From: an uncultured Nitrososphaerota archaeon
GTDB lineage: Archaea > Thermoproteota > Nitrososphaeria > Nitrososphaerales > Gagatemarchaeaceae
Length of the DNA stretch: 64,000 nucleotides
Assembly: GCA_963718895.1 (NCBI GenBank)
Contig: CAVRAG010000004.1
Span: 64,001 to 128,000, forward strand
Direction of reading: 5' to 3'
Part shown: piece after piece, positions 1 to 64,000 of the stretch
How positions within the stretch are numbered: position 1 is the first letter of the stretch
Layout of the letters: the number at the start of each line of letters is the position of its first letter
Notes under the pieces: generated by a model
What the model saw: only the letters and a program-made list of their open reading frames with translations
Told to the model about the DNA's origin: nothing
The model's database searches: none
Position numbers and translations under genes: made by a program

Positions 1-1027
1 TCACGGGGTTGTCCATGTTCTTGACGATGAGAGAGGCCTTGTCGCTGAAGAGCTTCTTCTCGCCCTCGTCGAGGTATACGTCCACGTACTTCGCTATCTG
101 GTTCGGCTCTGTCGAGTGCGGGATGTAGCGGTGGAGCTCGATCACAGGCTTCGAAGGCTCCCAGTAGATCGCGCTGACCGCCGGCTTCCCGAGGGTGAAG
201 GCCTCCATCAGCATCGTTTCCGCGGCTCCCAGGGCGACGTCGGCGTGCGCCACCGGGCTGTCGTGCATCGACGAGTGGAGCACGTGGACACCTTTCACCC
301 CTGCGTAGTGCCTTCGCTGTTCCTCCGTCCTAGGAAGCACAGCGACCGTCGCCGCACCCTTCTTGACTATGAGGTCGACCGACTTCTCGAGGATGGGCTG
401 GCGCTCGGGGAAGAAGCTCGCGAACTCGGGCTCGGGTCTGACGAAGACCACGGGGGAGTCTATCCCCGCCTTCTTGAAGGGGTTCTCGCTGTCCATGGTG
501 GTGCCCTTGAGGTACCCCGTGTGGAAGCCGTTGAACCAGACCACCTTGTCGAGGTCGGTCACCCCTTGCTGATAGAGCTCCTGGAACGTATAGAAGCGGG
601 GGATGAAGATCTTGCTCGCCAGGGGGAAGACCATCTGGTTCACGTGCTTCTCCCTCTCGTCGTAGAAGATCGCCCAGGATGGGATGTTCATCCCGAAGGC
701 GACGCGCACGGCCTCGGGCCACCTCTCCGTAAGCAGAAGGTCCGGCTTCTCCCTCTCGATCAGCGGGAGCATCTGCTGGATCGTCTCAGCGTAGGCCTCG
801 AGCTTGTTCTCGAGCCGCCTTCCGCCGTGCTTCCCAGCCGTCACGTAGTCGATGCCCTTCGACTTGAGGATCGACTGGATACCGTCATGGTCTCTCGCGG
901 TCACGAGAAACTGGTACTCTCCCTCGAGCTCCTTGATCAGGGGCGCGAAGAAGTTGGCCTGAAATGGGGTGCTCATGGCAACCCAGATTTTCTTCACCCG
1001 TTTCGGTCCGACTGTCTTGTCTTGCAT
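1..1027 (-). CDS. DUF354 family / GT-B-fold glycosyltransferase-like protein (3' end runs off the window)
   Basis: Manual translation from ATG 1027: KIWVAMSTPFQANFFAPLIKEL...VTARDH...GKHGG...VRPEPEFAS...GAAETMLMEAFTLGKPAVS. Not in the ORF track because it is open at the edge. Confidence 0.75.
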   Translation of the reverse strand, partial: MQDKTVGPKRVKKIWVAMSTPFQANFFAPLIKELEGEYQFLVTARDHDGIQSILKSKGIDYVTAGKHGGRRLENKLEAYAETIQQMLPLIEREKPDLLLTERWPEAVRVAFGMNIPSWAIFYDEREKHVNQMVFPLASKIFIPRFYTFQELYQQGVTDLDKVVWFNGFHTGYLKGTTMDSENPFKKAGIDSPVVFVRPEPEFASFFPERQPILEKSVDLIVKKGAATVAVLPRTEEQRRHYAGVKGVHVLHSSMHDSPVAHADVALGAAETMLMEAFTLGKPAVSAIYWEPSKPVIELHRYIPHSTEPNQIAKYVDVYLDEGEKKLFSDKASLIVKNMDNPV

Positions 1028-1032
1028 ATTCT

Positions 1033-2001
1033 TTACACCAAGAAGATTGTGATCAGCACGGCCAGGACAGAGTAGAAGGCCTGCATACTCAGGACCGAGA
1101 TGACGAGGCCCCGTTCGGAGATGGGACTGACCCTCATGAACGCGTGGACGAGGGCAGGATAGGCGGGCGCTCTGAGGTGCCCGTCCTCGCCGACGGTCGT
1201 GTCGCCGAAGACCCGCCTCCCCCCAAAGGGCCTCCTGGCAACCATCTTCAGCGTGAAATCTATACCCGCTGGGATGCTCACCACAATGGCGGCGAACTCA
1301 AGGCCCGCCAGGATGGCGATGGTAGCTATCCCGGCCCCCGCCATCAGGGTACCCGTGTCTCCCGGGAAGATTTTCGCAGGGTACCAGTTGAGCTTCAGAA
1401 AGCCCAGGAAGCCGCACATGAGCACGACGCCGATGATCGTGGCTGCATAGCTGCCCCCGACGGCGGCAAGGAAGGTTAGCGCAGCGATGGCGATGACCGC
1501 CGAGCCGGCCTCGAGCCCGTTGAACCCGGCTAGCATGTTCGTGAAGTTGGCGGAAATTGCAAGCGCCAGTGGCACGATCGCCAGCGGAAAGACGTACCCT
1601 ACAGGGAGCGCCCCAATCAGAGGCATCTCGATGCTGCGGGGCCCCCACAGGACCGCGACGAGTGGAATCGCCGCGGCAGCGATGAGGAACGGCTTGTACC
1701 TCTGTCTCATGTTTGTGATGTCGTCCAGTACCCCAACCGCACCGGCGCCCGCTATGCTCGCGACTCCTGCGACCAGAGGTGTGATCGGGTCGTCGATGGC
1801 GGCCATGACTACGAGAGAGCAGATCAGAAACGCAAAGAGCACCGAGAGTCCCCCCATCTCGGCGGTCACGGGCTTGCCCGGCTTGTGAATGTCATTCCCG
1901 GTCATCCCCATCTTGACGAACTTCGTCGAGAGGTACCGCGCAGAAGTGTAGGAGAGAGCCACGGCCAGCACCCCGACGCCCGCGAGGACGGGTAGATTCA
2001 C
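1033..2001 (-). CDS. aglH: MraY/GPT (GT4) polyprenyl-phosphate GlcNAc-1-P transferase, AglH-like
   Basis: DIHKP, GVLDD, NFTNMLAGFNGLEAG and NWYPAKIFPGDTG motifs; multi-TM. Confidence 0.85.
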   Translation of the reverse strand: MNLPVLAGVGVLAVALSYTSARYLSTKFVKMGMTGNDIHKPGKPVTAEMGGLSVLFAFLICSLVVMAAIDDPITPLVAGVASIAGAGAVGVLDDITNMRQRYKPFLIAAAAIPLVAVLWGPRSIEMPLIGALPVGYVFPLAIVPLALAISANFTNMLAGFNGLEAGSAVIAIAALTFLAAVGGSYAATIIGVVLMCGFLGFLKLNWYPAKIFPGDTGTLMAGAGIATIAILAGLEFAAIVVSIPAGIDFTLKMVARRPFGGRRVFGDTTVGEDGHLRAPAYPALVHAFMRVSPISERGLVISVLSMQAFYSVLAVLITIFLV

Positions 2002-2207
2002 GGGCTATCCCTCTGGAAGAGCCCTTGCACGAGTCTCCAGAAGAGCTGCGTGCTGACTCCGAACGCCACGACCCACGCGAAGATTGACCCGAGGGACCGG
2101 ACTTCCGGTTCCAGACCGCTCGCAAGGAACCAGACGCCGAGCGCGACGGCGTTGGGGATGACGAAGGTGACGAGGCTTGCGAGAACCACGTAGGCTTGTC
2201 TGATCAA
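1998..2207 (-). CDS. small two-TM membrane protein
   Basis: Hydrophobic 69-aa ORF coupled by a 4-nt overlap within the operon. Confidence 0.6.
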   Translation of the reverse strand: MIRQAYVVLASLVTFVIPNAVALGVWFLASGLEPEVRSLGSIFAWVVAFGVSTQLFWRLVQGLFQRDSP

Positions 2208-2214
2208 GGTCAGG

Positions 2215-2925
2215 CTAGCTCTTTTGTTCCGAGTCCTTGACGAGTGCCTCGTCGTTGACCCTCTCGAAGTCTGTCATGGAGCCCACGTCGGCCCAGTAGG
2301 CATCTTCGAAGAACGAGTTCATGCGTTCACCCTTCGCCAGGAGGAGAGGGAAGACCTCTGTCTCGAGGCTTGAGGTCCTTCCGACCGGGATGCTCTCCAG
2401 GATTCTCCGCTCGAGGACGTAGATTCCTGCGTTGGCCATGAAGCTGAGCGTGGGCTTCTCCTCGAACTTCTTGATGGTCTGGTCCCCGTCTACAGTGATG
2501 TAGCCGTAGGGGACCTTCACGTCGAACTTCTTGAGGGCGATCGTCCCTATTCCCCCCAGCCTGTCGTGGGTGCCGAGGAGGTTCCGGATGTTCAGGGAGG
2601 TGACGATGTCCCCGTTCATGGCGATGAAGGTCCCGTCGATGAACCTCTCGGCCGTCTTCAGCTGGCCCGCCGTGCCTAGGGGCGAGTCGGCCTCTGCGTA
2701 CTCTATCTTGACCCCGAGTTCGGTGCCGTCCCCGAACGCGTCCATTATCTGCTTCTTCAGATAGGCGACGCAGACGACGAACTCCGTAACCCCGTAGGAG
2801 GAAAGGTAGGTCACCGTCCTCTGGAGGAGGGGCTTGCCCGCGATAGGAAGCATGACCTTCGGAACGACGTATGTGAGCGGCCGAAGCCTCGTCCCGGCTC
2901 CGCCTGCCAGTATCACTGCTTTCAG
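2215..2925 (-). CDS. sugar-phosphate nucleotidyltransferase (NTP_transferase family)
   Basis: (L)KAVILAGGAGTRLRPLTYVVPK, GTAG, NGDI, FEEKP; probable CTG start at 2925. Confidence 0.9.
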   Translation of the reverse strand: MKAVILAGGAGTRLRPLTYVVPKVMLPIAGKPLLQRTVTYLSSYGVTEFVVCVAYLKKQIMDAFGDGTELGVKIEYAEADSPLGTAGQLKTAERFIDGTFIAMNGDIVTSLNIRNLLGTHDRLGGIGTIALKKFDVKVPYGYITVDGDQTIKKFEEKPTLSFMANAGIYVLERRILESIPVGRTSSLETEVFPLLLAKGERMNSFFEDAYWADVGSMTDFERVNDEALVKDSEQKS

Positions 2926-2961
2926 CCTACGCTAACCTCTCTTTCCTTTCTCAGCTCGCCT

Positions 2962-3363
2962 TCAAAACTGGAAGATGTTGCCCAGGAAGGCTATGTACTG
3001 TCTGTCCGATCTCCAACCCCTCGCCGCCTGGTTCCCCCAGCTGACAGCAGCTTCGGAGAAAATCCGCGCAATCCTGCTCCCGCGAAGCAGGCCGCGGTTG
3101 AAAGACCGACCGGTATCTCGGAGTTTCTTCAGGATGGAGACCACGGCTCTCAGGAGGCCAAAGCTTCTGAACTTGACCTTGAGGCTCAATGACAGATTGA
3201 TGATGGAGCGCTCCTGGTGGCTAAGTCTGAACCAGGACCCCCTCCTCTTTGAGAGCAGCACCTGTCTCTTTACAAGAGAACGGATGTAATTACTGGCGTC
3301 ACTATTTGCCAGATTTTTTCCAGTGGAGTCTTGCGACTGCCGTAGGGTTAGGGGGCTACCCAT
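2962..3363 (-). CDS. basic archaeal hypothetical protein
   Basis: KRRGSWFRLSHQER...AVSWGNQAARGWRSDRQYI; start uncertain. Confidence 0.55.
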   Translation of the reverse strand: MGSPLTLRQSQDSTGKNLANSDASNYIRSLVKRQVLLSKRRGSWFRLSHQERSIINLSLSLKVKFRSFGLLRAVVSILKKLRDTGRSFNRGLLRGSRIARIFSEAAVSWGNQAARGWRSDRQYIAFLGNIFQF

Positions 3364-3377
3364 GTTAAAACATGGGT
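3358..3377. promoter_or_regulatory. inverted repeat ACCCATGT-taaa-ACATGGGT in an AT-rich tract
   Basis: Perfect 8-bp arms seen in sequence. Confidence 0.45.
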
Positions 3378-3520
3378 TATTCGAGGTTAATATCATTTGC
3401 TCGTGTGATTCCAGTTGTTCGCGCATTTTCTTAGTATACGCAAGTGAAAAATGTCTCCGAACCTATGAATATGCTACATTCCGTTAGACGGCTCTTCGCC
3501 ATCGTTTCCGGCGGAAAATC

Positions 3521-5194
3521 TCATTTCATCAGGCCAATGGCGCCCCTGAGGTCCATCTTCTCCGTCCTGAACAGCCGTCTGTCCATTTGTCGCAGGTCGG
3601 TCGCCAAGCTCGGCCGGAATTCCATCTTCTTGAAGATGTGCTCCTCGATGTCCACCCCCGGTGCCACCTCCTGCAACACCATCTTTCCCTCTGTGAGCCT
3701 GAAGACCGCCCTCTCGGTCACGTAGATTATCTCCTTGCCATGTTTCGTGGCTTCCGCCCCGCTGAAGAGGCTCCTGTACACTTCCTCGACGAACTTTATC
3801 GTGCCGCCGTCCTCAACTATCCTCAGTCCGCCTTCCTCGACTCTTATGTCGCTGTGACCGGCCGTAAACGAGCCCGCGAAGCAGATTCTCGGGCCACCTC
3901 CCGCTATGACAGGGAAGCCGCCCGGCCCGTAAATCCTGCCAGGGAGGATCGACGGGTTGACGTTCCCGTGGGAATCGATCTGAAGGAACCCCAGCGACGC
4001 AACGTCGATGACACCGCCCTCGAAATTCGAGAACATGTCCGGGATCGAGGACAGAGCGAACGGGCTCAACGTGAGGCCGAAGTTCTGCCCCGAGAGCGCC
4101 AACCCTCCCCAAGGGCCCGACTCGAGCACCGTGACCACGAACTCGGAGATGCCCTCCTCCGCGGCAATCGCTGAGACGAGGGTAGGGATGCCGACACCCA
4201 GATTGACGAGGACGGGTTTCCCCTTCGTGCCCTCGAGCAGCCCGATCACCTCGAGGAGGACCCTCCTCGCTATCACCTTCTCGTACTCGTTCTTGGGGGC
4301 GGGCAGCATCTCCCTCGAGGCCTCGCTGTCGAGAGGAGGCATTACCCTGTAGGAGAGACGGGGATCGTACTCGGAGCTCCCCGACTGCCAGTGATACTGC
4401 CTCTGAGCAATTACCACGCGGTCGACGAGCGGGGACGGCACCTCGACCTGCCTCGGGTCGATCGTGCCCGACTTGGTCAGCCATCTCACCTGGCTTATCA
4501 CAGAACCGGGGTTGGGTCTTGCCTTCGTCGCCTGTGCGATGTTGAAGACGGTTCCGCGGATACCCTCGTCTTCCATCGACAGGTTACCGTTTTCGTCAGA
4601 GGTGCTCGCGCGTATGAGCGCGTAGTTAGGCTTTGGCGCGCGATAGAAGAGATACTCATCCCCCTCCAGCTTAATCAGGTCGACCTTGCAGGTCTTCGAC
4701 CTGCGCCCCCGCAGGTTGAGGGAACCGCCCTCCCTCCTTGGGTCGAGCGTCGTATCGATCCCTATCTTCGTGATCATCCCCGGACGCCCTGACGCCACCT
4801 CCCTGAACCAGTATGCGGTCACTCCGATTGGCCAGCTGTACGCCTCCAGCCGTTCACCCTCGACCATCTTCTGCATCCAGGGGGCAAACCCCAGATACGG
4901 CATCAGTATCCCCCTCAGGAATCTCTGGTCTTCCTGGGCCCACAGCTTCTCGCCGACGGCATCGAGCGCCCTTCCTGGCACCGCCGGCAGCGTGTCGCCG
5001 ATGACGAAGAGGTCCCTTGGATGGTCCTCCCTTCTGTATCTCTCGTGGAGCTCAAGGATGAGCTGCTCGGGGGTCGTGGCCAGATTGAATCCGGAGATTG
5101 CCACCGTCGAGCCATCCTCTATCAAGGACAATGCGGTCTTTGGGTCGCAGACCTTGCTTGGGATTTCCATGCCAGTTGTTGACACGGAGCCCAC
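3521..5194 (-). CDS. acyl-CoA:acetate/propionate CoA-transferase (YdiF/Pct type, fused alpha-beta)
   Basis: TKIGIDT, DENGNLS, VNLGVGIP, catalytic ESG, GPGGF, YVTERAVF. Confidence 0.9.
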   Translation of the reverse strand: MGSVSTTGMEIPSKVCDPKTALSLIEDGSTVAISGFNLATTPEQLILELHERYRREDHPRDLFVIGDTLPAVPGRALDAVGEKLWAQEDQRFLRGILMPYLGFAPWMQKMVEGERLEAYSWPIGVTAYWFREVASGRPGMITKIGIDTTLDPRREGGSLNLRGRRSKTCKVDLIKLEGDEYLFYRAPKPNYALIRASTSDENGNLSMEDEGIRGTVFNIAQATKARPNPGSVISQVRWLTKSGTIDPRQVEVPSPLVDRVVIAQRQYHWQSGSSEYDPRLSYRVMPPLDSEASREMLPAPKNEYEKVIARRVLLEVIGLLEGTKGKPVLVNLGVGIPTLVSAIAAEEGISEFVVTVLESGPWGGLALSGQNFGLTLSPFALSSIPDMFSNFEGGVIDVASLGFLQIDSHGNVNPSILPGRIYGPGGFPVIAGGGPRICFAGSFTAGHSDIRVEEGGLRIVEDGGTIKFVEEVYRSLFSGAEATKHGKEIIYVTERAVFRLTEGKMVLQEVAPGVDIEEHIFKKMEFRPSLATDLRQMDRRLFRTEKMDLRGAIGLMK

Positions 5195-5429
5195 GTCTCA
5201 AAAGTCTGTTGGTGGTCGGCGAGAGGACCCCGCAGTTTGAACCACAAAGCATTAGAGTCGAACCTCAAGCGCGCCCTTGCCGTTCGGCTTTGGACCGCAA
5301 ACCTTCGGACCTTCCATCGCGCCTGTCGAATCCACGGCGGCTCCGGCTTTGGTGCCGAGCTTCGCCGCCGCCCCGCTGGTCCGACGGAGGCCGAACCTCT
5401 CTCGAGGCACGAATTCGTGGGAGGCAGTC

Positions 5430-5915
5430 ATGAATCCTTCGAAAAGAACCACCCTGGTCCTCACGGTCGCGACCATCACGGCCTTCGCTGCAGTGGCCGC
5501 AGTCCTGGGCCTGGGCGTCCTCCTGGGAAGCAGACCGATCGGGAGCGGGGTGACGACCAGCGAGGCAGCCCTTCCGGCGGGTTGCGTCAGGCCGGCGAAC
5601 GGGTACATCATAGTCCAGAGCAAGGACGGGTACAATGACAGCATAACCCAGGGAGCAGGGCTGTCGAAGCCATGGCCGGTCTTGACGGCGAGCGAGGGTC
5701 AGACGGTCAGCATCGCAGTGTGCAACGTAGACGTGCAGGCGCACGGCTTCCAGATTGCCAACTACGCTGACGGCAGCATCAACGTCGTGGAGCCCGGGCA
5801 GGTCCTCAACATTTCATTTGTGGCGAACAAGCCCGGGAGCTTCCTGATCTACTGTGCGATACCCTGCTCGATTCACTTCTTCATGCAGTTCGGGCAGCTG
5901 AAGGTCTCATCATGA
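5430..5915 (+). CDS. membrane-anchored cupredoxin-domain protein with CuA-like ligand loop
   Basis: N-terminal TM; HGFQI and YCAIPCSIHFFM; likely start MNPSK at 5430. Confidence 0.75.
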   Translation: MNPSKRTTLVLTVATITAFAAVAAVLGLGVLLGSRPIGSGVTTSEAALPAGCVRPANGYIIVQSKDGYNDSITQGAGLSKPWPVLTASEGQTVSIAVCNVDVQAHGFQIANYADGSINVVEPGQVLNISFVANKPGSFLIYCAIPCSIHFFMQFGQLKVSS

Positions 5916-6748
5916 CGGCCACCGCCGAGACCCAGGCGCGGAGGAGCCTTGCGATTCCCGTCCACGGATTCGCCGTCATAGCCTTGGCCTTGATGACCTC
6001 GTACTTCGCTTACCTGTGGGGGTCGGCCGCCGTGAACCCGGCGGAGATACTCGCCCCGCTCCTGTTCTGGTATGGGGTATCGTTCCTGCTCCTCGTCTAC
6101 CCTCTGAGGGCAGCGGCCAGAGACTTCGCGCGATATATCCGCATGTTCTCCGGCGCAGCGGTCTTTGCCGTCTATCTCGCCATACACCTGCTCCTCTATG
6201 GGTTTCTGCTCGAGGGAATCCTGACCTCGTTCCTTGGGAAGGATTTCGTCTCGACCGCGGCGGGGGCCTCGCTGACCACCACGGTCTTCACCCCTCCCTC
6301 GGCTCTCAACGCCCTCCTCTCTCTGTGGTACAATCCGTGGATCGCGATCACGATACCTCCTATCTTCAGCACGACGCTCAGCCTCTACAGTTTGGTGATC
6401 GCCGTGATGATAGACGTCTTGATCGTGGCGAACATAGGGAAGACGAGAGAGCTTGGCCGGGCCTGCTCAACCGGCGCGAGGTCGAGGTCGATGGTCCTGT
6501 TTCCCGCTCTCGGCATAGCATTCGGTGCGTCGTGCTGTCTGAGCGTCCCGATCCTCTTCACCGTGGTCGTCCCTTCGGCGGCCGCGCTCGCTTCGCTGCT
6601 CTGGGTCTACGACCTGACCTACTTCCTCTTCCCGCCGTTCGCAGTGGTCCTCCTGTACCTGAACCTCTACTCCGTCGCCAAGATAACAGCGAACGTGAGG
6701 CTGGCGACGGATGGAAGGGCCCCCGTCATTCCTAGTGCCACTGGTTGA
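5912..6748 (+). CDS. multi-pass membrane protein with CST...SCC motif
   Basis: About 6 TM segments; ATGA overlap with the cupredoxin gene. Confidence 0.7.
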   Translation: MTATAETQARRSLAIPVHGFAVIALALMTSYFAYLWGSAAVNPAEILAPLLFWYGVSFLLLVYPLRAAARDFARYIRMFSGAAVFAVYLAIHLLLYGFLLEGILTSFLGKDFVSTAAGASLTTTVFTPPSALNALLSLWYNPWIAITIPPIFSTTLSLYSLVIAVMIDVLIVANIGKTRELGRACSTGARSRSMVLFPALGIAFGASCCLSVPILFTVVVPSAAALASLLWVYDLTYFLFPPFAVVLLYLNLYSVAKITANVRLATDGRAPVIPSATG

Positions 6749-6760
6749 TGCCTTCGCCGG

Positions 6761-7738
6761 TCAAACCGACTTGGGACCGGCCACAGGAAGAGAGGGAGGG
6801 GGGCGCGGGCTAGACTCACCTGTCGTGGCGCGCTCGGTCCCGAAGGCTCTTCCGAGCCCTGCTCCGGTGAGCACGGCGTCAAAATAGATCACCGTCTCCA
6901 CCGCCAGAGACAGCGCCAGGAGCGCGGTCTCGCTCGTGATCAGCCAGAGGAGGAACCCAACCATCATGACGGCGTTCGCAGCTATGAAGAGCGCGAGATA
7001 GTTCGTGAGGGCACGGTTGCGCTCCTTTCTCCTGCGCAGATAGCCGAAGGCGAAGACCACGACTCCGGTCATCACCGCTGCTTCGAGGTAGACAGTGTAC
7101 GTCTCCCACAGCTGTGAGGTCAATGCGGTGGGCGTCAGGAACATGACGACGGTCTGCAGGCCCAGCAGGATGAGGAGATCCCGGGGTATCGCCTTGCGGA
7201 GTGCGAGGAGGGTCAGGGCCATCTCTCCGACCATCGTGAAGACGAACCAGGAGGTGATTATGCTGAAGCTCACCTCGCTCCCGACAGCGGCGGCCGTGTA
7301 GCCTTCCGAGAGCGCGACGAGCCCCGAGGCCAGGTTGAAGGTCCAGCCCATGAGAAGCTCGCTGAGGAGCAGGAGGACGATGTAGGCCACCCTGAGCGCG
7401 GAGACGTGGCGGAGGAGGTTGGAGAGCGGCAGGGGCCCCTTCCGCTCCTCGTCGCCCTCCATCCAGTACTGGGCGAAGAGCAGGACGCCGACCGGCATCA
7501 TGCCCACGCTCATGAAGACGGCAATCTCCCAGATGGCGACGTCGCCCAGCGTGAAGTTCAGCGTGGTCAGGTAGAGGTAGGCCGGACCGATGAGCATGAC
7601 GACCATCATCGCGAGCAGGAGGAGCAGGACGACGTTGTCGATGCCGGTCCGCGCCTTGGTCGACCTTGTGATGAGCCAGCTGATGAAGGCCACCATCAGG
7701 AAGGCGGTGGGGACGAGGTAGTAGATCAGGTAGGACAA
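6761..7738 (-). CDS. Met-rich multi-pass membrane protein, paralog of the N-half of the neighbouring Fe-S protein (FoxH-like?)
   Basis: Shares LSE.LMGWTF, WF.FTM..EMA.TL and QT..M.L.PTA motifs with 7804-9858. Confidence 0.7.
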   Translation of the reverse strand: MSYLIYYLVPTAFLMVAFISWLITRSTKARTGIDNVVLLLLLAMMVVMLIGPAYLYLTTLNFTLGDVAIWEIAVFMSVGMMPVGVLLFAQYWMEGDEERKGPLPLSNLLRHVSALRVAYIVLLLLSELLMGWTFNLASGLVALSEGYTAAAVGSEVSFSIITSWFVFTMVGEMALTLLALRKAIPRDLLILLGLQTVVMFLTPTALTSQLWETYTVYLEAAVMTGVVVFAFGYLRRRKERNRALTNYLALFIAANAVMMVGFLLWLITSETALLALSLAVETVIYFDAVLTGAGLGRAFGTERATTGESSPRPPPSLPVAGPKSV

Positions 7739-7803
7739 GGGACCTTTCCGCTCGCGTCAGTCCGTCCGGCGGCGCCTCATAGCTTTACCTTCATGGCGAA
7801 ATC

Positions 7804-9858
7804 TCAATCAGTCTTGTCCAAGGCGCCGAAATTGATCGGACTCACCATGGGCTCCGTCCTGACGGGCTTCGCGAGGGGCGGCAGCGGTCTGTTGAGTTTC
7901 ACCCTGAGCCAGTTCCTGGCGTCGAAGAAGAAGACGTTCTCGTAGGGGCAGGCCGAGACGCAGTCGCCTACACCGATGCACTTGAAGCTCCTGAACTCTC
8001 CCTTGTCGATGAACGCCCCCGGCATGTCCGTCAGGCCGACCGGGCAGACCTTCGCGCAGTCCTTGGTCTTGCAGTTGATGCACGCGTTGCTGTCCTTGAC
8101 CTTGAGCCTGAAGATTCCGAGCCTCGAGACGAGCTGGTTGAACGACCCCCAGCCGCACATCCCGGTCGTCACGCAGCCGTAGGTCCCCACGAAGGGGATC
8201 ATTATCCAGACGAGATACCAGAGGAAGGAGAAGTAGAAGGCGAAGAAGAAGTAGCTGGGGTCGGTCCCGAATATCGAGACGTGCAGGACCCCGACGGAGG
8301 TCAGGTAGGAGAGGACGGCGGCACCCAGCAGCGAGATCCAGACCAGGGAGAACACAATCCTGTAGGCACCCGAGATGCGGCTGGTCAGGAGGTGTCGGCC
8401 TATCTTGGATGTCCTGTTGAACGAGCTCATTGCGTCGTAGGCCGTGCCCTGGTACATCAGCGCGGCCGTGCACAGGAGGGAGCAGACCTGCCTCGCGCCG
8501 AAGAAGAACGAGAGGCCCCCGGATATGAGGTACGTCGCCAGGATGACGAGTATGACAGCGGGAGCGACCGCGCCCGCCGTCCCGAGCCCCATGCTCCACC
8601 CGACCCAGGGGACGCTCGACATCCCCGACATCCCCAGGACGTAGGTCGGCACGTACAGGCTGTATATGGCGTAGGCCAGTACCACGAGGAGGAGCCTGAT
8701 CTTGGTCTCCGTCTCCCTGGCGTACCTGATCTTGAAGATCACGAGGGCCCCCATCTCGATACCCATCATGACCAGGAACCAGAAGGACATGGTGATGCCG
8801 CCGACGGCGATTATGAAGTCGTAGAATGCCGCACCGACGATGTTGAGGGCCGAGCCTCCCAGCGCCGCGAACGGGAGCATGCTGAAGTACATCGTTCCGA
8901 GGGCGATGATGTCTAGGACTCCCCCCATGAAGTACTCGGCGATGAAGACGCCTCCGAGCAGCCCGAAGACCCAGAAGGGTCTGGTCTGCCACCCGACCAG
9001 AGGGGGAGCGACTAGGCTCTTCTCGTCGAGGACGATGCCGAAGTAAATCGTCATCTCCGCGACTATCGAGATCACGAAGAGCAGGACGTCGTTGTAGAGC
9101 ATCCAGACGAAGAGCCCCGCCATCATGAGGGCGTAGGCGCCCATCAGACGGACGAGGTACTTCGATGCGCCCGAAGTAAGAGTCCGGTTCTTGAAGATGT
9201 ACTCGAACATGAAGATGATGGCGAGGATCATGACGGCGCTGTTGGCCACGGTCGTGTAGGTGGACCATGCGCCGCTGGCTATCGCCGTGGGCGACAGGAC
9301 CATTATCGCGGTCTGGATGGCGACGAGCCAGCGGAAGCTCCTTGGGAAGTTCCTCCCCACGAGATAGAGGGTGACGGCCATCTCGGAGGCCATCGTGAAG
9401 ATGAACCAGTAGGTGCTCATCGAGTCGACGAGCGCGGAGAAGACGGATTGGCCGGAGACAGAGGCCGCTCCCGAGAGTATCGCGAACGTCCAGCCCATGA
9501 AGACCTCTGAGAGTATCGTCAGGACAATCACGGCCGCGACGACGATCGACCTCGCAGAGACCGCGCTGCCCTTGCGCGTCTCGTCGAGCTGCCTGTCTCC
9601 CCTCATCAGCACAGTGAGGATGGGGATGAGCCCGATGCTCATGGATATCATGTTCAGGGCCACGAGCTCGAAGACCGTCACGAAGGTGGGGATGTAGAGG
9701 TAGACCACGGCGCTCACGAACATCGACGCCATCATCACGAAGAGGAAGAGGACCACCCCGGCGTCCGTCAGCGTCTTCATGGTCGAGCCCTTCTTCAGGA
9801 GCCAAGCTGTGAACACGGCCATGGCACCGGCAACCAACCACAAGACGAGGAGGTCCAT
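7804..9858 (-). CDS. large membrane protein with C-terminal NapH/MauN-type 4Fe-4S domain (FoxG-like)
   Basis: Many TM helices; CSLLC, CVTTGMCGWG, CINCKTKDCAKVCP, CIGVGDCVSACP. Confidence 0.8.
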   Translation of the reverse strand: MDLLVLWLVAGAMAVFTAWLLKKGSTMKTLTDAGVVLFLFVMMASMFVSAVVYLYIPTFVTVFELVALNMISMSIGLIPILTVLMRGDRQLDETRKGSAVSARSIVVAAVIVLTILSEVFMGWTFAILSGAASVSGQSVFSALVDSMSTYWFIFTMASEMAVTLYLVGRNFPRSFRWLVAIQTAIMVLSPTAIASGAWSTYTTVANSAVMILAIIFMFEYIFKNRTLTSGASKYLVRLMGAYALMMAGLFVWMLYNDVLLFVISIVAEMTIYFGIVLDEKSLVAPPLVGWQTRPFWVFGLLGGVFIAEYFMGGVLDIIALGTMYFSMLPFAALGGSALNIVGAAFYDFIIAVGGITMSFWFLVMMGIEMGALVIFKIRYARETETKIRLLLVVLAYAIYSLYVPTYVLGMSGMSSVPWVGWSMGLGTAGAVAPAVILVILATYLISGGLSFFFGARQVCSLLCTAALMYQGTAYDAMSSFNRTSKIGRHLLTSRISGAYRIVFSLVWISLLGAAVLSYLTSVGVLHVSIFGTDPSYFFFAFYFSFLWYLVWIMIPFVGTYGCVTTGMCGWGSFNQLVSRLGIFRLKVKDSNACINCKTKDCAKVCPVGLTDMPGAFIDKGEFRSFKCIGVGDCVSACPYENVFFFDARNWLRVKLNRPLPPLAKPVRTEPMVSPINFGALDKTD

Positions 9859-9910
9859 AACCTATGTCGCCCTTCTGCCGCTTCCGGTTCCAGAACGATA
9901 TTAACGCCTT

Positions 9911-10447
9911 TTGGCTCAAACGGCGACGGCGTCCGGGGATGGAACCCTCCTCAACTATCGCGGTGACCCGGGCGTCCGCAACACTCAAATCAAAGCGCCC
10001 ATTCCCGAGCGGGACTTGGTCAGAGGGAAGGGCGTCCAGGGCACCACGCTGACGGCCCGTCAGTGGGAGGTCATCCGGTACAGGGGCCAGGGATTCACCC
10101 AGGCCGAGGTCGCCAAGAAGCTGAAGACCTCCAGGGAGAACGTTAACGAGATCGAGCATCGGGCCCGTCTGAAGATCAACGCGGCGAAGGCCACACTGAC
10201 GGCCCTTCAGGACCCCGACGTGTCGGGAGAGGTGATGATACCCAGCGGCACGTCAATCTTCGAGGCAGTCTCCATGATACTCCTGAGGGCCGACGTCCTC
10301 GGGGTGAAGCTCCAGGGCTCGGGTGACGATGTTCTCGCTGCTATCAGATCAACCTGGGAGGCAAAGATCAGGGGCCACCGCTTGACAACTGCTGCCAAGG
10401 CGCAGGTAGGAGCCGATGGCTATCTGGTAGTCAAGAAGACCCTGTGA
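9911..10447 (+). CDS. Tfx family DNA-binding regulator
   Basis: LTARQWEVIRYRGQGFTQAEVAKKLKTSRENVNEIEHRA HTH plus Tfx C-terminal domain. Confidence 0.85.
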   Translation: MAQTATASGDGTLLNYRGDPGVRNTQIKAPIPERDLVRGKGVQGTTLTARQWEVIRYRGQGFTQAEVAKKLKTSRENVNEIEHRARLKINAAKATLTALQDPDVSGEVMIPSGTSIFEAVSMILLRADVLGVKLQGSGDDVLAAIRSTWEAKIRGHRLTTAAKAQVGADGYLVVKKTL

Positions 10448-10590
10448 AGCGACCCATCGTCTTTGGTTTGCGACCGGCGGGCTGGTGCAAGTCATCCCGC
10501 GCAGCGTCACCGACCGTCCGCTTTGGATGGGTCTCGGTCTGTCGTTGACAGGCGAGTAGCGACTACCCTGCAATAGATGTTGAGGAAGGC

Positions 10591-11049
10591 CTACATCTTC
10601 TGGCCGGCCATCCACTCCTTCTCCTCCTTGTTCGGAGTCAAGGGGTAGCCGACCGCGTAGAGGAACATCCTGGCCGTGGACGGGCCTAGGTGATGGAACC
10701 TCTCCCGCAGGTCCGTCTGCAGCTTCTCCTCGGCCTTCCCGAAGTGGTCCAGGTACTGCTTGAAGGACCCGTACTCCTTGGTTACCTCCAAGAACCGGGC
10801 CGCATTGTAGATCGTAGCTTGAATCTTCTTTTCATTGCGGACGATCCCAGAATCGTTCATCAGTCTCTTCACGTCGCTGCCGGTAAACTTGGCGACCTTT
10901 GCGGGAGAGAAGTTCGAAAAGGCCTCCTCGAACCCGGCCTTCTTGTTCTCCACCACCTTCCAGTTCAGCCCGGCGGAGAACATGTGCGTCGTCATCCTTT
11001 CGAAGTACTCGCGGTCGTCCTTCGGCGGTGTCACCTTCCAGGGAGACAT
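10591..11049 (-). CDS. tag: DNA-3-methyladenine glycosylase I (Tag family)
   Basis: FSAGLNW, GIVRNEKKIQATIYNA, FHHLGPSTA. Confidence 0.85.
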   Translation of the reverse strand: MSPWKVTPPKDDREYFERMTTHMFSAGLNWKVVENKKAGFEEAFSNFSPAKVAKFTGSDVKRLMNDSGIVRNEKKIQATIYNAARFLEVTKEYGSFKQYLDHFGKAEEKLQTDLRERFHHLGPSTARMFLYAVGYPLTPNKEEKEWMAGQKM

Positions 11050-11141
11050 TGGTCTGTCAGGACGAGTTAGTAGTTAATATTCGTTAGACTCTCTGAAGCC
11101 TTTGGAGCATCCGGCCGGAAGTCCGGCATCTGCCCTTCTGT

Positions 11142-12305
11142 TCAATTCTCTATCGCTCTCTCAACTGGGAACAGGCTGGCGAGAAGGCCCGAGTAGGGGG
11201 CGAGGCCGCACTTGTCGCACTGTGGTTGGAGCGCATCCTCGTTCGCGCTGCCCATGCAGCACGGCGTCTTGATGTTGCCCTTGTAGTCCAGCGGCAGGAT
11301 CATCCAGTTGGGGCACTTGTATCCCCAGTTGCCGCGCATGAGCTCGAACTGTGCCTTGGAGTTTATCACGAAGTGCTTGTCTTCCGTGGCGCTGTACTCC
11401 AGGATGCTGTCGATGGTCCTGTTTCTCTCCTCGCCGAAGGGCAGCCACAGGGGGTCGTTGTCGATGAAGGGGGTGTGGAACTGGATGCTTATCCTCCCTG
11501 CGATATCGTCCCACTCGTGCAGGACGTCGATTATCGTCTTGTAGTTCAGGGTGTTCAGGGTCATGTTGATGGCGACGCTACCACCCGACCCGACGAAGTC
11601 CTGCACGTTCTTCTTTATCCTCGCGTAGGTGTTCGGGCCGCGGATGCGATTGTGGGTCTCTTCGGTCCCGTCGATGGACACGAAGTAGAAACCGTTGATG
11701 TCCATCATCGGGAACATGCCGTTCGTGACCACGCTGATCCGGTTCTTCAGCTCCTCCGAGAAGACCTCGATGACGTCCTTCCTCAGCATCGGCTCGCCGC
11801 CGACGACCGTCACGTTGGCTATCTTCATCTTCTTGTAGGAGTTCTGGATGACGGTCCTCCACTGCTCCGGGGTCAGCTCCCCCGCCGTCGGCTCTCTGTT
11901 GGTCCACCAGTAACAATGGACGCACCTTAGATTGCAGACGTTGACTATGTCGGCTGAGCCGAAGAGCGGGGTCTTGGTGCCTTCCCTCATCTTCCCGTAC
12001 CAGTGGAGGAGGTCGCTGGCCCTGTTGTCCCTCAGGAAGTTGTTGAAGGACCTCAGATAGTCCGCGGGCGTCGGGTCCTTGGCAAGCGCAGGGAGCATCT
12101 TGACGAGGTTCGGGAGGTTGGCCACGTCCTTGTAGGCCGTCTTCACCTTCTGCACCGAGGATGTCTTCTTTATCTTCAGTTCGATGTAGTCGTCACTCTG
12201 TCTGAGCCGGCCGCCCGAGATCTTCTCAACGAACCGTTGCGCAAACTCGTCTTCGGACCAACCAAAATATTCGCGCTGAAAAAGGTCGGCAGACTCCACA
12301 GTCAC
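11142..12305 (-). CDS. radical SAM protein with Cys-rich C-terminal domain
   Basis: CNLRCVHC, GGEP, TNG, SIDG; C-terminal CPNW...PCCMG...CDKC. Confidence 0.85.
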   Translation of the reverse strand: MTVESADLFQREYFGWSEDEFAQRFVEKISGGRLRQSDDYIELKIKKTSSVQKVKTAYKDVANLPNLVKMLPALAKDPTPADYLRSFNNFLRDNRASDLLHWYGKMREGTKTPLFGSADIVNVCNLRCVHCYWWTNREPTAGELTPEQWRTVIQNSYKKMKIANVTVVGGEPMLRKDVIEVFSEELKNRISVVTNGMFPMMDINGFYFVSIDGTEETHNRIRGPNTYARIKKNVQDFVGSGGSVAINMTLNTLNYKTIIDVLHEWDDIAGRISIQFHTPFIDNDPLWLPFGEERNRTIDSILEYSATEDKHFVINSKAQFELMRGNWGYKCPNWMILPLDYKGNIKTPCCMGSANEDALQPQCDKCGLAPYSGLLASLFPVERAIEN

Positions 12306-12490
12306 TCTATAAACAGAACAACGTGTGAGAAGCCTCCTTTTCTACCTTCGCCTTTCGTCGGTTAACGAACGATGGGGCCCCGGATTAGTCGCTAATGGGA
12401 AAAGGCATGGAGGAAAGCCAGGAAGGAGACGAGCTGTATCGACCCCGCGAACTCGTTAAATGACGTTGGGTAAGCAGTCGGGGCCTGCGA

Positions 12491-14350
12491 ATGACCCCGG
12501 TGCGGAAGCGCCTCCAACCGCTGAACCGACTGATGGAGCGCAGCTACCTAGGTAAGTGGACCGTAGTCGGCGGGCTCATAGGGGTCGTCGCGGGCCTCGG
12601 CGCCACCGCCTTCTACTTCGGAATCCAGGTTGTCACCAACCTTATGCTCGGCGGGATAACGGGCTTCTTTCCCCCGAATCCGGCCGGAGAGATCCAGTCG
12701 GCAACGACTGTCCACCCGAACTTCATCCTCGTGCCGGTGGCAACCGTCATAGGCGCTCTCATCGCAGGTATCGTCATCTTTTCACTGGCCCCTGAAGCCC
12801 AAGGCCATGGCACAGACGAGGCTATAGCGGCCTTTCACACGGGCGACGGCAAGATCAGACGCCGCGTCCCCTTCGTGAAGGCGGTCGCGTCGGTATTCAC
12901 TCTGGGCTCCGGCGGGAGCGGAGGCAGGGAGGGCCCGACGGCCCAGATCGGGGCGGGGTTCGGCTCTTTCATTGCCGATGCCTTGGGTCTCTCCGTGAGG
13001 GACAGAAGGTTGGCAGTGGCGGTAGGTCTGGGGGCTGGAATAGGAGCCATCTTCAAGGCTCCCTTCGCGGGCGCGATACTGAGCGGCGAGATACTGTACA
13101 GCGGCGGAGACTTCGAGGTCGAGGCGCTCGTGCCCGCCTTCATCGCCGCTCCCGCGGGATACCTGATCTTCGCATCGATAACAGGCTTCACGCCAATCTT
13201 CGGGAACTCGGTGTCCTCCTTTGCCTTCACCAATCTCACTACTATCCCGGTCTACATCGCCTTGGGGCTGGCCTGCGGGTTCGCGGGGAAGCTCTACTCG
13301 ACAGCCTTCTACTCGGTGAAGCGGTTCTTCAGCTCGCTCTCGACGCCGCGATACCTCCGGCCGATGCTCGGGGCGGCCGTGACGGGGGTCATCGGCATCT
13401 TCTTCCCGCAGGTCCTCGGGCTCGGATACGGCTTCCTGCAGTACCTGATCAACGGCGACCTCTCCGCGATAGCTCCAAACTTCTTCAGCCTGCCGCTCAT
13501 ATTGACTCTGCTCTTAGTCGTCTTCCTCAAGGTCGTCGCTACGTCATTCACGGTCGGCTCGGGCGGAAGCGCCGGGGTCTTCGCTCCCTCCCTAGTCATC
13601 GGCGGCTTCCTCGGCGCCGTCTTCTGGGTAGCGGTCAACTCAGCGTTCCCCGGCTGGATACCAGTCCCAGCTCCGCTGGTAATCGTAGGGATGATGGCGC
13701 TGTTCGGAGGGGCGGGAAGGGCCCCTATTGCGGTCATGCTCATGGTCAGCGAGATGACGGGCTCGCTCTCGCTGCTCGTCCCAGCAGTATTCGCCGTCCT
13801 GGTGGCCTACTTCGTGGTCGGACCGAAGCACACCATCTACAGGAGTCAGGTGCCCAGGAGGTCCGACTCGCCTGCGCACCTCGGTGAGTACAGCACGCCG
13901 CTGCTGATGAAGATGCGCGTCGCGGACGCGATGAACGCGGCAGTCTTCTCGGTCGCCCCCGAAGAGAGCGTGGACAGCGCTTTCCGGGCCATACTCGACA
14001 AGCACTACACTGGCGTCCCGGTCGTCGGGCCGTCAGGACAAGTCGTGGGGATAGTCACGATCACCGACCTTCGCGGCGTGCCCGCCGAAAAGAGAGGCTC
14101 GACCCCTGTGGAAGGCGTGATGACGAAGAACGTCGTGGTCGTAAGCTCCGACGAGAGCCTGCTGGACGCCCTGAACAAGATCGTAGCGAACAACGTAGGT
14201 CAGCTCCCTGTCGTCGAGAGGAGTTCGGGCGCGCTCGTCGGAATAATCACGGTGACGGACGCGATTCGGGCGTACGACAGGGTCGTGAAAGGAATATCGG
14301 ATACAAATGCACCGGAGTCCGTGGACACAGAGGGTGACGCGACTACATAG
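12491..14350 (+). CDS. CLC (EriC-type) chloride channel/antiporter with tandem CBS domains
   Basis: GHGTD, GSGGREGP, GGSAGVFAP; two C-terminal CBS repeats. Confidence 0.92.
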   Translation: MTPVRKRLQPLNRLMERSYLGKWTVVGGLIGVVAGLGATAFYFGIQVVTNLMLGGITGFFPPNPAGEIQSATTVHPNFILVPVATVIGALIAGIVIFSLAPEAQGHGTDEAIAAFHTGDGKIRRRVPFVKAVASVFTLGSGGSGGREGPTAQIGAGFGSFIADALGLSVRDRRLAVAVGLGAGIGAIFKAPFAGAILSGEILYSGGDFEVEALVPAFIAAPAGYLIFASITGFTPIFGNSVSSFAFTNLTTIPVYIALGLACGFAGKLYSTAFYSVKRFFSSLSTPRYLRPMLGAAVTGVIGIFFPQVLGLGYGFLQYLINGDLSAIAPNFFSLPLILTLLLVVFLKVVATSFTVGSGGSAGVFAPSLVIGGFLGAVFWVAVNSAFPGWIPVPAPLVIVGMMALFGGAGRAPIAVMLMVSEMTGSLSLLVPAVFAVLVAYFVVGPKHTIYRSQVPRRSDSPAHLGEYSTPLLMKMRVADAMNAAVFSVAPEESVDSAFRAILDKHYTGVPVVGPSGQVVGIVTITDLRGVPAEKRGSTPVEGVMTKNVVVVSSDESLLDALNKIVANNVGQLPVVERSSGALVGIITVTDAIRAYDRVVKGISDTNAPESVDTEGDATT

Positions 14351-14398
14351 CGCTGGCCTCGGCAGGCAGACGGGGCCCATTCTGGGTTGTTGTGAACT

Positions 14399-14415
14399 GT
14401 GGGCCGGAAGGGACC
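14399..14415 (-). repeat. 17-bp direct repeat copy 1 (tRNA 3'-end-like att remnant)
   Basis: gtgggccggaagggacc is identical at 14399-14415 and 17507-17523. Confidence 0.7.
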
Positions 14416-14886
14416 TACTCCTTGCGAGGGGTGGGCCCGTAACCCGAAGCTACAGGGGTTCGAACCGCGGTCGGTTTTCGAACCTTCTTGTCATAGCACT
14501 CATCATGATCATTCGATATTTATGCCCCACGGAGTGAGATGAAAGGCCTACCCGAACATCGCCTCGAGTCAGGTCATGCCTGATTAATCAATTCAGATGC
14601 TGAAGGATGAGCTAGCGAAAGGGCACTCTGGTCTCGTCAGGACATATTTCGATGAGAGGATTGAGACTCTCAGCGAGACCAAAGGTGCGGCGATACGCTG
14701 AAGCCATTCGCAGGCAGGCTTCCACAATTCACGTGGGGCGGCTCGCAAGGTGGCTGACGTTGACGAGCGGTTGGCGGATACTGTGACCGCCGGTCGTGAT
14801 GCGACCATATCGGAGGCGTTCAAGATGAACTACCCATAAGGCGAAAAGTGAAAAGTCGAGTTCGCAGCTGTGGGAGCTGGTAGCTT

Positions 14887-16225
14887 CTATCGTAAGGCGG
14901 TATTCCTTGTCATACGATGCCTGACTACAAGGTAGGATGTTATCAAGAGGAGGGTGAAGACTGTCGCCGCTGCCAATTGATAGGGGAACACTGGGATTCC
15001 TCCACCTGATGCTGTGGTTGAAGAAGAAGAGGAGGAACTGGACGTTGTGGCATAGACTTCACTACCGTACACCACAACCCTGCCGTGGTCATAGTCAGCG
15101 ACCCACAGGTTGTTGTTGGCGTCGAACACGAGGCCCTGAGGGTCGCGCAGCTTGTCGCCGGCAGACGTGCTGCTGGTCGTGATGGCCTTTGGGCCTATCA
15201 CCTGAATCCCCGCTTCGCCCGTGGACATCGGAGCCAAGTACTCCGCGACGCCGTTGATCCCGTCTGAGATCCAAAGATTGCCGCTCGAGTCGAACGCGAT
15301 GGCGTAAGCATTCAGTAGAGCAGACGTCCCCGTCAAGCTCGACTGGCCGAGGACGAGCGCCGCCGGCGCAACGCCGCAGATGAACCCAGTTGGGCACGGG
15401 GGAGTGCCCGGGACATATTCGAGGACCCGGTAGTTACCGCTGTCGACGACCCACAGGTTTCCCATCGAGTCGAACGCTAACCCGACAGGCTCGAACAGAC
15501 CGTTCGCGCCAGATGCTGGGGCTGACGAAGTGAAGTCTGCTTGGCCGATGACCACCAATGCTTTCTCGCCGGTGGAGAACGGGGTGGCGAACTCCAAGAC
15601 CCTGTTGTTGCCTTGGTCGGACACCCAGAGATTCCCCCTCGGGTCGAAGGCCAGGTAGGAAGGGGCTTGCAGCCCCCCTGATGTAGTCTGCCCGATGTAG
15701 CCGCCGAAGGTGGGCTGCCCGATGACGAGGGAAGCTAATTCCCCGTTGGAGAATGGGGCCCTAAATTCGAGCACCCTGTTATTACCGGTGTCGACCACCC
15801 AGAGGTTGCCGCCCGCGTCGAAGGCGAGGCCCGTGGGGCCGAATAGCCCGCCCGATGGCGAGCTGTCTGATGTTCCGGTGAGGCTAGTCTGGCCGATGAC
15901 CAACATCGCGGCTTCGCCGGTCGAGAAGGGAGGCGCATACTCCAAGACCCGATTGTTGCTCGTGTCCACGACCCAGAGGTTTCCTTTCGAGTCGAAGGCG
16001 ACTGCAGTGGGGTTACCAATCGTGGTAGGACTTGAGGGTTGGCCCGCGGTCAGGGTAGTAAAGTCCGGCTGCCCGATGACGATGCATATGCCCCCGTAGG
16101 GGGGTAAACCTGGAGGACATACAAGGGCTCCAGAGGCATGAGCTGGCGGGGCGGTCAGTATCGCAGTCAAGGGAACGATGACTGAGAAGCCCGATCAGGA
16201 TAACCGCGCGACCTCGAAGTTTCAA
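14887..16225 (-). CDS. secreted NHL-repeat beta-propeller with Ser/Thr linker and PEF-CTERM-like anchor
   Basis: Six AFDxxGNLWVxD repeats; C-terminal GGGIPVFP-TM-RHR; signal peptide split by a frameshift near 16185; start approximate. Confidence 0.85.
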
Positions 16226-17149
16226 TAGAGGGTTCTCATTTAGGAGTAGCACACCCGCTTACCTATAAGCGTCCCCCGTGTCTGTCCCTCCAATTCGCGA
16301 CTCCATAATCATGCGGCGACTATCACAAAGAGTCGTCGACCTATCTGTTTCGGGAATCATACATCCATCAAACATGGCTAAGCGCGTGCCGAAATTCCAG
16401 GCGAAGACGCAATGAACCCTAGCAGGCGTAACATCACCATCGTCTTGAAAAATGACTGGAGGGTCCCCGACTGTTTCATCGACTACGTCGGCTGATAGAT
16501 ACACGCGTCGTCTTGTGGGGCTCTACGCTACACGCTAAGCCTGGCCACCAGGCCGGCATTTCTCAGACCGAAGTCTTAAATCGAGCACTCACTTCGCCTG
16601 AGCGTCGGTCGCCGGATTCATTGCTATCCTTTGCGGGTCTTCGATTGGTGATTTCCGCTCTACACGTTTTTCTTGCAGGGTGGGGTCGTCGGAAGTCCTA
16701 GCCCGTTGCGCACCTGGTTCAACCGTTCCCACTGCGCACAAGGGGGATCAATTGCGAAAAGAGCTCCTGACCGGGACCTGTCATCCGAGGTAGGCTCACA
16801 ACAATCAGAAATGCGAGTCTCAAATCTACCATATTCGGGGGTTCAGTCCGTTCCCTAAGGGTTGTCGCTTTTTCAGAGGCACCCTTTCCATTACTCCCGA
16901 ATTTGGAGGGGGCGTGGACATGAAGAGTCCGAACATCCACCAGATGGATTGAGAAGCTCTACTCTAGCTTGATTCGATAGCCCGGCTAAGATCGGTACCA
17001 AGCAGGGTTCGAATCCATTCCGATGAAGTGATTCGACCCGCCGATAATTGACGAATTAGCACTCGTTCAGCCCTCATTTGACCAGGTGAACTCGGTCGAG
17101 CGTGGGGAGTTGGCGCGAGAGGGCAGGCTGGGAAGGACAGTGATACTGC

Positions 17150-17460
17150 ATAATGGAATGGCCCTTACAGAACAGCGAGCGGCTCCCTGATGGCGAGTGG
17201 CATTCTGTACAGTATCCTGTACAATATCGGCTTGGCTGCGCCGTCCCATTCGCCGCTCGGCTGCCTTCTGCCGTCAGCCTTCAGATACCCTACATCGCCA
17301 ACCACGGCCTCCTTTACGGGGTCGCATACATTTCAATCGCAATCTCCACACTTCTTTACGTCCCTCCCTAATCGGGCTTTACTTGCTCATCGCGACAAAC
17401 GGGACATACTCCGTGATAGGAGTGGGATCGGGCGCAGTAGGGATATCCTGCGGGCTATGG
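17150..17460 (+). pseudogene. fragmented membrane-protein remnant
   Basis: Hydrophobic segments spread over three frames (ASGILYSILY / YGVAYISIAISTLLY / LIGLYLLIA). Confidence 0.35.
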
Positions 17461-17506
17461 GACCCCCTGTTTGGAGAAAAGACGGGGGACCCACCCCTTG
17501 AAAGCA

Positions 17507-17543
17507 GTGGGCCGGAAGGGACCCGAACCCCCCGACCTCAGTT
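17507..17543 (-). repeat. tRNA 3'-half-like fragment, direct repeat copy 2
   Basis: Minus strand ACTGAGGTCGGGGGGTTCGGGTCCCTTCCGGCCCAC resembles a variable loop, T-arm and acceptor 3' strand; no valid 5' half. Confidence 0.6.
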
Positions 17544-17580
17544 TGTTTTGGATAGGTGTACGAAAAGGGCCAGGTGCACC

Positions 17581-17599
17581 CTACATACCGAAGTATAGG
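17581..17599 (-). repeat. possible degenerate glnA-3' att copy (reads LYFGM*)
   Basis: ctacataccgaagtatagg matches 36041-36059 at 16/19; also folds as a C(UUCG)G hairpin. Confidence 0.45.
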
Positions 17600-17726
17600 G
17601 TTGTCAACTGACACAACTAGCTTCTCTGTACGAACGACAACCCATATTTCGTTGGCGAACAGGGCGTTCCAAGGCTTGAGCGCACCCGACAAGCTCCACT
17701 GACGCCGATACCGGAGTGCTAGACAG

Positions 17727-18338
17727 GTGGTAATCACCCGGGATCGGAGCTCTGCCAAGGCGGCGACCGCTCAGGGCTTGCTCGCAATCGAGGCCCCCAC
17801 GACGAGGTCCTTCGAGGCCCTCAACAAGGTGAGGGTGGATAGGGCGTCGACCCTGATTTGCTGCCTCGACGACGATGCAGACAACCTCCTTGTGGCCATG
17901 AACGCGAGGAAGCTGAATAGTGACCTGAGAATACTTATGGTCGTCAACGACAGGGAGATTGCGGAGTCAGCGGCTGCCTCCGACATCGACGTCGTGATAC
18001 CGCTCATGGACGTGACGGCCAGGGCACTCGCGTTCTCCGCCGTGGCTGAGGAGGTCGTAGGAATCCTCCTCCCGGACGCGAAGGAAGCTGAGGTCCTGCG
18101 GAAGGTGCCGTATGTGTTGGAGTTCTCCATCGACCAGGAAGGAGGCGCTGGGGCGACCTTCGGCGCCCTTGACAAGGTCTCCCCCATCCTGATGGTCGTA
18201 AGGGACGGCAGGTCAATTCCCAACCCTGCGGATGATTTTCAATTCGCGAGGGGAGACTCGATGCTAGTTCTCGGAGGCTCGCCCTCGTCGATACAGAGTT
18301 TCAAGCAGGCGCTCTCGTCGGCGGAAAGCAAAGCCTGA
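17727..18338 (+). pseudogene. N-terminally truncated TrkA-N/TrkA-C (K+ channel RCK) protein
   Basis: DDDADNLLVAMNARKLN and PNPADDFQFARGD; lacks the GxGxxG start and any channel domain. Confidence 0.65.
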
Positions 18339-18349
18339 GTTGCGGTGCA

Positions 18350-18659
18350 GAACGTCTTTCGCAGATCTCGACTTCGGACCGAATGAGCCCTTCTTCGCAC
18401 CCTTGATTCTGTCATCGACGAACGCGATCTGTCCCTGCAAGAGTCCCTTGGAGCCGTTAAGCACCTCGGTTGCTCGCGGCTCGTCCTCTTCTCGACCGAC
18501 TTCACCGCGTTCGATGGTGCCTGCCCGGCTTCGTCGAACGATTGGTCCAAAGCGTGCTCGACCTTCGGGGTTCTCTTGGAGAGTCCGTCTGCAGCGACTT
18601 TTTTCTGCTCTCGATGAACTCCTCCGCACTCTTGACGGTGTCTCTTACGCAGCACTCAT
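18350..18659 (-). pseudogene. degenerate small helical protein
   Basis: Coding-like pieces in several frames (TVKSAEEFIE / PKVEHALDQSFDEAG / GLLQGQIAFVDDRIK). Confidence 0.3.
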
Positions 18660-18892
18660 ACCAAGTTGGACCGTTTCTGTTTAACGAGTTCTACCCATCT
18701 CAACGACTCCGCTGCCAGGGCAGTCTATGACAGATTGCGTCCGTGGGCAAAGGATGCAACGAGACTGGTCCGCCTTTCAGGAGGGAAGTGCCGAGATGGC
18801 TGGACGGCTCTGGTGCCGCTGTGGGTGCGTACTCGCTTCGCCCTCAAGTCGCAGTACTCATCTTCAAGTCCCTTCGACCTAGCAGGTCGCTT

Positions 18893-20866
18893 TCAGGAGG
18901 TCGCCTGCCGGTCTGGGTTCTTCTTGCTCCGCCTTATTCCTACGACCAGGACCGCCGCGACCAGCCCGAGACCCGCAATCCCCGCGGGCCCCGCTTTGGA
19001 ATAAACCGAGGTGGCCAGGTGCTCGGCGACGCTCACGAAGTCACTCAGGGAGGCGACGACCGGCTGCACATACCGGTCCACCACATGGATTCCATCAGAG
19101 AGCGAGGCGGCCGCTGGCGCAATGTACTGGTCAATCGCCTTGACCGCGTCAGAGAGCGTCGCGACAGCCGGAGCGACATAGGTGTCACCTACATGAACGG
19201 AGTCGGTCAGGGGGGCGTTCACCGGGGTCGTGATTGCGGCTCCAGCATTCACACTATCTTGAAGGGCGGCGGTCACTGTCGCGCCCTGGGGATAGACGGT
19301 GAGCGTGAAGACACCCGCGCACGGCGATGAAAGGGTTGGGAAGCACGACACCCCGCTCTCCAGAAACGCCTCTCCGACGATTATCGAGTAGACCCCTGGC
19401 GGAACAGAGGCTGCTACCGTCATCGTAGCTACGTAGGACCCGGACGGCGGGGAGCCGGACTCCACGAAGGGCACGAATGATAACGAAATCCCCTCTACAT
19501 TAGGAGAGACCGCGTAGGCGTAGACGAGATATGAGGGGGCATCTCCGAGGATTGTCGCGGTCACTGCGACAGGCAGGACGGTGCTGACTCCTGCAGGGAG
19601 AGACCCCGCCGCGGGCGTCAGGGAGACCGACTCCACGACGTCTGAACTCGGCTCGACGATGAGCTGGTAGGTGGGGCGGACGCAGATGCCGGAGCAGTCC
19701 GTTCCCGCTTGCATAAGCGCGTCATCCGCTGTGATCGTGTAGATTCCGGCTGGGGCTGCTGGTGTCACGTTGACGGTCATCGTGAAGTAAACGTAGAACG
19801 GAGGTCCCGGCTCATATCCAGGGAAGAAGGAGATGGAGATGCCCGCCGGGTCTCCACTTATGGTGGCCGAGGGATTCTCCCTGTCGGGAGAGTTCCCGGT
19901 GATTGTGGGGATCGAGCGTCGAGTATAGGTTCCCGCCGATGCCTCCGGTGACCGAGCCCGAGGGTCGCGGTAAGGGTCAGGCTCGTCACTACGTCGCCAG
20001 GCTGAGGAGGTGGCGCGGTGGTGGAGGTGGAACTCGACGTGGTGGATGTTACCTGAGTGCTCGTAGTCGAGGTAGTCGAGGTAGTCGTTGATGTTGTTGA
20101 GGAAGTCGAGCCTGAAGGTGCGAGCGCTAGTCCCATTTCTATCCAGGGGTAGGCGCTCGAAAGCAAGGTAAAGGGAAAGTCTGTCGGCGAGGACACACCG
20201 CTCGTGGCGTATTCGGCGTTACCCCCATCCATACCACCGCTTGACCCGGGAGAAAGGGCAAAGTTAGCACCTGCAGTCGTAGAAATCACGCTCTGACGGG
20301 TATAGTCAGTACCTGCAACCAAACTAACAAGGAAAGCACCGCTCTGAAATGATGCGGATTCTGTAGATGCGGGGCATGGAGGGCTGTAACAATCACCGCC
20401 TGCGGCTTTATAGACAGCCCCGACAGTAGTAACTCCAGATACTTCGTAGATGTAGACCCCACCTTGTGTGGCACCGGCGAAGGTCACGAAGATAGAATCT
20501 GATCCACTCGAAGAAAGCGTCGCATGATAGAAGAATACGTCAATGGGACTATCGGACCCTTCTGCCACAAGCGTGAATGTTGATCCAAATGTGTCGCCAA
20601 CTGAACCTACCGTACCAGAATAAACTGCGATCGCGACTACAACCACATCTCCCGCCGCTACTGAACTTGGGAACGAAATCGGGGATGGAGAGCAAGATGT
20701 GGTCGCGCAGCCACCGTTGTTCTGCTGGACCAGGGAGGAGTCCGCCCTGGCCAGAGGGACACTTGCCTAGCACAGAGACGAGAAAGATCAAAAAGACCGC
20801 CAGGACCGCGAGTGCGATTGGCCGGAGACCCATGGGTCTTCGCAGCACAGTCGAGCGTGTCATCAT
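18893..20866 (-). CDS. large secreted, C-terminally anchored surface protein with Ig-like domains and 18-aa LxD repeats (frameshifted)
   Basis: Signal peptide (20549-20866 ORF), 19858-20646 ORF and 18893-19780 ORF join across shifts near 20760, 19965 and 19910; Ser/Thr linker; C-terminal TM plus RRSKK. Confidence 0.7.
19007..19276 (-). repeat. five tandem 18-aa (54-nt) repeats
   Basis: VTAALQDSVNAGAAITTP / VNAPLTDSVHVGDTYVAP / AVATLSDAVKAIDQYIAP / AAASLSDGIHVVDRYVQP / VVASLSDFVSVAEHLATS. Confidence 0.8.
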
Positions 20867-21015
20867 GTCGTCTCCGACTTGTCTAGAGGGAAAAGAAACG
20901 TTATCACGCGGTTGATTGTGTCGACGAACGGCTCCGCCGAGTATCCTAGGACTCGGGCCATCGCGAGCAAACTGCTACAGGAGAGTCCAAGCCAGCCCGT
21001 CTCACTCAACTCATC

Positions 21016-21858
21016 TCAAGACACAGTGAACTGGATAGTGACGAGCAGCGAATCCCCGTTCGCCACCAGGATTGGCGTTGCATTGAGATTGAGATAGTCG
21101 AACCCCTCCGTGTGGCCGTAGATTGTCAGTTGCGACAAGGTGCCTGCGTCTACCTCCAACACCCCGCATGGAGTTTGAGAGAGCGTGTAGATGCAGTTTG
21201 TGGGCGTGAAGGTGGTCGGACCGAAGGTCGCCTCCGTTATCCAGCCGGTGCACAAGGGAGGTATCGGGGAGCCAGTGCTGGCGTTCGGGCCACAGCCCAG
21301 CGGCGTGAGGGTGTTCGTCGCGCTGATTTCGGCCTGGCAGCCTGTCTCGGTATACTGGTATTCGTTCTCGGCTCCCGCGTTATCGGCGCAGGTTCCGCCT
21401 TGCTGCGTCACATCCGCCGGCCCGAAAACGATAGCGACGGCATTGACGAAAGAAGAGCAGGAGCCGCCCGAACCAGTGATTGACCCGGGTCCTATCGGAT
21501 CGGTGCTGCCGCCGTCCGACCCGGGGATACAGGCAGCCAGAGCATTCGTGCCTGCGGCGGTGAGAGGATCTGGTCCGGACCACTGGGATACCAAGCTCCC
21601 ATCAGGCGAAAGCACCTTGATGGTTTCGATTCCAGAAATCGACAGGCCTTGGTCCTCGCTCCCCTTACTAGAGACATTCTGATTGAAGACGTTTGCCAGG
21701 ACCGTGGACCCAAGCAGGATACCGATAGCTATACTTCCGACAATAACGAGAGAGATTTTTGTCCTCGACGAAAGTTGCAATGGATTGTAATTGGAAGTGG
21801 TCACCCGTTCTATAAAAGCCTTTGAAAAACTCCTGCTCGTTAGGGCAAGCTTCGACAT
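21016..21858 (-). CDS. secreted Cys-paired beta-rich protein
   Basis: N-terminal TM/signal; GIETIKVLSPDG...C-terminal VANGDSLLVTIQFTVS; 8 Cys. Confidence 0.7.
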   Translation of the reverse strand: MSKLALTSRSFSKAFIERVTTSNYNPLQLSSRTKISLVIVGSIAIGILLGSTVLANVFNQNVSSKGSEDQGLSISGIETIKVLSPDGSLVSQWSGPDPLTAAGTNALAACIPGSDGGSTDPIGPGSITGSGGSCSSFVNAVAIVFGPADVTQQGGTCADNAGAENEYQYTETGCQAEISATNTLTPLGCGPNASTGSPIPPLCTGWITEATFGPTTFTPTNCIYTLSQTPCGVLEVDAGTLSQLTIYGHTEGFDYLNLNATPILVANGDSLLVTIQFTVS

Positions 21859-21869
21859 ACCGTGCGAAC

Positions 21870-22185
21870 GACGTCAGCTCTTCCTGCACCGACGGCGCGA
21901 ATTCGTCGGCCTCTCTCGTAACCAGAGTGTTGCCTCCCGACCTCATGACCTCCTCGTCGAGCTTGCCCATCCCCGTGAGTTGGAGCAGGTCGAACTCGCG
22001 CGTTAAGGTCACGACCTAGGCCTATGGGCTCCTGAGGACCTCATCGGCGCGACGCTCTTTTGTCGAGCCCCCAAGCCCCACTCTCCGGAGGAAGTCCTGT
22101 GCGGACTATGTCACTTCCTCCTGGTTCTTCTGCCTCCACTGGAACGCCTCGGGACTCGTTTCCTTGAACTCTGGTCTAGCAATAC
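21870..22185 (-). pseudogene. remnant of a second tyrosine integrase
   Basis: FKETSPEAFQWRQKNQEEVT*SAQDFLRRVGLGGSTK aligns with the N-terminus MKVLNRKAYEWRRDHRDEVVSQLKIYLEKVGRRGSRK of the 34712-36005 integrase. Confidence 0.6.
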
Positions 22186-22225
22186 TACCAGGCCAGCGTA
22201 TGAAAACACATATGAACCAAGAGGT

Positions 22226-22240
22226 TCAGATATCGAAGTA
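22226..22240 (-). repeat. glnA-3' att copy (TAC TTC GAT ATC TGA = YFDI*)
   Basis: 13 contiguous nt identical to the glnA end; stop codon TGA instead of TAG. Confidence 0.65.
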
Positions 22241-22539
22241 TCCGTGGCGGTTAGCCACTGCATCTAATTTCATGCTACCTTTCCCACAGAAGTGGACTCA
22301 CCAGAAAGATTTGGTCCAGAAGAGATTCATCCGGATATCCGTATCGAGCCTGTCTTTGGCGTGAACAGATTCCATCGAGATAATCATGAGGTTGAACCGG
22401 CTATTCGTGCGTCACGAATCAGTGTACTGGCCTGATTGGCGCTCCCACCCGGAAGGGCAGATATCGCGACGTGGAGTAGGCCTAAGCGAAAACATTGTAA
22501 CCTATTCTGTTGTTCCAATCTGTCACTTAGATTCGACGT

Positions 22540-23121
22540 TCAATGAATGCGCTTTGATCTTGCCAGCAGGTAGACTATCACGCAGCTGATAATGACAGCG
22601 ATGGCGGTCCCTATCACCGAATCATGAAAAGCACCGGTGGGAAGCAATGACAATGTGCCTGCGGCTCCATCTGACAGGAGACTGTACACGATTGTGATGC
22701 TGTTGATACCGAGCAGCCAATTGCGCGGAAGGTCCTTCTTGGCCAGGGTGAGGAACCCTACGGACAGGCCGGTCAAGCCTACCAGAAGGTGACCAGCGCC
22801 AAAGACTGAGCCCGCAGCGTTAACGGCGAAAATGACGTAGGCGGTTCCTCCGAAAGTCACCAGCGAACCCACGACAAACTGGAAGAACAGGATCAACCGC
22901 CTCATACCTATCGTCACATACTCCTCCTGTCTCGATGACCCTATGTCACCCCCGGAGCCAGATTGGGAAGGTCCCGTTCCCGAAGTGGTCCCCAAGCGGC
23001 GAACAATGTGTAACACGACCGCGCAAAGGAGGGAAAGCGAAGCCAAGACTCCAGAGGTCTTCGACAGGATCTTGTCCGCCGCGTCCGCTGTCGCCGACGA
23101 GAGGAGGGATGGGCCTCTCAA
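22540..23121 (-). CDS. hypothetical membrane protein
   Basis: Four C-terminal TM segments; start coupled to the upstream stop; alternative start at 22905. Confidence 0.55.
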   Translation of the reverse strand: MRGPSLLSSATADAADKILSKTSGVLASLSLLCAVVLHIVRRLGTTSGTGPSQSGSGGDIGSSRQEEYVTIGMRRLILFFQFVVGSLVTFGGTAYVIFAVNAAGSVFGAGHLLVGLTGLSVGFLTLAKKDLPRNWLLGINSITIVYSLLSDGAAGTLSLLPTGAFHDSVIGTAIAVIISCVIVYLLARSKRIH

Positions 23122-23511
23122 GGTATCCTCTCCTTCGGTAAGTCAGAGGCCGTCTGGTTCCATCTCACGGCCATGAATGTCCCTGCAATGGTCATGCCAT
23201 AGATTCCAAAAGCGACAAGGAGATGGACCCAAGCGAGCAGGTCGCTCCCTGTACTGAGGGTCGCGAATCCGAGGACGATTTGCACAAGGATCGAACGCGA
23301 CAAGGCCGACAGACAACATCCTGAGCAGTCTGAATGCCGGTCGGACCATCCAGGCCACGACCAGCGTGGCTATCGCAAGGAGAAAGACGAGAAAGCCGAC
23401 TGCTATGTGAGGCGCTGCAGGAATGAAATCGAAAGTGAGCAGCCCTCCGAGCGCGAGCTGGGCGAAGACCACAATTCCTGTGATGCGGAAGAGAAGCTGG
23501 CCTGTCCTCAC
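23118..23511 (-). CDS. four-TM membrane protein with His in TM segments (frameshifted)
   Basis: VFAQLALGG...PHIAVG joins LVQIVLGF...WVHLLVAF across a shift near 23300. Confidence 0.55.
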
Positions 23512-23975
23512 CGTGAAGCCCCCCTTGACGTCCCCCCGGGCGGCTCCGCAGCTCCCGCAGCTTCTGCTATCTTCTTGAGAGCGTTCTCTGTCGCTTTCGC
23601 TATCTGGTTCTTCACGATACCCTCGACGAACCCAGGCAGGCCGTTCAAGGTCAAGTCCCAGGTAACCTCGATTCTGGTCTGCCTGTCCCCTGTCGGAACG
23701 ACTAGAATGGTCCTCTCGCCTTTGATCTGGTCGCCCTCGAGTGACAGCTTGATTGTTCTCTTCTCGGGATCGAGGACGAGCCTCTGCCTTGTCCTCTGCG
23801 CAAAGGCCCTCGGTCCCACAGTGGCCTCCCGTTCGACCGTCGTGCCTTCGGTCTTGAGGACTCTCACGTCTCTGATGTTTCCCCAAAAGTCCCCCTCCCT
23901 TCGCCAGTCGACCAGAATCTGCCAGACCGTGCCGATGTCTGCTCGAGCTTCTTGAGTCGTGGTTATGATTACCAT
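23508..23975 (-). CDS. SRPBCC/polyketide cyclase family protein
   Basis: VWQILVDW...TRIEVTWDLT...ATENALKKIA. Confidence 0.8.
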   Translation of the reverse strand: MVIITTTQEARADIGTVWQILVDWRREGDFWGNIRDVRVLKTEGTTVEREATVGPRAFAQRTRQRLVLDPEKRTIKLSLEGDQIKGERTILVVPTGDRQTRIEVTWDLTLNGLPGFVEGIVKNQIAKATENALKKIAEAAGAAEPPGGTSRGASR

Positions 23976-23986
23976 CCCGCTCTTAC

Positions 23987-24892
23987 CTACCCTGTTTTGG
24001 CCTGGGGTCGGTCGGATATGCTTGGTGTTACTGGCGGGGTAACAGCCGGCCTGGAGAAAGAGATCCCACCCAGCCGTCCGCCGTCTATTGGAACGACCGC
24101 GCCGGTGACGAACGAAGAGAGCTCGGAGCACAGCCAGACGACAACTTCGGCCACCTCCTCTCTGTTCCCTACGCGACCCAAGGGAACCGCAAACATGGCC
24201 TGATTCGGGGTTATCATCCCAGCCGTCCGTTCCGTCAGGATTGGACCCGGCGCGACCGCGTTGACTCTAATGTTCAGCTTCGCATAGTCCATGGCTGCCG
24301 CCTTCGTGAGCCCGATCACCGCATGCTTTCCGGCGACATACCCGGCGATGCCGTTCACACCCTGAAGGCCTGCGGTCGAAGACATGTTCACTATGGAACC
24401 ACCTCCCGTCTTCAGCATCGCTGGAATCTCGTACTTCATGCTCAAGAAGGTCCCCCCAGCATTCACCTTCAGTGCTTGGTCGAACTGCTCGACGTCAAGC
24501 TCGGCAAGGGGAGATGGCACGTGACCGCCGCCCGCGTTGTTGAACGCCGCGTCGAGTCGCCCGAACGTCCCCAGGGTGACGCTCACCAAGTTCTGCACTG
24601 ACCGAGGGTCGGTGACGTCGGTGGGCACGGAGAGAGAGTAGTCGCTTGAGGCGCATTCGTCCACGATTGACCGCCTCACTTCGTTCAGAGCGTCTTCATC
24701 TCTGGCGGCTAGCACGACCTTCGCTCCGGCCTTCGCGAATGCAGCTGCCGTTGCGGCCCCGATGCCGCGGCTCGCACCCGTCACTATCGCGACCTTGTCC
24801 TGAAGAAGCCCTTCGATGTTGCGAGGGAGCTTGAGTGGAGGAAGGACACCCTGTTCGCCCTGCACTTCCGCTGGGGTCGTTTGCAAATCCAC
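23987..24892 (-). CDS. short-chain dehydrogenase/reductase
   Basis: TGASRGIG, NNAG, YVAGK, NAVAPG. Confidence 0.93.
   Translation of the reverse strand: MDLQTTPAEVQGEQGVLPPLKLPRNIEGLLQDKVAIVTGASRGIGAATAAAFAKAGAKVVLAARDEDALNEVRRSIVDECASSDYSLSVPTDVTDPRSVQNLVSVTLGTFGRLDAAFNNAGGGHVPSPLAELDVEQFDQALKVNAGGTFLSMKYEIPAMLKTGGGSIVNMSSTAGLQGVNGIAGYVAGKHAVIGLTKAAAMDYAKLNIRVNAVAPGPILTERTAGMITPNQAMFAVPLGRVGNREEVAEVVVWLCSELSSFVTGAVVPIDGGRLGGISFSRPAVTPPVTPSISDRPQAKTG
24024..24046. promoter_or_regulatory. TGTTAC-N7-GTAACA operator copy inside the SDR 3' end
   Basis: ggtgttactggcggggtaacagc; arms identical to 25329-25351. Confidence 0.55.
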
Positions 24893-24898
24893 CCTCTC

Positions 24899-25287
24899 CT
24901 AACTCTGTGGGCGCTCCAGCTCCTTCCTCATCTCTTCGAATTGCTGCTGTGTGATCTCGCCCCTCGCGTACCTCTGCCTGAGCGTCTCGAGGGCCGGGTC
25001 ACTGGCCCCGCCATAGTACCAGCCTCCCCTCCCCCACCACCAGCCGCCCCAGAAGTACCAGCGCACGGCGAAGAAGACCAGGAAGAAGACCGGGATGATG
25101 AAGAAGAACCAGGGGACGGGAGACCACCAGAACCAGGGGTAGGTCGCACCGGTGGCAGAAGGAGCGGAGGGGACTCCTATGTACAGCTCAACACCTACGA
25201 ATGTCGCTATCAGGCCCACTGCAGCGAGCAGCGGTACGAACACCCATCTGCGCGATGAATGGGGCTTTGTTTCTTGATACGTTCCAT
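24899..25287 (-). CDS. SHOCT-domain membrane protein
   Basis: ALETLRQRYARGEITQQQFEEM; two TM; 5' end possibly frameshifted. Confidence 0.8.
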
Positions 25288-25328
25288 TTCACCTGTCGAG
25301 CATCGAATTCCCAAAATCTAATATCTGT

Positions 25329-25351
25329 GGTGTTACCCTGGCGGTAACAGC
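25329..25351. promoter_or_regulatory. TGTTAC-N7-GTAACA operator in the divergent SHOCT/TrmB promoter
   Basis: ggtgttaccctggcggtaacagc palindrome. Confidence 0.6.
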
Positions 25352-25360
25352 GAAGTAAGC

Positions 25361-26182
25361 ATGGCGGCGATGGAGCACCTAATCAGGCTCGGTCTCAACA
25401 TGAACGAGGCGAAAGCTCTGGACGCACTGATCACCCTTGGTCCCTCTGGGGCTTCAGATGTACACAGGCACGCTGGGATACCAAGGAACAAGGCATACGA
25501 AGTGCTCGAGCGGCTAGCCGCCAAGGGCATGGTCGAAGTGCAGAACGGGCATCCTATCCTTTACAGGGCTGTCGGCGCCAAGACTATCATTGAATCGCTC
25601 ACGGAGACCTACGGAACCGAGGCTAAGGAGGCTCTAGTCGCACTCGAGAAGGAGGAACAACTCTCGGAGGCAAGCGATTACGACGACACGACCTCTGTCT
25701 GGGTCGTGAGAGGGGAGAATGGGATCAGGAGGCGCCTGGCGGAACTCGTGTATGATGCTAAGGAGGACATCTTCTATGTGGGCGGATATCCGCCGAAGTA
25801 CCCTCTGCTCGTGAAGACGGCGCTCAAGGCCGTAGCGAAGAAGGGCGTTAACGCGAGAGTGGTCTGCATGATACGGCCAACCGAAGATGTCAAGGAGGTA
25901 TCTGCAGATGATGGCTCGGTCATAGAGTTCAGGACGGTCAAGTCGTCCGGAACGCTTAGCATTAGGATCCAGCCCTACGATGAGAAGATCGTGGGGGGTT
26001 TTGCTGGCATGTCGGGGCTTGGAGGGATGGCGATAATCGACGAGTCTATTGCGTTCGACATTGTCGATGATGCCAAGGGTCCAAAAAGTGCTGTAGGCAT
26101 AGTCTTCAAGGCACCGGGCATTCCTCGTATCCAGAAGGCGACCGTCGAAAGGGTACTGGCGTTGTACACTAGGAAGCTCTGA
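25361..26182 (+). CDS. TrmB family transcriptional regulator
   Basis: LGLNMNEAKA...AGIPRNKAYEVLERLAAKGMV. Confidence 0.88.
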   Translation: MAAMEHLIRLGLNMNEAKALDALITLGPSGASDVHRHAGIPRNKAYEVLERLAAKGMVEVQNGHPILYRAVGAKTIIESLTETYGTEAKEALVALEKEEQLSEASDYDDTTSVWVVRGENGIRRRLAELVYDAKEDIFYVGGYPPKYPLLVKTALKAVAKKGVNARVVCMIRPTEDVKEVSADDGSVIEFRTVKSSGTLSIRIQPYDEKIVGGFAGMSGLGGMAIIDESIAFDIVDDAKGPKSAVGIVFKAPGIPRIQKATVERVLALYTRKL

Positions 26183-26297
26183 ACAGGCCCTAGAAGCCGC
26201 GGATGTCTGGCAGCGCCTGAGGAGAGGAGGCCTGTGATAGCACGGTCACCGGCGTCTATCACTGCGAGAACTATCGGTTCCCGAGTTCTACTCATAT

Positions 26298-26314
26298 TCG
26301 GATATCGAAGTGGA
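26298..26314 (-). repeat. degenerate glnA-3' att copy
   Basis: tcggatatcgaagtgga; 11-nt core gatatcgaagt identical to the glnA end. Confidence 0.5.
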
Positions 26315-26327
26315 TCAATGAAAATGT

Positions 26328-26759
26328 CTACGTGTCCATTAGGAAGCTAAGTTCGATCTTGAAGGGATGTTTCTTCAGTTCTTCGTCAAGCTCCTTCTCG
26401 TGCCTCGCGAATAGCACGGGGATGGAGAGGGTCTCTCCCGCCGCTATTGTGATACAGTCCACAACGGAGATGGCCCGATCACATTTCATCCTGGCCGCGG
26501 CTTCCAGAAACGCTTGAACTTCATGCACTTTGAAGTAACCAGACTCCCGGATCGAATTGGCCACGCTCTCGGCTTTCGCCCACCCTTCCCTTCTGCAGCT
26601 GAGGTAGCTTAGCTCTAAGAGGTTCAACTCGGTAGTGTGTGGTACGAGGCTTCCGCTTTCCAGCCTGGCTTTCAAGGCGAGCGCAGACTTCGATCCCCTG
26701 ACCATCTCAATCAATACTCCGGTGTCAAAGATTATACTTTCGCTTGGTTCTTCGCTCAT
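26328..26759 (-). CDS. vapC: PIN-domain VapC toxin
   Basis: IIFDTGVLI, LLELSY, SVVDC. Confidence 0.85.
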   Translation of the reverse strand: MSEEPSESIIFDTGVLIEMVRGSKSALALKARLESGSLVPHTTELNLLELSYLSCRREGWAKAESVANSIRESGYFKVHEVQAFLEAAARMKCDRAISVVDCITIAAGETLSIPVLFARHEKELDEELKKHPFKIELSFLMDT

Positions 26760-26982
26760 CTCTCGCTCTCTCCTCACTAAGGTCTTCTAGCCTGAGACTG
26801 GGCACGGCACCGAAGAGGAAAGACAACATCTCCGGCCTGCGCCTTCCGGTGCGCAACAGATGCTTTATCGCCTCATCGAGGTCGACCCTTCGCCCCTCGC
26901 GAGCCTGCAGGGACCCAGCGATACGGACGAGTTCTTCCTTGGTCTCCTTCGAAATTTTGATCGTTTCTGACACCTTTTCCAC
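26725..26982 (-). CDS. vapB: VapB-type (RHH-like) antitoxin
   Basis: ETIKISKETKEEL...DLDEAIKHLL; overlaps the vapC start. Confidence 0.75.
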   Translation of the reverse strand: MEKVSETIKISKETKEELVRIAGSLQAREGRRVDLDEAIKHLLRTGRRRPEMLSFLFGAVPSLRLEDLSEERARDERRTKRKYNL

Positions 26983-27099
26983 TTGGTAGAGAAGGTGTAG
27001 ACTGCGCTATAAGTCTTAGGCTGCTCGGAGGCGACGAGCGACTCATATCCAATCGCCCGCGCCCGGCTCGCCGAGCTCTACCTATCCAAGGATATCTGA

Positions 27100-27119
27100 C
27101 TAGATGTCGAAGTAGAGGT
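27100..27119 (-). repeat. att copy of the glnA 3' end (distal boundary of the newest element)
   Basis: ctagatgtcgaagtagaggt vs ctagatatcgaagtagaggt (36041-36060): 19/20, and the mismatch is synonymous (GAC/GAT). Confidence 0.85.
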
Positions 27120-27350
27120 GGGAGTTAGGTTCCATCTGTCCGCTGCTCACAAGGGACAGAGAGCGTGAGGTGACGTCACGGCTGCGCTCTCCGTTCTAGG
27201 GTGGCGGGAAGAATTGGTCTACAGTACCGACTGGGATTAGCGGCCCGCGATAGTAGGCAGGTACTTGATGAGAATTAATACGATTGACATGGCGACCCAT
27301 GTGAGTACCACTATCCGCAATGTTTCTTATAAGATGTGGACTCGATCTAC

Positions 27351-28090
27351 TCACTTCCACTTCGTGAGTATCTCTTCCCTCTTGAAGGTGGTTATGCTCA
27401 GATAGAAAAGAAGCAGGTCGGCGACCAGGAAGATACCGGACATGATGAGCAGATTGATTGTAGTCAATGGTATCACGCCTATCTCGGTCATCACGTAGAT
27501 GACGATGAAGGGGAGGAACATCACTCCGGTGAACTGCTGTACGCTTCGAACGTCATTGGCGCGTGCGGAAAGGATGACGGTCAACTCGATTGAGAGTATG
27601 CTCGCGAGCGGTGCGAGGAGGAGGAGGGTCACCCCGAAGCTCCAGTTGGGATAGTAGAGATACCCCAGCCCGGCATGAGTGATTAGATCCATCAGGACCA
27701 TGAAGACTACCGAGCTAGCCCAGATCGCGGCAATCGGCGGGACGAATGAAGCGATGCTCTTTCCCAGCAGAATCTCACTGTCCGTCATGGGTGTCGCAAG
27801 GAGAGGTTCGAGGCTCTTCTGGAGCTTCTCGCCTACTATGCTGTACGAGGCAATTCCAGTTGGGAGACTCGCGGCTCCAATCACAAACCAAAAGGAAAAC
27901 GCGTTCAAAAACGGCAAGACAGACGCGTTTATGGCTCTGCGCCAACAACGCTATCGATTGCAACAAGTATCCCGGGAAATCCCAAGGCAATACCGAGCGG
28001 GAAAGCTATCGTAGCGTAGATTACGCCCCTCCTCTTCTTGAAGGTCTCGAAGTCCTTCGATGCGACCGACCAGGCGTTTTGCAGGTCCAA
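27351..28090 (-). CDS. ABC-2 type permease (frameshifted)
   Basis: AWSVASKDF...SYSIVGEKLQKSLEPLLATP; shift near 27930-27960. Confidence 0.8.
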
Positions 28091-28095
28091 TTCTA

Positions 28096-29027
28096 TCACT
28101 GGCTCCTGACCAGCTTCAGGTACACGTCTTCCAGGGTCGCGCCCGCCTCGGCAACGGATTGGACACGGCCGCCAGCAGCGAAGATTGCGTTCAAGATGTC
28201 GGGAACATCTTTCTCAGGATTATCGACACTTATCATGAGCTTGTTACCTTCCACCGCTTCGACACTGCCCTTTCCGACCCTCCTCGCTGCGGATATGATC
28301 GCATCGTTGACGCTCTCAAGCTTGACCACGGTCTTCCTTCCGCTGATTGATCGTTCGAGTTCGGCAGGTGTGCCGAGAGCCATCAGCTTGGTGTTCAGTA
28401 TCGCAATCCTGTCGCATATCCTCTGGGCCTCGTCGAGATTGTGCGTGTTCAGGAAGATGGTCTTCTTCTCCTTCTTCAGGTCGAGGATGAAGTCCCTGAC
28501 CGTCTTCGATGCTTCAGGGTCCAGGTTGGCGGTAGGCTCGTCCATGAAGAGCAGTTGAGGGTCATGAATCAACGCGCGAGCTATGGCAAGTTTCTGCTTC
28601 ATGCCTTTGGAGAAGGTTCCTGCCGCTACGTCTTTCTTCTCCCACAGTCCCAGCAGCTTGAGAAAATACTCTATTCTCTCTCTCCTCTTCGCTTCATCGA
28701 CCTTGTAGTACCTGCCATAGAAATCCAGGTTCTTGTAGGCGCTGAGCTCCTCGTACAGACCCACATTGTCTGGAACAAGTCCGATCATCCTCCTGATTTT
28801 TGGTTGGTCTGAGCTATTCCCGATGTCGTATTCGCCCTATCTTGGCGGTGCCGCTCGTCTTCGATATCAGACACGCCAGCATCCGTATGGTGGTGGTCTT
28901 TCCAGCGCCGTTGGGGCCGAGAAACCCAAAGACCTCGCCTTCATCCACATGGAGCGTCAGGTTATCAACCGCAATCAGGTCGCCGAATCTTTTTGTGAGG
29001 TTCTCAGCATCTATCAGGCTAGGTCAA
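28096..29027 (-). CDS. ABC transporter ATPase (frameshifted)
   Basis: Walker [10 protein letters not shown] upstream of a shift near 28835; FSKGMKQ, MDEP. Confidence 0.85.
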
Positions 29028-29144
29028 ACCCCATCGTATTCCCCATATACGCGCCACCCAAGCCAGCGCAATTGTAAATTATATTGAACGACCGCCACGG
29101 GAGTCGGGGCGTATCCTGGTATGGACAATTTAGAGTGTTCGCCG

Positions 29145-29163
29145 ATGTACAAAATTTGTGCAT
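29145..29163. promoter_or_regulatory. palindromic operator between the ABC genes and the membrane/wHTH genes
   Basis: ATGTACAAA-a-TTTGTGCAT (one mismatch). Confidence 0.45.
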
Positions 29164-29202
29164 TGACAGCCTCGTGGCCGAAGTGATGAGGGTCCTGAGA
29201 AG

Positions 29203-29881
29203 ATGATTGAGGACTCGGCCATCACGCCCGAAGAGGTCAGGGCCGTCGGGCAAAAGGTGCTCGCAATAGAACGGGTAGTCCTCAGGAGGGCGTGGGGATT
29301 GGCCTACGCCATCACCGCTGCGGAGTTGCTCCTGAGGCTTGTCCTCCCTGTCTCGAGCTATGAGCTCGGCCTCTCGGCCGTTGTCAGCATCACCGGGAAC
29401 ATTGTCTTCCAAACCATGATTGCGCTCGCCGGGTTCGCAGTCTGGATATGGATCTTCAGGCGCGTCTATGTTCTGAGATTCGTCAGAAGGTCAATCCTGG
29501 GTTCGTTCTGGACTTGGGGCTTGAGACCCATCCCCGCGCTGTTGGTCTTCGCGCGTAGCATACGCCGGGTTGATTGCGGCGCTCACGTTCCTTCCTTCGA
29601 ACTTCGCGACCATCCTGTTCGGGCTCGCTGCCGCGCAGACACCGCTGTTCTACTACTCCCTGAAAATCTCATTCCCAGAAGGCCTGCCGCGTGAAGGCGT
29701 GGCCGCGCTCCTTGCCTTTGGTGGTGCAGCGATCGCTACCGTCTTCGTGACCATCTCTCCGCTCGTGAGTAACTTCATCCCCTATCTGGCTCTCTGGGGA
29801 TTCGCCTCCATAGTCCTTCTTCTTGCCTTTCTGTACACTCGTTCGGTGAGACTTCCCGAACCTCCGAAGGAGACCCCCTGA
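29203..29881 (+). CDS. membrane protein (frameshifted near 29555)
   Basis: LRRAWGLAY N-part plus hydrophobic 29570-29881 C-part. Confidence 0.6.
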
Positions 29882-29882
29882 A

Positions 29883-30230
29883 TTGGTGAACAAGAAGGAG
29901 GAACCCGGTGACCCCCAGAGCATCAAACGGACGACCATGGACCTGCTCAACGAGCAGTTGGGTGACCCGTCTCTTAGATCCTCCACTAGGATATTGATCT
30001 TGATGCTGCTCTCAGTCCACAAGAAGATGGGCTTTGTCGAGCTGCTGCGCTTCACAGGTCTGGGAAGGAGCAGCCTTGGAAATCACTTGAGCAAACTCGA
30101 AGCGGCAGGATACGTCAGGACTAGAATGGTCAAATCGTTCCTCGGCAGGAGACAGGTAATCGAGATAACACAGAAAGGCCTTGAAGAATGCCGGACGTTA
30201 CTGCAAAGGATTCAGAGCATCGATGTCTAG
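29883..30230 (+). CDS. winged-HTH transcriptional regulator
   Basis: SSLGNHLSKLEAAGYV...ITQKG. Confidence 0.85.
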   Translation: MVNKKEEPGDPQSIKRTTMDLLNEQLGDPSLRSSTRILILMLLSVHKKMGFVELLRFTGLGRSSLGNHLSKLEAAGYVRTRMVKSFLGRRQVIEITQKGLEECRTLLQRIQSIDV

Positions 30231-30364
30231 ACCCCGCGTCAGACCACCCGAGATTGTTCTTGGACACAATTTCAGGATTCAGATTCCCGTCGGGTCCGCC
30301 TCCGTTCGGGTCCGTACGAAGAAAGAGTTATAATCCTATTTGTTCAATAGGATTTCGGGTTCAC

Positions 30365-30619
30365 TTGAAAGCAAAGGTGGCAAGGCGGTACCAGATTACG
30401 ATTCCCGAGGAGGTAAGGGAGGAAGTGGGGATCAATGTGGGTGACCTCGTCGATGTTACGAGCCACGGAGGAAGGGTTGTGATTGAAAAGGTCGGAGGGA
30501 ACTGGGACGAAGTAATGAGGGAGACCAAGGGCGCTTGGAAATCTCATCCTGCTTTTGCTGATATGAAGGACTCGGTTGAGATAACCCATTGGCTCAGAAA
30601 TCCGCGCATGAAAAGATGA
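30365..30619 (+). CDS. vapB: AbrB/MazE-type antitoxin
   Basis: KVARRYQITIPEEVREEVGINVGD. Confidence 0.85.
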   Translation: MKAKVARRYQITIPEEVREEVGINVGDLVDVTSHGGRVVIEKVGGNWDEVMRETKGAWKSHPAFADMKDSVEITHWLRNPRMKR

Positions 30620-31053
30620 CGACGCTGTCGCTGGACACCAGCGTCCTTATCAGTCATTTGCGTGGAGACAAGTTCGCTGAAGAGACCGATTCATTCCTGC
30701 GAAGAGCCATCCAGAGCAAGACACAGCTGGTCATCCCGGACGTAGTCTACGCGGAACTTTACACCGGAATCTTTCTGGCCTCGGACCCTAAGGCCGAAGA
30801 GGCCAAGGTTCAAAACTTCCTCGGAATCAACAACATAGAAGTCAGGACCTCCAGGTCGTTGAAAATCGTCAAGAGAGCAGGTGAGCTCTATTCGAAGAAG
30901 CTGAGAGGACAAGGCGGAGTTCAGAGGATTCTTCCCGATTTCCTGATTGCAGCTCAAGCAGAGGCGACCTCGGAGGGATTCGTTACGTGGAACAGGGAGG
31001 ACTACGAGGGTCTCGGGTTACGGATTCGCGTCCTCCGACCAAACGAAGCGTAG
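30616..31053 (+). CDS. vapC: PIN-domain VapC toxin
   Basis: LDTSVLI, VYAEL, DFLIAAQA, TWNREDY; ATGA overlap. Confidence 0.88.
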   Translation: MTTLSLDTSVLISHLRGDKFAEETDSFLRRAIQSKTQLVIPDVVYAELYTGIFLASDPKAEEAKVQNFLGINNIEVRTSRSLKIVKRAGELYSKKLRGQGGVQRILPDFLIAAQAEATSEGFVTWNREDYEGLGLRIRVLRPNEA

Positions 31054-31725
31054 TTTCTTTTGCGAGTATTGTCCCATCGGAGGCGTGGAGGACGGTGCGT
31101 TAGCCCGTGATCGTGTTGCCATCCTGGTTCACGGAGTTCACCATTTCGCCTAAGTGTCGCAAGCGTCTGTCCAAGTCTCACCAGCCTCGCCACCCATTGC
31201 TAGCAAAATCAATCCTCAGATCACAAGAACTACGAGAGAAGATTCCATTACTGAGTCTTGATGAACGGGACGGCTTTGTCGAAGAGTTCCTGAAGCTTTG
31301 GACTATCAACGGCCACCCAGACGACCCTATCGTTTCTGTCAATCTTCCGCCGACGCTCACGATCAGGGTCCCAGTATCCTGTCATCTATTCATCACCAAG
31401 CTGACGGAAGGAGGGGATGTGCAACGGCGCAGGCGGAGAGGCTCTCTCGAAGGAAGACATGGGCTCTCGAGTTCATTCGGCTCTCCTCGACCTCAAAAGC
31501 TGCAGCCAGACACTAGTCTTCCCACGAGATTGGTGGCTGGAATCTCGTCTCGTTCTCTCTCGAGCACTTCCTTAGGGCGAGTGTCGTGAGATTTCGGCCG
31601 CCCATACGTCGAGGCCGCGGAGCTGACCCCGCGTGCATGAGGCTCAGCTTCCAGCTTAACCCTACCTACCATATCGGTAGGATGTAGCGGTAGAGTTATA
31701 AGCATTCCTACTATGTAGGTAGGTG

Positions 31726-32424
31726 ATGGCAGATGTCACTGTGAAGGTGGCCACGCTGGAGCTGCTCGAGAGAGAGCCGAAGCGCTATTCTGACCTGGTC
31801 AGAGAACTGGGAAGGCCCGACAAGACGGTCTACGTCACTCTGGCAGCCCTCTCCGACTCGAAGTACATCTCCAAGGACGGTGAGGGTCGGTACATCATTA
31901 CGGACACCGGAAGGCGCGAGCTTGAGAGAGCAAGATTCGTCAGACTCGCCGAGGAGGAGGACGACCTCGGGATCATCCTGAACACGAAGATGGCGATTGC
32001 GTTGGGGAGGTGCTATGACCTGTTGCTGGACCTCCGCTACATCCTCTCCAGGACCCTGACGAAATCGCATCCGGAAGAGAGGAGGGAGGTCAAGGAGAAG
32101 CTGGTCGTGATTCGAAACCTTCTGCTCAAGTACAACCCGTCGCTCAAGCGGGAAGATCTCGAAAGCAACGAATCCAAGGGAACGGAGATCGGCATCAAGG
32201 ACCTCCTGAGCGGAGGGATACTGTGGGAGAAGAGGTTCATAAAATGGGGCCTCAAGGACCGATATCTGCACCTCGTAAGCCTGGCAAAAGAGTTGCCGGA
32301 AGGTCCTGTCAAAGAAGAGATACTCGGCTCCCTTGATCTGTTCAGGGAAGTCGCCGGAAGGGTGGACGGCAGCCTGAAGGGCCTGGAGGCTCCCTCACAA
32401 TCTCCTGAAAGTCCTAACCCTTGA
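31726..32424 (+). CDS. winged-HTH protein with unknown C-terminal domain
   Basis: RYSDLVREL...YIITDTG; CTACC/GGTAG palindromes upstream. Confidence 0.65.
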   Translation: MADVTVKVATLELLEREPKRYSDLVRELGRPDKTVYVTLAALSDSKYISKDGEGRYIITDTGRRELERARFVRLAEEEDDLGIILNTKMAIALGRCYDLLLDLRYILSRTLTKSHPEERREVKEKLVVIRNLLLKYNPSLKREDLESNESKGTEIGIKDLLSGGILWEKRFIKWGLKDRYLHLVSLAKELPEGPVKEEILGSLDLFREVAGRVDGSLKGLEAPSQSPESPNP

Positions 32425-32506
32425 TGCTAGACTGCTCCATGTCGAGCATCTCCTCTGCCTCCTGCAGATAATTCTTGTAGAGCTTCTCATCGACCGGCTT
32501 TGCCAT
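32414..32506 (-). pseudogene. truncated HEPN toxin N-terminus
   Basis: MAKPVDEKLYKNYLQEAEEMLDM, then ends; overlaps the MNT stop. Confidence 0.5.
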
Positions 32507-33110
32507 TCTTGACCATCTCCTTCAGGTCTCTTCTGCGCACGAGGATATAGCGTTCAAGAATCGACTTTTCAAGGTCGATGTCGTGGTCTCGACGGAACTT
32601 TTTCTCGCCCAGAATCAACGGAGACAGCGCATGACCAAATCGAGAAACCGTGGTGTCCATGGCCCTGGCCGCGCATTCAGTTGCAAATTCTCGGTCATCT
32701 GAGATGATCAGGAGGTCGACGTCGCTGGCCTCTCCCTCGTCGCCCCTGGCCACGCTTCCGAAAATGGCCGCCGAGATTATCCTCGGGTCATCGAAGAAGG
32801 GTGCGATTGCCGAGACTAGGGAGGCCACGGTGTCCTTCTCTGCGGTGAATAGTGGTTCTATCAGAGAGTTCACGGCGTAGCTCTCTTTGTTCAGGCTCAC
32901 CTGGTATGCCTTGCCCACGGGCTGGAGCCTCACCACGCCCCTCCTCTCCAGCTCCTTCAGCACCGACGATGCCTGCGGATGGGAGACACCGGCAGCCGCG
33001 GAGAGCTCCCTGACAGTGAAGACCTTGCCCTCATAGCGCGCCAACGTCCTGAGGAGGCGGATGCTCGTCTTGCTCCCGAGGATATCGGCGGCGTATTCGT
33101 GGAGTGCCAC
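32487..33110 (-). CDS. wHTH-MNT minimal nucleotidyltransferase antitoxin
   Basis: N-terminal wHTH; FGSVARGDEGEASDVDLL. Confidence 0.85.
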   Translation of the reverse strand: MALHEYAADILGSKTSIRLLRTLARYEGKVFTVRELSAAAGVSHPQASSVLKELERRGVVRLQPVGKAYQVSLNKESYAVNSLIEPLFTAEKDTVASLVSAIAPFFDDPRIISAAIFGSVARGDEGEASDVDLLIISDDREFATECAARAMDTTVSRFGHALSPLILGEKKFRRDHDIDLEKSILERYILVRRRDLKEMVKNGKAGR

Positions 33111-33228
33111 GTGGGTGCTATCCACAAGTGGTAGAAATACTTTCCATATGGTAGATACACATACCATCTCCGGGCCCGAATGCCGCGCATCGAAAAGCGA
33201 GATTGTAGGAGGGGACCACACTCGTGGG

Positions 33229-33663
33229 TCATTTCATGTTAAGAAGCTCTAGAGTCTTGCTGACGAACTTCTCTGCGTACTGAACCAGATTTCGACCCTG
33301 TGTTTCGGAGATTGAGCCTGCGCGGTCGTAGAGCGACTCGTTCCTGCGCCTTCTGGCCTTTTCGAAGGCCTGTAGGACCTCGGCGTCAAACTTGTTTGCG
33401 TAGACCGCCTGAACGAAGGAGATTACCGCTGTGTGGTGCTCTTGGCTCCTCGGCCTGTACCCCTTCGAGAACATGAGCGCCCTGCCCGCTTGGAGCATCG
33501 AGTTGTAGGCTGCATTGTGAGCCCATCCCCACTCCTGTATCCCCAGCATATGCTTCGCTGAGGCGAGGTCGTTCTTCGCGATTTCGGCCTCGTTCCTTAC
33601 CTGATCCTCATCAGACTGGTACTTCTCAACCAGTCCGTTTTTCAATAACTCGCTTAAACTCAT
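33229..33663 (-). CDS. HEPN domain protein
   Basis: AYNSMLQAGRALM, SQEHH, RRRRNESLY (Rx4Y-type). Confidence 0.85.
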   Translation of the reverse strand: MSLSELLKNGLVEKYQSDEDQVRNEAEIAKNDLASAKHMLGIQEWGWAHNAAYNSMLQAGRALMFSKGYRPRSQEHHTAVISFVQAVYANKFDAEVLQAFEKARRRRNESLYDRAGSISETQGRNLVQYAEKFVSKTLELLNMK

Positions 33664-34622
33664 TCTCTTCGCCTATTACCATCATCACCGGTGTCTTCCC
33701 TATCTCGCGTATCAGCGGAATCTGGTCTCGAACCTTCTCTCCAAGCTCCCCGTCGGTCCACAGATTGTAGTTCACTTCCCGCCCCGTTCTCCTCTCCACC
33801 TCGTTCACGGCTTTCAAAAGCTTGTCCTCCGCTATATCCCCCACCACAAGCAGGTCGATGTCGCTCTTCTCGCCCTCCACCCCTTTCCAAACGATCCGTA
33901 GATGACCGCGTTCTTGACCTGTTCAGCCCCAAGTTTGCTCGCAAGCAACTCATCCAGGAACTCGTACTTCAGGAATATCCTCTTCAGCTCATCGTATATC
34001 ACACTCTTTTTGTTGATGACGTACAGTGACTATTTGCCCTTGATGCTCTTCTTCATCAGCTCAGATTGAGCAGAAGCTGCACTCCTTTGACGTGCGGATG
34101 CTGCATACCTGCCTTCCTCGCAATATCGTTGAGATGAAACGCCGAGCTGGAATTGAGGAAGAGGAGCTTGAGGATGAGAATCTGGCCACGCGACCTGAAC
34201 GGCCTTTCGAGCGAACTCCTCAAGACCACTTCGCGGACTTTCGGCTTCTCGTGGAGGATTACTTCTCTCACCGACGCCAGAGCCTCTCCGCGCTCAGGTT
34301 TCACAGCTTCCGCGACCCCTCCGTTGATCAGCAGCAGCCCAATGCCAAGGTTCCTACAGGCGGTCAAGAGTTCTCGATCTTCTCTCTCCTTAGGCAAGGC
34401 GAGGTAGGCGATATTTGCTGCGTGCTTGTAGTGAAGCGTTTGTTCGAGGCCGAGCCTCGGGTCACCGAGGCTTCCTTTGACCTCGACGACGGCAATCTCT
34501 CCGCCCCTGACTGCTACGATGTCGGCTATCCTGCCCCTGAGCTTGACTTCTCTTGAGACCTTCCATCCAGCGGCTGACAAGTAATCGGCCACCTTCGAGG
34601 CGATCACAGGCTCCGATGGCAT
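33626..34622 (-). CDS. PD-(D/E)XK nuclease-wHTH-MNT fusion (frameshifted)
   Basis: REV...ADIVA...VEVK...Q..HY nuclease; FHLNDIARKAG wHTH; YGSFGKG/EKSDIDLLVVG MNT, joined across several shifts at 33880-34100. Confidence 0.65.
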
Positions 34623-34711
34623 AATAAAAGCCGTATTTTTCATAAACGAATAATCATTCTCCAAATAGAAACGGGAGTATTAATAAACTTGCCTGCTAGG
34701 TTTGGGGTGAG

Positions 34712-36005
34712 TCAGAAGGGTAGCTTGACGACAACCTCGGAGTCAGGGAGTTGAGCGATGTACTCCCATCCCTGACTGATGTGGGTCTTCAGCTCGCTCA
34801 TGGGAATCACCTTCTGCTTGTGCCCGTTGTTCGCCATGGCTCCAAGAAGCTTCTCCCGCACCATCTTCTGGAAGTCCTCGTCCTTGATGCTCGAGAGATC
34901 GAGCTTGTCGACCTCCTCCTCGCTGTACCCGGCGACCTGCATCAGGATCTCCCTCCTGAAGGACTCCTTGATCTCGTCCTGGCTCATCCCCCGCTTCCGC
35001 AGCATTATCGTGACCGCGTCCATCCCCTTGAGATAGAACTCCCTCATCTGGTCCTCTGTGTATCGTCGGTACGCAGAGTCCAGGAAGAGCTTGTGCCCCA
35101 TGAGCGCCTCGGCGATGTCCCTTCCCAGCGGCTGCAGCATCTGCGTGAAGAAGAACTTCCTCAGACAGTGGATGTGGATGGTATCCCTCCCGTGGTCATC
35201 CTTCATCGGCCAGCCCGGCAGTTCTTCAGCGCCAGCGAGAAGATGTGGTCAGCGTTCCAGTAGGACATCGGAAGGTTGCCGGTCTTGTGCTCCTGTCCGC
35301 GGGTCGAAGTCTGGAAGATGTAGTCGTCCGGATTGTTGACCCGTTCGCTGGAGGAAATCCTTCAGGAACGTGACCGCCTCGTCGCTGATGAAGCAATACC
35401 TCGCCTGCCTGTCCTTGGTCACCTCTGCCCTCAGGCGTACCGTCGCCGGATTCTTGGACAGGTCGATGTCCTTCACCCTGAGAGTCAGGAACTCTCCGAC
35501 CCTCATCCCGCTCGACGCAAGCATCGTGACAAGGGCCTTTCCGCGCGAATCCGTGTGCATGAGGACGCTCCTGAGCTCTTCCGGTGTCGGCACCCTGTCT
35601 GCGGTGACGGCGTGATACCTGGGAGGTCCACCTTGACCCTCATCTTGGCGTTGTCTAGCTCGAAGTCGTTGATGGCGAGGAACTTCTTCACGGCCGAGAG
35701 ACGGTTCCTGAGAGAGTTGGGAGCGAACTTGTCCTTGAGCATCCAGGCCACGTATCCGTCGAGGACCTTGTAGACGTCGTTCTTCCTCATGTAGTGCCAG
35801 GGCATCGTTCGGCAGCATCTCGAGGTAGCTGCAAAAGTCCATCATCCCTCCCAGTGGCATTCTCGACACTCTTCCTGGAGCCGCGCCTCCCCACCTTCTC
35901 CAGGTAGATCTTCAGCTGCGAGACAACCTCGTCTCGATGATCCCTCCTCCACTCGTACGCCTTCCTGTTTAGGACCTTCATGCAGGGCGGGAGGTTGCGT
36001 CCCAA
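34712..36005 (-). CDS. tyrosine recombinase/integrase (about 6 frameshifts; catalytic residues intact)
   Basis: SGMRVGE, TKD, HCLRKFF, LMGH, AYRR spread over four ORF-track pieces and one short linker piece. Confidence 0.85.
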
Positions 36006-36027
36006 CCCGCATTTAAGCCTTGACAGG

Positions 36028-36043
36028 TAGCAGTTAACTGCTA
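36028..36043. promoter_or_regulatory. perfect 16-bp palindrome overlapping the glnA stop
   Basis: TAGCAGTTAACTGCTA. Confidence 0.5.
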
Positions 36044-37504
36044 GATATCGAAGTAGAGGTAGAACTCGTACGGGTGAGGCCTCGCGGAGACCGCCCTGTA
36101 GTTGGCCATCTCGAGCTCGATCATCATCTCGATGAGGTCGTCCGAGAAGACGCCCTTGAGGAACTCCGAGTCGGACTTGAGGGACTCGATCGCCTCGAGG
36201 AGGCTACCGGGGAGCTCCTTGACCCCGAGCTCCTTCCTCTTCTTCGGTGTGAGCTCGTAGATGTCCTGGTTGACCGGGTCTCCGGGGTCGAGCTTGTGCT
36301 TTATCCCGTCCAGGCCGGCCGAGACGATGGCCGCGAACGCAAGGTACGGGTTCGAGGATGGGTCGGGCGTCCTGAACTCGGCCCTCTTGCCCTTCATGCC
36401 GGACTTGCCCTTGTAGTGGAGCGGAATCCTCACGTTGGCCGACCTGTTACCTCTGGACCACGCGACGTAGACGGGCGCTTCGTAGCCCGGGACCAGTCTC
36501 CTGTATGAGTTCGTGGTGGGGTTTGTTATGGCGCACAGGGCCCTGCTGTGGGCCAGGAGCCCTCCCACATAGTACCTCCCGGTCTGGCTGAGGTTGGCGT
36601 AGTCGTCCTTCTCGTCGTAGAAGGCGTTCTTGTCGTCCTTCCAGAGACTCGAGGAGACGTGCATGCCAGAAGCGTTGTCGCCGAAGATCGGCTTCGGCAT
36701 TATCGTGGCGATCATCCCCCTGTTCGATGCCACGTTCTTCACCACATACTTGTAGGTCACGATACTGTCTGCCATCGGCGTTAGGGTGTCCCTGTAGATG
36801 TTGATCTCGCACTGCCCCGCCGTCGCGACCTCGTGGTGGTGCGCGTCGTTGACGATGCCGAAAGACTCGTCGAGCGTGTAGGCCACCTCGCTCCTGTAGT
36901 CCTGCAGCGTGTCTGAAGGAGGCGTGGGGTAGTATCCTTCCTTGAACCTGATAGGATAGTTCGTTCCACGGGCCTCGTTGGCTGACTCGACGGACGTGAT
37001 CCTGTGGCTCGTCCCGAACGGGCTCGAGACGTCCCAGGTGACAGAGTCAAAGACGAAGAACTCCATCTCGGGCCCCCAGTACGACTCGGTGAAACCCGCC
37101 GACTTGACGGCCACCTCGGCCTTCTGGGCGATGTATCGGGGGTCCCTTGAGAACCTTCCCTTCTGGTAGCCCCAGTGGACGTCGCAGATCATCCTCGCCG
37201 TCGGAAAGCGCTGGTCGCCCCACGGGATTATCCCGAACGTCGAGGGGTCCGGGAGCAGAAGCATGTCGGAATCAAAAATCTCGGCGAAGCCCTTGATCGA
37301 AGAGCCGTCCAGCTTTGGGACTCCTCCCTCGAAGGCATCCTCATCGAGCATGTTGTTCGGGATTGTGACATGCTGTGTGCGACCCGGGACGTCCGTGAAC
37401 TGCAGGTCGATGAACCGTATTCCCTTTGACGCTACAGCGTCTATGATTTGTTTCGGTGTCCGCTTTCTCGGAACATAGCCTTTTGCCGACTTGTCGAAAG
37501 GCAT
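36041..37504 (-). CDS. glnA: glutamine synthetase type I
   Basis: DGSSIKGF, HHHEVATAGQCEI, PKPIFGDNASGMH, SYRRLVPGYEAP, EFRTPDP. Confidence 0.98.
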   Translation of the reverse strand: MPFDKSAKGYVPRKRTPKQIIDAVASKGIRFIDLQFTDVPGRTQHVTIPNNMLDEDAFEGGVPKLDGSSIKGFAEIFDSDMLLLPDPSTFGIIPWGDQRFPTARMICDVHWGYQKGRFSRDPRYIAQKAEVAVKSAGFTESYWGPEMEFFVFDSVTWDVSSPFGTSHRITSVESANEARGTNYPIRFKEGYYPTPPSDTLQDYRSEVAYTLDESFGIVNDAHHHEVATAGQCEINIYRDTLTPMADSIVTYKYVVKNVASNRGMIATIMPKPIFGDNASGMHVSSSLWKDDKNAFYDEKDDYANLSQTGRYYVGGLLAHSRALCAITNPTTNSYRRLVPGYEAPVYVAWSRGNRSANVRIPLHYKGKSGMKGKRAEFRTPDPSSNPYLAFAAIVSAGLDGIKHKLDPGDPVNQDIYELTPKKRKELGVKELPGSLLEAIESLKSDSEFLKGVFSDDLIEMMIELEMANYRAVSARPHPYEFYLYFDI

Positions 37505-37552
37505 CGATTGGGCCGGTTCCCGAATCAGCGGTTATAAGTTTTACCATGGGGT

Positions 37553-37571
37553 TTTACATTCGTCATGTAAA
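37553..37571. promoter_or_regulatory. TTTACAT-N5-ATGTAAA operator in the divergent glnA/Lrp promoter
   Basis: Perfect 7-bp arms in an AT-rich intergenic region. Confidence 0.55.
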
Positions 37572-37621
37572 TAATAATAACGCTTATCAAATGCGCACTA
37601 TCTAGGGACTGTTGCTCACAA

Positions 37622-38077
37622 ATGAAACTGGACAATCTGGACAGGTCGCTGCTCAAAGAGCTGGAGATTGATGGCCGCCAGTCGTTCAGGGACCTCGCCA
37701 AGAAGACGGGCGTCTCTGTGGTCACCGTCGCCCAGCGGGTGAGGAAGCTCGAGGAGGACGGGACGATCAGGGGCTACTCCGGGCGCCTGAGCCAGGAGAA
37801 GCTCGGTTACGAGATCACGACGATAACCGAGGTGACGGTCTCGAAGGGCAAGCTCGTCGAGGTGCAGGAACGGATTGCCAAGATGAACTCGGTCTGCGCC
37901 GTCTACGACGTCACCGGAATAGAGGACAGCATAGTGATATCAAAGTTCAGAAACAGGGACGAGGTCAGCAAGTTCGCCAAGGAGCTCCTGACCGTCCCCC
38001 ACGTCGAGAGGACCAACACGCACCTCGTCTTGAACACGTACAAGGAAGACCTGAGGTACCCGTTCATCTCAGAATAA
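37622..38077 (+). CDS. Lrp/AsnC family regulator
   Basis: DGRQSFRDLAKK...RVRKLEEDG, YDVTG. Confidence 0.92.
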   Translation: MKLDNLDRSLLKELEIDGRQSFRDLAKKTGVSVVTVAQRVRKLEEDGTIRGYSGRLSQEKLGYEITTITEVTVSKGKLVEVQERIAKMNSVCAVYDVTGIEDSIVISKFRNRDEVSKFAKELLTVPHVERTNTHLVLNTYKEDLRYPFISE

Positions 38078-38121
38078 GGGCCCCCATTCTTCATATAGCA
38101 CGCTTACTCAGCGCCCACAGT

Positions 38122-38427
38122 TTGAGACCGGAGAGAAAGAACGACCTCCCCGCCTACAGCGTCGTGATAGACGACGTCAGCGGAGGAGACATAGCGAACA
38201 TTCTGCGGGGATACATCGTCGTAGCGGGCCAGAAGATACGGTTCACCGGAATCGCCTACGGACGCTACGGCGGGCAGAACGTGGCGCCGCGTCTCTCGCG
38301 CGTCGCAAAGAAGAAACTCAAGGAGGTCTTCGGGGACCTTCCCAAGTTCGAGGAGGACCTGCAGATGAAGCTCGTCAGCGGCGAGTTCGAGGTAAAGCCG
38401 AAGGCAGGGGTCATGCCTCCTCAGTAG
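38122..38427 (+). CDS. hypothetical protein
   Basis: FTGIAYGRYGGQNV; core-like codon usage. Confidence 0.65.
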   Translation: MRPERKNDLPAYSVVIDDVSGGDIANILRGYIVVAGQKIRFTGIAYGRYGGQNVAPRLSRVAKKKLKEVFGDLPKFEEDLQMKLVSGEFEVKPKAGVMPPQ

Positions 38428-38443
38428 TTGGGAGGGACAGGGA

Positions 38444-39382
38444 ACGAACCTCATAGTCGGAGGCACCGGGTTCATCGGAGGCCACCTAGCGGAATACTTC
38501 TTCACCGAGGGCGAGATCTCCAAGGGCATCTTCAGGAAGGGGTCGCACCTGAGGATAATGGATCAGTGCGGCATACAGTGCCTGGAGGCGGACATCATGG
38601 ACAGGCACACCCTGCACGAGCCGCTGGACGCGGTAGATGTGGTCTACAACCTCGCGTCGCCACCGCCAGGAAGCGCGCATGAAGATTTTGTGAAGTACAA
38701 CCAGGGAGGCCTCACGAACCTGCTCGAGGAGGCACACGAGCACGGGACGAAGACCTTTGTCCATCTGAGCTGCCTTGACGTGTATGGATTCGGCTCGGGA
38801 AGGACGATAGGGAAGGAGAGGGTTCCGAGCCCGACAGACGACTACCAGCGGTCGAAGCTGGAGGGCGAGAGGGTAGCGACGGAGTTCGGGAAGAGCCACC
38901 CCGGCCTGCAGGTCCGGATCATACGGGCCGCGAAGGCCGTCGGCTCGAGGGACCCGGCCATCGTCACGCCAATCCTGAAGATGATCGAGCGGGGCAAGGT
39001 CGTCCTCCCTCCGGGCGGTTCCGACAAGCTTTCAGTCACCCACCCGAAGGACGTGGCCCAGGCGCTCCTCAAGGCGTCGTCGTCGGTCGGCGACTCTACA
39101 CCCTATCAGGTGAAGTCCTTCGACCTGAGCCTCGACGAGCTGGCAGAGGCGCTGGTGAAGGCGGGGGGGAAGGGCGTTGAGGTGAAGCAGCAGGGAGTGT
39201 TCTCGGGCAGGGGCCTCATCCCGCAGTACGCGGCCGAGGAGATAAAGGCCGGCTTGACCCTCGCGGAGGAAGACTCGTCGAAGAAGCTGGCGTACCTGCC
39301 AGCATTCAATCTGGAGAAGGTCGTGGCGGAGGTGTCTGCGTGGTACCGGAAAGAGCCATGGGTGACGAAAAGCCCGGAATAG
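38444..39382 (+). CDS. NAD-dependent epimerase/dehydratase
   Basis: GGTGFIGG upstream of the ATG at 38558; YQRSK; start uncertain. Confidence 0.85.
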   Translation, partial: TNLIVGGTGFIGGHLAEYFFTEGEISKGIFRKGSHLRIMDQCGIQCLEADIMDRHTLHEPLDAVDVVYNLASPPPGSAHEDFVKYNQGGLTNLLEEAHEHGTKTFVHLSCLDVYGFGSGRTIGKERVPSPTDDYQRSKLEGERVATEFGKSHPGLQVRIIRAAKAVGSRDPAIVTPILKMIERGKVVLPPGGSDKLSVTHPKDVAQALLKASSSVGDSTPYQVKSFDLSLDELAEALVKAGGKGVEVKQQGVFSGRGLIPQYAAEEIKAGLTLAEEDSSKKLAYLPAFNLEKVVAEVSAWYRKEPWVTKSPE

Positions 39383-40350
39383 GCTACATCCTCGGCCGCA
39401 TCGGCAGGATGGTCGCGTCGAGCAAGGACAAGCGCGCCACCGCCCTGGCCGAGCTCAGGTCGGCCGAGGAAGGGGATCCGTTCAGGATACTCATCGGGAC
39501 CGTCCTCTCCCACCGGACCAGGGACGAGAGCACGAGCAAGGCGACAGAGAGACTGTTCTCGGTCTACGACACTCCTCAGAAGCTCGCCGACGCAGACCCG
39601 AAGTCTGTGAGGGAGCTCATAAGGGTGGTCGGCTTCTACAACATGAAGACCAGGAACGTGATCAGGGTCGCCAAGCAGATAGTGACCGAGTTCGGCGGAG
39701 AGGTCCCGGACGACCTGGAGAGCCTGCTGACCCTTCACGCCGTCGGGAGGAAGACCGCGAACTGCGTCCTGGTCTACGCCTTCAACAAGCCCGCGATACC
39801 TGTGGATACGCACGTCCACAGAATCGCGAACAGGCTCGGGCTGGTGCAGACCAAGACCCCGGAGGAGACCGAGGTCGAGCTGACGAGGACCATCCCCAAG
39901 AAGTACTGGCTGGAGCTGAACGAGCTGTTCGTCAGGTTCGGGCAGACGACCTGCAAGCCCGTCGGTCCCAGATGCGACATCTGCACGCTCACCGCGAGCT
40001 GCAGGTACTACCGCGAGGTCGTCCTTCCCAGGACTAGCTCGAGAGGGCTAGGTGCCCTTCTCGTTCTGGTAGAACCCCGAATAGAGCGACGTCGCCGGTC
40101 TCTCGTTCCTGAAGAAGACCAGCTGGACGAGGGCTTCGCTCCGGTGGACCCTCGCGCCGATGGGTGTGAATATCACCTGGGTGGGCTCCCCACGGTACCC
40201 GCTGTCGAAGACCGCCGATTCCAGCTTGATGATCCCGAGCCTGTTCATGGTGGAGCGTGGGAAGGCGAAGCCCGTGCAGGTGGGCGGGATGGTCACCTCC
40301 GGGAACCTCAGCTCGTACATGCCTCCGCGCTCGAAGAGGTAGAAGCCTGA
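39358..40350 (+). CDS. nth: endonuclease III (conserved part ends near 40030)
   Basis: HhH VGRKTAN, VDTHVHRI, CKPVGPRCDICTLTASC. Confidence 0.9.
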   Translation: MGDEKPGIGYILGRIGRMVASSKDKRATALAELRSAEEGDPFRILIGTVLSHRTRDESTSKATERLFSVYDTPQKLADADPKSVRELIRVVGFYNMKTRNVIRVAKQIVTEFGGEVPDDLESLLTLHAVGRKTANCVLVYAFNKPAIPVDTHVHRIANRLGLVQTKTPEETEVELTRTIPKKYWLELNELFVRFGQTTCKPVGPRCDICTLTASCRYYREVVLPRTSSRGLGALLVLVEPRIERRRRSLVPEEDQLDEGFAPVDPRADGCEYHLGGLPTVPAVEDRRFQLDDPEPVHGGAWEGEARAGGRDGHLREPQLVHASALEEVEA

Positions 40351-40551
40351 AGCGTCCGGCGCAAGGTCCTCCTTCTCCGTCACGAGGTCCCCTCCTGGCC
40401 CGAGATAACCCCTCTCGCCACCGTGCAGGTAGATCGTCGAGTCCATCGGGAGCCTCGAGACCTGCTTCGGGGCCAGGTCGACGCCGTTCGGGTTGACCTT
40501 GACGTAGGCCTTGCAGCAGGCCGCGACCTCCTCGCCACTTACGACTGACAT
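40048..40551 (-). CDS. dUTPase/dCTP deaminase family protein
   Basis: PNGVDL, PRSTMNR, FDSGYRG, QLVFF. Confidence 0.85.
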   Translation of the reverse strand: MSVVSGEEVAACCKAYVKVNPNGVDLAPKQVSRLPMDSTIYLHGGERGYLGPGGDLVTEKEDLAPDASGFYLFERGGMYELRFPEVTIPPTCTGFAFPRSTMNRLGIIKLESAVFDSGYRGEPTQVIFTPIGARVHRSEALVQLVFFRNERPATSLYSGFYQNEKGT

Positions 40552-40600
40552 CGGGGAGTACCCTCCCCCGGAGAACTAAATAGCCTAGCGAGCGGTCTGA

Positions 40601-41293
40601 CTACGACCTGGTCGCCCAGAACCCGGTCGCGGCCCCTCCCGAGAGCCGCTTCCTCCCGACGTTGCCGAACCCAGCCAATCTCAGCTGGCCCTCGAACTCC
40701 TCATCCCAGCGCCGGGTCTGTATCACGGTGGGGAGCGCTTCGTAGGTGAAAGCGCCTCTGGCTTTGGCCAGCCGGAGGAGCGCGCCGAGTATCCTCAGCA
40801 CCCCGTAGACGTAGAATGCCAGGAAAGGCGCATAGGCGCCCCTGGGGCTCGAGAAGTCGTAGAGCACGAGCCTTCCTCCGGGGCGGAGGACCCGGGCGGC
40901 CTCAGAGGCGAGGACCGACGCGCTGCAGTACTTCACGACGTAGCACGAGACCAGGAGATCGAAGGCGCCATCCGAGAAAGGGAGGTTCTCGGCATCGCCA
41001 AGGCAGAGCGAGCTCATCGACGGAATCCGCTTTCGTTGTGCCTCCCGGATCATCTCCTCGGTGAGGTCCAGGCCGACGACCCCGCGCTCGTCGGCCGCAA
41101 GGTGCTCCTCCAGGACTCCCGTCCCGCACCCGACATCGAGAATCTTCTCCCCCTCCTGGATGGAGGCCTTCTCCAGGAGCCATCTCTTCCAGTACCTGTC
41201 CTGCAGGAGGGTGGCGACCTCCAGCACCCTGTCATAGGACGGTGACAGTCCCTCGAAGATCCTCCGGGCGAGGGGTTGGAGGCCCCGGCTCAA
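40601..41293 (-). CDS. UbiE/MenG-like class I SAM methyltransferase
   Basis: LDVGCGTG, GDAENLPF, LRPGG. Confidence 0.85.
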   Translation of the reverse strand: MSRGLQPLARRIFEGLSPSYDRVLEVATLLQDRYWKRWLLEKASIQEGEKILDVGCGTGVLEEHLAADERGVVGLDLTEEMIREAQRKRIPSMSSLCLGDAENLPFSDGAFDLLVSCYVVKYCSASVLASEAARVLRPGGRLVLYDFSSPRGAYAPFLAFYVYGVLRILGALLRLAKARGAFTYEALPTVIQTRRWDEEFEGQLRLAGFGNVGRKRLSGGAATGFWATRS

Positions 41294-41350
41294 CGTTCTC
41301 CTCCGCGCCGGGATAGCTTAATAATCTGAGGGGTCCAGTTTCCCTCTCGG

Positions 41351-42016
41351 TTGGACACCCCTCCCGTCGAACCTGACCTTGTGGGACCCTGGAGCAGGAA
41401 CACCTGGGTCTACGGATTGAGGACGCCGTTCAGCTTCGTCTTCGTGGGATGGTTGACTCTGGCGCAGGCCATAACGCCCAAGTTCAATGTCGAGATCTAC
41501 CTGTTCACCATCCTCGCGGCGTTCCTGGGTCTCATAGTGGGCGCGCACTACATCGACATCGGGTCGAGCAGGGAGAAGTTCTCCCCGTATCTGAGGATCC
41601 CACGCGAGATGCTCGCCGTCGGGATCGCCTCGGTCGGGCTGGGCATCGCCGTCGGCGTGTACATGGCCCTGCGGTGGGACCTCCTCTTCCTCGCGTTCGT
41701 CCTCATCGAGGGGTTCGCGGCCGTGGCCTATCCGAGGGAGAACCCCAAGAGGGTGCATTCGTACCTGGGGTTCGGCCTCACCTGGGGGACCATCCCGTTC
41801 CTGGGTGCATATTTCATCCAGAGCTCCACGATAAGTCTGCTCGCCCTAGGGCTGTCCGCCTTCGTCGGGCTCAGCGTCGTGATGATGCACCACCTCGCGA
41901 TCATGAGCAGGGAGTCGCCGGCGTGGAAGGATGCGCTCTATCTGCTGAGGATATACAACTACTCGGTCTACGTGGTCGCCATCGCTGCCCTCGCGGGAGC
42001 GCTCATCGGCCTCTAG
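41351..42016 (+). CDS. UbiA-like multi-pass membrane protein
   Basis: About 8 TM; AHYID motif; divergent from the methyltransferase. Confidence 0.55.
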   Translation: MDTPPVEPDLVGPWSRNTWVYGLRTPFSFVFVGWLTLAQAITPKFNVEIYLFTILAAFLGLIVGAHYIDIGSSREKFSPYLRIPREMLAVGIASVGLGIAVGVYMALRWDLLFLAFVLIEGFAAVAYPRENPKRVHSYLGFGLTWGTIPFLGAYFIQSSTISLLALGLSAFVGLSVVMMHHLAIMSRESPAWKDALYLLRIYNYSVYVVAIAALAGALIGL

Positions 42017-42222
42017 ACCTCCCTCAGCCAGAAGACCACCTTGCAGCTGTGGCAGACTCGGCCCCCGTACACCAGGCCCTTGCCGTCGCGAAACGGCTCG
42101 ACCTTCGACATGGGTCCCCCGCATCTCACGCACCTGTCCTCCGAGGGGCTCTGTCCGACCTTCCCCCAGTCGACCATGTAGTAGGTCTGGAAGATCAGGT
42201 CCCCCGCGTCGTCGATCTCCAT
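42013..42222 (-). CDS. small zinc-ribbon protein
   Basis: CVRC...CHSC. Confidence 0.6.
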   Translation of the reverse strand: MEIDDAGDLIFQTYYMVDWGKVGQSPSEDRCVRCGGPMSKVEPFRDGKGLVYGGRVCHSCKVVFWLREV

Positions 42223-42301
42223 CCTGGCCCCGGACGGCCGGGCTTCTAGAAAAACCTGCTCTCCGGGATGGTTTAAACGGGTCCCCTGCTACCGCGGCAA
42301 C

Positions 42302-43525
42302 GTGGAGAAGCTCTTCGAGAGGTCGATCCATGACGCGTCGATGCTCATGAAGCTCACCGAGGACGACCACGACCTCTTCCAGAGGGTGGACGCCGCCTGC
42401 GACGAGCTGCTGATCCCCGAGTTCGAGAAGTACATCGAGAGAAGGTTCAACGACCAGGTCCCCGTAGTCCTGAAGAAGCACGACCTGATGGGGATCCCGA
42501 TCTCGAAGAAGTACGGCGGCTGCGGGGCCGGGACGCTGGTCCACTCGCTGACCCTGGAGAGGTTCGGCCAGCTCGGGCTCGGGGTCGTGACCTTCGTCGA
42601 CGTCCACCAGGCGCTCGGCAGCCTGACGATACAGGAGTGGGGGACGGAGGAACAGAAGCAGAGATACCTGACGAGGGCTGCGACCGGCGAGGTCGTCCTC
42701 GCCTACGCGCTCACCGAGCCGGAGGCGGGGAGCGACCCTGTATCCCTGAAGACCCAGTTCAGGAAGGACGGTGACGACTACTACCTCACCGGCTCCAAGT
42801 ACCTGATCTCGAACGGGTCCATCGCCGACAGGGTGATAGTCTTCGCCTACCCCGAGGGACAGACGAAGGGGATGACGGCGTTCCTGGTCGACGTGAAGGC
42901 GAAGGGGTTTGCCGTCGAGATGAGGCTGGAGGAGAAGATGGGGCTGTTCACCTCGGACACGGCCATGCTCTCCTTCGACGGCGTGAGAGTCCAGAAGGAG
43001 GACGTCATAGGCGAGGAGGGAAGAGGACTGGCAGTGGCGTACTCGGCGCTGCTGAACGGAAGGATAGGGATAGCGTCCGGATGCCTGGGCGTGATGGAGG
43101 ACTGCCTCAACCAGGTGAAGGAGAGGGCCTCTTCTAGGATGCAGCACGGCAAGGCGATAGGGAAGCACCAGCTGATCCAGAGGCACATCGCCAGGATCGC
43201 ATCGAACCTCGAGTCCTCGAGGTGGCTGACGTACCAGGCGGCGCTGAAGAAGGAGCAGTACGGCGACAACAAGGCCGACCTCGCGCTCCGCTCAGAGGCG
43301 GACAGGATCTCGGCCGTGGCGAAGTACGTCTCGTCGAGGGCGGCGTTCGACTCGGCGGACAGCGCGGTCCAGTGCTTCGGCGGATTCGGGTACTCGATAC
43401 TCTCCCCGGTCGCGAAGCACCTGATAGACACCCGGGTCGCTCGGATCTACGAGGGGACTGACGAGGTGATGGAGCTGAAGATCGCGTCGACCGTCCTAGG
43501 CAAGGAGTTCGAGGCCTACAGGTAG
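42302..43525 (+). CDS. acyl-CoA dehydrogenase
   Basis: ALTEPEAGSD, GSKYLISNG, FGGFGY, IYEGT. Confidence 0.95.
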   Translation: MEKLFERSIHDASMLMKLTEDDHDLFQRVDAACDELLIPEFEKYIERRFNDQVPVVLKKHDLMGIPISKKYGGCGAGTLVHSLTLERFGQLGLGVVTFVDVHQALGSLTIQEWGTEEQKQRYLTRAATGEVVLAYALTEPEAGSDPVSLKTQFRKDGDDYYLTGSKYLISNGSIADRVIVFAYPEGQTKGMTAFLVDVKAKGFAVEMRLEEKMGLFTSDTAMLSFDGVRVQKEDVIGEEGRGLAVAYSALLNGRIGIASGCLGVMEDCLNQVKERASSRMQHGKAIGKHQLIQRHIARIASNLESSRWLTYQAALKKEQYGDNKADLALRSEADRISAVAKYVSSRAAFDSADSAVQCFGGFGYSILSPVAKHLIDTRVARIYEGTDEVMELKIASTVLGKEFEAYR

Positions 43526-43563
43526 GACAGAAGGGATATAGAGAGACATCGTGGAGGACGGAC

Positions 43564-44028
43564 ATGCAACTTCATCTTGAAGGTTCCGAAGACCTCAACC
43601 TTCCAAGAGAGCGGGTCTATCAGCTGCTCACCGACTCGAGCTTCATCGCCAAGTCACTCCCCGACGCGGAGGAGACGAAGGTCGTAGACGACAGCAACAT
43701 CGAAGCCAAGATGAAGATCAAGATGTCCTTCCTCACGGCGCACATGGCCGTGAAGCTGAAGATAGCCGACAAGGTGCCCTCCCAGCACGCCAGGCTGTAC
43801 GTGGACGGCTCCGGGAGCGGGAGCAACATGAAGATCGCGAGCGACTTCGACCTCGAGGGCGACACGGCCACGAAGATGAAGTGGGCCGCCAACGCGGAGA
43901 TCACCGGCGTGATGGCCGGGATAGGGTCGAGCATCATCAAGGGATTCGCCGAGAAGAAGGTCAGAGAGGTCTTCGACGGAATCAAGACCTCGATGGTCCA
44001 GGCCGGCCCCGAAGCCGGTCAAATATAG
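43564..44028 (+). CDS. CoxG/SRPBCC family protein
   Basis: RERVYQLLTD...SLPD, GVMAGIGS. Confidence 0.8.
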   Translation: MQLHLEGSEDLNLPRERVYQLLTDSSFIAKSLPDAEETKVVDDSNIEAKMKIKMSFLTAHMAVKLKIADKVPSQHARLYVDGSGSGSNMKIASDFDLEGDTATKMKWAANAEITGVMAGIGSSIIKGFAEKKVREVFDGIKTSMVQAGPEAGQI

Positions 44029-45572
44029 TCGAGTAGTGTCGACGGCTTCGTCTTTCTCTCGGCCTTCTTGACCTGCCCGGTCGAGACGAGGCTCTTCATG
44101 AACCTCTCCCTGCTCATGCTGCTGTAGTAGTATGCCTCGTCCACGGTCCCCTCCGCCAGGAGAATTATGACCCTGCCCGGGCGGGTCCTCCCGGTCCTCC
44201 CCTTCCTCTGGATCGACCTTATCTCCGAGGGCACGGCCTCGTAGAAGACGACGAGGTCGACGTCCGGCACGTGCAGACCCTCCTCGCCTATGCTGCTGCT
44301 GACGAGCACGGTGAAGTCGCCCCCGCGGAACTGTTCGAGGGTCAGCGTCTGCTTCTTCTGGTCCATCCCCTCGTTGTCGACCTTGTTGGCCTGGCCGACG
44401 AATCGCATCGAGGTGACCCCGATGGCGTCCAGGCGCTCAGTGATGGTCTCGATCGTGTCCCTGTACTGGGTGAATACGATGATCTTCGAGTCGGCCTTCG
44501 AGGCGAGCTGGTCTCTTACTATCTCTGCCAGCTTCTCGAGCTTGGGGTTCGTGACGTCCTTCAGCTTCTCGGCCTCCGCTTCGATGAAGAGCCAGCGCTT
44601 GTCCCTCAGGAGCGCCTGCGCCGACTTGCCCTGCTCCGGCTTCTCCCTGAACCTGACCAGGTACTTCTCCAGGACCGCGGGACCCTGGGTCTCCAGCAGC
44701 TCGACCGCGTGGAGTATCATGATCCCCTGCGCCTGGTTGATCAGGGAACCGAAGAGGTATCCCTTGTTCCCCCCGCTCGTGTCGGCGGCCTTCAGTCTGG
44801 ACAGGATAGTCTGCCTGGCCGCGAGGAGCATCGTCTTCGTCAGGCGGGTCTTAGGGAGGAAACCAGCCTCGACCAGCCTGGTGACCTTCTCGTTGTAGAT
44901 CTCCCTCAGGGCGTGAATGAGCGTCGAGTACTCGGGCGGGAGGGCGACCTTGACCCCCTCGAGCCTGGTCTTCTCGACGTAGGGTTTCACGTCCTCGTCG
45001 TCCTCGGTCCTGATCTCGACCTTCTCGATGTACAGGTTGCGCATTATCTCGTCGACCTTCGCCCTCGACCCGCCAGGGGAGGCGGTCAGCCCCAGTATCA
45101 GCGGATTCCATCCCTGCTCCTTGTAGATGGCCGCGAGCTGCGTGTACGAGTAGTCCTTGACGGAGCGGTGCGCCTCGTCGAAGACGAGGAGGACCGTCTC
45201 GTTCAGCTCGACCCTGCCCGCCCTCAGGTCGTTCCTGACGGTCTGGGGAGTCGCGAAGACGTACCTGGACCGCCTCCAGAGGTAGCTGCGTTCCACAGGA
45301 TCCGTCTCGCCGGTCATTATCGCCACCTCGTTGTCCTTGAGGCCCATCATCCGCTGGAACGTCTCGTAGTGCTGCAGCGCGAGCGGCTTCGTCGGAGCGA
45401 GCATCACGATCTTGCCCTTCGGGAACTTCTCAAGCCTCGCCTTGGCCACGAGCATCGCGACCATCGTCTTCCCCAGCCCTGTCGGGAGGACGACCAGCGT
45501 GTTGGTCCGAGAGGCGACCTCGGCTATGTTCTGCTGGTAGGCCCTCGGCTGGAGGGTGTTCTCTGGGAGCAA
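44019..45572 (-). CDS. hef: Hef/FANCM-like SF2 helicase without ERCC4 nuclease domain
   Basis: PTGLGKT, DEAH, LTASPG, QRKGRTGR. Confidence 0.9.
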   Translation of the reverse strand: MLPENTLQPRAYQQNIAEVASRTNTLVVLPTGLGKTMVAMLVAKARLEKFPKGKIVMLAPTKPLALQHYETFQRMMGLKDNEVAIMTGETDPVERSYLWRRSRYVFATPQTVRNDLRAGRVELNETVLLVFDEAHRSVKDYSYTQLAAIYKEQGWNPLILGLTASPGGSRAKVDEIMRNLYIEKVEIRTEDDEDVKPYVEKTRLEGVKVALPPEYSTLIHALREIYNEKVTRLVEAGFLPKTRLTKTMLLAARQTILSRLKAADTSGGNKGYLFGSLINQAQGIMILHAVELLETQGPAVLEKYLVRFREKPEQGKSAQALLRDKRWLFIEAEAEKLKDVTNPKLEKLAEIVRDQLASKADSKIIVFTQYRDTIETITERLDAIGVTSMRFVGQANKVDNEGMDQKKQTLTLEQFRGGDFTVLVSSSIGEEGLHVPDVDLVVFYEAVPSEIRSIQRKGRTGRTRPGRVIILLAEGTVDEAYYYSSMSRERFMKSLVSTGQVKKAERKTKPSTLLDYI

Positions 45573-45667
45573 GTCGCTACTAGGGCCTGGAAGCCCGTGA
45601 GCGCTAAAAAGCGTTCGGCCGTTCCTTGCGGAAAAAGGCCAATAGTCATATAATCACACGCCGCTGC

Positions 45668-46612
45668 GTGGCGAGAGAGTTGAAGGTCACCGTGGAGGCC
45701 CCGGCGTCCTCAGCCAACCTGGGACCCGGTTTTGACGTGTTCGCCCTTGCGTTGGACAGGCCGAGGGACAGGATCACGCTGAGTTCGGAGAGCGCCCAGA
45801 GGCTCTCGGTCGAGATGGAGCAGGTCGGGGACATCAGAACCCCCGCGTCGGCGGCCAAGAACGGCGCCGGGGCGGTCTGCCTCGCCATAGCCCGGGGTTT
45901 TGGGATCACGAAGAGGATTGGCGTAGAGATAACGAAGGGGATACCCATCGGGCTGGGCATGGGGAGCAGCGGTGCGTCTGCGGCTGCGGCGGCGTTCGCG
46001 ATGAACGAGCTCTTCGGCCTGGGCATGAGCGGCGACGACATGATACTCTACTCCGGAAAGGGCGAGGAGGTCACCTCAGGGACCGCGCACTACGACAACG
46101 TCTCGGCCTCGGTCCTCGGCGGGTTCGTCGTCGTGAGGGTGACAGAGAGGCCCGCCGCCATCAAGTACGAGCCTCCGGCAGACCTGGCCCTGGTGCTGGT
46201 CACGCCCTCCCTGAAGTTCCCGGAGCGCAAGACCGAATACACCCGCTCGGTGCTCCCCAAGATGATAGGGCTGAATATGATGGTTTCAAATGTTGCAAAC
46301 GCCAGCATGCTCGTTTCAGGCTTCGCAAGAGGCGACATCGCGATGATTGGATCAGGGATGAGGGATCGGGTAGTGGAGGAGGCCCGCAAGAAGCTGATAC
46401 CCGGTTATGACTCTGTGAAGAGGCACGCGATTGAGGCCGGAGCGGCCGGGGTCTGCATAAGCGGCGGCGGACCGTCCATGCTGGCCATACTGGACCGGAG
46501 CGAGCACGACCCCCGGGCCGTGATGGACAACATGGTCGCCGGTTTCGGCGAGGAGGGGGTCGAGTCGGACGGCTTCGTGACCAAGGTGGGAGGAGGGGCG
46601 GCTAAGGTATGA
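45668..46612 (+). CDS. thrB: homoserine kinase
   Basis: PASSANLGPGFD, GLGMGSSGAS, HYDN, ISGGGPS. Confidence 0.95.
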   Translation: MARELKVTVEAPASSANLGPGFDVFALALDRPRDRITLSSESAQRLSVEMEQVGDIRTPASAAKNGAGAVCLAIARGFGITKRIGVEITKGIPIGLGMGSSGASAAAAAFAMNELFGLGMSGDDMILYSGKGEEVTSGTAHYDNVSASVLGGFVVVRVTERPAAIKYEPPADLALVLVTPSLKFPERKTEYTRSVLPKMIGLNMMVSNVANASMLVSGFARGDIAMIGSGMRDRVVEEARKKLIPGYDSVKRHAIEAGAAGVCISGGGPSMLAILDRSEHDPRAVMDNMVAGFGEEGVESDGFVTKVGGGAAKV

Positions 46613-47856
46613 AGGTCGCGGCCGGCTGGACACTCCGCTGCATCGACTGCGGGTCCACATTCGAAACTGACCCTCCTGGCTATACCTGCTCCCGGTGCAA
46701 CGGCCTGTTGGAGGCCGTCAAGGAGGGCGGGTCCCTCTCCAGGGCAGAACTCTTTGGCAGGCCCGCGAAGGGCATCTGGAGGTTCCGCGCCCTGCTACCG
46801 TTCGGCGGGGACGTCCGCCCGGTCTCGCTGGACGAGGGCGGGACCCCTCTCATCAGGGCCGTCAACATTTCCGGGAAGCTCGGAGTCAGGAACCTGCACG
46901 TCAAGAACGAGGGCCAGAACCCTACGGGCTCCTTCAAGGACAGAGGGATGACGGTATCGGTGACCCGGGCGGTTCAGTCCGGCGTCAGGGTCCTGATCTG
47001 CGCCTCGACCGGGAACACCTCGGCCTCCATGTCGGCGTATGCCGCCCGGGCCGGCGTCGCCGCGGCGATAATCGTCCCGGCTGGGAAGGTAGCGGCCGGC
47101 AAGATGGTGCAGGCGACCGCCTTTGGCGCCACCATAATCAGGGTCGACGGCAACTTCGACGACGCGCTCTCGATGCTCCTTCAGACGATCTCGGGACTAC
47201 CGGGCTTCTCCGGGATGAACTCCGTGAATCCCTACCGCCTGGAGGGACAGAAGTCAGCGGCCTTCGAGATATACGAGCAGCTGGGGTTCTCGGTCCCGGA
47301 CTACGTCGTCCTCCCGGTGGGGAATGCGGGAAACATAAGCGCGATTTGGAAGGGGTTCAAGGAGCTCAGGGACTTCGGCATCACGGAGAAGGTCCCGCGG
47401 ATGGTCGGCGTGCAGGCCGAGGGCGCTTCGCCGATTGCGAGGGCGTTCTGGAAGGGGAGCGATACCATAACCCCCGTCGCGAGCCCGAGCACGATCGCCT
47501 CGGCGATAAGGATTGGAAGACCCGCCTCCGGAAAGAAGGCGCTCGCAGCGCTCAGGGAGTCGGAGGGCATGGTGCTCACGGTCACGGACGACGAGATAAC
47601 CGCGGCCCGGGGGATGCTCGCCTCCATGGAGGGCATCTTCGTCGAGCCGGCCAGCGCCGCCCCGGTAGCCGCGCTGAGGGAGATCGGCGGCAAGCTCGAG
47701 AAGGACGCCGTCGTCGTCTGCGTCTGCACGGGGAACGGGCTGAAGGACCAGGAGACCATACGGGTCGACATCGAGGGGACGCCCCTCGTCTCAGACAGGT
47801 CCGGGTTGACCGAGGTGCTCGAGCGGCTGGCTATCCGACCCCTGGTGCCAGCTTGA
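46609..47856 (+). CDS. thrC: threonine synthase
   Basis: NPTGSFKDRG, ASTGNT, PVGNAGN, TGNGLKD. Confidence 0.95.
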   Translation: MKVAAGWTLRCIDCGSTFETDPPGYTCSRCNGLLEAVKEGGSLSRAELFGRPAKGIWRFRALLPFGGDVRPVSLDEGGTPLIRAVNISGKLGVRNLHVKNEGQNPTGSFKDRGMTVSVTRAVQSGVRVLICASTGNTSASMSAYAARAGVAAAIIVPAGKVAAGKMVQATAFGATIIRVDGNFDDALSMLLQTISGLPGFSGMNSVNPYRLEGQKSAAFEIYEQLGFSVPDYVVLPVGNAGNISAIWKGFKELRDFGITEKVPRMVGVQAEGASPIARAFWKGSDTITPVASPSTIASAIRIGRPASGKKALAALRESEGMVLTVTDDEITAARGMLASMEGIFVEPASAAPVAALREIGGKLEKDAVVVCVCTGNGLKDQETIRVDIEGTPLVSDRSGLTEVLERLAIRPLVPA

Positions 47857-48640
47857 TGACCCGGGTCGTGTCTGCGCTCGGCCTGATATCGATGGAGTCT
47901 CCCACTCTGACGCGAATGCCGTTCCTCGACTTTATCACTCCGAAGAGCCGGGCGTCTGCATCGCGGGTGAGCCTGAGCCTGAACGAAGCCCCCCATGGAA
48001 CCGTGTACCGCAGCGGCGCCTCAGCGCTGTCGTTGCGGGCAGTCAGGACAGGCGCGATGTGGCACACGCCGACCTCGTCCCTGCCAATCAGGGTGTAGCT
48101 GTCAGGCTCGAGTCGGTCCACCATGCGCAGCCGGTCGACGTATGAGTAGTAGCCGGTAGAGCCGGCGCTGGTGCAGATGATCACGCCGTTTGCTATGGCC
48201 GAGTCCGTGAAGGCGAGCCCCCCTCCCCCCTGTACGTCGAGGTGATACCTGAGGCAGTTGCTGTCAGCTCCCTTCTCCAGATAGACGTCCGTGAAGACCT
48301 CGCCCCGGACGACCCCGTTTATCGCGACCTGGAGCCGTCTGTACTCGACGACGTTGTACCTCTTTCTCTTGATCTCCTCCAACGCCCCGCCGAGGCGGTC
48401 GAAGTGGACCTCGGCAAGGTATCCCTTCGAGGCCGTGGGCTCGGCAGACCGCACGCCGACGAAGAGGAGGGGAATCGAGATCAGCCTGCCGTAGTCGCTG
48501 AATATCCCGTCTCCCCCGACCACTATCCCGATGTCCGGTCTCCTCTGCGTGACCTGCAATCCGGCCTCCCTCAGCATCCGGAGGACCTCCGCCCTCTTCA
48601 CCTTGGGCCGCTCCGGGTCTATCAGGATGGACGCTCTCAA
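47831..48640 (-). CDS. NAD(+) kinase family protein
   Basis: VGGDG, NGVIICTSAGSTGY. Confidence 0.8.
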   Translation of the reverse strand: MRASILIDPERPKVKRAEVLRMLREAGLQVTQRRPDIGIVVGGDGIFSDYGRLISIPLLFVGVRSAEPTASKGYLAEVHFDRLGGALEEIKRKRYNVVEYRRLQVAINGVVRGEVFTDVYLEKGADSNCLRYHLDVQGGGGLAFTDSAIANGVIICTSAGSTGYYSYVDRLRMVDRLEPDSYTLIGRDEVGVCHIAPVLTARNDSAEAPLRYTVPWGASFRLRLTRDADARLFGVIKSRNGIRVRVGDSIDIRPSADTTRVIKLAPGVG

Positions 48641-48643
48641 GCT

Positions 48644-50707
48644 TCACTCACGCTCGTTTGATCGAGTCCCGAGCTGCTCCTTGAGGGACTCGAGCTGCGT
48701 AATCGGGCTCTTGCACGCGAAGTTCTCGCAGATGTAGACGGCGGGCTTCCCGCCTATCTCCGTCTTTCCCTCCGTAAGCGAGGAGATCTCGGGGACGCCC
48801 CCTGCAGCGAGAGCGAGGACCTTGTTTGGAAGGAAGCGCATCTGGATCTCCCTTACCATGCCCTGCACATCCTTCTCACCCATCGATCCCGCCACCACCA
48901 CCTCCTTCGAGCCGAACCAGAAGTCGAGCGCGCAGAGCATGTAGGTGTGCGAGATGGGCGAGGACTCCAACGAGTCTCCGAAGGCCTTGAGGGTCTTCTC
49001 GGCCTTCTCCCTGAATTCCTGACGTCCCGTGAACTCTGAAAGGCGCAGGAGCGTGAGCGCCGCGGCGGCGTTGCCTGACGGCGTCGGGCCATCGTATCCT
49101 TCCTTCGCCCTGACCAGGACGTCGGGTGCCGAGCTCATGAAGAACCCTCCCCCGCTGGCGTCCCAGAAGAGCTCGTCCATCTTCTCGGCCAGCCGGACCG
49201 CTCCCCTGAGATAGGAGGGGTCGAAGCCCGCCTCGTAGAGGTCCAGCAGGCCTGCAGCGAGGAAGGAGTAGTCCTCGAGGGTCCCCTCGACCGCGACGGC
49301 CCCGTCCCTGTACCTCCTGAAGAGGATGTCCGAGACCAAGAGCTTCGCCAGGATGAAGTCGGCTGCCCCTGCCGCGGCCTCCAGGAACCTCCTCTCCCCG
49401 GTGACCTGGTAGGCGTACGCGAAAGCCGAGATGGCGAGCCCGTTCCACGAGGCGAGGACCTTGTCGTCGACAGCGGGTCGGCTCCTCTTGTTCCGGGCCT
49501 CGAGCAGCTTCGTCCTCGACTCTCTGACGACCTTCTTCGCGGCCTCGGCGTCCATGGCGAACTTTGAGGCGGCCTTCTCGATGGAACCAGTGACGTGGAG
49601 GATCGAGCGCCCGCCCTCGAAGTTGCCCTCGGGGACGACCCCGAAGATCTCGTCGATCAACCCGGAGTTCTTCTTTCCCAAGACCTCCTCGGTCTCTCCG
49701 GGCGTCCAGGTGTAGTAGTAGCCCTCACCGTCAGGAGTGTCTGCGTCCTGGGCGGAGTGGAACGCCCCCTCGGGACCCCTCATCTCTCTCAGCATCCACT
49801 CCAGCGTATCGACCGCCGTAGCGAGGAAAGTGGGCTCGCCCGTCACCTGATGCGCCTCGAGGTAGACGCGGGCGAGCAGAGCGTTGTCGTAGAGCATCTT
49901 CTCGAAGTGGGGCACGAGCCAGTACCTGTCGGTGGAGTAGCGGTGGAAACCTCCGCCCGCCTGGTCGTGGATGCCCCCGTCGGCCATCGATTGGAGGCTC
50001 TTCTTCACAGCCCGCAGCGCCGGCTCCTTCTTCGTCCTGCTGTGGTAGCGCAGCAGGAATTCGTGATAGCTCGGCAGGGGGAACTTCGGTGCCCCGCTGA
50101 AACCTCCGAACTGCTCGTCTAGGTTGGAGATGAGTTCGGCGTAGGCGCTGTCGGGTATCCACTTGGGAAGCTCGTCCCTGGGATGGAGCTCGTAGCCCCG
50201 CCCGATGTGCTTCATGAGTTCCTCGGAGTTCTCGGTGATTTCGCTGCGCTTGTTCTTCCAGAGATCCGAGATGAAGTCCAGGACCTGGGGGAAGCCCGGA
50301 AGCCCGTGAGCCGGGGCAGGAGGAAAGTACGTCCCCCCGTAGAAGGGCTTCAGGCCGGCGGTCAGGAAGACCGAGAGCGGCCAACCTCCCTGTCCGTTTA
50401 TCGCGATCACGGACTTCATGTATATCTCGTCGAGGTCCGGCCTCTCTTCTCTGTCGACCTTTATCGGGACGAACCGTGAGTTCAGCACCGATGCAATCTT
50501 CTCGTCCTCGAAGGACTCCTGAGCGAACCGATGACACCAGTGACAGGTGGAGTAGCCGATGCTGAGGAAGATCGGCTTGTCCTCCTCCTTGGCCTTTCGT
50601 ATGGCCTCGTCCCCCCACGGATACCAGTCCACCAGATTGTAGGCATGTTCAAGGAGGTACGGGCTCTTCTCGTTGATCAGTCGGTTGGGCCTTCGTTCCT
50701 CAGGCAT
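48644..50707 (-). CDS. YyaL/SSP411 thioredoxin-domain protein
   Basis: [28 protein letters not shown]. Confidence 0.93.
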
Positions 50708-50878
50708 TTTGGCCGGTCACTCGGAAGCCGCAATTTAAGGCTAAGCTAGGCTCATGCCAATCGGCGCGTATGCGGCGCTCTCCGGGTGAAAGGAAGCTGA
50801 AAGGGCGACTGGACACCGTTTGGCGAGATGCCCCTCCTTTTATAAGAGTCCTTTCAAAACTGAACAGGCGACGCCAAG

Positions 50879-51565
50879 TTGCCGAACACGTCCCTGGCCA
50901 GAGCCCTTTCCTCCGAGGCAAGGTGGAACATCCTTAACCTCTTGATGGCAAGGCCGCTCTCTGAGTCCCAGATACGCAAGGCCCTCGGAGCAGGCGCCCG
51001 TTCGGTTGGCGCCAATCTCTCCGAGCTCGTGAGCGCTCGCTTGGTGGACGTTCTTCATCAGAAGCTTCCATCAGGCAGGGAGGTGGTGGTCTACAGAATC
51101 GCACCATCTGCCCAGATGGTGGGCTTCCCACCGAGGAGCTACGAAGGCCTTAGCGAGGCTTTGATCAGAGGTCTCATCTCCTCACTGGGGGAGAAGAACG
51201 CAAGGTTTGTGATTCGGGACATAGGTCTGAAGCTCGGGGAGCAGATGGGACGCTCTCTGCTCACCGACACGGATTCGACGACGCTTACCATGAAGGAGTA
51301 CAGCGAGTTGTTCGTCAAGCGCCTGCTCGCTGCCCAGGACGCCTACCCCCAGATCCTGAGCCAGAAGCGTTCAGAGCTGGTCTATGAGCAATTCAACTGC
51401 CCCTTCCAAGAGCTTGCATCCAAGATGCCTGGGTTGATGTGCGACGTCATGGACGAAGCCGTGCACGACGGGCTAGACCGGGTTCTCAACGTCAAGACGG
51501 CCCGGCTCACCTGCATGGGACATGGTGACGCGGGGTGCAGGTTCCTCGTGACCCCGCGGCGTTGA
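50879..51565 (+). CDS. ArsR-type HTH regulator with C-terminal Cys/His metal-sensing (V4R-like) domain
   Basis: HTH; NCPF, CDVM, CMGHGDAGC. Confidence 0.8.
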   Translation: MPNTSLARALSSEARWNILNLLMARPLSESQIRKALGAGARSVGANLSELVSARLVDVLHQKLPSGREVVVYRIAPSAQMVGFPPRSYEGLSEALIRGLISSLGEKNARFVIRDIGLKLGEQMGRSLLTDTDSTTLTMKEYSELFVKRLLAAQDAYPQILSQKRSELVYEQFNCPFQELASKMPGLMCDVMDEAVHDGLDRVLNVKTARLTCMGHGDAGCRFLVTPRR

Positions 51566-51871
51566 TTCCACCGAAGGCTCGCGAGTCCGCGTGCTGTAGA
51601 TGGAGTAGACGAGGATGACCAGCCCAATTGCCGTCAGGGTCGACCTGAAGGCGTGAGCCTCGTCCAGTGTGAATCCTAGGAACTGATAGAGCACGCCCTC
51701 CACGAGGGAGGCCGCTCCCAGCATGCCGAAGCCGACAGCTGCGAGAAGGAAGGAGTGGCTCCGACTTCTCCTGTAGCCCCGAACGGCCAGCAAGACCAGA
51801 ACTAGGGCGATTGCCAGGGAGAAGACCTCGATTGCGCTGATGTACAAGATGAGACTTGACTCGACGGCCAT
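51473..51871 (-). CDS. three-TM membrane protein (GYRR...YSIY type)
   Basis: AVRGYRR, EAH, LVYSIYS; follows the wHTH gene. Confidence 0.7.
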   Translation of the reverse strand: MAVESSLILYISAIEVFSLAIALVLVLLAVRGYRRSRSHSFLLAAVGFGMLGAASLVEGVLYQFLGFTLDEAHAFRSTLTAIGLVILVYSIYSTRTREPSVESTPRGHEEPAPRVTMSHAGEPGRLDVENPV

Positions 51872-51873
51872 CG

Positions 51874-52238
51874 TCACACCGGGCCCATCATCGTCCAAAA
51901 ACGGAAGAACTTGTCGAGCATTGTGTCGTTGGGAACGAGGTCTACCTCCACGGTGTTTGTGAGGCCGTCGTACCGCAATTGGATCGATTTGACTATGCTT
52001 CTGTACATCACGTATCTCCCTCCACCCTCCAGGAGAATGTTCCTGTCCACGCGAGGAGCCCGACCTCGCAGAGATCGCTGACGTGTCTGTACGCGGTTCT
52101 GGAAGGTAAACCAAGCTCCTCTGAGATTTGGGCGATCGACTTCGGGCTTTGAATCGTCGAATTGATTACGCTTCTCGCTTCGTTCTCGCCTAGCATCTTT
52201 GCTATTCTCTCCTTCCGGAGCCGGTCATTGATTTGCAT
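51874..52238 (-). CDS. winged-HTH regulator (frameshifted near 52050)
   Basis: PKSIAQISEELGLPSRTAYRHV joins VDRNILLEGGGRYVMYRS. Confidence 0.7.
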
Positions 52239-52306
52239 ATGGCGCCTCGCCGAATTGCGGCAAAGCGCGCCTCTTATTATAAACGGCCTGCCAGCCGTTA
52301 GGATGC

Positions 52307-53674
52307 ATGACGATTCGTTCGAGGCGTGGTCTATCTCGCGCCGTTGGAAGAAGCAGGTTGCTGCTTTGTTCGCTCGCCCTTGTCAACGCGCTCTTGGTGC
52401 TGGCCCCCCTTGTGCCGGCCTCCGCCCAGACGCAGATTGTCACTGCCACTCCAGGATACATCAACCTGGGGATGACGACGTCGATAGCGGTGACGGCTCC
52501 GGCGGCCGGAACGTACACGGCCGTGGTGATCAAGCCAGACGGATCTTCGAGTTCACTCCCCTACACGTTCACCGCCGGAGGAAAGACGCAGGCTTCAGTC
52601 TTCGGGAACGCTACCTCGGGTTTCGGGACCCTGGTGAATCAGGTAGGAACCTACAACGTATTCGTAGAACAGGGTTCTGCGGTGATGGGCACCACTTCGT
52701 TCTACGCGACGAACAAAATCGTGATAACCATGGACATGGTCACCGGAGGAACCTGTTATTTCATCAACTCGGACGCCAGGGGGTACAAGTTCATCCCTAG
52801 GTTCTACGCCAGCTATGCATCGACCGGCGCCCTGCTCAACAACCTGACGCCCGGGGTCAAGATCACATTCACCCAACCGGACGGCAAGACGGTCTCGACC
52901 GCTTCGTGGGACACCGGCGCGCTCCTCTTCAGGGGACTGGTCCAGCCGGCCTGGAACTATACATACATAGGACCCTGGAACCCCACCGTCACGGCCCAGG
53001 ACGCCTTCGGGAACGCCGGAACGTACACCTACGCTGGAATCCCGTTCATTATGACGGCTGCCACACTCTCGACGAGCATCCAGATGATTGACGTCAAGAC
53101 GAGCGCTCTCGTCGCGTCGATCTACCCTGGAGAGTCCGTCACGATTAGCGCAACGGTCACGTATCCCACCAATGCTGAACCAACATCGGGCTTCGTGACA
53201 GGTCTAGACTCCGTCGTGCGGGGCGGTGTGGCCAACGCCGTCGTCGGCTACGGCGCGTACAATGCCACGACTGGGACCTTCAAAGGCGGCGACCTGGCGA
53301 CGGTGAAGCTTACCAACACAAACGGGGCCAATGGCACGTGGACGGGTCAGTTCGTGGTCCCCGCATCTCTCCCGACGCTTCCGGCGGGATCGAGCTTCGC
53401 CGTCTCGGTGACTTCGTCAGACAAGGCCAATCCTTCCAACACCGGGCTTCAGGTCATGGACCTCGGGCTGACTACAGCTCCTCAGGCCGGCGCGGCATCG
53501 ACGTCGACAGTCACTTCGGTCAGCACTGCGACGCAGGTAGTCTCACAGGTGAGTACCACGACGCAAACCGTCTCGCAGGTTACGCAGTCGATACCGACGA
53601 TTGCGTACGCTGGCATGGCGATCCTTCTGATAATAGGTCTCGCCATCGGGCTGACAGTGAGGATGCCCAAGTAG
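52307..53674 (+). CDS. secreted beta-rich protein with Ser/Thr linker and C-terminal TM anchor
   Basis: Signal peptide ending ASA-Q; STSTVTSVST linker; TM plus RMPK. Confidence 0.8.
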   Translation: MTIRSRRGLSRAVGRSRLLLCSLALVNALLVLAPLVPASAQTQIVTATPGYINLGMTTSIAVTAPAAGTYTAVVIKPDGSSSSLPYTFTAGGKTQASVFGNATSGFGTLVNQVGTYNVFVEQGSAVMGTTSFYATNKIVITMDMVTGGTCYFINSDARGYKFIPRFYASYASTGALLNNLTPGVKITFTQPDGKTVSTASWDTGALLFRGLVQPAWNYTYIGPWNPTVTAQDAFGNAGTYTYAGIPFIMTAATLSTSIQMIDVKTSALVASIYPGESVTISATVTYPTNAEPTSGFVTGLDSVVRGGVANAVVGYGAYNATTGTFKGGDLATVKLTNTNGANGTWTGQFVVPASLPTLPAGSSFAVSVTSSDKANPSNTGLQVMDLGLTTAPQAGAASTSTVTSVSTATQVVSQVSTTTQTVSQVTQSIPTIAYAGMAILLIIGLAIGLTVRMPK

Positions 53675-53684
53675 GCGCTGGCCG

Positions 53685-55452
53685 ATGAGCGCCCTGGGGA
53701 AGTTCGCCGTAAGCGCTTCTCTGGCCACGGTCTGTTTGCTCCTGCTGTCCGCAGGGAGCGCCCACGCCCAGAACGTGGCGCAGGCCTCCATCGTGGTCTC
53801 GTCACACGCAGGGTTTGTTGGAAGCGGGATTACCGTCTCTGGTACGGGGTACCCTCCCAGCACCAAACTGCTGCTCGAATGGAACTCGGCAAATGCCAGC
53901 TGGGTCGTCGGAGGTTCCCCGCCGCAGGTCACTGGGACCAAGGTCGTGCCAGTTGAGAAGGTCCTGGGCTCCGCCGAGTCCGATGCCTCGGGTTCGTTCA
54001 GCGTGCAGATCGCCGTGCCGCCTGACTTCGGGATGCAGCACGTCATGCAGGCGTACTATACCAACGGCACCGCCCTCGCTCCGAAGGCAACGTACACCCT
54101 CGAGCCTCAGTTCAGCGTCTCGCCGACGAGCGGGCCGGCCGGAACTCCGATCGCCGTGACCGGCACCGGGTTGGGCGACGGCCTCTACTCGACCAACTAC
54201 CACATCTACTGGGATAACAACTACGTAGGCTATGCCACTGCGCTCACCACTGGCGGGTCGACGAACTTCACAATCTATGCGTCGGGGGTGCCTGGAACGC
54301 ACTACCTCGCCGTATATCAGGGCTATCCGGGTCCCGGTTACCTGAACGCTGAACAAATACCAGTAGCGAGCCAGGGCCAGTCCTACTACCCTCCGGGGTG
54401 CGTAGTGATGACATCGTGCGCTATCCCATACTACGTGAACTTCACGGTCACGTCTGCATATTCCCAGACAACGACCAGCGGGAGCAGCGGTAGCCTGGCC
54501 ATCTCGGGATTGGCGGCCATCGTCCCCCTTCTTGCCGCGGTGATCGTTCCAGTGAGCGGGGGTCTCTATCTGTCCAGGCAGGATTCCGAAAGGCGCAGGG
54601 CCATCGCCAGGTCTACGGCAGCAATCCTCGTCGTCGTCCTGGTGGCAGTAGCTGGCGTCGCGCTCGTATTCTGCACTAGCTCAGGGCTCCTCATCGCAGA
54701 CCACGACCTCCTCGCTGTCATCGTCATCGACGCAGATCAACTTCACGCCCGTGGCTAGTGTCGACAGACCGCAGATAACGGTCCCAGTGCTCCACAACGC
54801 CACGACCGGCCCTCGAATCAGCGTCAGCCCAGAGATAGTCTCGGTCGGCCAGAACATAACGGTGACCGGCGCGGGCTTTGCGGCCGACACTCAACTCCCG
54901 ATAACCTGGTCGACGAGGCAGGGGAGTAACCTGCAAGGCTACAAGCTGGTCGCCCTGCCTTTGAGGAACGTTACCACGACGAGCGACGGGGCCTTCACTT
55001 TCACCATGAAGGTCCACTCGGACGTCGGGGGGCTCCATTTCATATCTGCCGGCAGCCTGACCACTAACTCGAACGGGACCCTCTTCCTCCAGAGGACCGG
55101 GACCATAAGCGAGATCCAGGGACCAGCGGGCACGAAGATCGTCATATCTTTCGTCGGGGTGGGATGGGACTACAACACGAACATCATCGCAGTCGACTAT
55201 GACAACTCATACGTGGGCTACGGTTGCGGCTTCAACACCGGCGGGAACGTGACGATTACCGTCTTCGCGGCGGGCGCGCCCGGGATACACAACATCGACA
55301 TCTACCCCTCTGTCTGGTGGGGTCCCTCTAGTCCGACTTCCCAGCAAGTCGTGATCTACAGATACCCGCTCCTGACCCCCCAGGACCATCCCGAACTGAT
55401 GCCGTCGTTCCACTTCACCTTCCTGATTACAGGGTCCGGCACGACCGGATAG
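53685..55452 (+). CDS. internally duplicated Ig/IPT-like surface protein with central TM hairpin (frameshift near 54685)
   Basis: Two copies of GPAGT...(W/Y)DN.YVGY...G.PG.H separated by two TM helices. Confidence 0.75.
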
Positions 55453-55558
55453 ATGGAGGATTGATGAGACTGACGCTTTCTCCGGCAACTTTCGTGACCA
55501 TGTACACCTCCCCTCGAGCTCGCGGTGTCATCCCCTTGGGCCTAGCCAGGAGCGAGCC

Positions 55559-56371
55559 ATGACCACGGAAAGCCGTGACGGGTCGGACAAAGAGCCGGTA
55601 AAGAACGATACTCAATCCCAGGTAACGCCCAGGAGTGACAGGAGCGCCACTCGAAGGAACCTGCTGAGGGCTAGTCTTGCGCTTGGCCTAGTGTTTGTGG
55701 TCGGAGGGATCGCCTCCCTGGCAAAGTCGCTCTTCTCCCCCGCCAACCCTCCTTCGCCAGAGGCGGTCCAGACCAACACCCCCACGGTGACCCAGACGAT
55801 TACCGTGACGCAGCAAGGAGGCAACCAGACGGCGAGTGCGTCCACCTCACAGGGGAGCAGCGAGAGTGCCTCGACAACAACAATTACGACCTCTTCTTCT
55901 CCTTTCCCACAGGTTCTGGTAACCAACGTCAGCGACCTGGTCGTGTCCCAACCGGTGGAGTTCAACTACCCTCTCGAGGAGACTCCGAACATCCTGGTCA
56001 AGCTCGGAGTGAAGGCCGTCGGAGGCGTTGGGCCCGACGAGGACATTGTCGCCTTCAGCCAGGTGTGTCAGCACCTGGGTTGCATCTACGCTTTCGTCGC
56101 CCCCAACACTTCCCCGTCGTGCGACAACACCTACAGTTCTTCCAAGCCGTCAGGATACTGCTGCTGCCACGGGAGCACCTATGACCTCTCCGCCGCCGGG
56201 AAGGTGACAGGCGGGCCAGCGCCGAGAGCGGTGCCCCAGGTGACCCTCCGAGTCGATTCCTCAGGCAACATCTACGCGATAGGCATGGGGCCGCCGACGA
56301 TCTTCGGGCACGACACGGGCTCGAACAACGTCTTGGACGATCTGCAAGGCGGGACCGTCGTGAGTGGATAG
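55559..56371 (+). CDS. Tat-exported Rieske [2Fe-2S] protein (SoxL/SoxF-like)
   Basis: TRRNLL Tat motif; GVGPDEDIVAFSQVCQHLGC; CCCHGSTYD; GPAP. Confidence 0.92.
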   Translation: MTTESRDGSDKEPVKNDTQSQVTPRSDRSATRRNLLRASLALGLVFVVGGIASLAKSLFSPANPPSPEAVQTNTPTVTQTITVTQQGGNQTASASTSQGSSESASTTTITTSSSPFPQVLVTNVSDLVVSQPVEFNYPLEETPNILVKLGVKAVGGVGPDEDIVAFSQVCQHLGCIYAFVAPNTSPSCDNTYSSSKPSGYCCCHGSTYDLSAAGKVTGGPAPRAVPQVTLRVDSSGNIYAIGMGPPTIFGHDTGSNNVLDDLQGGTVVSG

Positions 56372-57940
56372 TAGAATGCCGGGAAAGAGCGACGAGAAGG
56401 CCGAGGGTGGCAGGACCGCCGAGGATTCGTCGGGCAACGAACGGTTGGTCGACAGGGCCGTCCTCTGGTTCGACGCGAGGATTGGCCTCTCCCACCAGTT
56501 CCTGCGGCCGGCGCCGACCTACTCCGTCAACCCGTTCTACTGGCTCGGGGCTCTGGCAGTGGTCGCCTTCGTAATCCAGGGGGTGACGGGCATGCTGATG
56601 ATGATTTACTACATCCCTACGCCCACCCAGGCATATTCTTCCACCCTCTACATCTTCCAGGACGTCAGCTACGGCCGGTTCCTGGAGACCGTGCATCTCT
56701 ACACTGCGTACGCGATGATAATGCTAGCGTTTATGCACATGATGAGAGGCTTCTTCGTCTCCGTCCACAAGAAGCCGCGGGAGCTGATGTGGTTGACGGG
56801 GATGGGAATGGGGTTCGTCACGCTCGGCTTCGGCTTCACCGGTTACCTTCTCCCCTGGTCGGTCGTCTCCAAATCGGCGACCGATGTCGGGACAGGCATG
56901 ATTGGAGCCCTGCCGCAACCGTTCTCTTCCTACATAACGTTCCTGATCGTGGGCGGAGGAAGCTACACCGCGACAATGTTGCGGTTCTTCGAACTCCACG
57001 TCGTCGTACTGCCAGCTGTGCTGCTGGTCCTACTCGCTGGGAAGATGTATATGCTTGAAAGCCACGGTGTGAGCGAACCGGTTCTGGGCCCTGTGCCTCT
57101 GCCGGAGAAAAAGAGCAAGCTTATCCCAATCTTCCCCGACCTCTCGCTCTACCTCCTCGAGCTCGCCGCGTTGTTCGGCGTGGCGATGCTTCTCATCTCA
57201 GTTGCATTCCCGCTAACCCTGCCACCCCAGTACACGCCCGCGCTCGCTTCCCAGTACACTCCCCAGCCCGACTGGTATTTCCTGTGGATCTACCAGATCC
57301 TGAAGATATCGCTGTTCGAGGGGGCGGGGCTACCAGTCGCGCTCTCTGTCGTGACCCTGATATTCGTGGCTCTCACCCTCCTCCCGTTCATGGACAGGGG
57401 GAGACCCGCAGGATCGAGTCGAGGAGGATGTACGTTACGCTCGGCCTCATCTTCGTATCGGAGATTGCGGTCCTGACGATCTGGGGGTACCTGACTCCGG
57501 GGAGAATCATCCCGACGGAGCAGGCAGCGCTCGTACTCGGAGGCACGGCCCTCCTGATCACCCTGGTCTCGGCGGGAACCTACAAGGTGATCTTCAGGGG
57601 TCTGCGTGCAGGCACCGATTCGATGAAAGGCCAATCCCGCTCCTCCTCTCCCGGCACCCCCTACAGGACGAGAACGTTCAACTTCGCGGTGCTGTGGACC
57701 GCCGCGAGCTTCGTCGCAGTCCTGACCCTCGGAGCATTCGGCATAGGCGGTTCCATAGCCGCCTCGGTGCAGCTTCTGGTGCAGGGAACGGATATCTCGA
57801 TTCTTTCGTCTCTTGCCTTGTCTCTCGCAGAACTCTCGCTGGCGATCGTGGGTACCCTCTATCTCCTCTATCGGCTCGACCTTGGCACAGGCTCGATCAA
57901 ACGGCGCGTGAAGGCGTTCGAGGTGGGGTGGAAACCTTGA
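56364..57940 (+). CDS. cytochrome b (fused b6 plus subunit IV; frameshift near 57400)
   Basis: Heme His in VHLY, MHMM, LHVV and SHGV; GYLLPW; PDWYF. Confidence 0.9.
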
Positions 57941-58224
57941 CCGAAGCGGCCGAGCGAGTAGCTGTCCAGATAGCGGCGCTTCTTGTTATCCTGGGGTTCG
58001 TATCGTCTTTTGTGCTGTGGACAATCGATACAGCGTCCGCTTCGGGAGAGGCACTCTTCGCTCTCTACATGTCGGCAGACTTGATCTCATTCGCCATGAT
58101 ATCGTATGTCTATAGGGTGACGAAGGAGGGCGACGGGATCTCCCGAATCTGGACGTTCGTCGGCCTTTTTCTGCTGCTCGTTCTGATTGGTGCGGGTTTT
58201 GCATATGCGAGTCCCCCATACTAG
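57937..58224 (+). CDS. small three-TM protein
   Basis: TTG start overlaps the cytochrome b stop. Confidence 0.65.
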   Translation: MTEAAERVAVQIAALLVILGFVSSFVLWTIDTASASGEALFALYMSADLISFAMISYVYRVTKEGDGISRIWTFVGLFLLLVLIGAGFAYASPPY

Positions 58225-58295
58225 ACGAGGAGGCATGGTCCTGCCTGATTTGACTCGGTCGTCGAAAGTTGGAAGGGTAGAGAGGGGGCATTGAA

Positions 58296-58855
58296 ATGAC
58301 CGGTAGTCTGTCGAAGGCATTCATAGCCGTCTCCGTTTGGGGCGTCGCACTTGCCATCTACCACGCCTGGCAAGAGAAAGCTTTCGTCACCAATCCGTTC
58401 CTGGTGCACTACTCCTCGTTCGCCGCCTTGTATGGGGTCCCGTACTGGGCCTTCGGCGTAGTCTGGTTCCCGGTCTTGGTGATCGTCGGTCTCTGGTCGA
58501 CAAACCTAGGCAGGGCCAACCTGAGGATGGAGCTGCTCGCCCTGCTGAGCGTGGGAAACCTCTTCACTGCGTACCTCGTGTATCTGGACATCTTGGTGGT
58601 CAAGGCGTTCACCCTTGCCTACGCCGCTCTCTATCTCACAAATTACGTTCTGACCGGGCTGGTCGTGGCTCAGCACTGGAGAAACGACGTGATGGACGGG
58701 TTCGTCTATGGCACTGCGACGGGTGCGGCGATCGGTCTCCTCTTCGGACCGTATGGTGTAGCTGCGTGCGGCATCGCGGGGGAATCTTCGGCGCCGTCAG
58801 AAATTACGTGGTCCCCAGGACGCGTCGAAGCAACGTCCCGTCGCAGCCCAAGTGA
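58296..58855 (+). CDS. VKOR-like membrane protein lacking catalytic cysteines (3' frameshift)
   Basis: SSFAALYGVPYWAFGVVWF and YLVYLDILVVKAF pattern; CxxC position reads TLAY. Confidence 0.65.
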
Positions 58856-58936
58856 AAAAGGATCGTTGGCGCAGATTGGGGACGAATCGCTAATCCCTAT
58901 TCGCTGGCTCTCGAGTTCTGGCGGTTCTGGGAGGTT

Positions 58937-59170
58937 CTAGGGTTGCTTCCCGGGACTCGCTGATACCTGCATGACAGGCCGGGGCCAGATGCCGAGGACG
59001 GCCACAACTATGCCCACCAGGGCGACGAACGATCCGATGTAGATGAAGTTGGAGTTGTTGTCCATGAGTGAGCTCCCCCCGACCACGCCCTCTCCCTGGA
59101 GCGCAAAGACCGCACCAAGAAGGAGCAGCAGAAGTCCCACCAGTATCAATGTGAATTTTCTAGCTGACAA
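58937..59170 (-). CDS. small two-TM protein
   Basis: GAVFALQGEGVVGGSSLM. Confidence 0.6.
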   Translation of the reverse strand: MSARKFTLILVGLLLLLLGAVFALQGEGVVGGSSLMDNNSNFIYIGSFVALVGIVVAVLGIWPRPVMQVSASPGKQP

Positions 59171-59246
59171 AGTTATTCCTTGAATGACCTCTGGTAGTCC
59201 CGCTTTTAGGGCTTCGCAAGTCCCTCGGTCCCGCTTCTAGAGGTTG

Positions 59247-59921
59247 TCAGAGCGAGACGATCCTGTCGAGCTCCTTCTCCCTCTGCTTGTAGTCGGGACA
59301 GAAGGCAGCGAGCCTCCCCTTGAACGCCGGAGAGTGGTTGAACTCGGAGAGGTGGGCGAGCTCGTGCAGTATGATGTACTCTCGGAGCCTCTCGGGGAGC
59401 GCGATCAGCTGCCAGTTGAAGGAGAGGCGCCCGTCCCTGGTGCAGTAGCCCCAGTTCCTCATCTGCCTCACGTCGGCCCTCCGGTACTTCACGCCTAGCA
59501 CCTCTGAGAGCGTCCCGAGCTTCCCGACCACGTACCTGGAAGTCTCTCTCAGGTACCATCGCCTGACGAGCTCCCTGACACGAGACCTCTGGCTCGAACG
59601 TACGATCACCTCCCTCCGTATCGGATCGTGAAGGAGCTCCTCCTTCTCCTGGCTCTCCTCGAAGATCAGCTTCAGGTGCTCCCCGTCGAACATTACCTGC
59701 TCCTCGTCCAGGATCCTCCTGCTCTGGGACATCTCCTCGTAGTGCTTGAGTATCCACGTCTGCCTGTTCCTTATGGCGGAGGCTAGGTCCACGTTCCTGC
59801 CTCGTGGCAGAACGATCTCGAGGGTCCTGTCGGCCCGGAACCTGAAGTAGGTGTAACGACGGCTGGAACCGACCGTCACCAAGTACTCGATGCTTCGGGT
59901 CCCGAGGTGGATGATAGGCAC
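59247..59921 (-). CDS. YgjP/DUF45 (M48-like) metal-dependent hydrolase
   Basis: NWGYC, FNWQL, HELAHL..NHS. Confidence 0.9.
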   Translation of the reverse strand: MPIIHLGTRSIEYLVTVGSSRRYTYFRFRADRTLEIVLPRGRNVDLASAIRNRQTWILKHYEEMSQSRRILDEEQVMFDGEHLKLIFEESQEKEELLHDPIRREVIVRSSQRSRVRELVRRWYLRETSRYVVGKLGTLSEVLGVKYRRADVRQMRNWGYCTRDGRLSFNWQLIALPERLREYIILHELAHLSEFNHSPAFKGRLAAFCPDYKQREKELDRIVSL

Positions 59922-60008
59922 GCTGGATTCCCGCCGCGTCGGTCTGGATTAACAAAGTTTCGGTGTCGGACCGTCTCTCCGCGCGACTCGGAACCGTTTT
60001 AGACGACC

Positions 60009-60392
60009 TTGGAGAGAAAGCCTCCGATGCTCCGGGATGAGATGCGGAACGAGCTTATGCGGTCGGCGCTCGAGCGCAGGACGGTGACCTACGGTCACCT
60101 CATGAAGAAGTTCGGTCTCCCTCGCGGCGACACCGGCGAGACGGTCGTGGGCGTCCTAGGCCAGATCGACAGGGCTGAGGCCCAAGCCGGGGCACCGGGT
60201 TTCGCGGCCATGGTCGTGCGCAAGGACACGGGATACCCGGGAGGGGGGTTCTTTTGCTGGGAGGACATTCCGGCAGGTCTGAGGAGACCGAAAGACAAGG
60301 GGCAGGACCCGAAGCTCTCCCAAGCCGAGAAGGAGTACGTGAGAGGGCAGCAGGAGAAGATCTGGACGTACTACGGCGAACACAGGGGATAG
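60009..60392 (+). CDS. hypothetical protein
   Basis: VTYGHL...AMVVRKDTGYPGGGFF. Confidence 0.6.
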   Translation: MERKPPMLRDEMRNELMRSALERRTVTYGHLMKKFGLPRGDTGETVVGVLGQIDRAEAQAGAPGFAAMVVRKDTGYPGGGFFCWEDIPAGLRRPKDKGQDPKLSQAEKEYVRGQQEKIWTYYGEHRG

Positions 60393-60408
60393 TCCATGGC
60401 CCAGGCGT

Positions 60409-60780
60409 TCAAGCGCGCATCAGGCGTCTCTCAAGAACGTGCACGGCCCGCTCCACCCATTCGAGCATCTTCCGGTTCTGGTAGGCAGCTTCCATCTGCG
60501 AGGTGTACATCCACGTCAGATTCTTGATCACGTCCCTGTCGTTCACGGGGAGGACGACGTGCCGTTTCATGAATGGCTTCTTGAACCATCCACGGCACCT
60601 GTAGCAGTAGTAGTAGTCCCATTCGGAGCTCATGTAGAGGAGTTCGGCCGTCCTCCTTCCGGTGATGTCGGAACAGCGGAAGCACTCCGAGTCCGGGTAG
60701 ATGCCGAACGACCCGAGACCGCGGGTGCCGTCGGCGTCATCCCCATCGTGTCCGTCCATCCAGTCATCGGCCGAGTCCAA
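60409..60780 (-). CDS. hypothetical zinc-binding protein
   Basis: CFRC...CYRC. Confidence 0.55.
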   Translation of the reverse strand: MDSADDWMDGHDGDDADGTRGLGSFGIYPDSECFRCSDITGRRTAELLYMSSEWDYYYCYRCRGWFKKPFMKRHVVLPVNDRDVIKNLTWMYTSQMEAAYQNRKMLEWVERAVHVLERRLMRA

Positions 60781-60864
60781 GCGTCCTCGCTGTCCAGATG
60801 AGAGGGACCGGAGATATATGAAGCTGCTACCAGATCCTTCTCAAATCACCTCTCCGTCTGAGCT

Positions 60865-61359
60865 TTGAATAACGATTTATTCCCCCCTCGCCTGGCTCGT
60901 GTTACCTTGGTGAAGAGCAAGGATAGCGGGCAGTCCACTCTCGCGGACATCAAGAAGCTTCACGGAGCCTTGATATCGATAGGCGTTGACCAGGAGTCTG
61001 CAGAGAAGCTCACGGCGAGCAAGTCTCTCGATAGGATACAGGTTCCGATCTACTGGAAGGAAGGACTTGAATCGCGGGTCAACAGTCTCTGGCTGATCAA
61101 GCTCCCTGAGTTCCTCAGGGGGTTCGCGAAGGAGTTCCCCGACGGGGAGGTCCGGTGGGACCCCGATTACGAGAGCGCCGACCCAGCCGACGATGTTGCC
61201 GTGCTCGTCCGCTTCAACGTCCAAGAAGACGATCAGGGGAACCACTGGCATCCGAAACCGACCCTGCTGGAGGACGAGGCCTACCAGAGGATGATTGAGA
61301 GGGCATCCTTCAAGGGGGCCAAGCCGGTACCCGCGCACGTCGTGGTCCACGGAAAGTAG
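60865..61359 (+). CDS. hypothetical protein
   Basis: 164-aa ORF with coding-like composition. Confidence 0.5.
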   Translation: MNNDLFPPRLARVTLVKSKDSGQSTLADIKKLHGALISIGVDQESAEKLTASKSLDRIQVPIYWKEGLESRVNSLWLIKLPEFLRGFAKEFPDGEVRWDPDYESADPADDVAVLVRFNVQEDDQGNHWHPKPTLLEDEAYQRMIERASFKGAKPVPAHVVVHGK

Positions 61360-61365
61360 ACTGGC

Positions 61366-61644
61366 TCACCGCTTCTGGACAGACCTTCGGATTCCCGCGG
61401 CCCTCACCCGGTAGGACGCGGCGGCCCCGAACCCGAACAGCGCGATGACGATCGCGAGTACGACAAAGACAAAGACGTACTGCAGCCAAACCGAGAGCCA
61501 TGCCTGTGGCGCGACGCCGAACGGCATGCCCACTACGAATGAGAACGGAGAGACGAGGACAACCAGCACGAACGTGAGAAGATCTAGGAGGTGGGACGTC
61601 CGCTCAAGGCTCGATGCCAGTCTGGCGTCCTGATTCGCTTCCAA
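61366..61644 (-). CDS. small two-TM protein
   Basis: Two hydrophobic segments; TATA-like sequence upstream. Confidence 0.55.
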   Translation of the reverse strand: MEANQDARLASSLERTSHLLDLLTFVLVVLVSPFSFVVGMPFGVAPQAWLSVWLQYVFVFVVLAIVIALFGFGAAASYRVRAAGIRRSVQKR

Positions 61645-61752
61645 TCCGCGCCCACCGCAGGCGCCTTGTAGATAATCCTAGCTGCGGCAGGCGGCGGATG
61701 TGCAGGGGTGTGACGGCACCTGGGCAGCGCCAGGGTCGTCGTCCTCTGGTTC

Positions 61753-62532
61753 CTAGACCAGTGATTCTTCTTCCGTGAGCACCTTGAGCTTGACTCCGGG
61801 GAAGCTCGTCGAGGTGTGGTGCGAGAGGTCGGAGATCACCTCTTGGCTCTTCGCCTTGCAGTCGTCCAAGAACCGGGTTCGCTCTGGACCCTCCGTCATC
61901 AGCCTTGAGTTCCTTGCGTTGACGTCTTCGAACGACTCGCCCTCCCTTGCATGAAGTGAGACGGGGTTCATCCCTATCGCGAGGGTGAGGCCTGGTTCGT
62001 GCGAGCTATGGACGGGTCTGAACAGGAGGGCGATGTCCAGGAAGAAGAAATCGTTCTTCCCGAAGACGTTGAGACGGATCTCGCGGACCTTCTCGTTCCG
62101 TGACCGGATGAAATCCTCCACCTTCTGCTTGATGAGGGCGAAGTCGGCCGGGTTCCCTGCAACGAAGCGATAGACGGCGTTCCCATCTACCTCGACGGAG
62201 GCGACGTGGACGTCTCCGATCGACCTGAAGAAGTCCGCGGCAGCCTCCACGAATCCGCTCGAGCCTAGCGGCTCCCGGACGGGATGGATTAGGCGCATCA
62301 ACCTGTCGCTGACACCTTCCTTCTCTGGCTGCGGCTCGGTCTGGAGCATCTGCGCCGCTTCGGACGGTTCCGGGCCGGTGACGTCCTGAGAGTAGCCATT
62401 CAGGAGCGCCGAGTAGGGGAACCCCATCCCGCGATAGCCCAGCAGGTTGACACCCATCGGGCTGCTGGAGGGGAGCGAGGCCATGGGACTTATGGTCGAG
62501 CAGTGGGCAGAGGAGTTACAGACCGTGGGCAT
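61753..62532 (-). CDS. hypothetical protein
   Basis: Long ORF with coding-like codon pattern. Confidence 0.55.
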   Translation of the reverse strand: MPTVCNSSAHCSTISPMASLPSSSPMGVNLLGYRGMGFPYSALLNGYSQDVTGPEPSEAAQMLQTEPQPEKEGVSDRLMRLIHPVREPLGSSGFVEAAADFFRSIGDVHVASVEVDGNAVYRFVAGNPADFALIKQKVEDFIRSRNEKVREIRLNVFGKNDFFFLDIALLFRPVHSSHEPGLTLAIGMNPVSLHAREGESFEDVNARNSRLMTEGPERTRFLDDCKAKSQEVISDLSHHTSTSFPGVKLKVLTEEESLV

Positions 62533-62586
62533 GCTGCCGATCGATGGGGTCTCGCTATTAAGCAGTGGTGTCGAGAGTTCGCAGCC

Positions 62587-63597
62587 TCAATACTTCCTCG
62601 AGGAGAGGTACTCGGAGAGCTCAAGGAGCTTGGTCCGCGTCGCTCCGACATCCGCCGTCTCGAGCAGCCTGCGGGCGTTCTCGGCGTACGACGCTGCTAC
62701 CTGCTGGGCGTATTCGACTGACCTGTGCTCTGAGAGGAGACCCCGCGCCTTCGCGATCTCCGAGTCGGAGAACCCTCCCTTCTTGCCCAGCAGCTCCCGG
62801 AGGAAGCGTCGATCGTCTTCCGAGGACCGCTCGAGCGCATGAATAAGGACTATGTTCTTCTTGCCGCCCCTGATGTCAGCGAAGATGGGTTTGCCGAGGG
62901 TGCCTTCGTCCCCGACGATGTCCAGAATGTCGTCGTGGACCTGGTAGGCCATCCCCAGCCACTCGCCGAAACCGTAGGCGACCTTCACGGTGGCCTCACC
63001 GTCGACCCCTCCCCCGACGATGGCACCGCTCGCCGAAGAGGCCGCGACCAGCGCCCCCGTCTTCATCTTGATCATGTACTCGTAGTCGCTCTGGCTCACG
63101 GAGTCCTTGGCGGCCATCTCGAGGTCAAGGAACTCTCCGAGGACCGCCGCGCCGAACGACTCGCCCAGCAGGTCGAAGAGGACCCTGAGAGTCTCTCCGC
63201 CCGACTTGAGGGCGCCGTACTTGGAGACCTCGCGGGGGACCTGGGCCAGGAGCATGTTTGATGCGAGTATAGCGAACCGCAGTCCGTGCTTCTCCACTAT
63301 CGACTTCTCGCCTCGCCGGGACTGGGACTCATCCAGGATGTCATCCTCCACGAGAGCGGCGGCGTGTGCCAGTTCGTAGGCGACCGCGACCGGGACCGCC
63401 TCCTCGTAGGCGCCGGAGACCGCCTCGCACCACAGCAGGGCGAGCACGGCCCTGACGCGCTTGCCTCCCTCCAGGGCCCCCCTCACCGCCTCTTCCAGCG
63501 AGGAACCTCCGGTCCCGAAGAGCTCCGAGACCCGGGAGTCTATGGCATCGACGTACTTGGTCAGCCAGGCAGGAGGGGAGGATGACGATATTGACAC
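62587..63597 (-). CDS. polyprenyl (GGPP) diphosphate synthase
   Basis: GGKRVR, EDDILD..SRRG, KTG, QVHDDILD. Confidence 0.93.
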   Translation of the reverse strand: MSISSSSPPAWLTKYVDAIDSRVSELFGTGGSSLEEAVRGALEGGKRVRAVLALLWCEAVSGAYEEAVPVAVAYELAHAAALVEDDILDESQSRRGEKSIVEKHGLRFAILASNMLLAQVPREVSKYGALKSGGETLRVLFDLLGESFGAAVLGEFLDLEMAAKDSVSQSDYEYMIKMKTGALVAASSASGAIVGGGVDGEATVKVAYGFGEWLGMAYQVHDDILDIVGDEGTLGKPIFADIRGGKKNIVLIHALERSSEDDRRFLRELLGKKGGFSDSEIAKARGLLSEHRSVEYAQQVAASYAENARRLLETADVGATRTKLLELSEYLSSRKY

Positions 63598-63654
63598 GCT
63601 GGTGCGGTCGTCCTCTCGCGTGGTAAATAGTTTGGGTTGCTCACGGGCTTCTTT

Positions 63655-64000
63655 TCAGTGCTCGACGACTTTGCGAATCGCCTTCAGGACCCTGGGCACG
63701 GTCGGCATGTAGAGGTTCTCGTGGACGTACGGGAACGGGATCCCGAAGCCTCCGACCCGGACCACCGGGGCCTTCAGGTAGTCGAGCGCCTCCTCGGCCA
63801 GGAGCGCGGAGATTTCCGCCCCGTATCCCATAATCTTCTGGGCCTCGTAGACTATCACCACCCTCCCCGTCTTCTTGGCGGAACCCAGGACCGCCTCAAC
63901 GTCCAGCGGCACTAGCGTCCTGAGGTCGACCACCTCGACGTCCACGCCCTCTTCAGAGGCCTTCGACGCAGCGTCCAGGACAGTGGGGACCATCGACCCG
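63655..64000 (-). CDS. 2-oxoacid dehydrogenase E1 beta subunit (5' part outside the window)
   Basis: VVDLRTLVPLD, KTGRVVIVYEA, LKAPVVRV. Confidence 0.9.
   Translation of the reverse strand, partial: GSMVPTVLDAASKASEEGVDVEVVDLRTLVPLDVEAVLGSAKKTGRVVIVYEAQKIMGYGAEISALLAEEALDYLKAPVVRVGGFGIPFPYVHENLYMPTVPRVLKAIRKVVEH

Follow-up and report, generated by a model that had tools for sequence, protein, structure and literature searches.

The window, a 64,000-nucleotide stretch of one contig of an uncultured Nitrososphaerota archaeon from soil, contains an intact glnA gene for a type I glutamine synthetase, followed downstream by a row of direct, co-oriented copies of its own 3' end (Table 1). The preliminary description of this DNA had reported a 19/20 repeat of the glnA end at 27100, an 11-nt core at 26298, a 13-nt copy at 22226 and a 16/19 match at 17581. 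These copies were recovered: the 20-mer has just two matches in the window at up to three mismatches, where 0.01 are expected, the 11 nt (26301-26311) and 13 nt (22228-22240) match the glnA end exactly, and the copy at 17581 agrees at 16 of 19 positions, or 16 of 20 across the full 20-mer. The two best copies had been said to differ from glnA only synonymously, and indeed 27100 reads YFDI and stop with GAC and TAG, while 22226 reads YFDI and stop with TGA. The copy at 17581 reads FGM and stop, and that at 26298 has lost its stop codon. All copies are intergenic relative to credible genes, as had been stated.

Table 1 Features of the glnA locus (window positions)
Feature	Position	Strand	Evidence
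glnA, type I glutamine synthetase, intact, target gene	36041-37504	-	TIGR00653, 565 bits (cut-off 429 bits); 487-aa ORF
Proximal att core (attR): stop codon and last 5-6 glnA codons	36041-36060	+	site model, repeat search
Element-side arm (P arm) by glnA	36018-36040	+	minus-strand site-model match 36006-36043, E 2.8e-4
Tyrosine integrase pseudogene, six single-base indels	34712-35981	-	PF00589, frame reading, alignment
Proximal element cargo	27120-34664		Pfam; parts common to relatives' integrase elements
att core copy 2, 19/20, reads ..YFDI and stop	27100-27119	+	repeat search, position matrix, site model
0.8-kb module: PIN toxin gene and small upstream antitoxin-like gene only	26328-26982	-	Pfam PIN
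att core copy 3, exact 11-mer 26301-26311, weak	26298-26317	+	site model E 1.4
4.1-kb module	22246-26297		Pfam
att core copy 4, exact 13-mer 22228-22240, with ~25-nt arm	22226-22268	+	site model E 4.4e-4
4.6-kb module	17601-22225		Pfam, homology searches
Distal-most att core copy, weak, 16/20	17581-17600	+	genome rank 7; site model E 1.5
tRNA-Ile 3'-end copy, 25 nt at 92% to a gene on contig C8	17506-17541	-	similarity

The 11-mer core occurs three times in the 3.13-Mb genome, always on one strand (+) and within 14 kb downstream of glnA. The 13-mer occurs twice when both strands of the 3.13 Mb are searched, both times on the + strand of the glnA locus, and sites with exactly four mismatches to the 20-mer number only eight genome-wide. 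A position matrix, built solely from nine distal copies in relatives and scanned over ~6.3 million positions, ranked 27100 first, 36041 second, 22226 sixth and 17581 seventh. The matrix and exact-word scans thus answer the question of background frequency raised in the preliminary description by showing that the motif is essentially unique to the glnA locus. A site model of 105 positions, made from ten junctions of relatives and run over the window with filters off, gave its best match at 27074-27142 (E 1.5e-8), with further matches at the proximal junction (36024-36099, E 5.8e-8) and at 22225-22268 (E 4.4e-4). By this model the copies at 26298 and 17581 are weak, because their matches (E 1.4 at 26282-26312 and 1.5 at 17581-17600) stand barely above noise. 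The repeats are genuine and beyond chance.

The copies at 27100-27119 and 36041-36060, the latter overlapping the glnA end, flank a proximal element of 8.9 kb as direct repeats (19/20). It is the sole unit of the window that retains an integrase. By Pfam, its cargo comprises a Hjc/PD-(D/E)XK-like nuclease, a HEPN protein, two nucleotidyltransferase genes, two wHTH proteins, a MazE-like antitoxin with a PIN toxin, and a membrane protein; an ABC part consists of an ATPase with one frameshift and an ABC-2 permease.

The integrase starts at 35981, 61 nt from the glnA stop. Compared with five intact orthologs, it carries indels at 35853, 35795, ~35623, 35349, 35219 and 35205, and this copy has no intact reading frame; contigs from other populations show the other state at four of these six places. 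The integrase fragment matched PF00589 with 41.6 bits, above the curated cut-off, and the six-frame match in the window reached 48.7 bits with one internal stop, while the intact ortholog P0001 scored 68 bits, aligning to positions 5-169 of the 172-position profile. The distant PDB relatives of the integrase are archaeal XerA/XerC-like proteins. In relatives the integrated orthologs form unbroken 421-aa ORFs adjoining glnA, with the core outside the ORF, and by eye they contain the HCLRK and C-terminal Tyr motif, the putative catalytic residues. The window integrase cannot be active, and there is therefore no sign of current mobility in this genome.

The outer units (26318-27099, 22246-26297 and 17601-22225) each lie between core copies and have no PF00589 match. 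The 4.1-kb module encodes a membrane protein, an SRPBCC protein, a short-chain dehydrogenase, a SHOCT protein and a TrmB regulator, and homologous clusters are present at other loci in relatives. The 4.6-kb module contains a 5'-truncated TrkA-N gene, a frameshifted small gene and three surface or secreted protein genes. An integrase remnant had been proposed for 17600-22225, but none was found there by tblastn or by a six-frame PF00589 search: the intact integrase of the glnA type (E limit 10), a tRNA-type integrase from another genome (G001) and the six-frame genome search all gave no match in 10000-23000. A stretch at 18374-18650 with similarity to contig C7, considered as an integrase, is actually a frameshifted small coiled-coil-like gene. 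The description of the units as complete also had to be abandoned, since TrkA-N at 17727 lacks its 5' part, the small gene at 18239-18655 is frameshifted, and the ABC ATPase and the integrase have one and six frameshifts, respectively. The units within 10100-27100 showed no nucleotide homology to the glnA loci retrieved from relatives, and none of the window genes at 10591-31700 lies within 20 kb of glnA in 16 relatives, generic ABC matches aside. The window array is a decaying fossil and does not represent a functioning platform for cassettes.

Among the outer copies, exact identity is limited to 11-13 nt or the sequence is degenerate, two of them have site-model E values of ~1.4-1.5, and cargo homologs of the 4.1- and 4.6-kb units occupy ordinary chromosomal loci in relatives. 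Site-specific insertion might accordingly be limited to the proximal 8.9-kb element (27100-36060), with the copies at 26298, 22226 and 17581 originating from rearrangement or chance. We consider this improbable, as the 11-mer and 13-mer are found nowhere else in 3.13 Mb, the copies are all co-oriented and intergenic, the same kind of array is explicit in relatives, and the copy at 22226, with a site-model E of 4.4e-4, has a 25-nt arm in common with sites in contig C5 and in two other genomes (G010 and G007).

The junction sites are conserved as units of ~70-86 nt between genomes with unrelated flanking cargo, and by eye a TCGAAGT stretch is invariant across all aligned junctions. The P arm forms a 16-bp palindrome spanning the junction and is kept in all integrase-bearing relatives. 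In the window, the 27100 core has degenerate arms on both sides (27074-27142), the 26298 core is preceded by an inverted arm resembling the glnA end, and the ~25-nt arm at 22226 is common to four sites elsewhere with different cargo. Small units have arms similar to those of the integrase element. Perfect palindromes are present within the junctions of G009 and G017 (fold z of the DNA -6.9 and -8.1), and the junctions of relatives hold two separate palindromes, not one attC-like hairpin. The window sites, with fold z from +0.6 to -2.2, fold no better than shuffled sequences; a weak exception is 22226 (z -2.2).

Such palindromic arms could serve as hairpins behind glnA, in which case the repeats would be host sequences, for example palindromes of the terminator type, or a repeat family spread through the genome that resembles the glnA end by coincidence. 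This is very unlikely, because arm motifs in this genome are confined to the flanks of core copies, the empty site described below has none, and the arms travel with the integrase in hosts whose glnA diverged far more than the integrase: the orthologs are 84-89% identical in amino acids to the window C-terminal fragment, and glnA of those hosts shows just 71-74% identity to the window glnA. Related core-plus-arm sites also occur away from glnA, on contigs C5 and C1 of the same genome and in G007, ~400 kb from its glnA.

Intact integrase orthologs lie directly after glnA in 4 of 16 downstream regions of relatives. In the species-representative genome collection, glnA is just upstream at 7/7 integrase loci, and metagenomes provided 14 further loci, 12 of them with upstream sequence and 11 of these with glnA there, including one whose integrase is only 48% identical. 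An association of homologous integrases with glnA 3' ends, on which the preliminary description had staked its reading, was thus found at 18 of 19 informative loci, with the integrase starting ~61 nt past the stop. Gene content downstream of glnA, expected there to vary, differs in all 16 relatives examined, and occupied glnA sites as well as the empty kind it had called for exist among them. In G012 the site is empty, with core and glnA directly adjoining the flank gene. The orthologous flank of G022 (79% nucleotide identity) ends in a core copy, and 2.33 kb of unrelated sequence separates this copy from an identical 20-mer at glnA; this insert, a surface protein unit, has no integrase and carries an exact 20-bp duplication at its ends. 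In G017, 16 kb separate this flank from glnA.

Across 23 genomes of the genus, the pattern YYARATRTCGAAGT gave 34 matches, compared with 5 for a reversed control. Contigs with multiple copies were found in G009 (5), G010 (3), G017 (3), G022 (2) and G004 (2), besides the window contig (3), and the copies on each such contig are always on one strand. Arrays of two to five co-oriented copies are present in at least six genomes of the genus, and the core is conserved across families of the order. All nine distal copies of relatives keep the stop and the Ile codon at the glnA position, with just the third base of the stop fixed by the search expression. Small units are also seen in relatives: a 1.0-kb DUF4258/DUF2283 pair in G009, two units in G017, one of 1.6 kb with a Na+/H+ exchanger and one of 1.8 kb with VapBC and MBL, and a 1.1-kb luciferase-like monooxygenase unit in G013.

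At the distal end, a tRNA-Ile fragment lies ~40 nt left of the last core and is the remnant of a different, tRNA-targeting element. The outer boundary of the array is uncertain because the distal core abuts this remnant and not clearly native DNA; the region that varies relative to G007 and G010 reaches further, to about 10.2 kb. Default ARAGORN found no tRNA in the window, and Rfam models matched neither 10000-42000 when gathering scores were applied nor 17200-17800 when E values as high as 1 were allowed. A tRNA-Asp with a 64-nt 'intron' over 17581, proposed by permissive ARAGORN, is poor, the real signal being the tRNA-Ile 3' fragment. None of the 11 contigs has terminal overlaps, so that contig C5 is unsupported as an episome.

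Public sequencing runs consist of low-depth contigs, the best run holding just 0.20 of the sampled words, and parts left uncovered carry no meaning. One contig covers 27056-27360 with no differences. Another joins 17576 to 36045 at depth 2, with nine unexplained letters at the joint, and is the sole hint of an empty site for the window's own strain. Joints between neighbouring cores were not listed in these low-depth contigs. A back-joint from 35116 to 24758 was seen in X2 at depth 11.

The repeats, their specificity for this locus, the association of integrase and glnA, the empty and occupied sites and the arrays of relatives support the earlier proposal of glnA as an attB at which elements accumulate in tandem, integrase-less modules included. 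Very probably, the glnA 3' end is the attB of one family of integrative elements, and the window holds a decayed tandem stack of about four insertions. We infer the recombination chemistry, the position of the crossover, the order of insertion and any past mobility of the small units from this arrangement. The chromosomal attachment site would be the final 20 bp of glnA, covering the stop and last codons, and elements of the family would carry a dedicated tyrosine integrase of ~420 aa. The circular element is expected to have its own core between two arms made of a repeated palindromic motif. Recombination would put it directly behind glnA, with the element core providing the last Ile codon and the stop, so that glutamine synthetase would be unchanged. 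Later elements may reuse the core and shift older insertions outward, forming a co-oriented array, which in the window would include the cores at 36041, 27100, 26298, 22226 and probably 17581. The outer units (0.8, 4.1 and 4.6 kb) may be decay remnants or units formerly moved in trans.

Instead of being decayed islands, the small units could constitute a true cassette system, a platform for gene capture like that of integrons, in which non-autonomous circles of one to four genes with one structured ~72-nt site are taken up and released in trans by the glnA-targeting integrase. The very small units of G009, G017, G013 and G022 with complete and well-preserved sites on both sides, the recurrence of one junction site with unrelated cargo and the likeness of small-unit arms to those of the integrase element are consistent with this. 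We nevertheless regard it as rather unlikely. The model of streptococcal CIMEs (cis-mobilizable elements), as set out in PMC5704250, accounts for small units without a new mechanism, because both att sites survive when a larger element loses its interior by deletion, and toxin-antitoxin pairs are expected survivors of decay. Moreover, the window units contain truncated and frameshifted genes, no circular form was observed, and no single unit was present or absent between otherwise identical arrays, the elements of G009 and G017 being mosaics.

The stack at glnA shows that accessory genes turn over rapidly at one hotspot, the glnA 3' end, and extends the list of archaeal integration targets by a protein gene in wide use. 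It defines an integrase and a 20-bp target in a conserved housekeeping gene for archaea with few genetic tools; the integrase is intact in several genomes, and together with the glnA site it could be used for site-specific integration. With a likely integrase named, it becomes testable whether miniature att-flanked units are mobile cassettes or debris. Soil Nitrososphaerota might even possess a gene-capture platform at the glnA end, an independent archaeal analogue of integrons, a tentative idea that we hold to be less probable than its contrary. The integrase would then recognise a ~72-nt site, the glnA-end core between two palindromic arm copies, and toxin-antitoxin pairs, transporters, oxidoreductases and surface proteins would be shuttled into and out of an array as miniature integrase-less cassettes.

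Accretion of this kind is already familiar; glnA as its target is apparently unreported, as we found no report of it as an archaeal integration target in literature searches or in the main texts of PMC6563490 and PMC8371274, the words 'glutamine' and 'glnA' having 0 occurrences in the former. Among cryptic integrated elements of thaumarchaea, that survey places 14 of 68 in protein genes (Krupovic et al. 2019, PMC6563490). As portrayed in its main text, these elements resemble the glnA elements in phylum, tyrosine integrase and short att repeats, in insertion at the 3' end of protein genes with the frame rebuilt by element DNA, and in having relatives with empty sites and a single site used repeatedly in tandem. 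The glnA locus likewise has an integrase at one end by att, flanking direct repeats and an empty site in a relative. The surveyed elements, however, are defined by their integrase, and rows of small integrase-less units or palindromic arms are apparently not described for them. SSV-type 'suicidal' integrases differ in that att is part of the integrase gene and integration splits this gene, whereas the glnA-type ORF stays unbroken with its core outside.

The preliminary description had likened the array to integron or pdif cassettes, a likeness that did not hold for either the enzyme or the arrangement of sites. Integrons share with it small units, each with one or a few genes, arranged in a row, structured and partly palindromic sites and a tyrosine recombinase gene. 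However, attC sites are single-strand hairpins, whereas the window sites are copies of the end of a host gene without an attC-like single-strand fold; integron cassettes are promoterless and in the same orientation, whereas the glnA units have their own regulators and genes on both strands; and the platform is attI with a promoter, here the end of a metabolic gene. The integron-integrase model TIGR02249 scored the glnA-locus integrase at 42.9 bits, far below its cut-off of 265. The pdif modules of Acinetobacter plasmids are small, are flanked by Xer sites as inverted pairs and use the host XerC/XerD, having no recombinase of their own. Small modules without a recombinase between short recombinase sites are common to both systems, but pdif combines inverted sites with host enzymes, and the glnA array combines direct copies with an element-borne enzyme that is not a XerA ortholog (76.6 bits, cut-off 220).

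Finally, streptococcal CIMEs arise where elements integrate at gene ends, decay while keeping attL and attR without an integrase, and are joined by a new element entering the gene-end att (PMC5704250). As outlined in that source, they are bacterial, linked to conjugation and dependent on other integrases and targets, and no transfer machinery is seen at the glnA array; their accretion gives co-oriented arrays, as here. The outer units of the window similarly keep att copies without integration genes, in tandem with an integrase element of the same specificity. CIME-like accretion and decay would thus be the closest model for the integrase-less modules of the window, and a simpler one than integrons or pdif.

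The 3' end of glnA is a real integration hotspot, well supported and served by an integrase family of its own. We matched glnA in 34 of the 41 genomes searched, the window's own counted among the 41, and compared up to 20 kb downstream of it in 16 of the 33 matching relatives, picked for their long contigs; in many short-read assemblies the contig breaks off where glnA ends or close by. An intact integrase ortholog lies immediately behind glnA in four of these 16 regions. The intact orthologs of G017 and G009, for example, have 421 aa. In those four hosts the C-terminal fragment of the ortholog is 84-89% identical to that of the window, while glnA reaches merely 71-74%, and the closest relatives (glnA 91-97%) lack an integrase at glnA, which indicates that the element moves horizontally. 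A collection of species-representative genomes gave the same arrangement, glnA ending ~61 nt before the integrase start at all seven integrase loci. Among 14 metagenome loci, two begin within the integrase, and 11 of the other 12 have glnA upstream, one with an integrase of just 48% identity; in the twelfth, the core (the last 20 nt of glnA) is flanked by two element arms, the palindromic motifs on the element side. According to the database records, the genomes carrying integrase loci are Nitrososphaerota.

The gene, its terminal core, the junctions and the units between them are listed in the table below.

Features of the glnA locus in the window and matches to the junction model
Feature	Position	Strand	Description
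glnA	36041-37504	minus	Intact type I glutamine synthetase
glnA-end core, proximal	36041-36060	read on plus	Last 20 nt of glnA
Junction-model match	27074-27142	plus	E 1.5e-8
Junction-model match	36024-36099	plus	E 5.8e-8
Junction-model match	22225-22268	plus	E 4.4e-4
Junction-model matches	26282-26312 and 17581-17600	plus	E only 1.4-1.5
Proximal unit	27120-36040		Tyrosine integrase, Hjc-like nuclease, HEPN and nucleotidyltransferase genes, two wHTH proteins, MazE-like antitoxin with PIN toxin, ABC transporter
Second unit	left of 27100 core		PIN toxin and small partner gene, nothing else
Third unit			TrmB regulator, SHOCT, short-chain dehydrogenase, SRPBCC, membrane proteins
Fourth unit			TrkA-N fragment and surface proteins

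The preliminary description had placed copies of the glnA end at 27100, 26298, 22226 and 17581. The stretch 27100-27119 repeats the terminal 20 nt with one mismatch, and at up to three mismatches the window matches only at 36041 and 27100, against 0.01 expected. Across the window's own genome, a metagenome-assembled genome of 3.13 Mb in 11 contigs (80.5% complete), the 13-mer common to the glnA end and 22228-22240 occurs twice, and the 11-mer common to it and 26301-26311 has three occurrences, each on the plus strand and at this locus. The 17581 copy has four mismatches in 20, a level found at only eight sites genome-wide. To avoid circularity, we trained a position matrix on nine distal core copies from relatives, leaving out the window sites. 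Its seven best matches in the own genome were, in order, window 27100, window 36041, two sites on contig C5, one on contig C8, window 22226 and window 17581. A junction model of 105 positions, built from ten whole junctions of relatives and run across the window without filters, returned the five proposed sites as its top distinct plus-strand matches. Given their E values, the copies at 27100, 36041 and 22226 are certain; those at 26298 and 17581, for which position and the uniqueness of the k-mers are the main evidence, are weak.

Alignment of the junctions in relatives G009 and G017 revealed a core between two copies of a ~24-nt palindromic arm, and these junctions fold far better than shuffled sequences (z -6.9 and -8.1). 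The junction units, of 68-86 nt, are 86-93% identical across genomes, and the adjoining cargo is unrelated. A second arm type, beside the 22226 core, recurs at two sites on C5 and in relatives G010 and G007, and here too the cargo differs. Arm motifs in the own genome occur beside cores only. Those of the window are degenerate and without notable fold, which fits a dead integrase.

Relatives provided an empty site as well as occupied ones. The G012 site is empty: the gene flanking it downstream directly adjoins the core and glnA. The orthologous flank of G022 (79% nucleotide identity) terminates in a core copy; between this copy and the identical 20-mer at glnA lie 2.33 kb of unrelated DNA, which encode one surface protein with NHL repeats. 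In G017 this flank is found 16 kb from glnA, beyond four core copies. Mismatch and regular-expression searches first detected additional core copies in six of the 16 regions; the matrix listing for these six was trained on those very sites and is a listing, not an independent test. A degenerate 14-letter core pattern, searched in 23 genomes of the genus, gave 34 matches versus five for its reversed control, and in every multi-copy contig the copies share one strand. The stop and Ile codon are kept in glnA register in all nine distal copies of relatives, as expected if each had once closed glnA.

Relatives also hold integrase-less units that measure 1.0-3.1 kb and carry one to three genes: a DUF4258/DUF2283 pair, VapBC with an MBL-fold gene, a Na+/H+ exchanger, a luciferase-like monooxygenase, a Zn-dehydrogenase with a TetR-like regulator, or an ABC transporter. 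Their rows look like a cassette array (the preliminary description had likened the array in the window to those of integrons and pdif modules), and mobilisation of such cassettes in trans is a live but minority explanation, since internal deletion of larger elements, which leaves both att sites (the CIME model, PMC5704250), suffices, and neither a clean single-unit polymorphism nor a circular form of these units was found.

Judged from its genes, the array in the window is a decaying, fossil one. Its integrase carries six single-base indels relative to five intact orthologs, none at a long homopolymer. Low-depth public contigs from other populations have the alternative state at four of the six places, and at 35795 those of one public run match the window. 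The ABC ATPase has one frameshift, the TrkA-N gene lacks its 5' part and the small gene at 18239-18655 is frameshifted. Three sequence searches across 10000-23000 found no integrase remnant, including the one that the preliminary description placed at 17600-22225.

The outer (left) boundary of the array is uncertain because a copy of a tRNA-Ile 3' end (17506-17541, minus strand; 25 nt, 92% to the gene on C8, which adjoins an integrase paralog) lies ~40 nt left of the 17581 core. Compared with G007 and G010, the window is variable further leftward, to ~10.2 kb. Part of the tRNA-Ile copy recurs as an exact 17-nt repeat 3.1 kb leftward, at 14399-14415; the two bracket an NHL-repeat protein gene (14887-16170), possibly as the remnant of a tRNA-Ile-targeting element. 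The copy at 17506-17541 has its counterpart in G001, where this tRNA-Ile-end sequence adjoins a different integrase at the end of a contig. One public contig of depth 2 connects 17576 with 36045 through nine additional letters, the appearance expected of an array-free variant, and is too weak to count. Peat metagenome contigs of public run X2 contain a back-joint from 35116 to 24758 (six letters between, depth 11), which may come from another organism's related genes.

Similar sites were observed elsewhere. C5 (25 kb, with no terminal overlap) carries two core-plus-arm sites 2.3 kb apart on the same strand, C5:15580-15599 and C5:17853-17895, the latter preceded by an inverted glnA-end-like arm as in an attP-like junction, together with a distant integrase and arsenic-resistance-like genes; they may represent either another such array or the glnA array as it exists in a variant strain. 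A glnA-end-like core and arm with similar left flanks occurs at a conserved locus away from glnA in the own genome (C1:8132-8151, minus strand) and in G007 (L068, 11777), there at a distance of ~400 kb from glnA. Homologs of the surface-protein genes in the window lie 2.2 kb from this G007 site. In low-GC G034, from another family of the order, a ~52-nt glnA 3'-end duplication 1 kb downstream (L046, 11816 and 12797) suggests, from the repeat, that glnA is targeted beyond this genus, with a longer repeat. Paired glnA-end copies separated by only 170 bp, each with an element arm behind it (L052, 3759/3929, with a run of N between; G004:C34:1633/1803), may reflect two variants mixed during scaffolding, or else a unit of minimal size.

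The own genome encodes further integrase paralogs (C7:~482000-483100; C8:~627700-629000, ~986400-987500 and ~1191000-1193700; C9; C11), 24-34% identical to the glnA type. At least three of them have a tRNA gene as neighbour, tRNA-Ile (C8) or tRNA-Pro (C9, C11), and the genome thus holds tRNA-targeting relatives of the glnA-targeting enzyme. Profile scoring rejected the latter as an integron integrase and as a XerA ortholog; the self-splitting SSV type was also rejected.

glnA as an archaeal integration target was unreported in the papers found by our literature search, and is not named in the main text, supplementary table aside, of the survey of thaumarchaeal elements by Krupovic et al. (2019, PMC6563490). 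That text places 14 of 68 elements within 3'-distal parts of protein genes, and describes short att sites, stop codons that the DNA of the element restores, and sites reused in tandem; a review (PMC8371274) also notes tandem integration and loss of the integrase. The array in the window belongs to this known kind of element insertion.

Follow-up and report, generated by a model that had tools for sequence, protein, structure and literature searches.

A Rieske/cytochrome b locus that encodes neither a c-type cytochrome nor a blue-copper protein raises the question of what takes up its electrons on the outer face of the membrane. Such a locus is found in the window, a 64,000-nucleotide stretch of DNA from an uncultured Nitrososphaerota archaeon, a soil organism that does not oxidise ammonia. 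Two surface proteins (here denoted P455 and IgAB) are encoded upstream of the Rieske gene, and a sequence-only reading had suggested that they may be a new high-potential partner of the complex or an extracellular oxidoreductase feeding it. We assign a probability of roughly 0.55 to the reading that the P455/IgAB pair is a new outer-face functional partner of respiratory quinol-linked complexes.

Organization of the locus

The locus spans positions 50879-58940. All of the genes described earlier, namely two regulators, a small membrane protein and a co-oriented run, are present in the window; the end of the locus, placed before at 58855, moves to 58940, where the VKOR-like ORF stops. The features are:

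50879-51565, plus strand: reg228, ArsR-type winged helix-turn-helix regulator (NCBIfam HTH_metalloreg, E 6.2e-6)
51473-51871, minus strand: DUF7521 small membrane protein (PF24365, E 7.3e-15), its start taken at an internal Met
52008-52238, minus strand: 76-aa HTH protein, weak HTH_20/IclR/HTH_24 matches, divergent from P455
52272-52282, plus strand: TATA-box-like element cttattataaa, read from the sequence, ~25-35 nt upstream of the P455 ATG
52307-53674, plus strand: P455, signal peptide, beta-rich, S/T stalk, C-terminal TM
53685-55452, plus strand: IgAB, duplicated Ig-like protein, frame broken
55559-56371, plus strand: Rieske protein, Tat RR motif (PF00355, E 1.1e-6)
56364-57940, plus strand: cytochrome b (PF00033/PF13631, E about 1e-32)
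57937-58224, plus strand: TM3, 95 aa, three TM segments
58296-58940, plus strand: VKOR-like protein (PF07884, 21.7 bits, under the 27.5 cut-off)

From P455 to TM3 the genes are spaced by gaps of 10 and 106 nt and overlaps of 8 and 4 nt: cytochrome b starts inside the end of the Rieske gene (8 nt), and the TTG start of TM3 overlaps the cytochrome b stop codon. A TATA-like box, which may work as an archaeal promoter, was seen upstream of P455 only; none was seen in the IgAB-Rieske gap. The start/stop spacing and the single TATA-like box suggest that these genes are transcribed as one unit. In agreement with the earlier statement that CxxCH and cupredoxin motifs are missing, the motif search found neither CxxCH nor CxxC in any protein of the locus, and Pfam and NCBIfam searches matched none of them to cupredoxin or haem families. 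The name VKOR-like fits the weak PF07884 resemblance but not the residues, as the protein has one Cys, the catalytic CxxC and loop cysteines are absent and its homologs are also Cys-poor. Its gene is a neighbour of the cluster, no more than 10 kb away, in 4 of 16 related loci.

The Rieske protein consists of a TM anchor, an S/T-rich tether of about 50 aa and a head domain with CQHLGC ... CCCHGS, scoring 104.3 bits against TIGR02694 (cut-off 95.65). Its box II, CHGS.Y, has what we take to be the pattern of higher-potential centres. The cytochrome b is of the fused b6 plus subunit IV type with extra C-terminal helices, SoxC-like, and carries a PDWY Qo motif and a Lys at the fourth haem ligand position. 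TM3 matched no Pfam or NCBIfam family and follows cytochrome b in all 16 related Rieske-type loci. The sequence-only reading called the locus accessory, which suits this genome, where contig C8 encodes a second, plain Rieske/cytochrome b pair, but not G007, G009 and G018, in which the window-type protein is the only close cytochrome b found.

P455 and IgAB travel with two kinds of quinol module

The genes for P455, IgAB, Rieske, cytochrome b and TM3 form one cluster in 16 of 26 related loci (16 different assemblies); for loci of same-genus genomes the count is 9/12. Counting the window, four gene orders were found, always co-directional: P455-IgAB-Rieske-cytochrome b-TM3 (ten), P455-Rieske-cytochrome b-TM3-IgAB (five), Rieske-cytochrome b-TM3-P455-IgAB (one) and IgAB-P455-Rieske-cytochrome b-TM3 (one). 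Two loci that carry the labels Conexivisphaerales (L055) and Nitrosopumilales (L050) also share the five-gene linkage. Of 22 same-genus genomes, 11 give clear matches to IgAB, and exactly these give clear matches to P455; ten of them have the window-type cytochrome b (fragmentary in G022), while G021 has an NrfCD version. Rieske/cytochrome b/TM3 genes without P455/IgAB nearby were seen in G020, G022, G024 and G030, two of these being limited by contig ends. Since a single genus supplies most of the linked loci, these are not independent.

Three loci, one of them from a 38%-identical groundwater lineage, join the pair to an NrfD-type module. L045 and L065 place P455'-IgAB' directly before a Tat Fer4_11 protein and NrfD, and neither operon encodes a further candidate for the acceptor or the catalytic subunit. 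L063 reads Fer4_11-NrfD-Ig-P455-IgAB-x-IgAB, with a TlpA-like thioredoxin and DsbD_TM encoded behind these genes. Lone copies of IgAB are flanked by two PQQ dehydrogenases in L053, L057 and L060; a Cupredoxin_1 protein is also near the L057 copy, and a plastocyanin-family protein lies just downstream of the one in L051. The attachment of the pair to either Rieske/cytochrome b/TM3 or Tat-4Fe-4S/NrfD suggests that it takes the place held elsewhere by cytochrome c1, CbsA, cupredoxins or multihaem subunits. Together, the linked loci, the three NrfD loci and the PQQ and cupredoxin neighbours of lone IgAB favour a functional link; the sequence-only reading had named as contrary outcomes homologs that never accompany redox genes, or separately transcribed S-layer or adhesin proteins, and neither was found.

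Domain structure and a candidate metal site

P455 has three tandem MG/FN3-like beta-sandwich domains between its signal peptide and the S/T-rich stalk (389-432), with one invariant Cys (C150) and no His in the mature part. It matched no Pfam or NCBIfam family (E<=0.01), and each of its 152 homologs is annotated 'hypothetical'. Fold searches with the AF2 model (pLDDT 81) returned generic tandem beta-sandwich matches only; residues 40-135 fit best the MG domain of alpha2-macroglobulin (Z 10.1, rmsd 3.0, 85 residues).

IgAB comprises a signal peptide, half A with two Ig-like domains, a TM hairpin, an S/T linker and half B with two more Ig-like domains. Some of its 183 homologs carry precomputed PF01833 or PF00960 assignments; the window protein had no Pfam match at E<=0.01. 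Its AF2 model (pLDDT 78) matched generic tandem Ig/MG domains only, including an S-layer protein (7ptp) and adhesins, the best match of residues 30-140 being the IPT/TIG domain of EBF3 (Z 9.7, rmsd 2.5, 82 residues). Both proteins thus resemble IPT/TIG and macroglobulin-type domains in fold, but differ from those families in the two-domain unit with conserved His/Cys/Asp, in the TM hairpin between the IgAB halves and in genomic context. A cupredoxin signal was found neither by profile nor by fold search of IgAB, and hhalign of half B with the genome's own cupredoxins gave a probability of 0.8%. The proposal of a high-potential partner is partly supported: linkage to redox modules speaks for it, and the lack of any familiar cofactor motif, with no His in mature P455 and no cupredoxin signal in IgAB, speaks against it.

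In half B, H460, D515, N516, C523, D547, D576 and H585 (G018 numbering) are invariant in 17/17 diverse sequences, including the 38%-identical copies, and all except D547, which is nearly so, are invariant in 72/72 sequences. An alignment of the wider family (62 representatives plus the reference) retains H460 in 60/63, C523 in 59/63, H544 in 63/63 and H577 in 50/63. In the AF2 model, the strand order places H460 at the upper end of domain B1 and, facing it at the lower end of B2, C523, H585 and the 552-583 loop. Judged from strand topology rather than distances, H460, C523 and H585 should meet, so that the invariant His/Cys/His/Asp at the two-domain interface would be a candidate metal site.

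Proposed function and comparison with known systems

We propose that a quinol-oxidising module (Tat Rieske protein, fused cytochrome b and three-TM subunit) would be expressed in one transcription unit, and may physically associate, with an outer-face module made of the lineage-specific P455 and IgAB, which are glycoprotein-like, membrane-anchored and multi-Ig-domain. In the most likely mechanism, quinol oxidation would take place at the PDWY Qo site, the Rieske head on its tether would move the electron outward, and it would be passed to, or at, the P455/IgAB assembly, where the His2-Cys(-Asp) cluster of half B is a candidate mononuclear site. That IgAB itself carries electrons is a narrower claim, and we consider it doubtful.

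The Sulfolobales SoxL/SoxN-CbsA/CbsB cluster encodes a cytochrome ba complex analogous to bc1, in which Rieske protein and cytochrome b are accompanied by an exported, membrane-anchored stand-in for cytochrome c1 and a small hydrophobic protein (PMC5461723, PMC4122944). The window has a similar set, with P455 and IgAB as the putative stand-ins. The window cytochrome b is likewise closest over its whole length to the SoxC model, with a score far below the cut-off. The analogy to CbsA, drawn in the sequence-only reading, holds for position only: NCBIfam at E<=0.01 gave P455, IgAB and TM3 no match, neither to CbsA or CbsB nor to any further model, and P455 lacks His for haem ligation. The window moreover has two outer-face proteins, not one, and the pair also accompanies NrfCD modules.

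Some Rieske/cytochrome b complexes use blue-copper acceptors of the sulfocyanin, halocyanin or plastocyanin types. The window locus resembles these in lacking a c-type cytochrome motif, in its CHGS.Y box II and in a genome rich in TM-anchored plastocyanin-like proteins. Unlike them, it has no cupredoxin gene in or beside it, nor does the C8 locus, and profile comparison sets IgAB apart from cupredoxins. A 4Fe-4S dicluster protein and an NrfD-family protein make up the quinol-interacting core of alternative complex III and of NrfCD/PsrBC-type modules. L045, L065 and L063 encode P455/IgAB together with these two components, the dicluster protein being a Tat protein, but have no multihaem cytochrome or molybdopterin subunit beside the pair; the NrfCD version is absent from the window itself.

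Alternative explanations

P455 and IgAB may instead be non-redox structural or docking subunits, forming beneath the S-layer a glycosylated scaffold that would hold in place or shield the outer-face components of quinol-linked complexes, or would offer a docking site to a conventional blue-copper carrier. Electrons would then leave the Rieske protein for a plastocyanin-like protein encoded elsewhere, and the conserved His/Cys/Asp would form a structural Ca or Zn site or an intersubunit contact. We hold this explanation to be possible, and a serious rival because of the 11 plastocyanin-type proteins encoded elsewhere in the genome; the eight examined share TM anchors or S/T-rich stalks with the locus proteins, and all 11, together with two haem-copper oxidases elsewhere, indicate that a conventional acceptor is available. 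The generic Ig/MG/FN3/IPT-TIG folds, the His-free mature P455 and the lone IgAB copies near cupredoxin or plastocyanin genes (L057, L051) point the same way, as do the DxDN and Asp-rich conserved positions of IgAB, which we take to resemble the Ca sites of Ig-like adhesin domains. However, L045 and L065 leave P455'/IgAB' in the expected place of the acceptor or catalytic subunit, it is unusual for a site of purely structural role in an exported domain to combine a lone Cys and two or three His, all invariant, and the L063 cluster includes a thiol-reducing pair.

We consider it unlikely that P455 and IgAB are ordinary S-layer, stalk or adhesin proteins, functionally unrelated to the redox genes and adjacent to them through the shared ancestry of close genomes. 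Their signal peptides, S/T stalks, N-glycosylation sequons and C-terminal TM anchors are typical of archaeal surface glycoproteins, 7ptp and adhesins are among the fold matches, and the dependence among same-genus loci weakens the linkage. Members of the wider IgAB family also lack a fixed redox context: they occur on soil metagenome contigs in heterogeneous surroundings, with TonB-receptor and outer-membrane barrel neighbours, no consistent redox module and, as sole recurrent partner, a secreted protein some 160 aa long. Against this, the five genes stay together across four gene orders and reach L055 and L050, three loci, one of them strongly diverged, link paralogous pairs to another kind of quinol module, and the spacing indicates one transcription unit; presence in just 11 of 22 same-genus genomes also ill suits an essential S-layer.

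Decay of the locus in this strain, with both of its frameshifts real and the C8 pair doing the work, is improbable. IgAB, described before as one open frame, stops in frame 0 at 54758 and continues in frame +1 from 54652, which places a +1 shift between these positions, best near 54665-54675; among 12 loci fetched from same-genus genomes the gene is a single ORF (544-628 aa) in 11. Cytochrome b is broken at a G5 run (57396-57400), within 3 kb of the first shift, and this junction is in frame in 9/9 loci of relatives. Although the IgAB shift lies outside any long homopolymer and its site is covered by no run, an independent soil contig (run X1), identical over 203 nt except for an extra G behind 57396, restores the cytochrome b frame, so that this break is probably a G-run error in the assembly. 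The halves of both genes are 69-82% identical to intact orthologs, with no further stops or degraded regions. Comparable single indels in relatives assembled into few contigs (G009 IgAB, G010 Rieske/cytochrome b, L048 and L064) suggest that such assemblies are indel-prone. Both frameshifts are thus probably assembly errors rather than decay, with direct support only for the one in cytochrome b.

Regulatory genes

The C-terminal domain of reg228 has four Cys and a weak MetOD1/ATC_hydrolase-like match (Pfam MetOD1 E 1.4e-3, below the cut-off). In L063, reg228 homologs of 40-45% identity border the P455/IgAB/NrfCD cluster, a DUF7521 homolog (56% identity) adjoins a reg228 homolog, and the 76-aa HTH protein also has a homolog.

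Gene organization and reading frames of the locus

Genes of the locus, from the ORF list and family scans:
50879-51565, plus strand: reg228, an ArsR-type winged-helix regulator with a four-Cys C-terminal domain
51473-51871, minus strand: DUF7521 membrane protein
52008-52238, minus strand: HTH76, a 76-aa HTH protein
52307-53674, plus strand: P455, a secreted protein anchored C-terminally
53685-55452, plus strand: IgAB, a duplicated Ig-like protein
55559-56371, plus strand: Rieske protein with a Tat signal
56364-57940, plus strand: cytochrome b of the fused type
57937-58224, plus strand: TM3, a 95-aa protein with three TM helices
58296-58940, plus strand: VKOR-like protein of four to five helices

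A motif check found neither CxxCH nor CxxC in any protein of 50879-58940, and none of these proteins matched a cupredoxin family in Pfam; the sequence-only reading, which had described the locus as free of CxxCH and cupredoxin motifs, was therefore correct. P455 and IgAB are separated by 10 nt and IgAB and Rieske by 106 nt, the Rieske and cytochrome b genes overlap by 8 nt, and cytochrome b and TM3 by 4 nt. A TATA-like sequence, 'cttattataaa', is located ~25-35 nt 5' of the P455 ATG, and the IgAB-Rieske gap holds no A/T-rich element comparable to it. The short gaps, the overlaps and the lone TATA-like box argue that P455 through at least TM3 are probably co-transcribed as one unit.

Two of the genes are interrupted in the assembly. 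Frame 0 of IgAB ends at a stop at 54758 while frame +1 is open from 54652, and the cytochrome b frame changes at a run of five G (57396-57400). Among same-genus loci, 11 of 12 IgAB genes are uninterrupted ORFs of 544-628 aa, the exception (G009) carrying an indel of its own, and all 9 of 9 loci keep the cytochrome b frame across the junction. Four public soil and peat runs were compared with the region. None spans 54528-54751, the IgAB site; in one metagenome run (X1), a single 203-nt contig (depth 3) matches the window except for one additional G behind 57396, which restores the cytochrome b frame. This low-depth contig gives weak support to an intact cytochrome b, consistent with the orthologs. 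Isolated frameshifts in IgAB, Rieske or cytochrome b were also seen in relatives (L012:5340-7146, L016:5328-8072, L048, L064 and L071), mostly few-contig assemblies, a pattern that looks like indel-prone assembly and not like repeated gene decay. Because few-contig relatives carry similar isolated indels in these genes, both breaks in the window are probably assembly errors; real decay of IgAB and cytochrome b in the window strain is a minor alternative.

The flanking genes, both on the minus strand, are a 687-aa DUF255/Thioredox_DsbH protein upstream (48644-50707, E 6.4e-72) and a YgjP-like metallopeptidase downstream (59247-59921, E 2.4e-45); in the loci of relatives that were examined, neither showed a conserved association with the cluster. 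The trio of four-Cys ArsR-type regulator, DUF7521 and small HTH protein (50879-52238) did not turn up in the portions retrieved of same-genus loci. It recurs at L063:1236-2434 and 13061-14200, where it adjoins a P455/IgAB/NrfCD cluster from a lineage only 38% identical.

A bc-type core without a known acceptor subunit

The Rieske/cytochrome b core is of a known type. Its Rieske subunit combines an RR signal, one TM helix, a ~50-residue S/T-rich tether and an exported head, and its boxes, CQHLGC and CCCHGS, are invariant in 16/16 aligned sequences and conform to the CxHxGC/CxCHGS pattern of bc-type complexes. It passes the AioB model TIGR02694 with 104.3 bits (cut-off 95.65), and no match to AioA (TIGR02693) was detected in its own genome, which is 80.5% complete. 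Assignment as the arsenite oxidase small subunit AioB was rejected: since AioA was not found and the gene overlaps cytochrome b and stays with it in related loci, the window protein is classified as a bc-type Rieske protein. Two invariant cysteines beyond those of the cluster and the disulfide were observed in the Rieske alignment (A5; 55559-56371 in the window), namely the middle C of CCCH and that of a P-x-C ~13 residues after box I.

Cytochrome b, its two pieces joined, matches the SoxC model over its full length (residues 35-346 of the first piece, then 40-147 of the second). The Qo motif reads PDWY in all 15 aligned sequences, a PEWY variant that the accessible text of PMC4122944 gives as the common archaeal form. 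In the same 15 sequences helix B has H-x13-H and helix D H-x14-K, so that the set of four axial histidines for haems bL and bH is incomplete: a lysine replaces the second helix-D His throughout, including in the paralog on contig C8 of the same genome. The lysine is found in the window (56364-57398, LHVVVLPAVLLVLLAGK), at L031:8443-9942 and in 13 related loci, and in both cytochrome b types; the position is that of the haem bH ligand, His197 in yeast numbering. The published survey dropped sequences without four His and, in its accessible text, reports loss of the helix-D ligand only for Pyrobaculum (PMC4122944).

The last gene of the row encodes a protein with 21.7 bits against the Pfam VKOR cut-off of 27.5. 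The VKOR family is defined by a CxxC active site and loop cysteines. The window protein falls outside it, with one Cys and no CxxC, and four homologs (L015:1801-2442, L050, L056 and L059) likewise lack CxxC and are as Cys-poor; because of the single Cys, the missing CxxC and the same state in the homologs, the product of 58296-58940 is predicted to be a VKOR-fold protein without redox cysteines. Of 16 related loci, 4 have a VKOR-like gene no more than 10 kb from the cluster.

Comparison with SoxLN-CbsAB showed no counterparts of CbsA or CbsB. P455, IgAB and TM3 match no model at E<=0.01 in NCBIfam, which presumably holds CbsA/CbsB models, a weak chromoprotein match of IgAB being the exception. 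CbsA is an exported mono-haem b protein, whereas mature P455 contains no histidine and a single invariant cysteine, C150. By Pfam, NCBIfam and the motif check, the locus encodes no known acceptor subunit (cytochrome c1/f, CbsA or cupredoxin). P455 and IgAB occupy the place of such a subunit beside the bc-type core, as putative acceptors.

Host and respiratory background

Homologs of P455 and IgAB come from MAGs labelled Nitrososphaerota, Nitrososphaerales or Thaumarchaeota archaeon. Partial carriers of the window sequence are soil and peat metagenomes and one bioreactor metagenome. The window has 53-65% GC, mostly inside the 54-62% given for Gagatemarchaeaceae in PMC10640624. A search for archaeal AmoA gave no match in the window's own genome (80.5% complete), G007 or G018, whereas it recovered the protein from three same-order genomes of other families used as a positive control; the lineage is therefore apparently not an ammonia oxidiser.

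Contig C8 encodes a second, plain pair, Rieske (227 aa) and cytochrome b (499 aa), without P455, IgAB or TM3. C8-type cytochrome b is widespread in the genus; the window type was found in 10 other same-genus genomes and as fragments in G022. The term 'accessory', which the sequence-only reading had applied to the locus, fits the window's own genome, where the C8 pair is also present, and does not fit G007, G009 and G018, in which the window type is the only close cytochrome b found.

P455 and IgAB are beta-rich surface proteins

Neither protein has a Pfam match. At E<=1e-3 the P455 family has 152 members and the IgAB family 183, all annotated 'hypothetical'. AF2 gave usable models, with pLDDT 81 for P455 (65 sequences) and 78 for IgAB (72 sequences). 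P455 is modelled as three MG/FN3-like sandwiches followed by an S/T stalk and a C-terminal TM helix. IgAB consists of a signal peptide, Ig-like domains A1 and A2, a TM hairpin, an S/T linker and Ig-like domains B1 and B2; the hairpin bears a conserved cytoplasmic loop, and the topology is consistently out-in-out.

Fold searches with both whole models (Foldseek against pdb, and VIA-wide) returned generic tandem Ig/MG/FN3/IPT-TIG proteins only, among them alpha2-macroglobulin, complement, adhesins and one S-layer protein, all with TM-scores <0.3. The best single-domain matches were IPT/TIG (Z 9.7) and an MG domain (Z 10.1). No cupredoxin or haem-binding beta-sandwich is among the Foldseek/VIA matches listed for the whole 598-residue IgAB model, a query in which half B is barely probed, and no metal-protein fold was prominent in the IgAB searches. 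Searched by profile against PDB sequences, IgAB had no match with E under 0.25 and P455 only one, to a PKD domain (E 0.0017). The ESM Atlas yielded TIG-type clusters alone (0.92-0.93).

The pair is linked to two kinds of quinol module

An IgAB profile scan of species-representative genomes yielded 26 loci. At 16 of them, in 16 assemblies, P455, IgAB, Rieske, cytochrome b and TM3 lie co-directionally within 10 kb; with the window included, four gene orders occur (10, 5, 1 and 1 loci). That the genes have been rearranged yet not dispersed argues for selection on their linkage, which we would put forward with the qualification that most of the loci belong to one genus and hence are not independent.

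The remaining 10 loci have no Rieske/cytochrome b. At L065, and at a second pair in L045, a paralogous P455'-IgAB' pair has a Tat 4Fe-4S dicluster protein and an NrfD-family protein (NrfCD) immediately downstream. L063, a groundwater locus 38% identical, encodes Fer4_11, NrfD, an Ig-like protein, a P455-like protein and two IgAB-like genes, then a TlpA/AhpC-like thioredoxin and a DsbD_TM protein, and its flanks are homologs of reg228, HTH76 and DUF7521. Elsewhere IgAB occurs alone. In L053, L057 and L060 it lies between DUF929 and ZIP-like proteins and two PQQ dehydrogenases. The lone-IgAB cluster (L053, L057, L060 and L064; ~5-19 kb each) comprises DUF929, an uncharacterised ~470-aa protein, IgAB, a ZIP-like membrane protein, two PQQ-dependent dehydrogenases and an MFS transporter; L057 adds a small Cupredoxin_1 protein, and L064 seems to share the arrangement, by gene listing alone.

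Clear matches to IgAB and to P455 were found in the same 11 of 22 same-genus genomes. Among same-genus genomes in which C8-type cytochrome b alone was found, only G021 has the pair, in its NrfCD version. Four genomes (G020, G022, G024 and G030) have window-type cytochrome b clusters without P455/IgAB nearby, two of them limited by contig ends; these cases count against a strict coupling of the pair to cytochrome b. The gene-neighbourhood check, which the sequence-only reading had proposed, places the pair beside redox genes at the 16 Rieske/cytochrome b loci and in the NrfCD clusters.

We consider it somewhat probable (roughly 55%) that P455/IgAB serves quinol-linked membrane modules as a functional partner on their outer face. 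The pair might instead be a scaffold that docks a conventional blue-copper carrier: the window's own genome has two haem-copper oxidases and 11 plastocyanin-type matches, and L051 encodes a plastocyanin-family protein downstream of its lone IgAB; we regard this as possible, on the doubtful side. That P455 and IgAB are surface proteins unrelated to respiration, for example S-layer components, is improbable, as their linkage is rearranged yet conserved, they accompany a second module type (NrfCD), and their spread is patchy within the genus. An archaeal S-layer protein would be present across the whole lineage as its main envelope protein; the same-genus genomes, of which 11 of 22 gave matches to the pair, are 54-96% complete.

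A candidate cofactor site in IgAB half B

Residues of IgAB half B are given in G018 numbering. H460, D515, N516, C523, D547, D576 and H585 are invariant in 17/17 diverse IgAB sequences, including the NrfCD-linked copies and the 38%-identical ones, and, with D547 nearly so, in 72/72 sequences; H544 and H577 are nearly invariant, and position 581 is M, L, I, V, F, S or T. Across a wider alignment of 63 sequences (62 wider-family representatives and the reference), the numbers retaining each residue are 60 for H460, 59 for C523, 63 for H544, 57 for D576 and 50 for H577; for H585 the number falls to 27, and 21 sequences have Arg there.

From strand alternation in the AF2 model, H460 would lie at the end of B1 that abuts B2, and C523, the conserved 552-583 loop modelled at low confidence (D576, H577 and 581) and H585 would lie at the abutting end of B2. 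We infer from this model that these residues may form a candidate His2-Cys(-Asp) site whose fourth position varies, being hydrophobic or Met. Such a ligand set is reminiscent of type 1 copper chemistry. Zn would fit as well, as would haem b ligation of the kind found in beta-sandwich cytochromes.

By profile and residue order, IgAB does not match a cupredoxin domain with its ligand loop (His ... Cys-x(n)-His-x(m)-Met): there is no Pfam cupredoxin match, hhalign of half B against 7 of the own genome's plastocyanin-like domains gave a probability of 0.8%, and the ligand-like residues follow a non-cupredoxin order, H460 ... C523 ... H577-x3-M/L581-x3-H585. A complex prediction of the Rieske head (A5 116-275) with IgAB half B (residues 362-598 of the IgAB alignment A3), 2Fe-2S and Zn scored 0.00 against a mark of 0.32, a control-less result that we take as neutral.

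That the P455/IgAB pair itself carries the electron is rather unlikely in our estimate. Unlikely too is IgAB as a new class of beta-sandwich (IPT/TIG-derived) metalloprotein electron carrier, with a His2-Cys site between two Ig-like domains, which together with P455 would act as outer-face acceptor or extracellular oxidoreductase for two unrelated quinol modules, Rieske/cytochrome b and NrfCD, in non-ammonia-oxidising thaumarchaea; hundreds of uncharacterised relatives would, on this reading, be spread over soil bacteria and haloarchaea. Binding of a redox metal by IgAB would mean a further fold among the few biological electron carriers, and a role for many soil proteins now annotated as 'hypothetical'; should it bind none, the pair would still be a new accessory module of archaeal respiratory complexes.

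Novelty and the wider IgAB family

How Rieske/cytochrome b hands on electrons in archaea without c-type cytochromes is only partly understood, and for the abundant non-ammonia-oxidising thaumarchaea of acid soil and peat we found no study of this step in the literature searched. The locus defines a five-gene unit of two outer-face proteins with Rieske, cytochrome b and a small subunit, and the recurrence of the pair with a different quinol module makes it a concrete candidate respiratory partner of a new sort, for which a set of conserved residues is now at hand. The parts of the literature searched hold no description of P455/IgAB, of their link to Rieske/cytochrome b, of the TM3 subunit or of a pair that alternates between Rieske/cytochrome b and NrfCD as partners. 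Neither 'Rieske' nor 'complex III' occurs in the main text of PMC10640624; its supplementary gene tables might list these genes.

None of 400 other genomes of the phylum matched IgAB half B at E<=1e-15, so that, among these genomes, the family is apparently rare beyond the lineage. When 1.84 billion representatives were searched by profile, 2,179 IgAB relatives were returned, 107 at E<=1e-30; they include a ~500-aa class with lipoprotein-type signals, one of whose members carries the label Haloarculaceae. We fetched 80 metagenome loci of the ~500-aa class (L074-L153) and examined 18 in detail. The neighbours, among them TonB receptors and outer-membrane barrels, are mostly heterogeneous, and because of this the basic activity of the IgAB family need not be respiratory; quinol coupling is a trait of the thaumarchaeal branch.

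The only recurrent neighbour, directly upstream in 12 of the 18 loci, is a secreted ~160-aa protein with one invariant Cys and no Pfam family. It has a 'TVTA.D..G..G...PF' motif in common with P455; homology of the two is unsupported (hhalign probability 2.2% over a 29-residue motif). Examples of the ~160-aa protein, all from soil metagenomes, are encoded at L075:5229-5708, L093:6477-6974 and L121:6520-6987.
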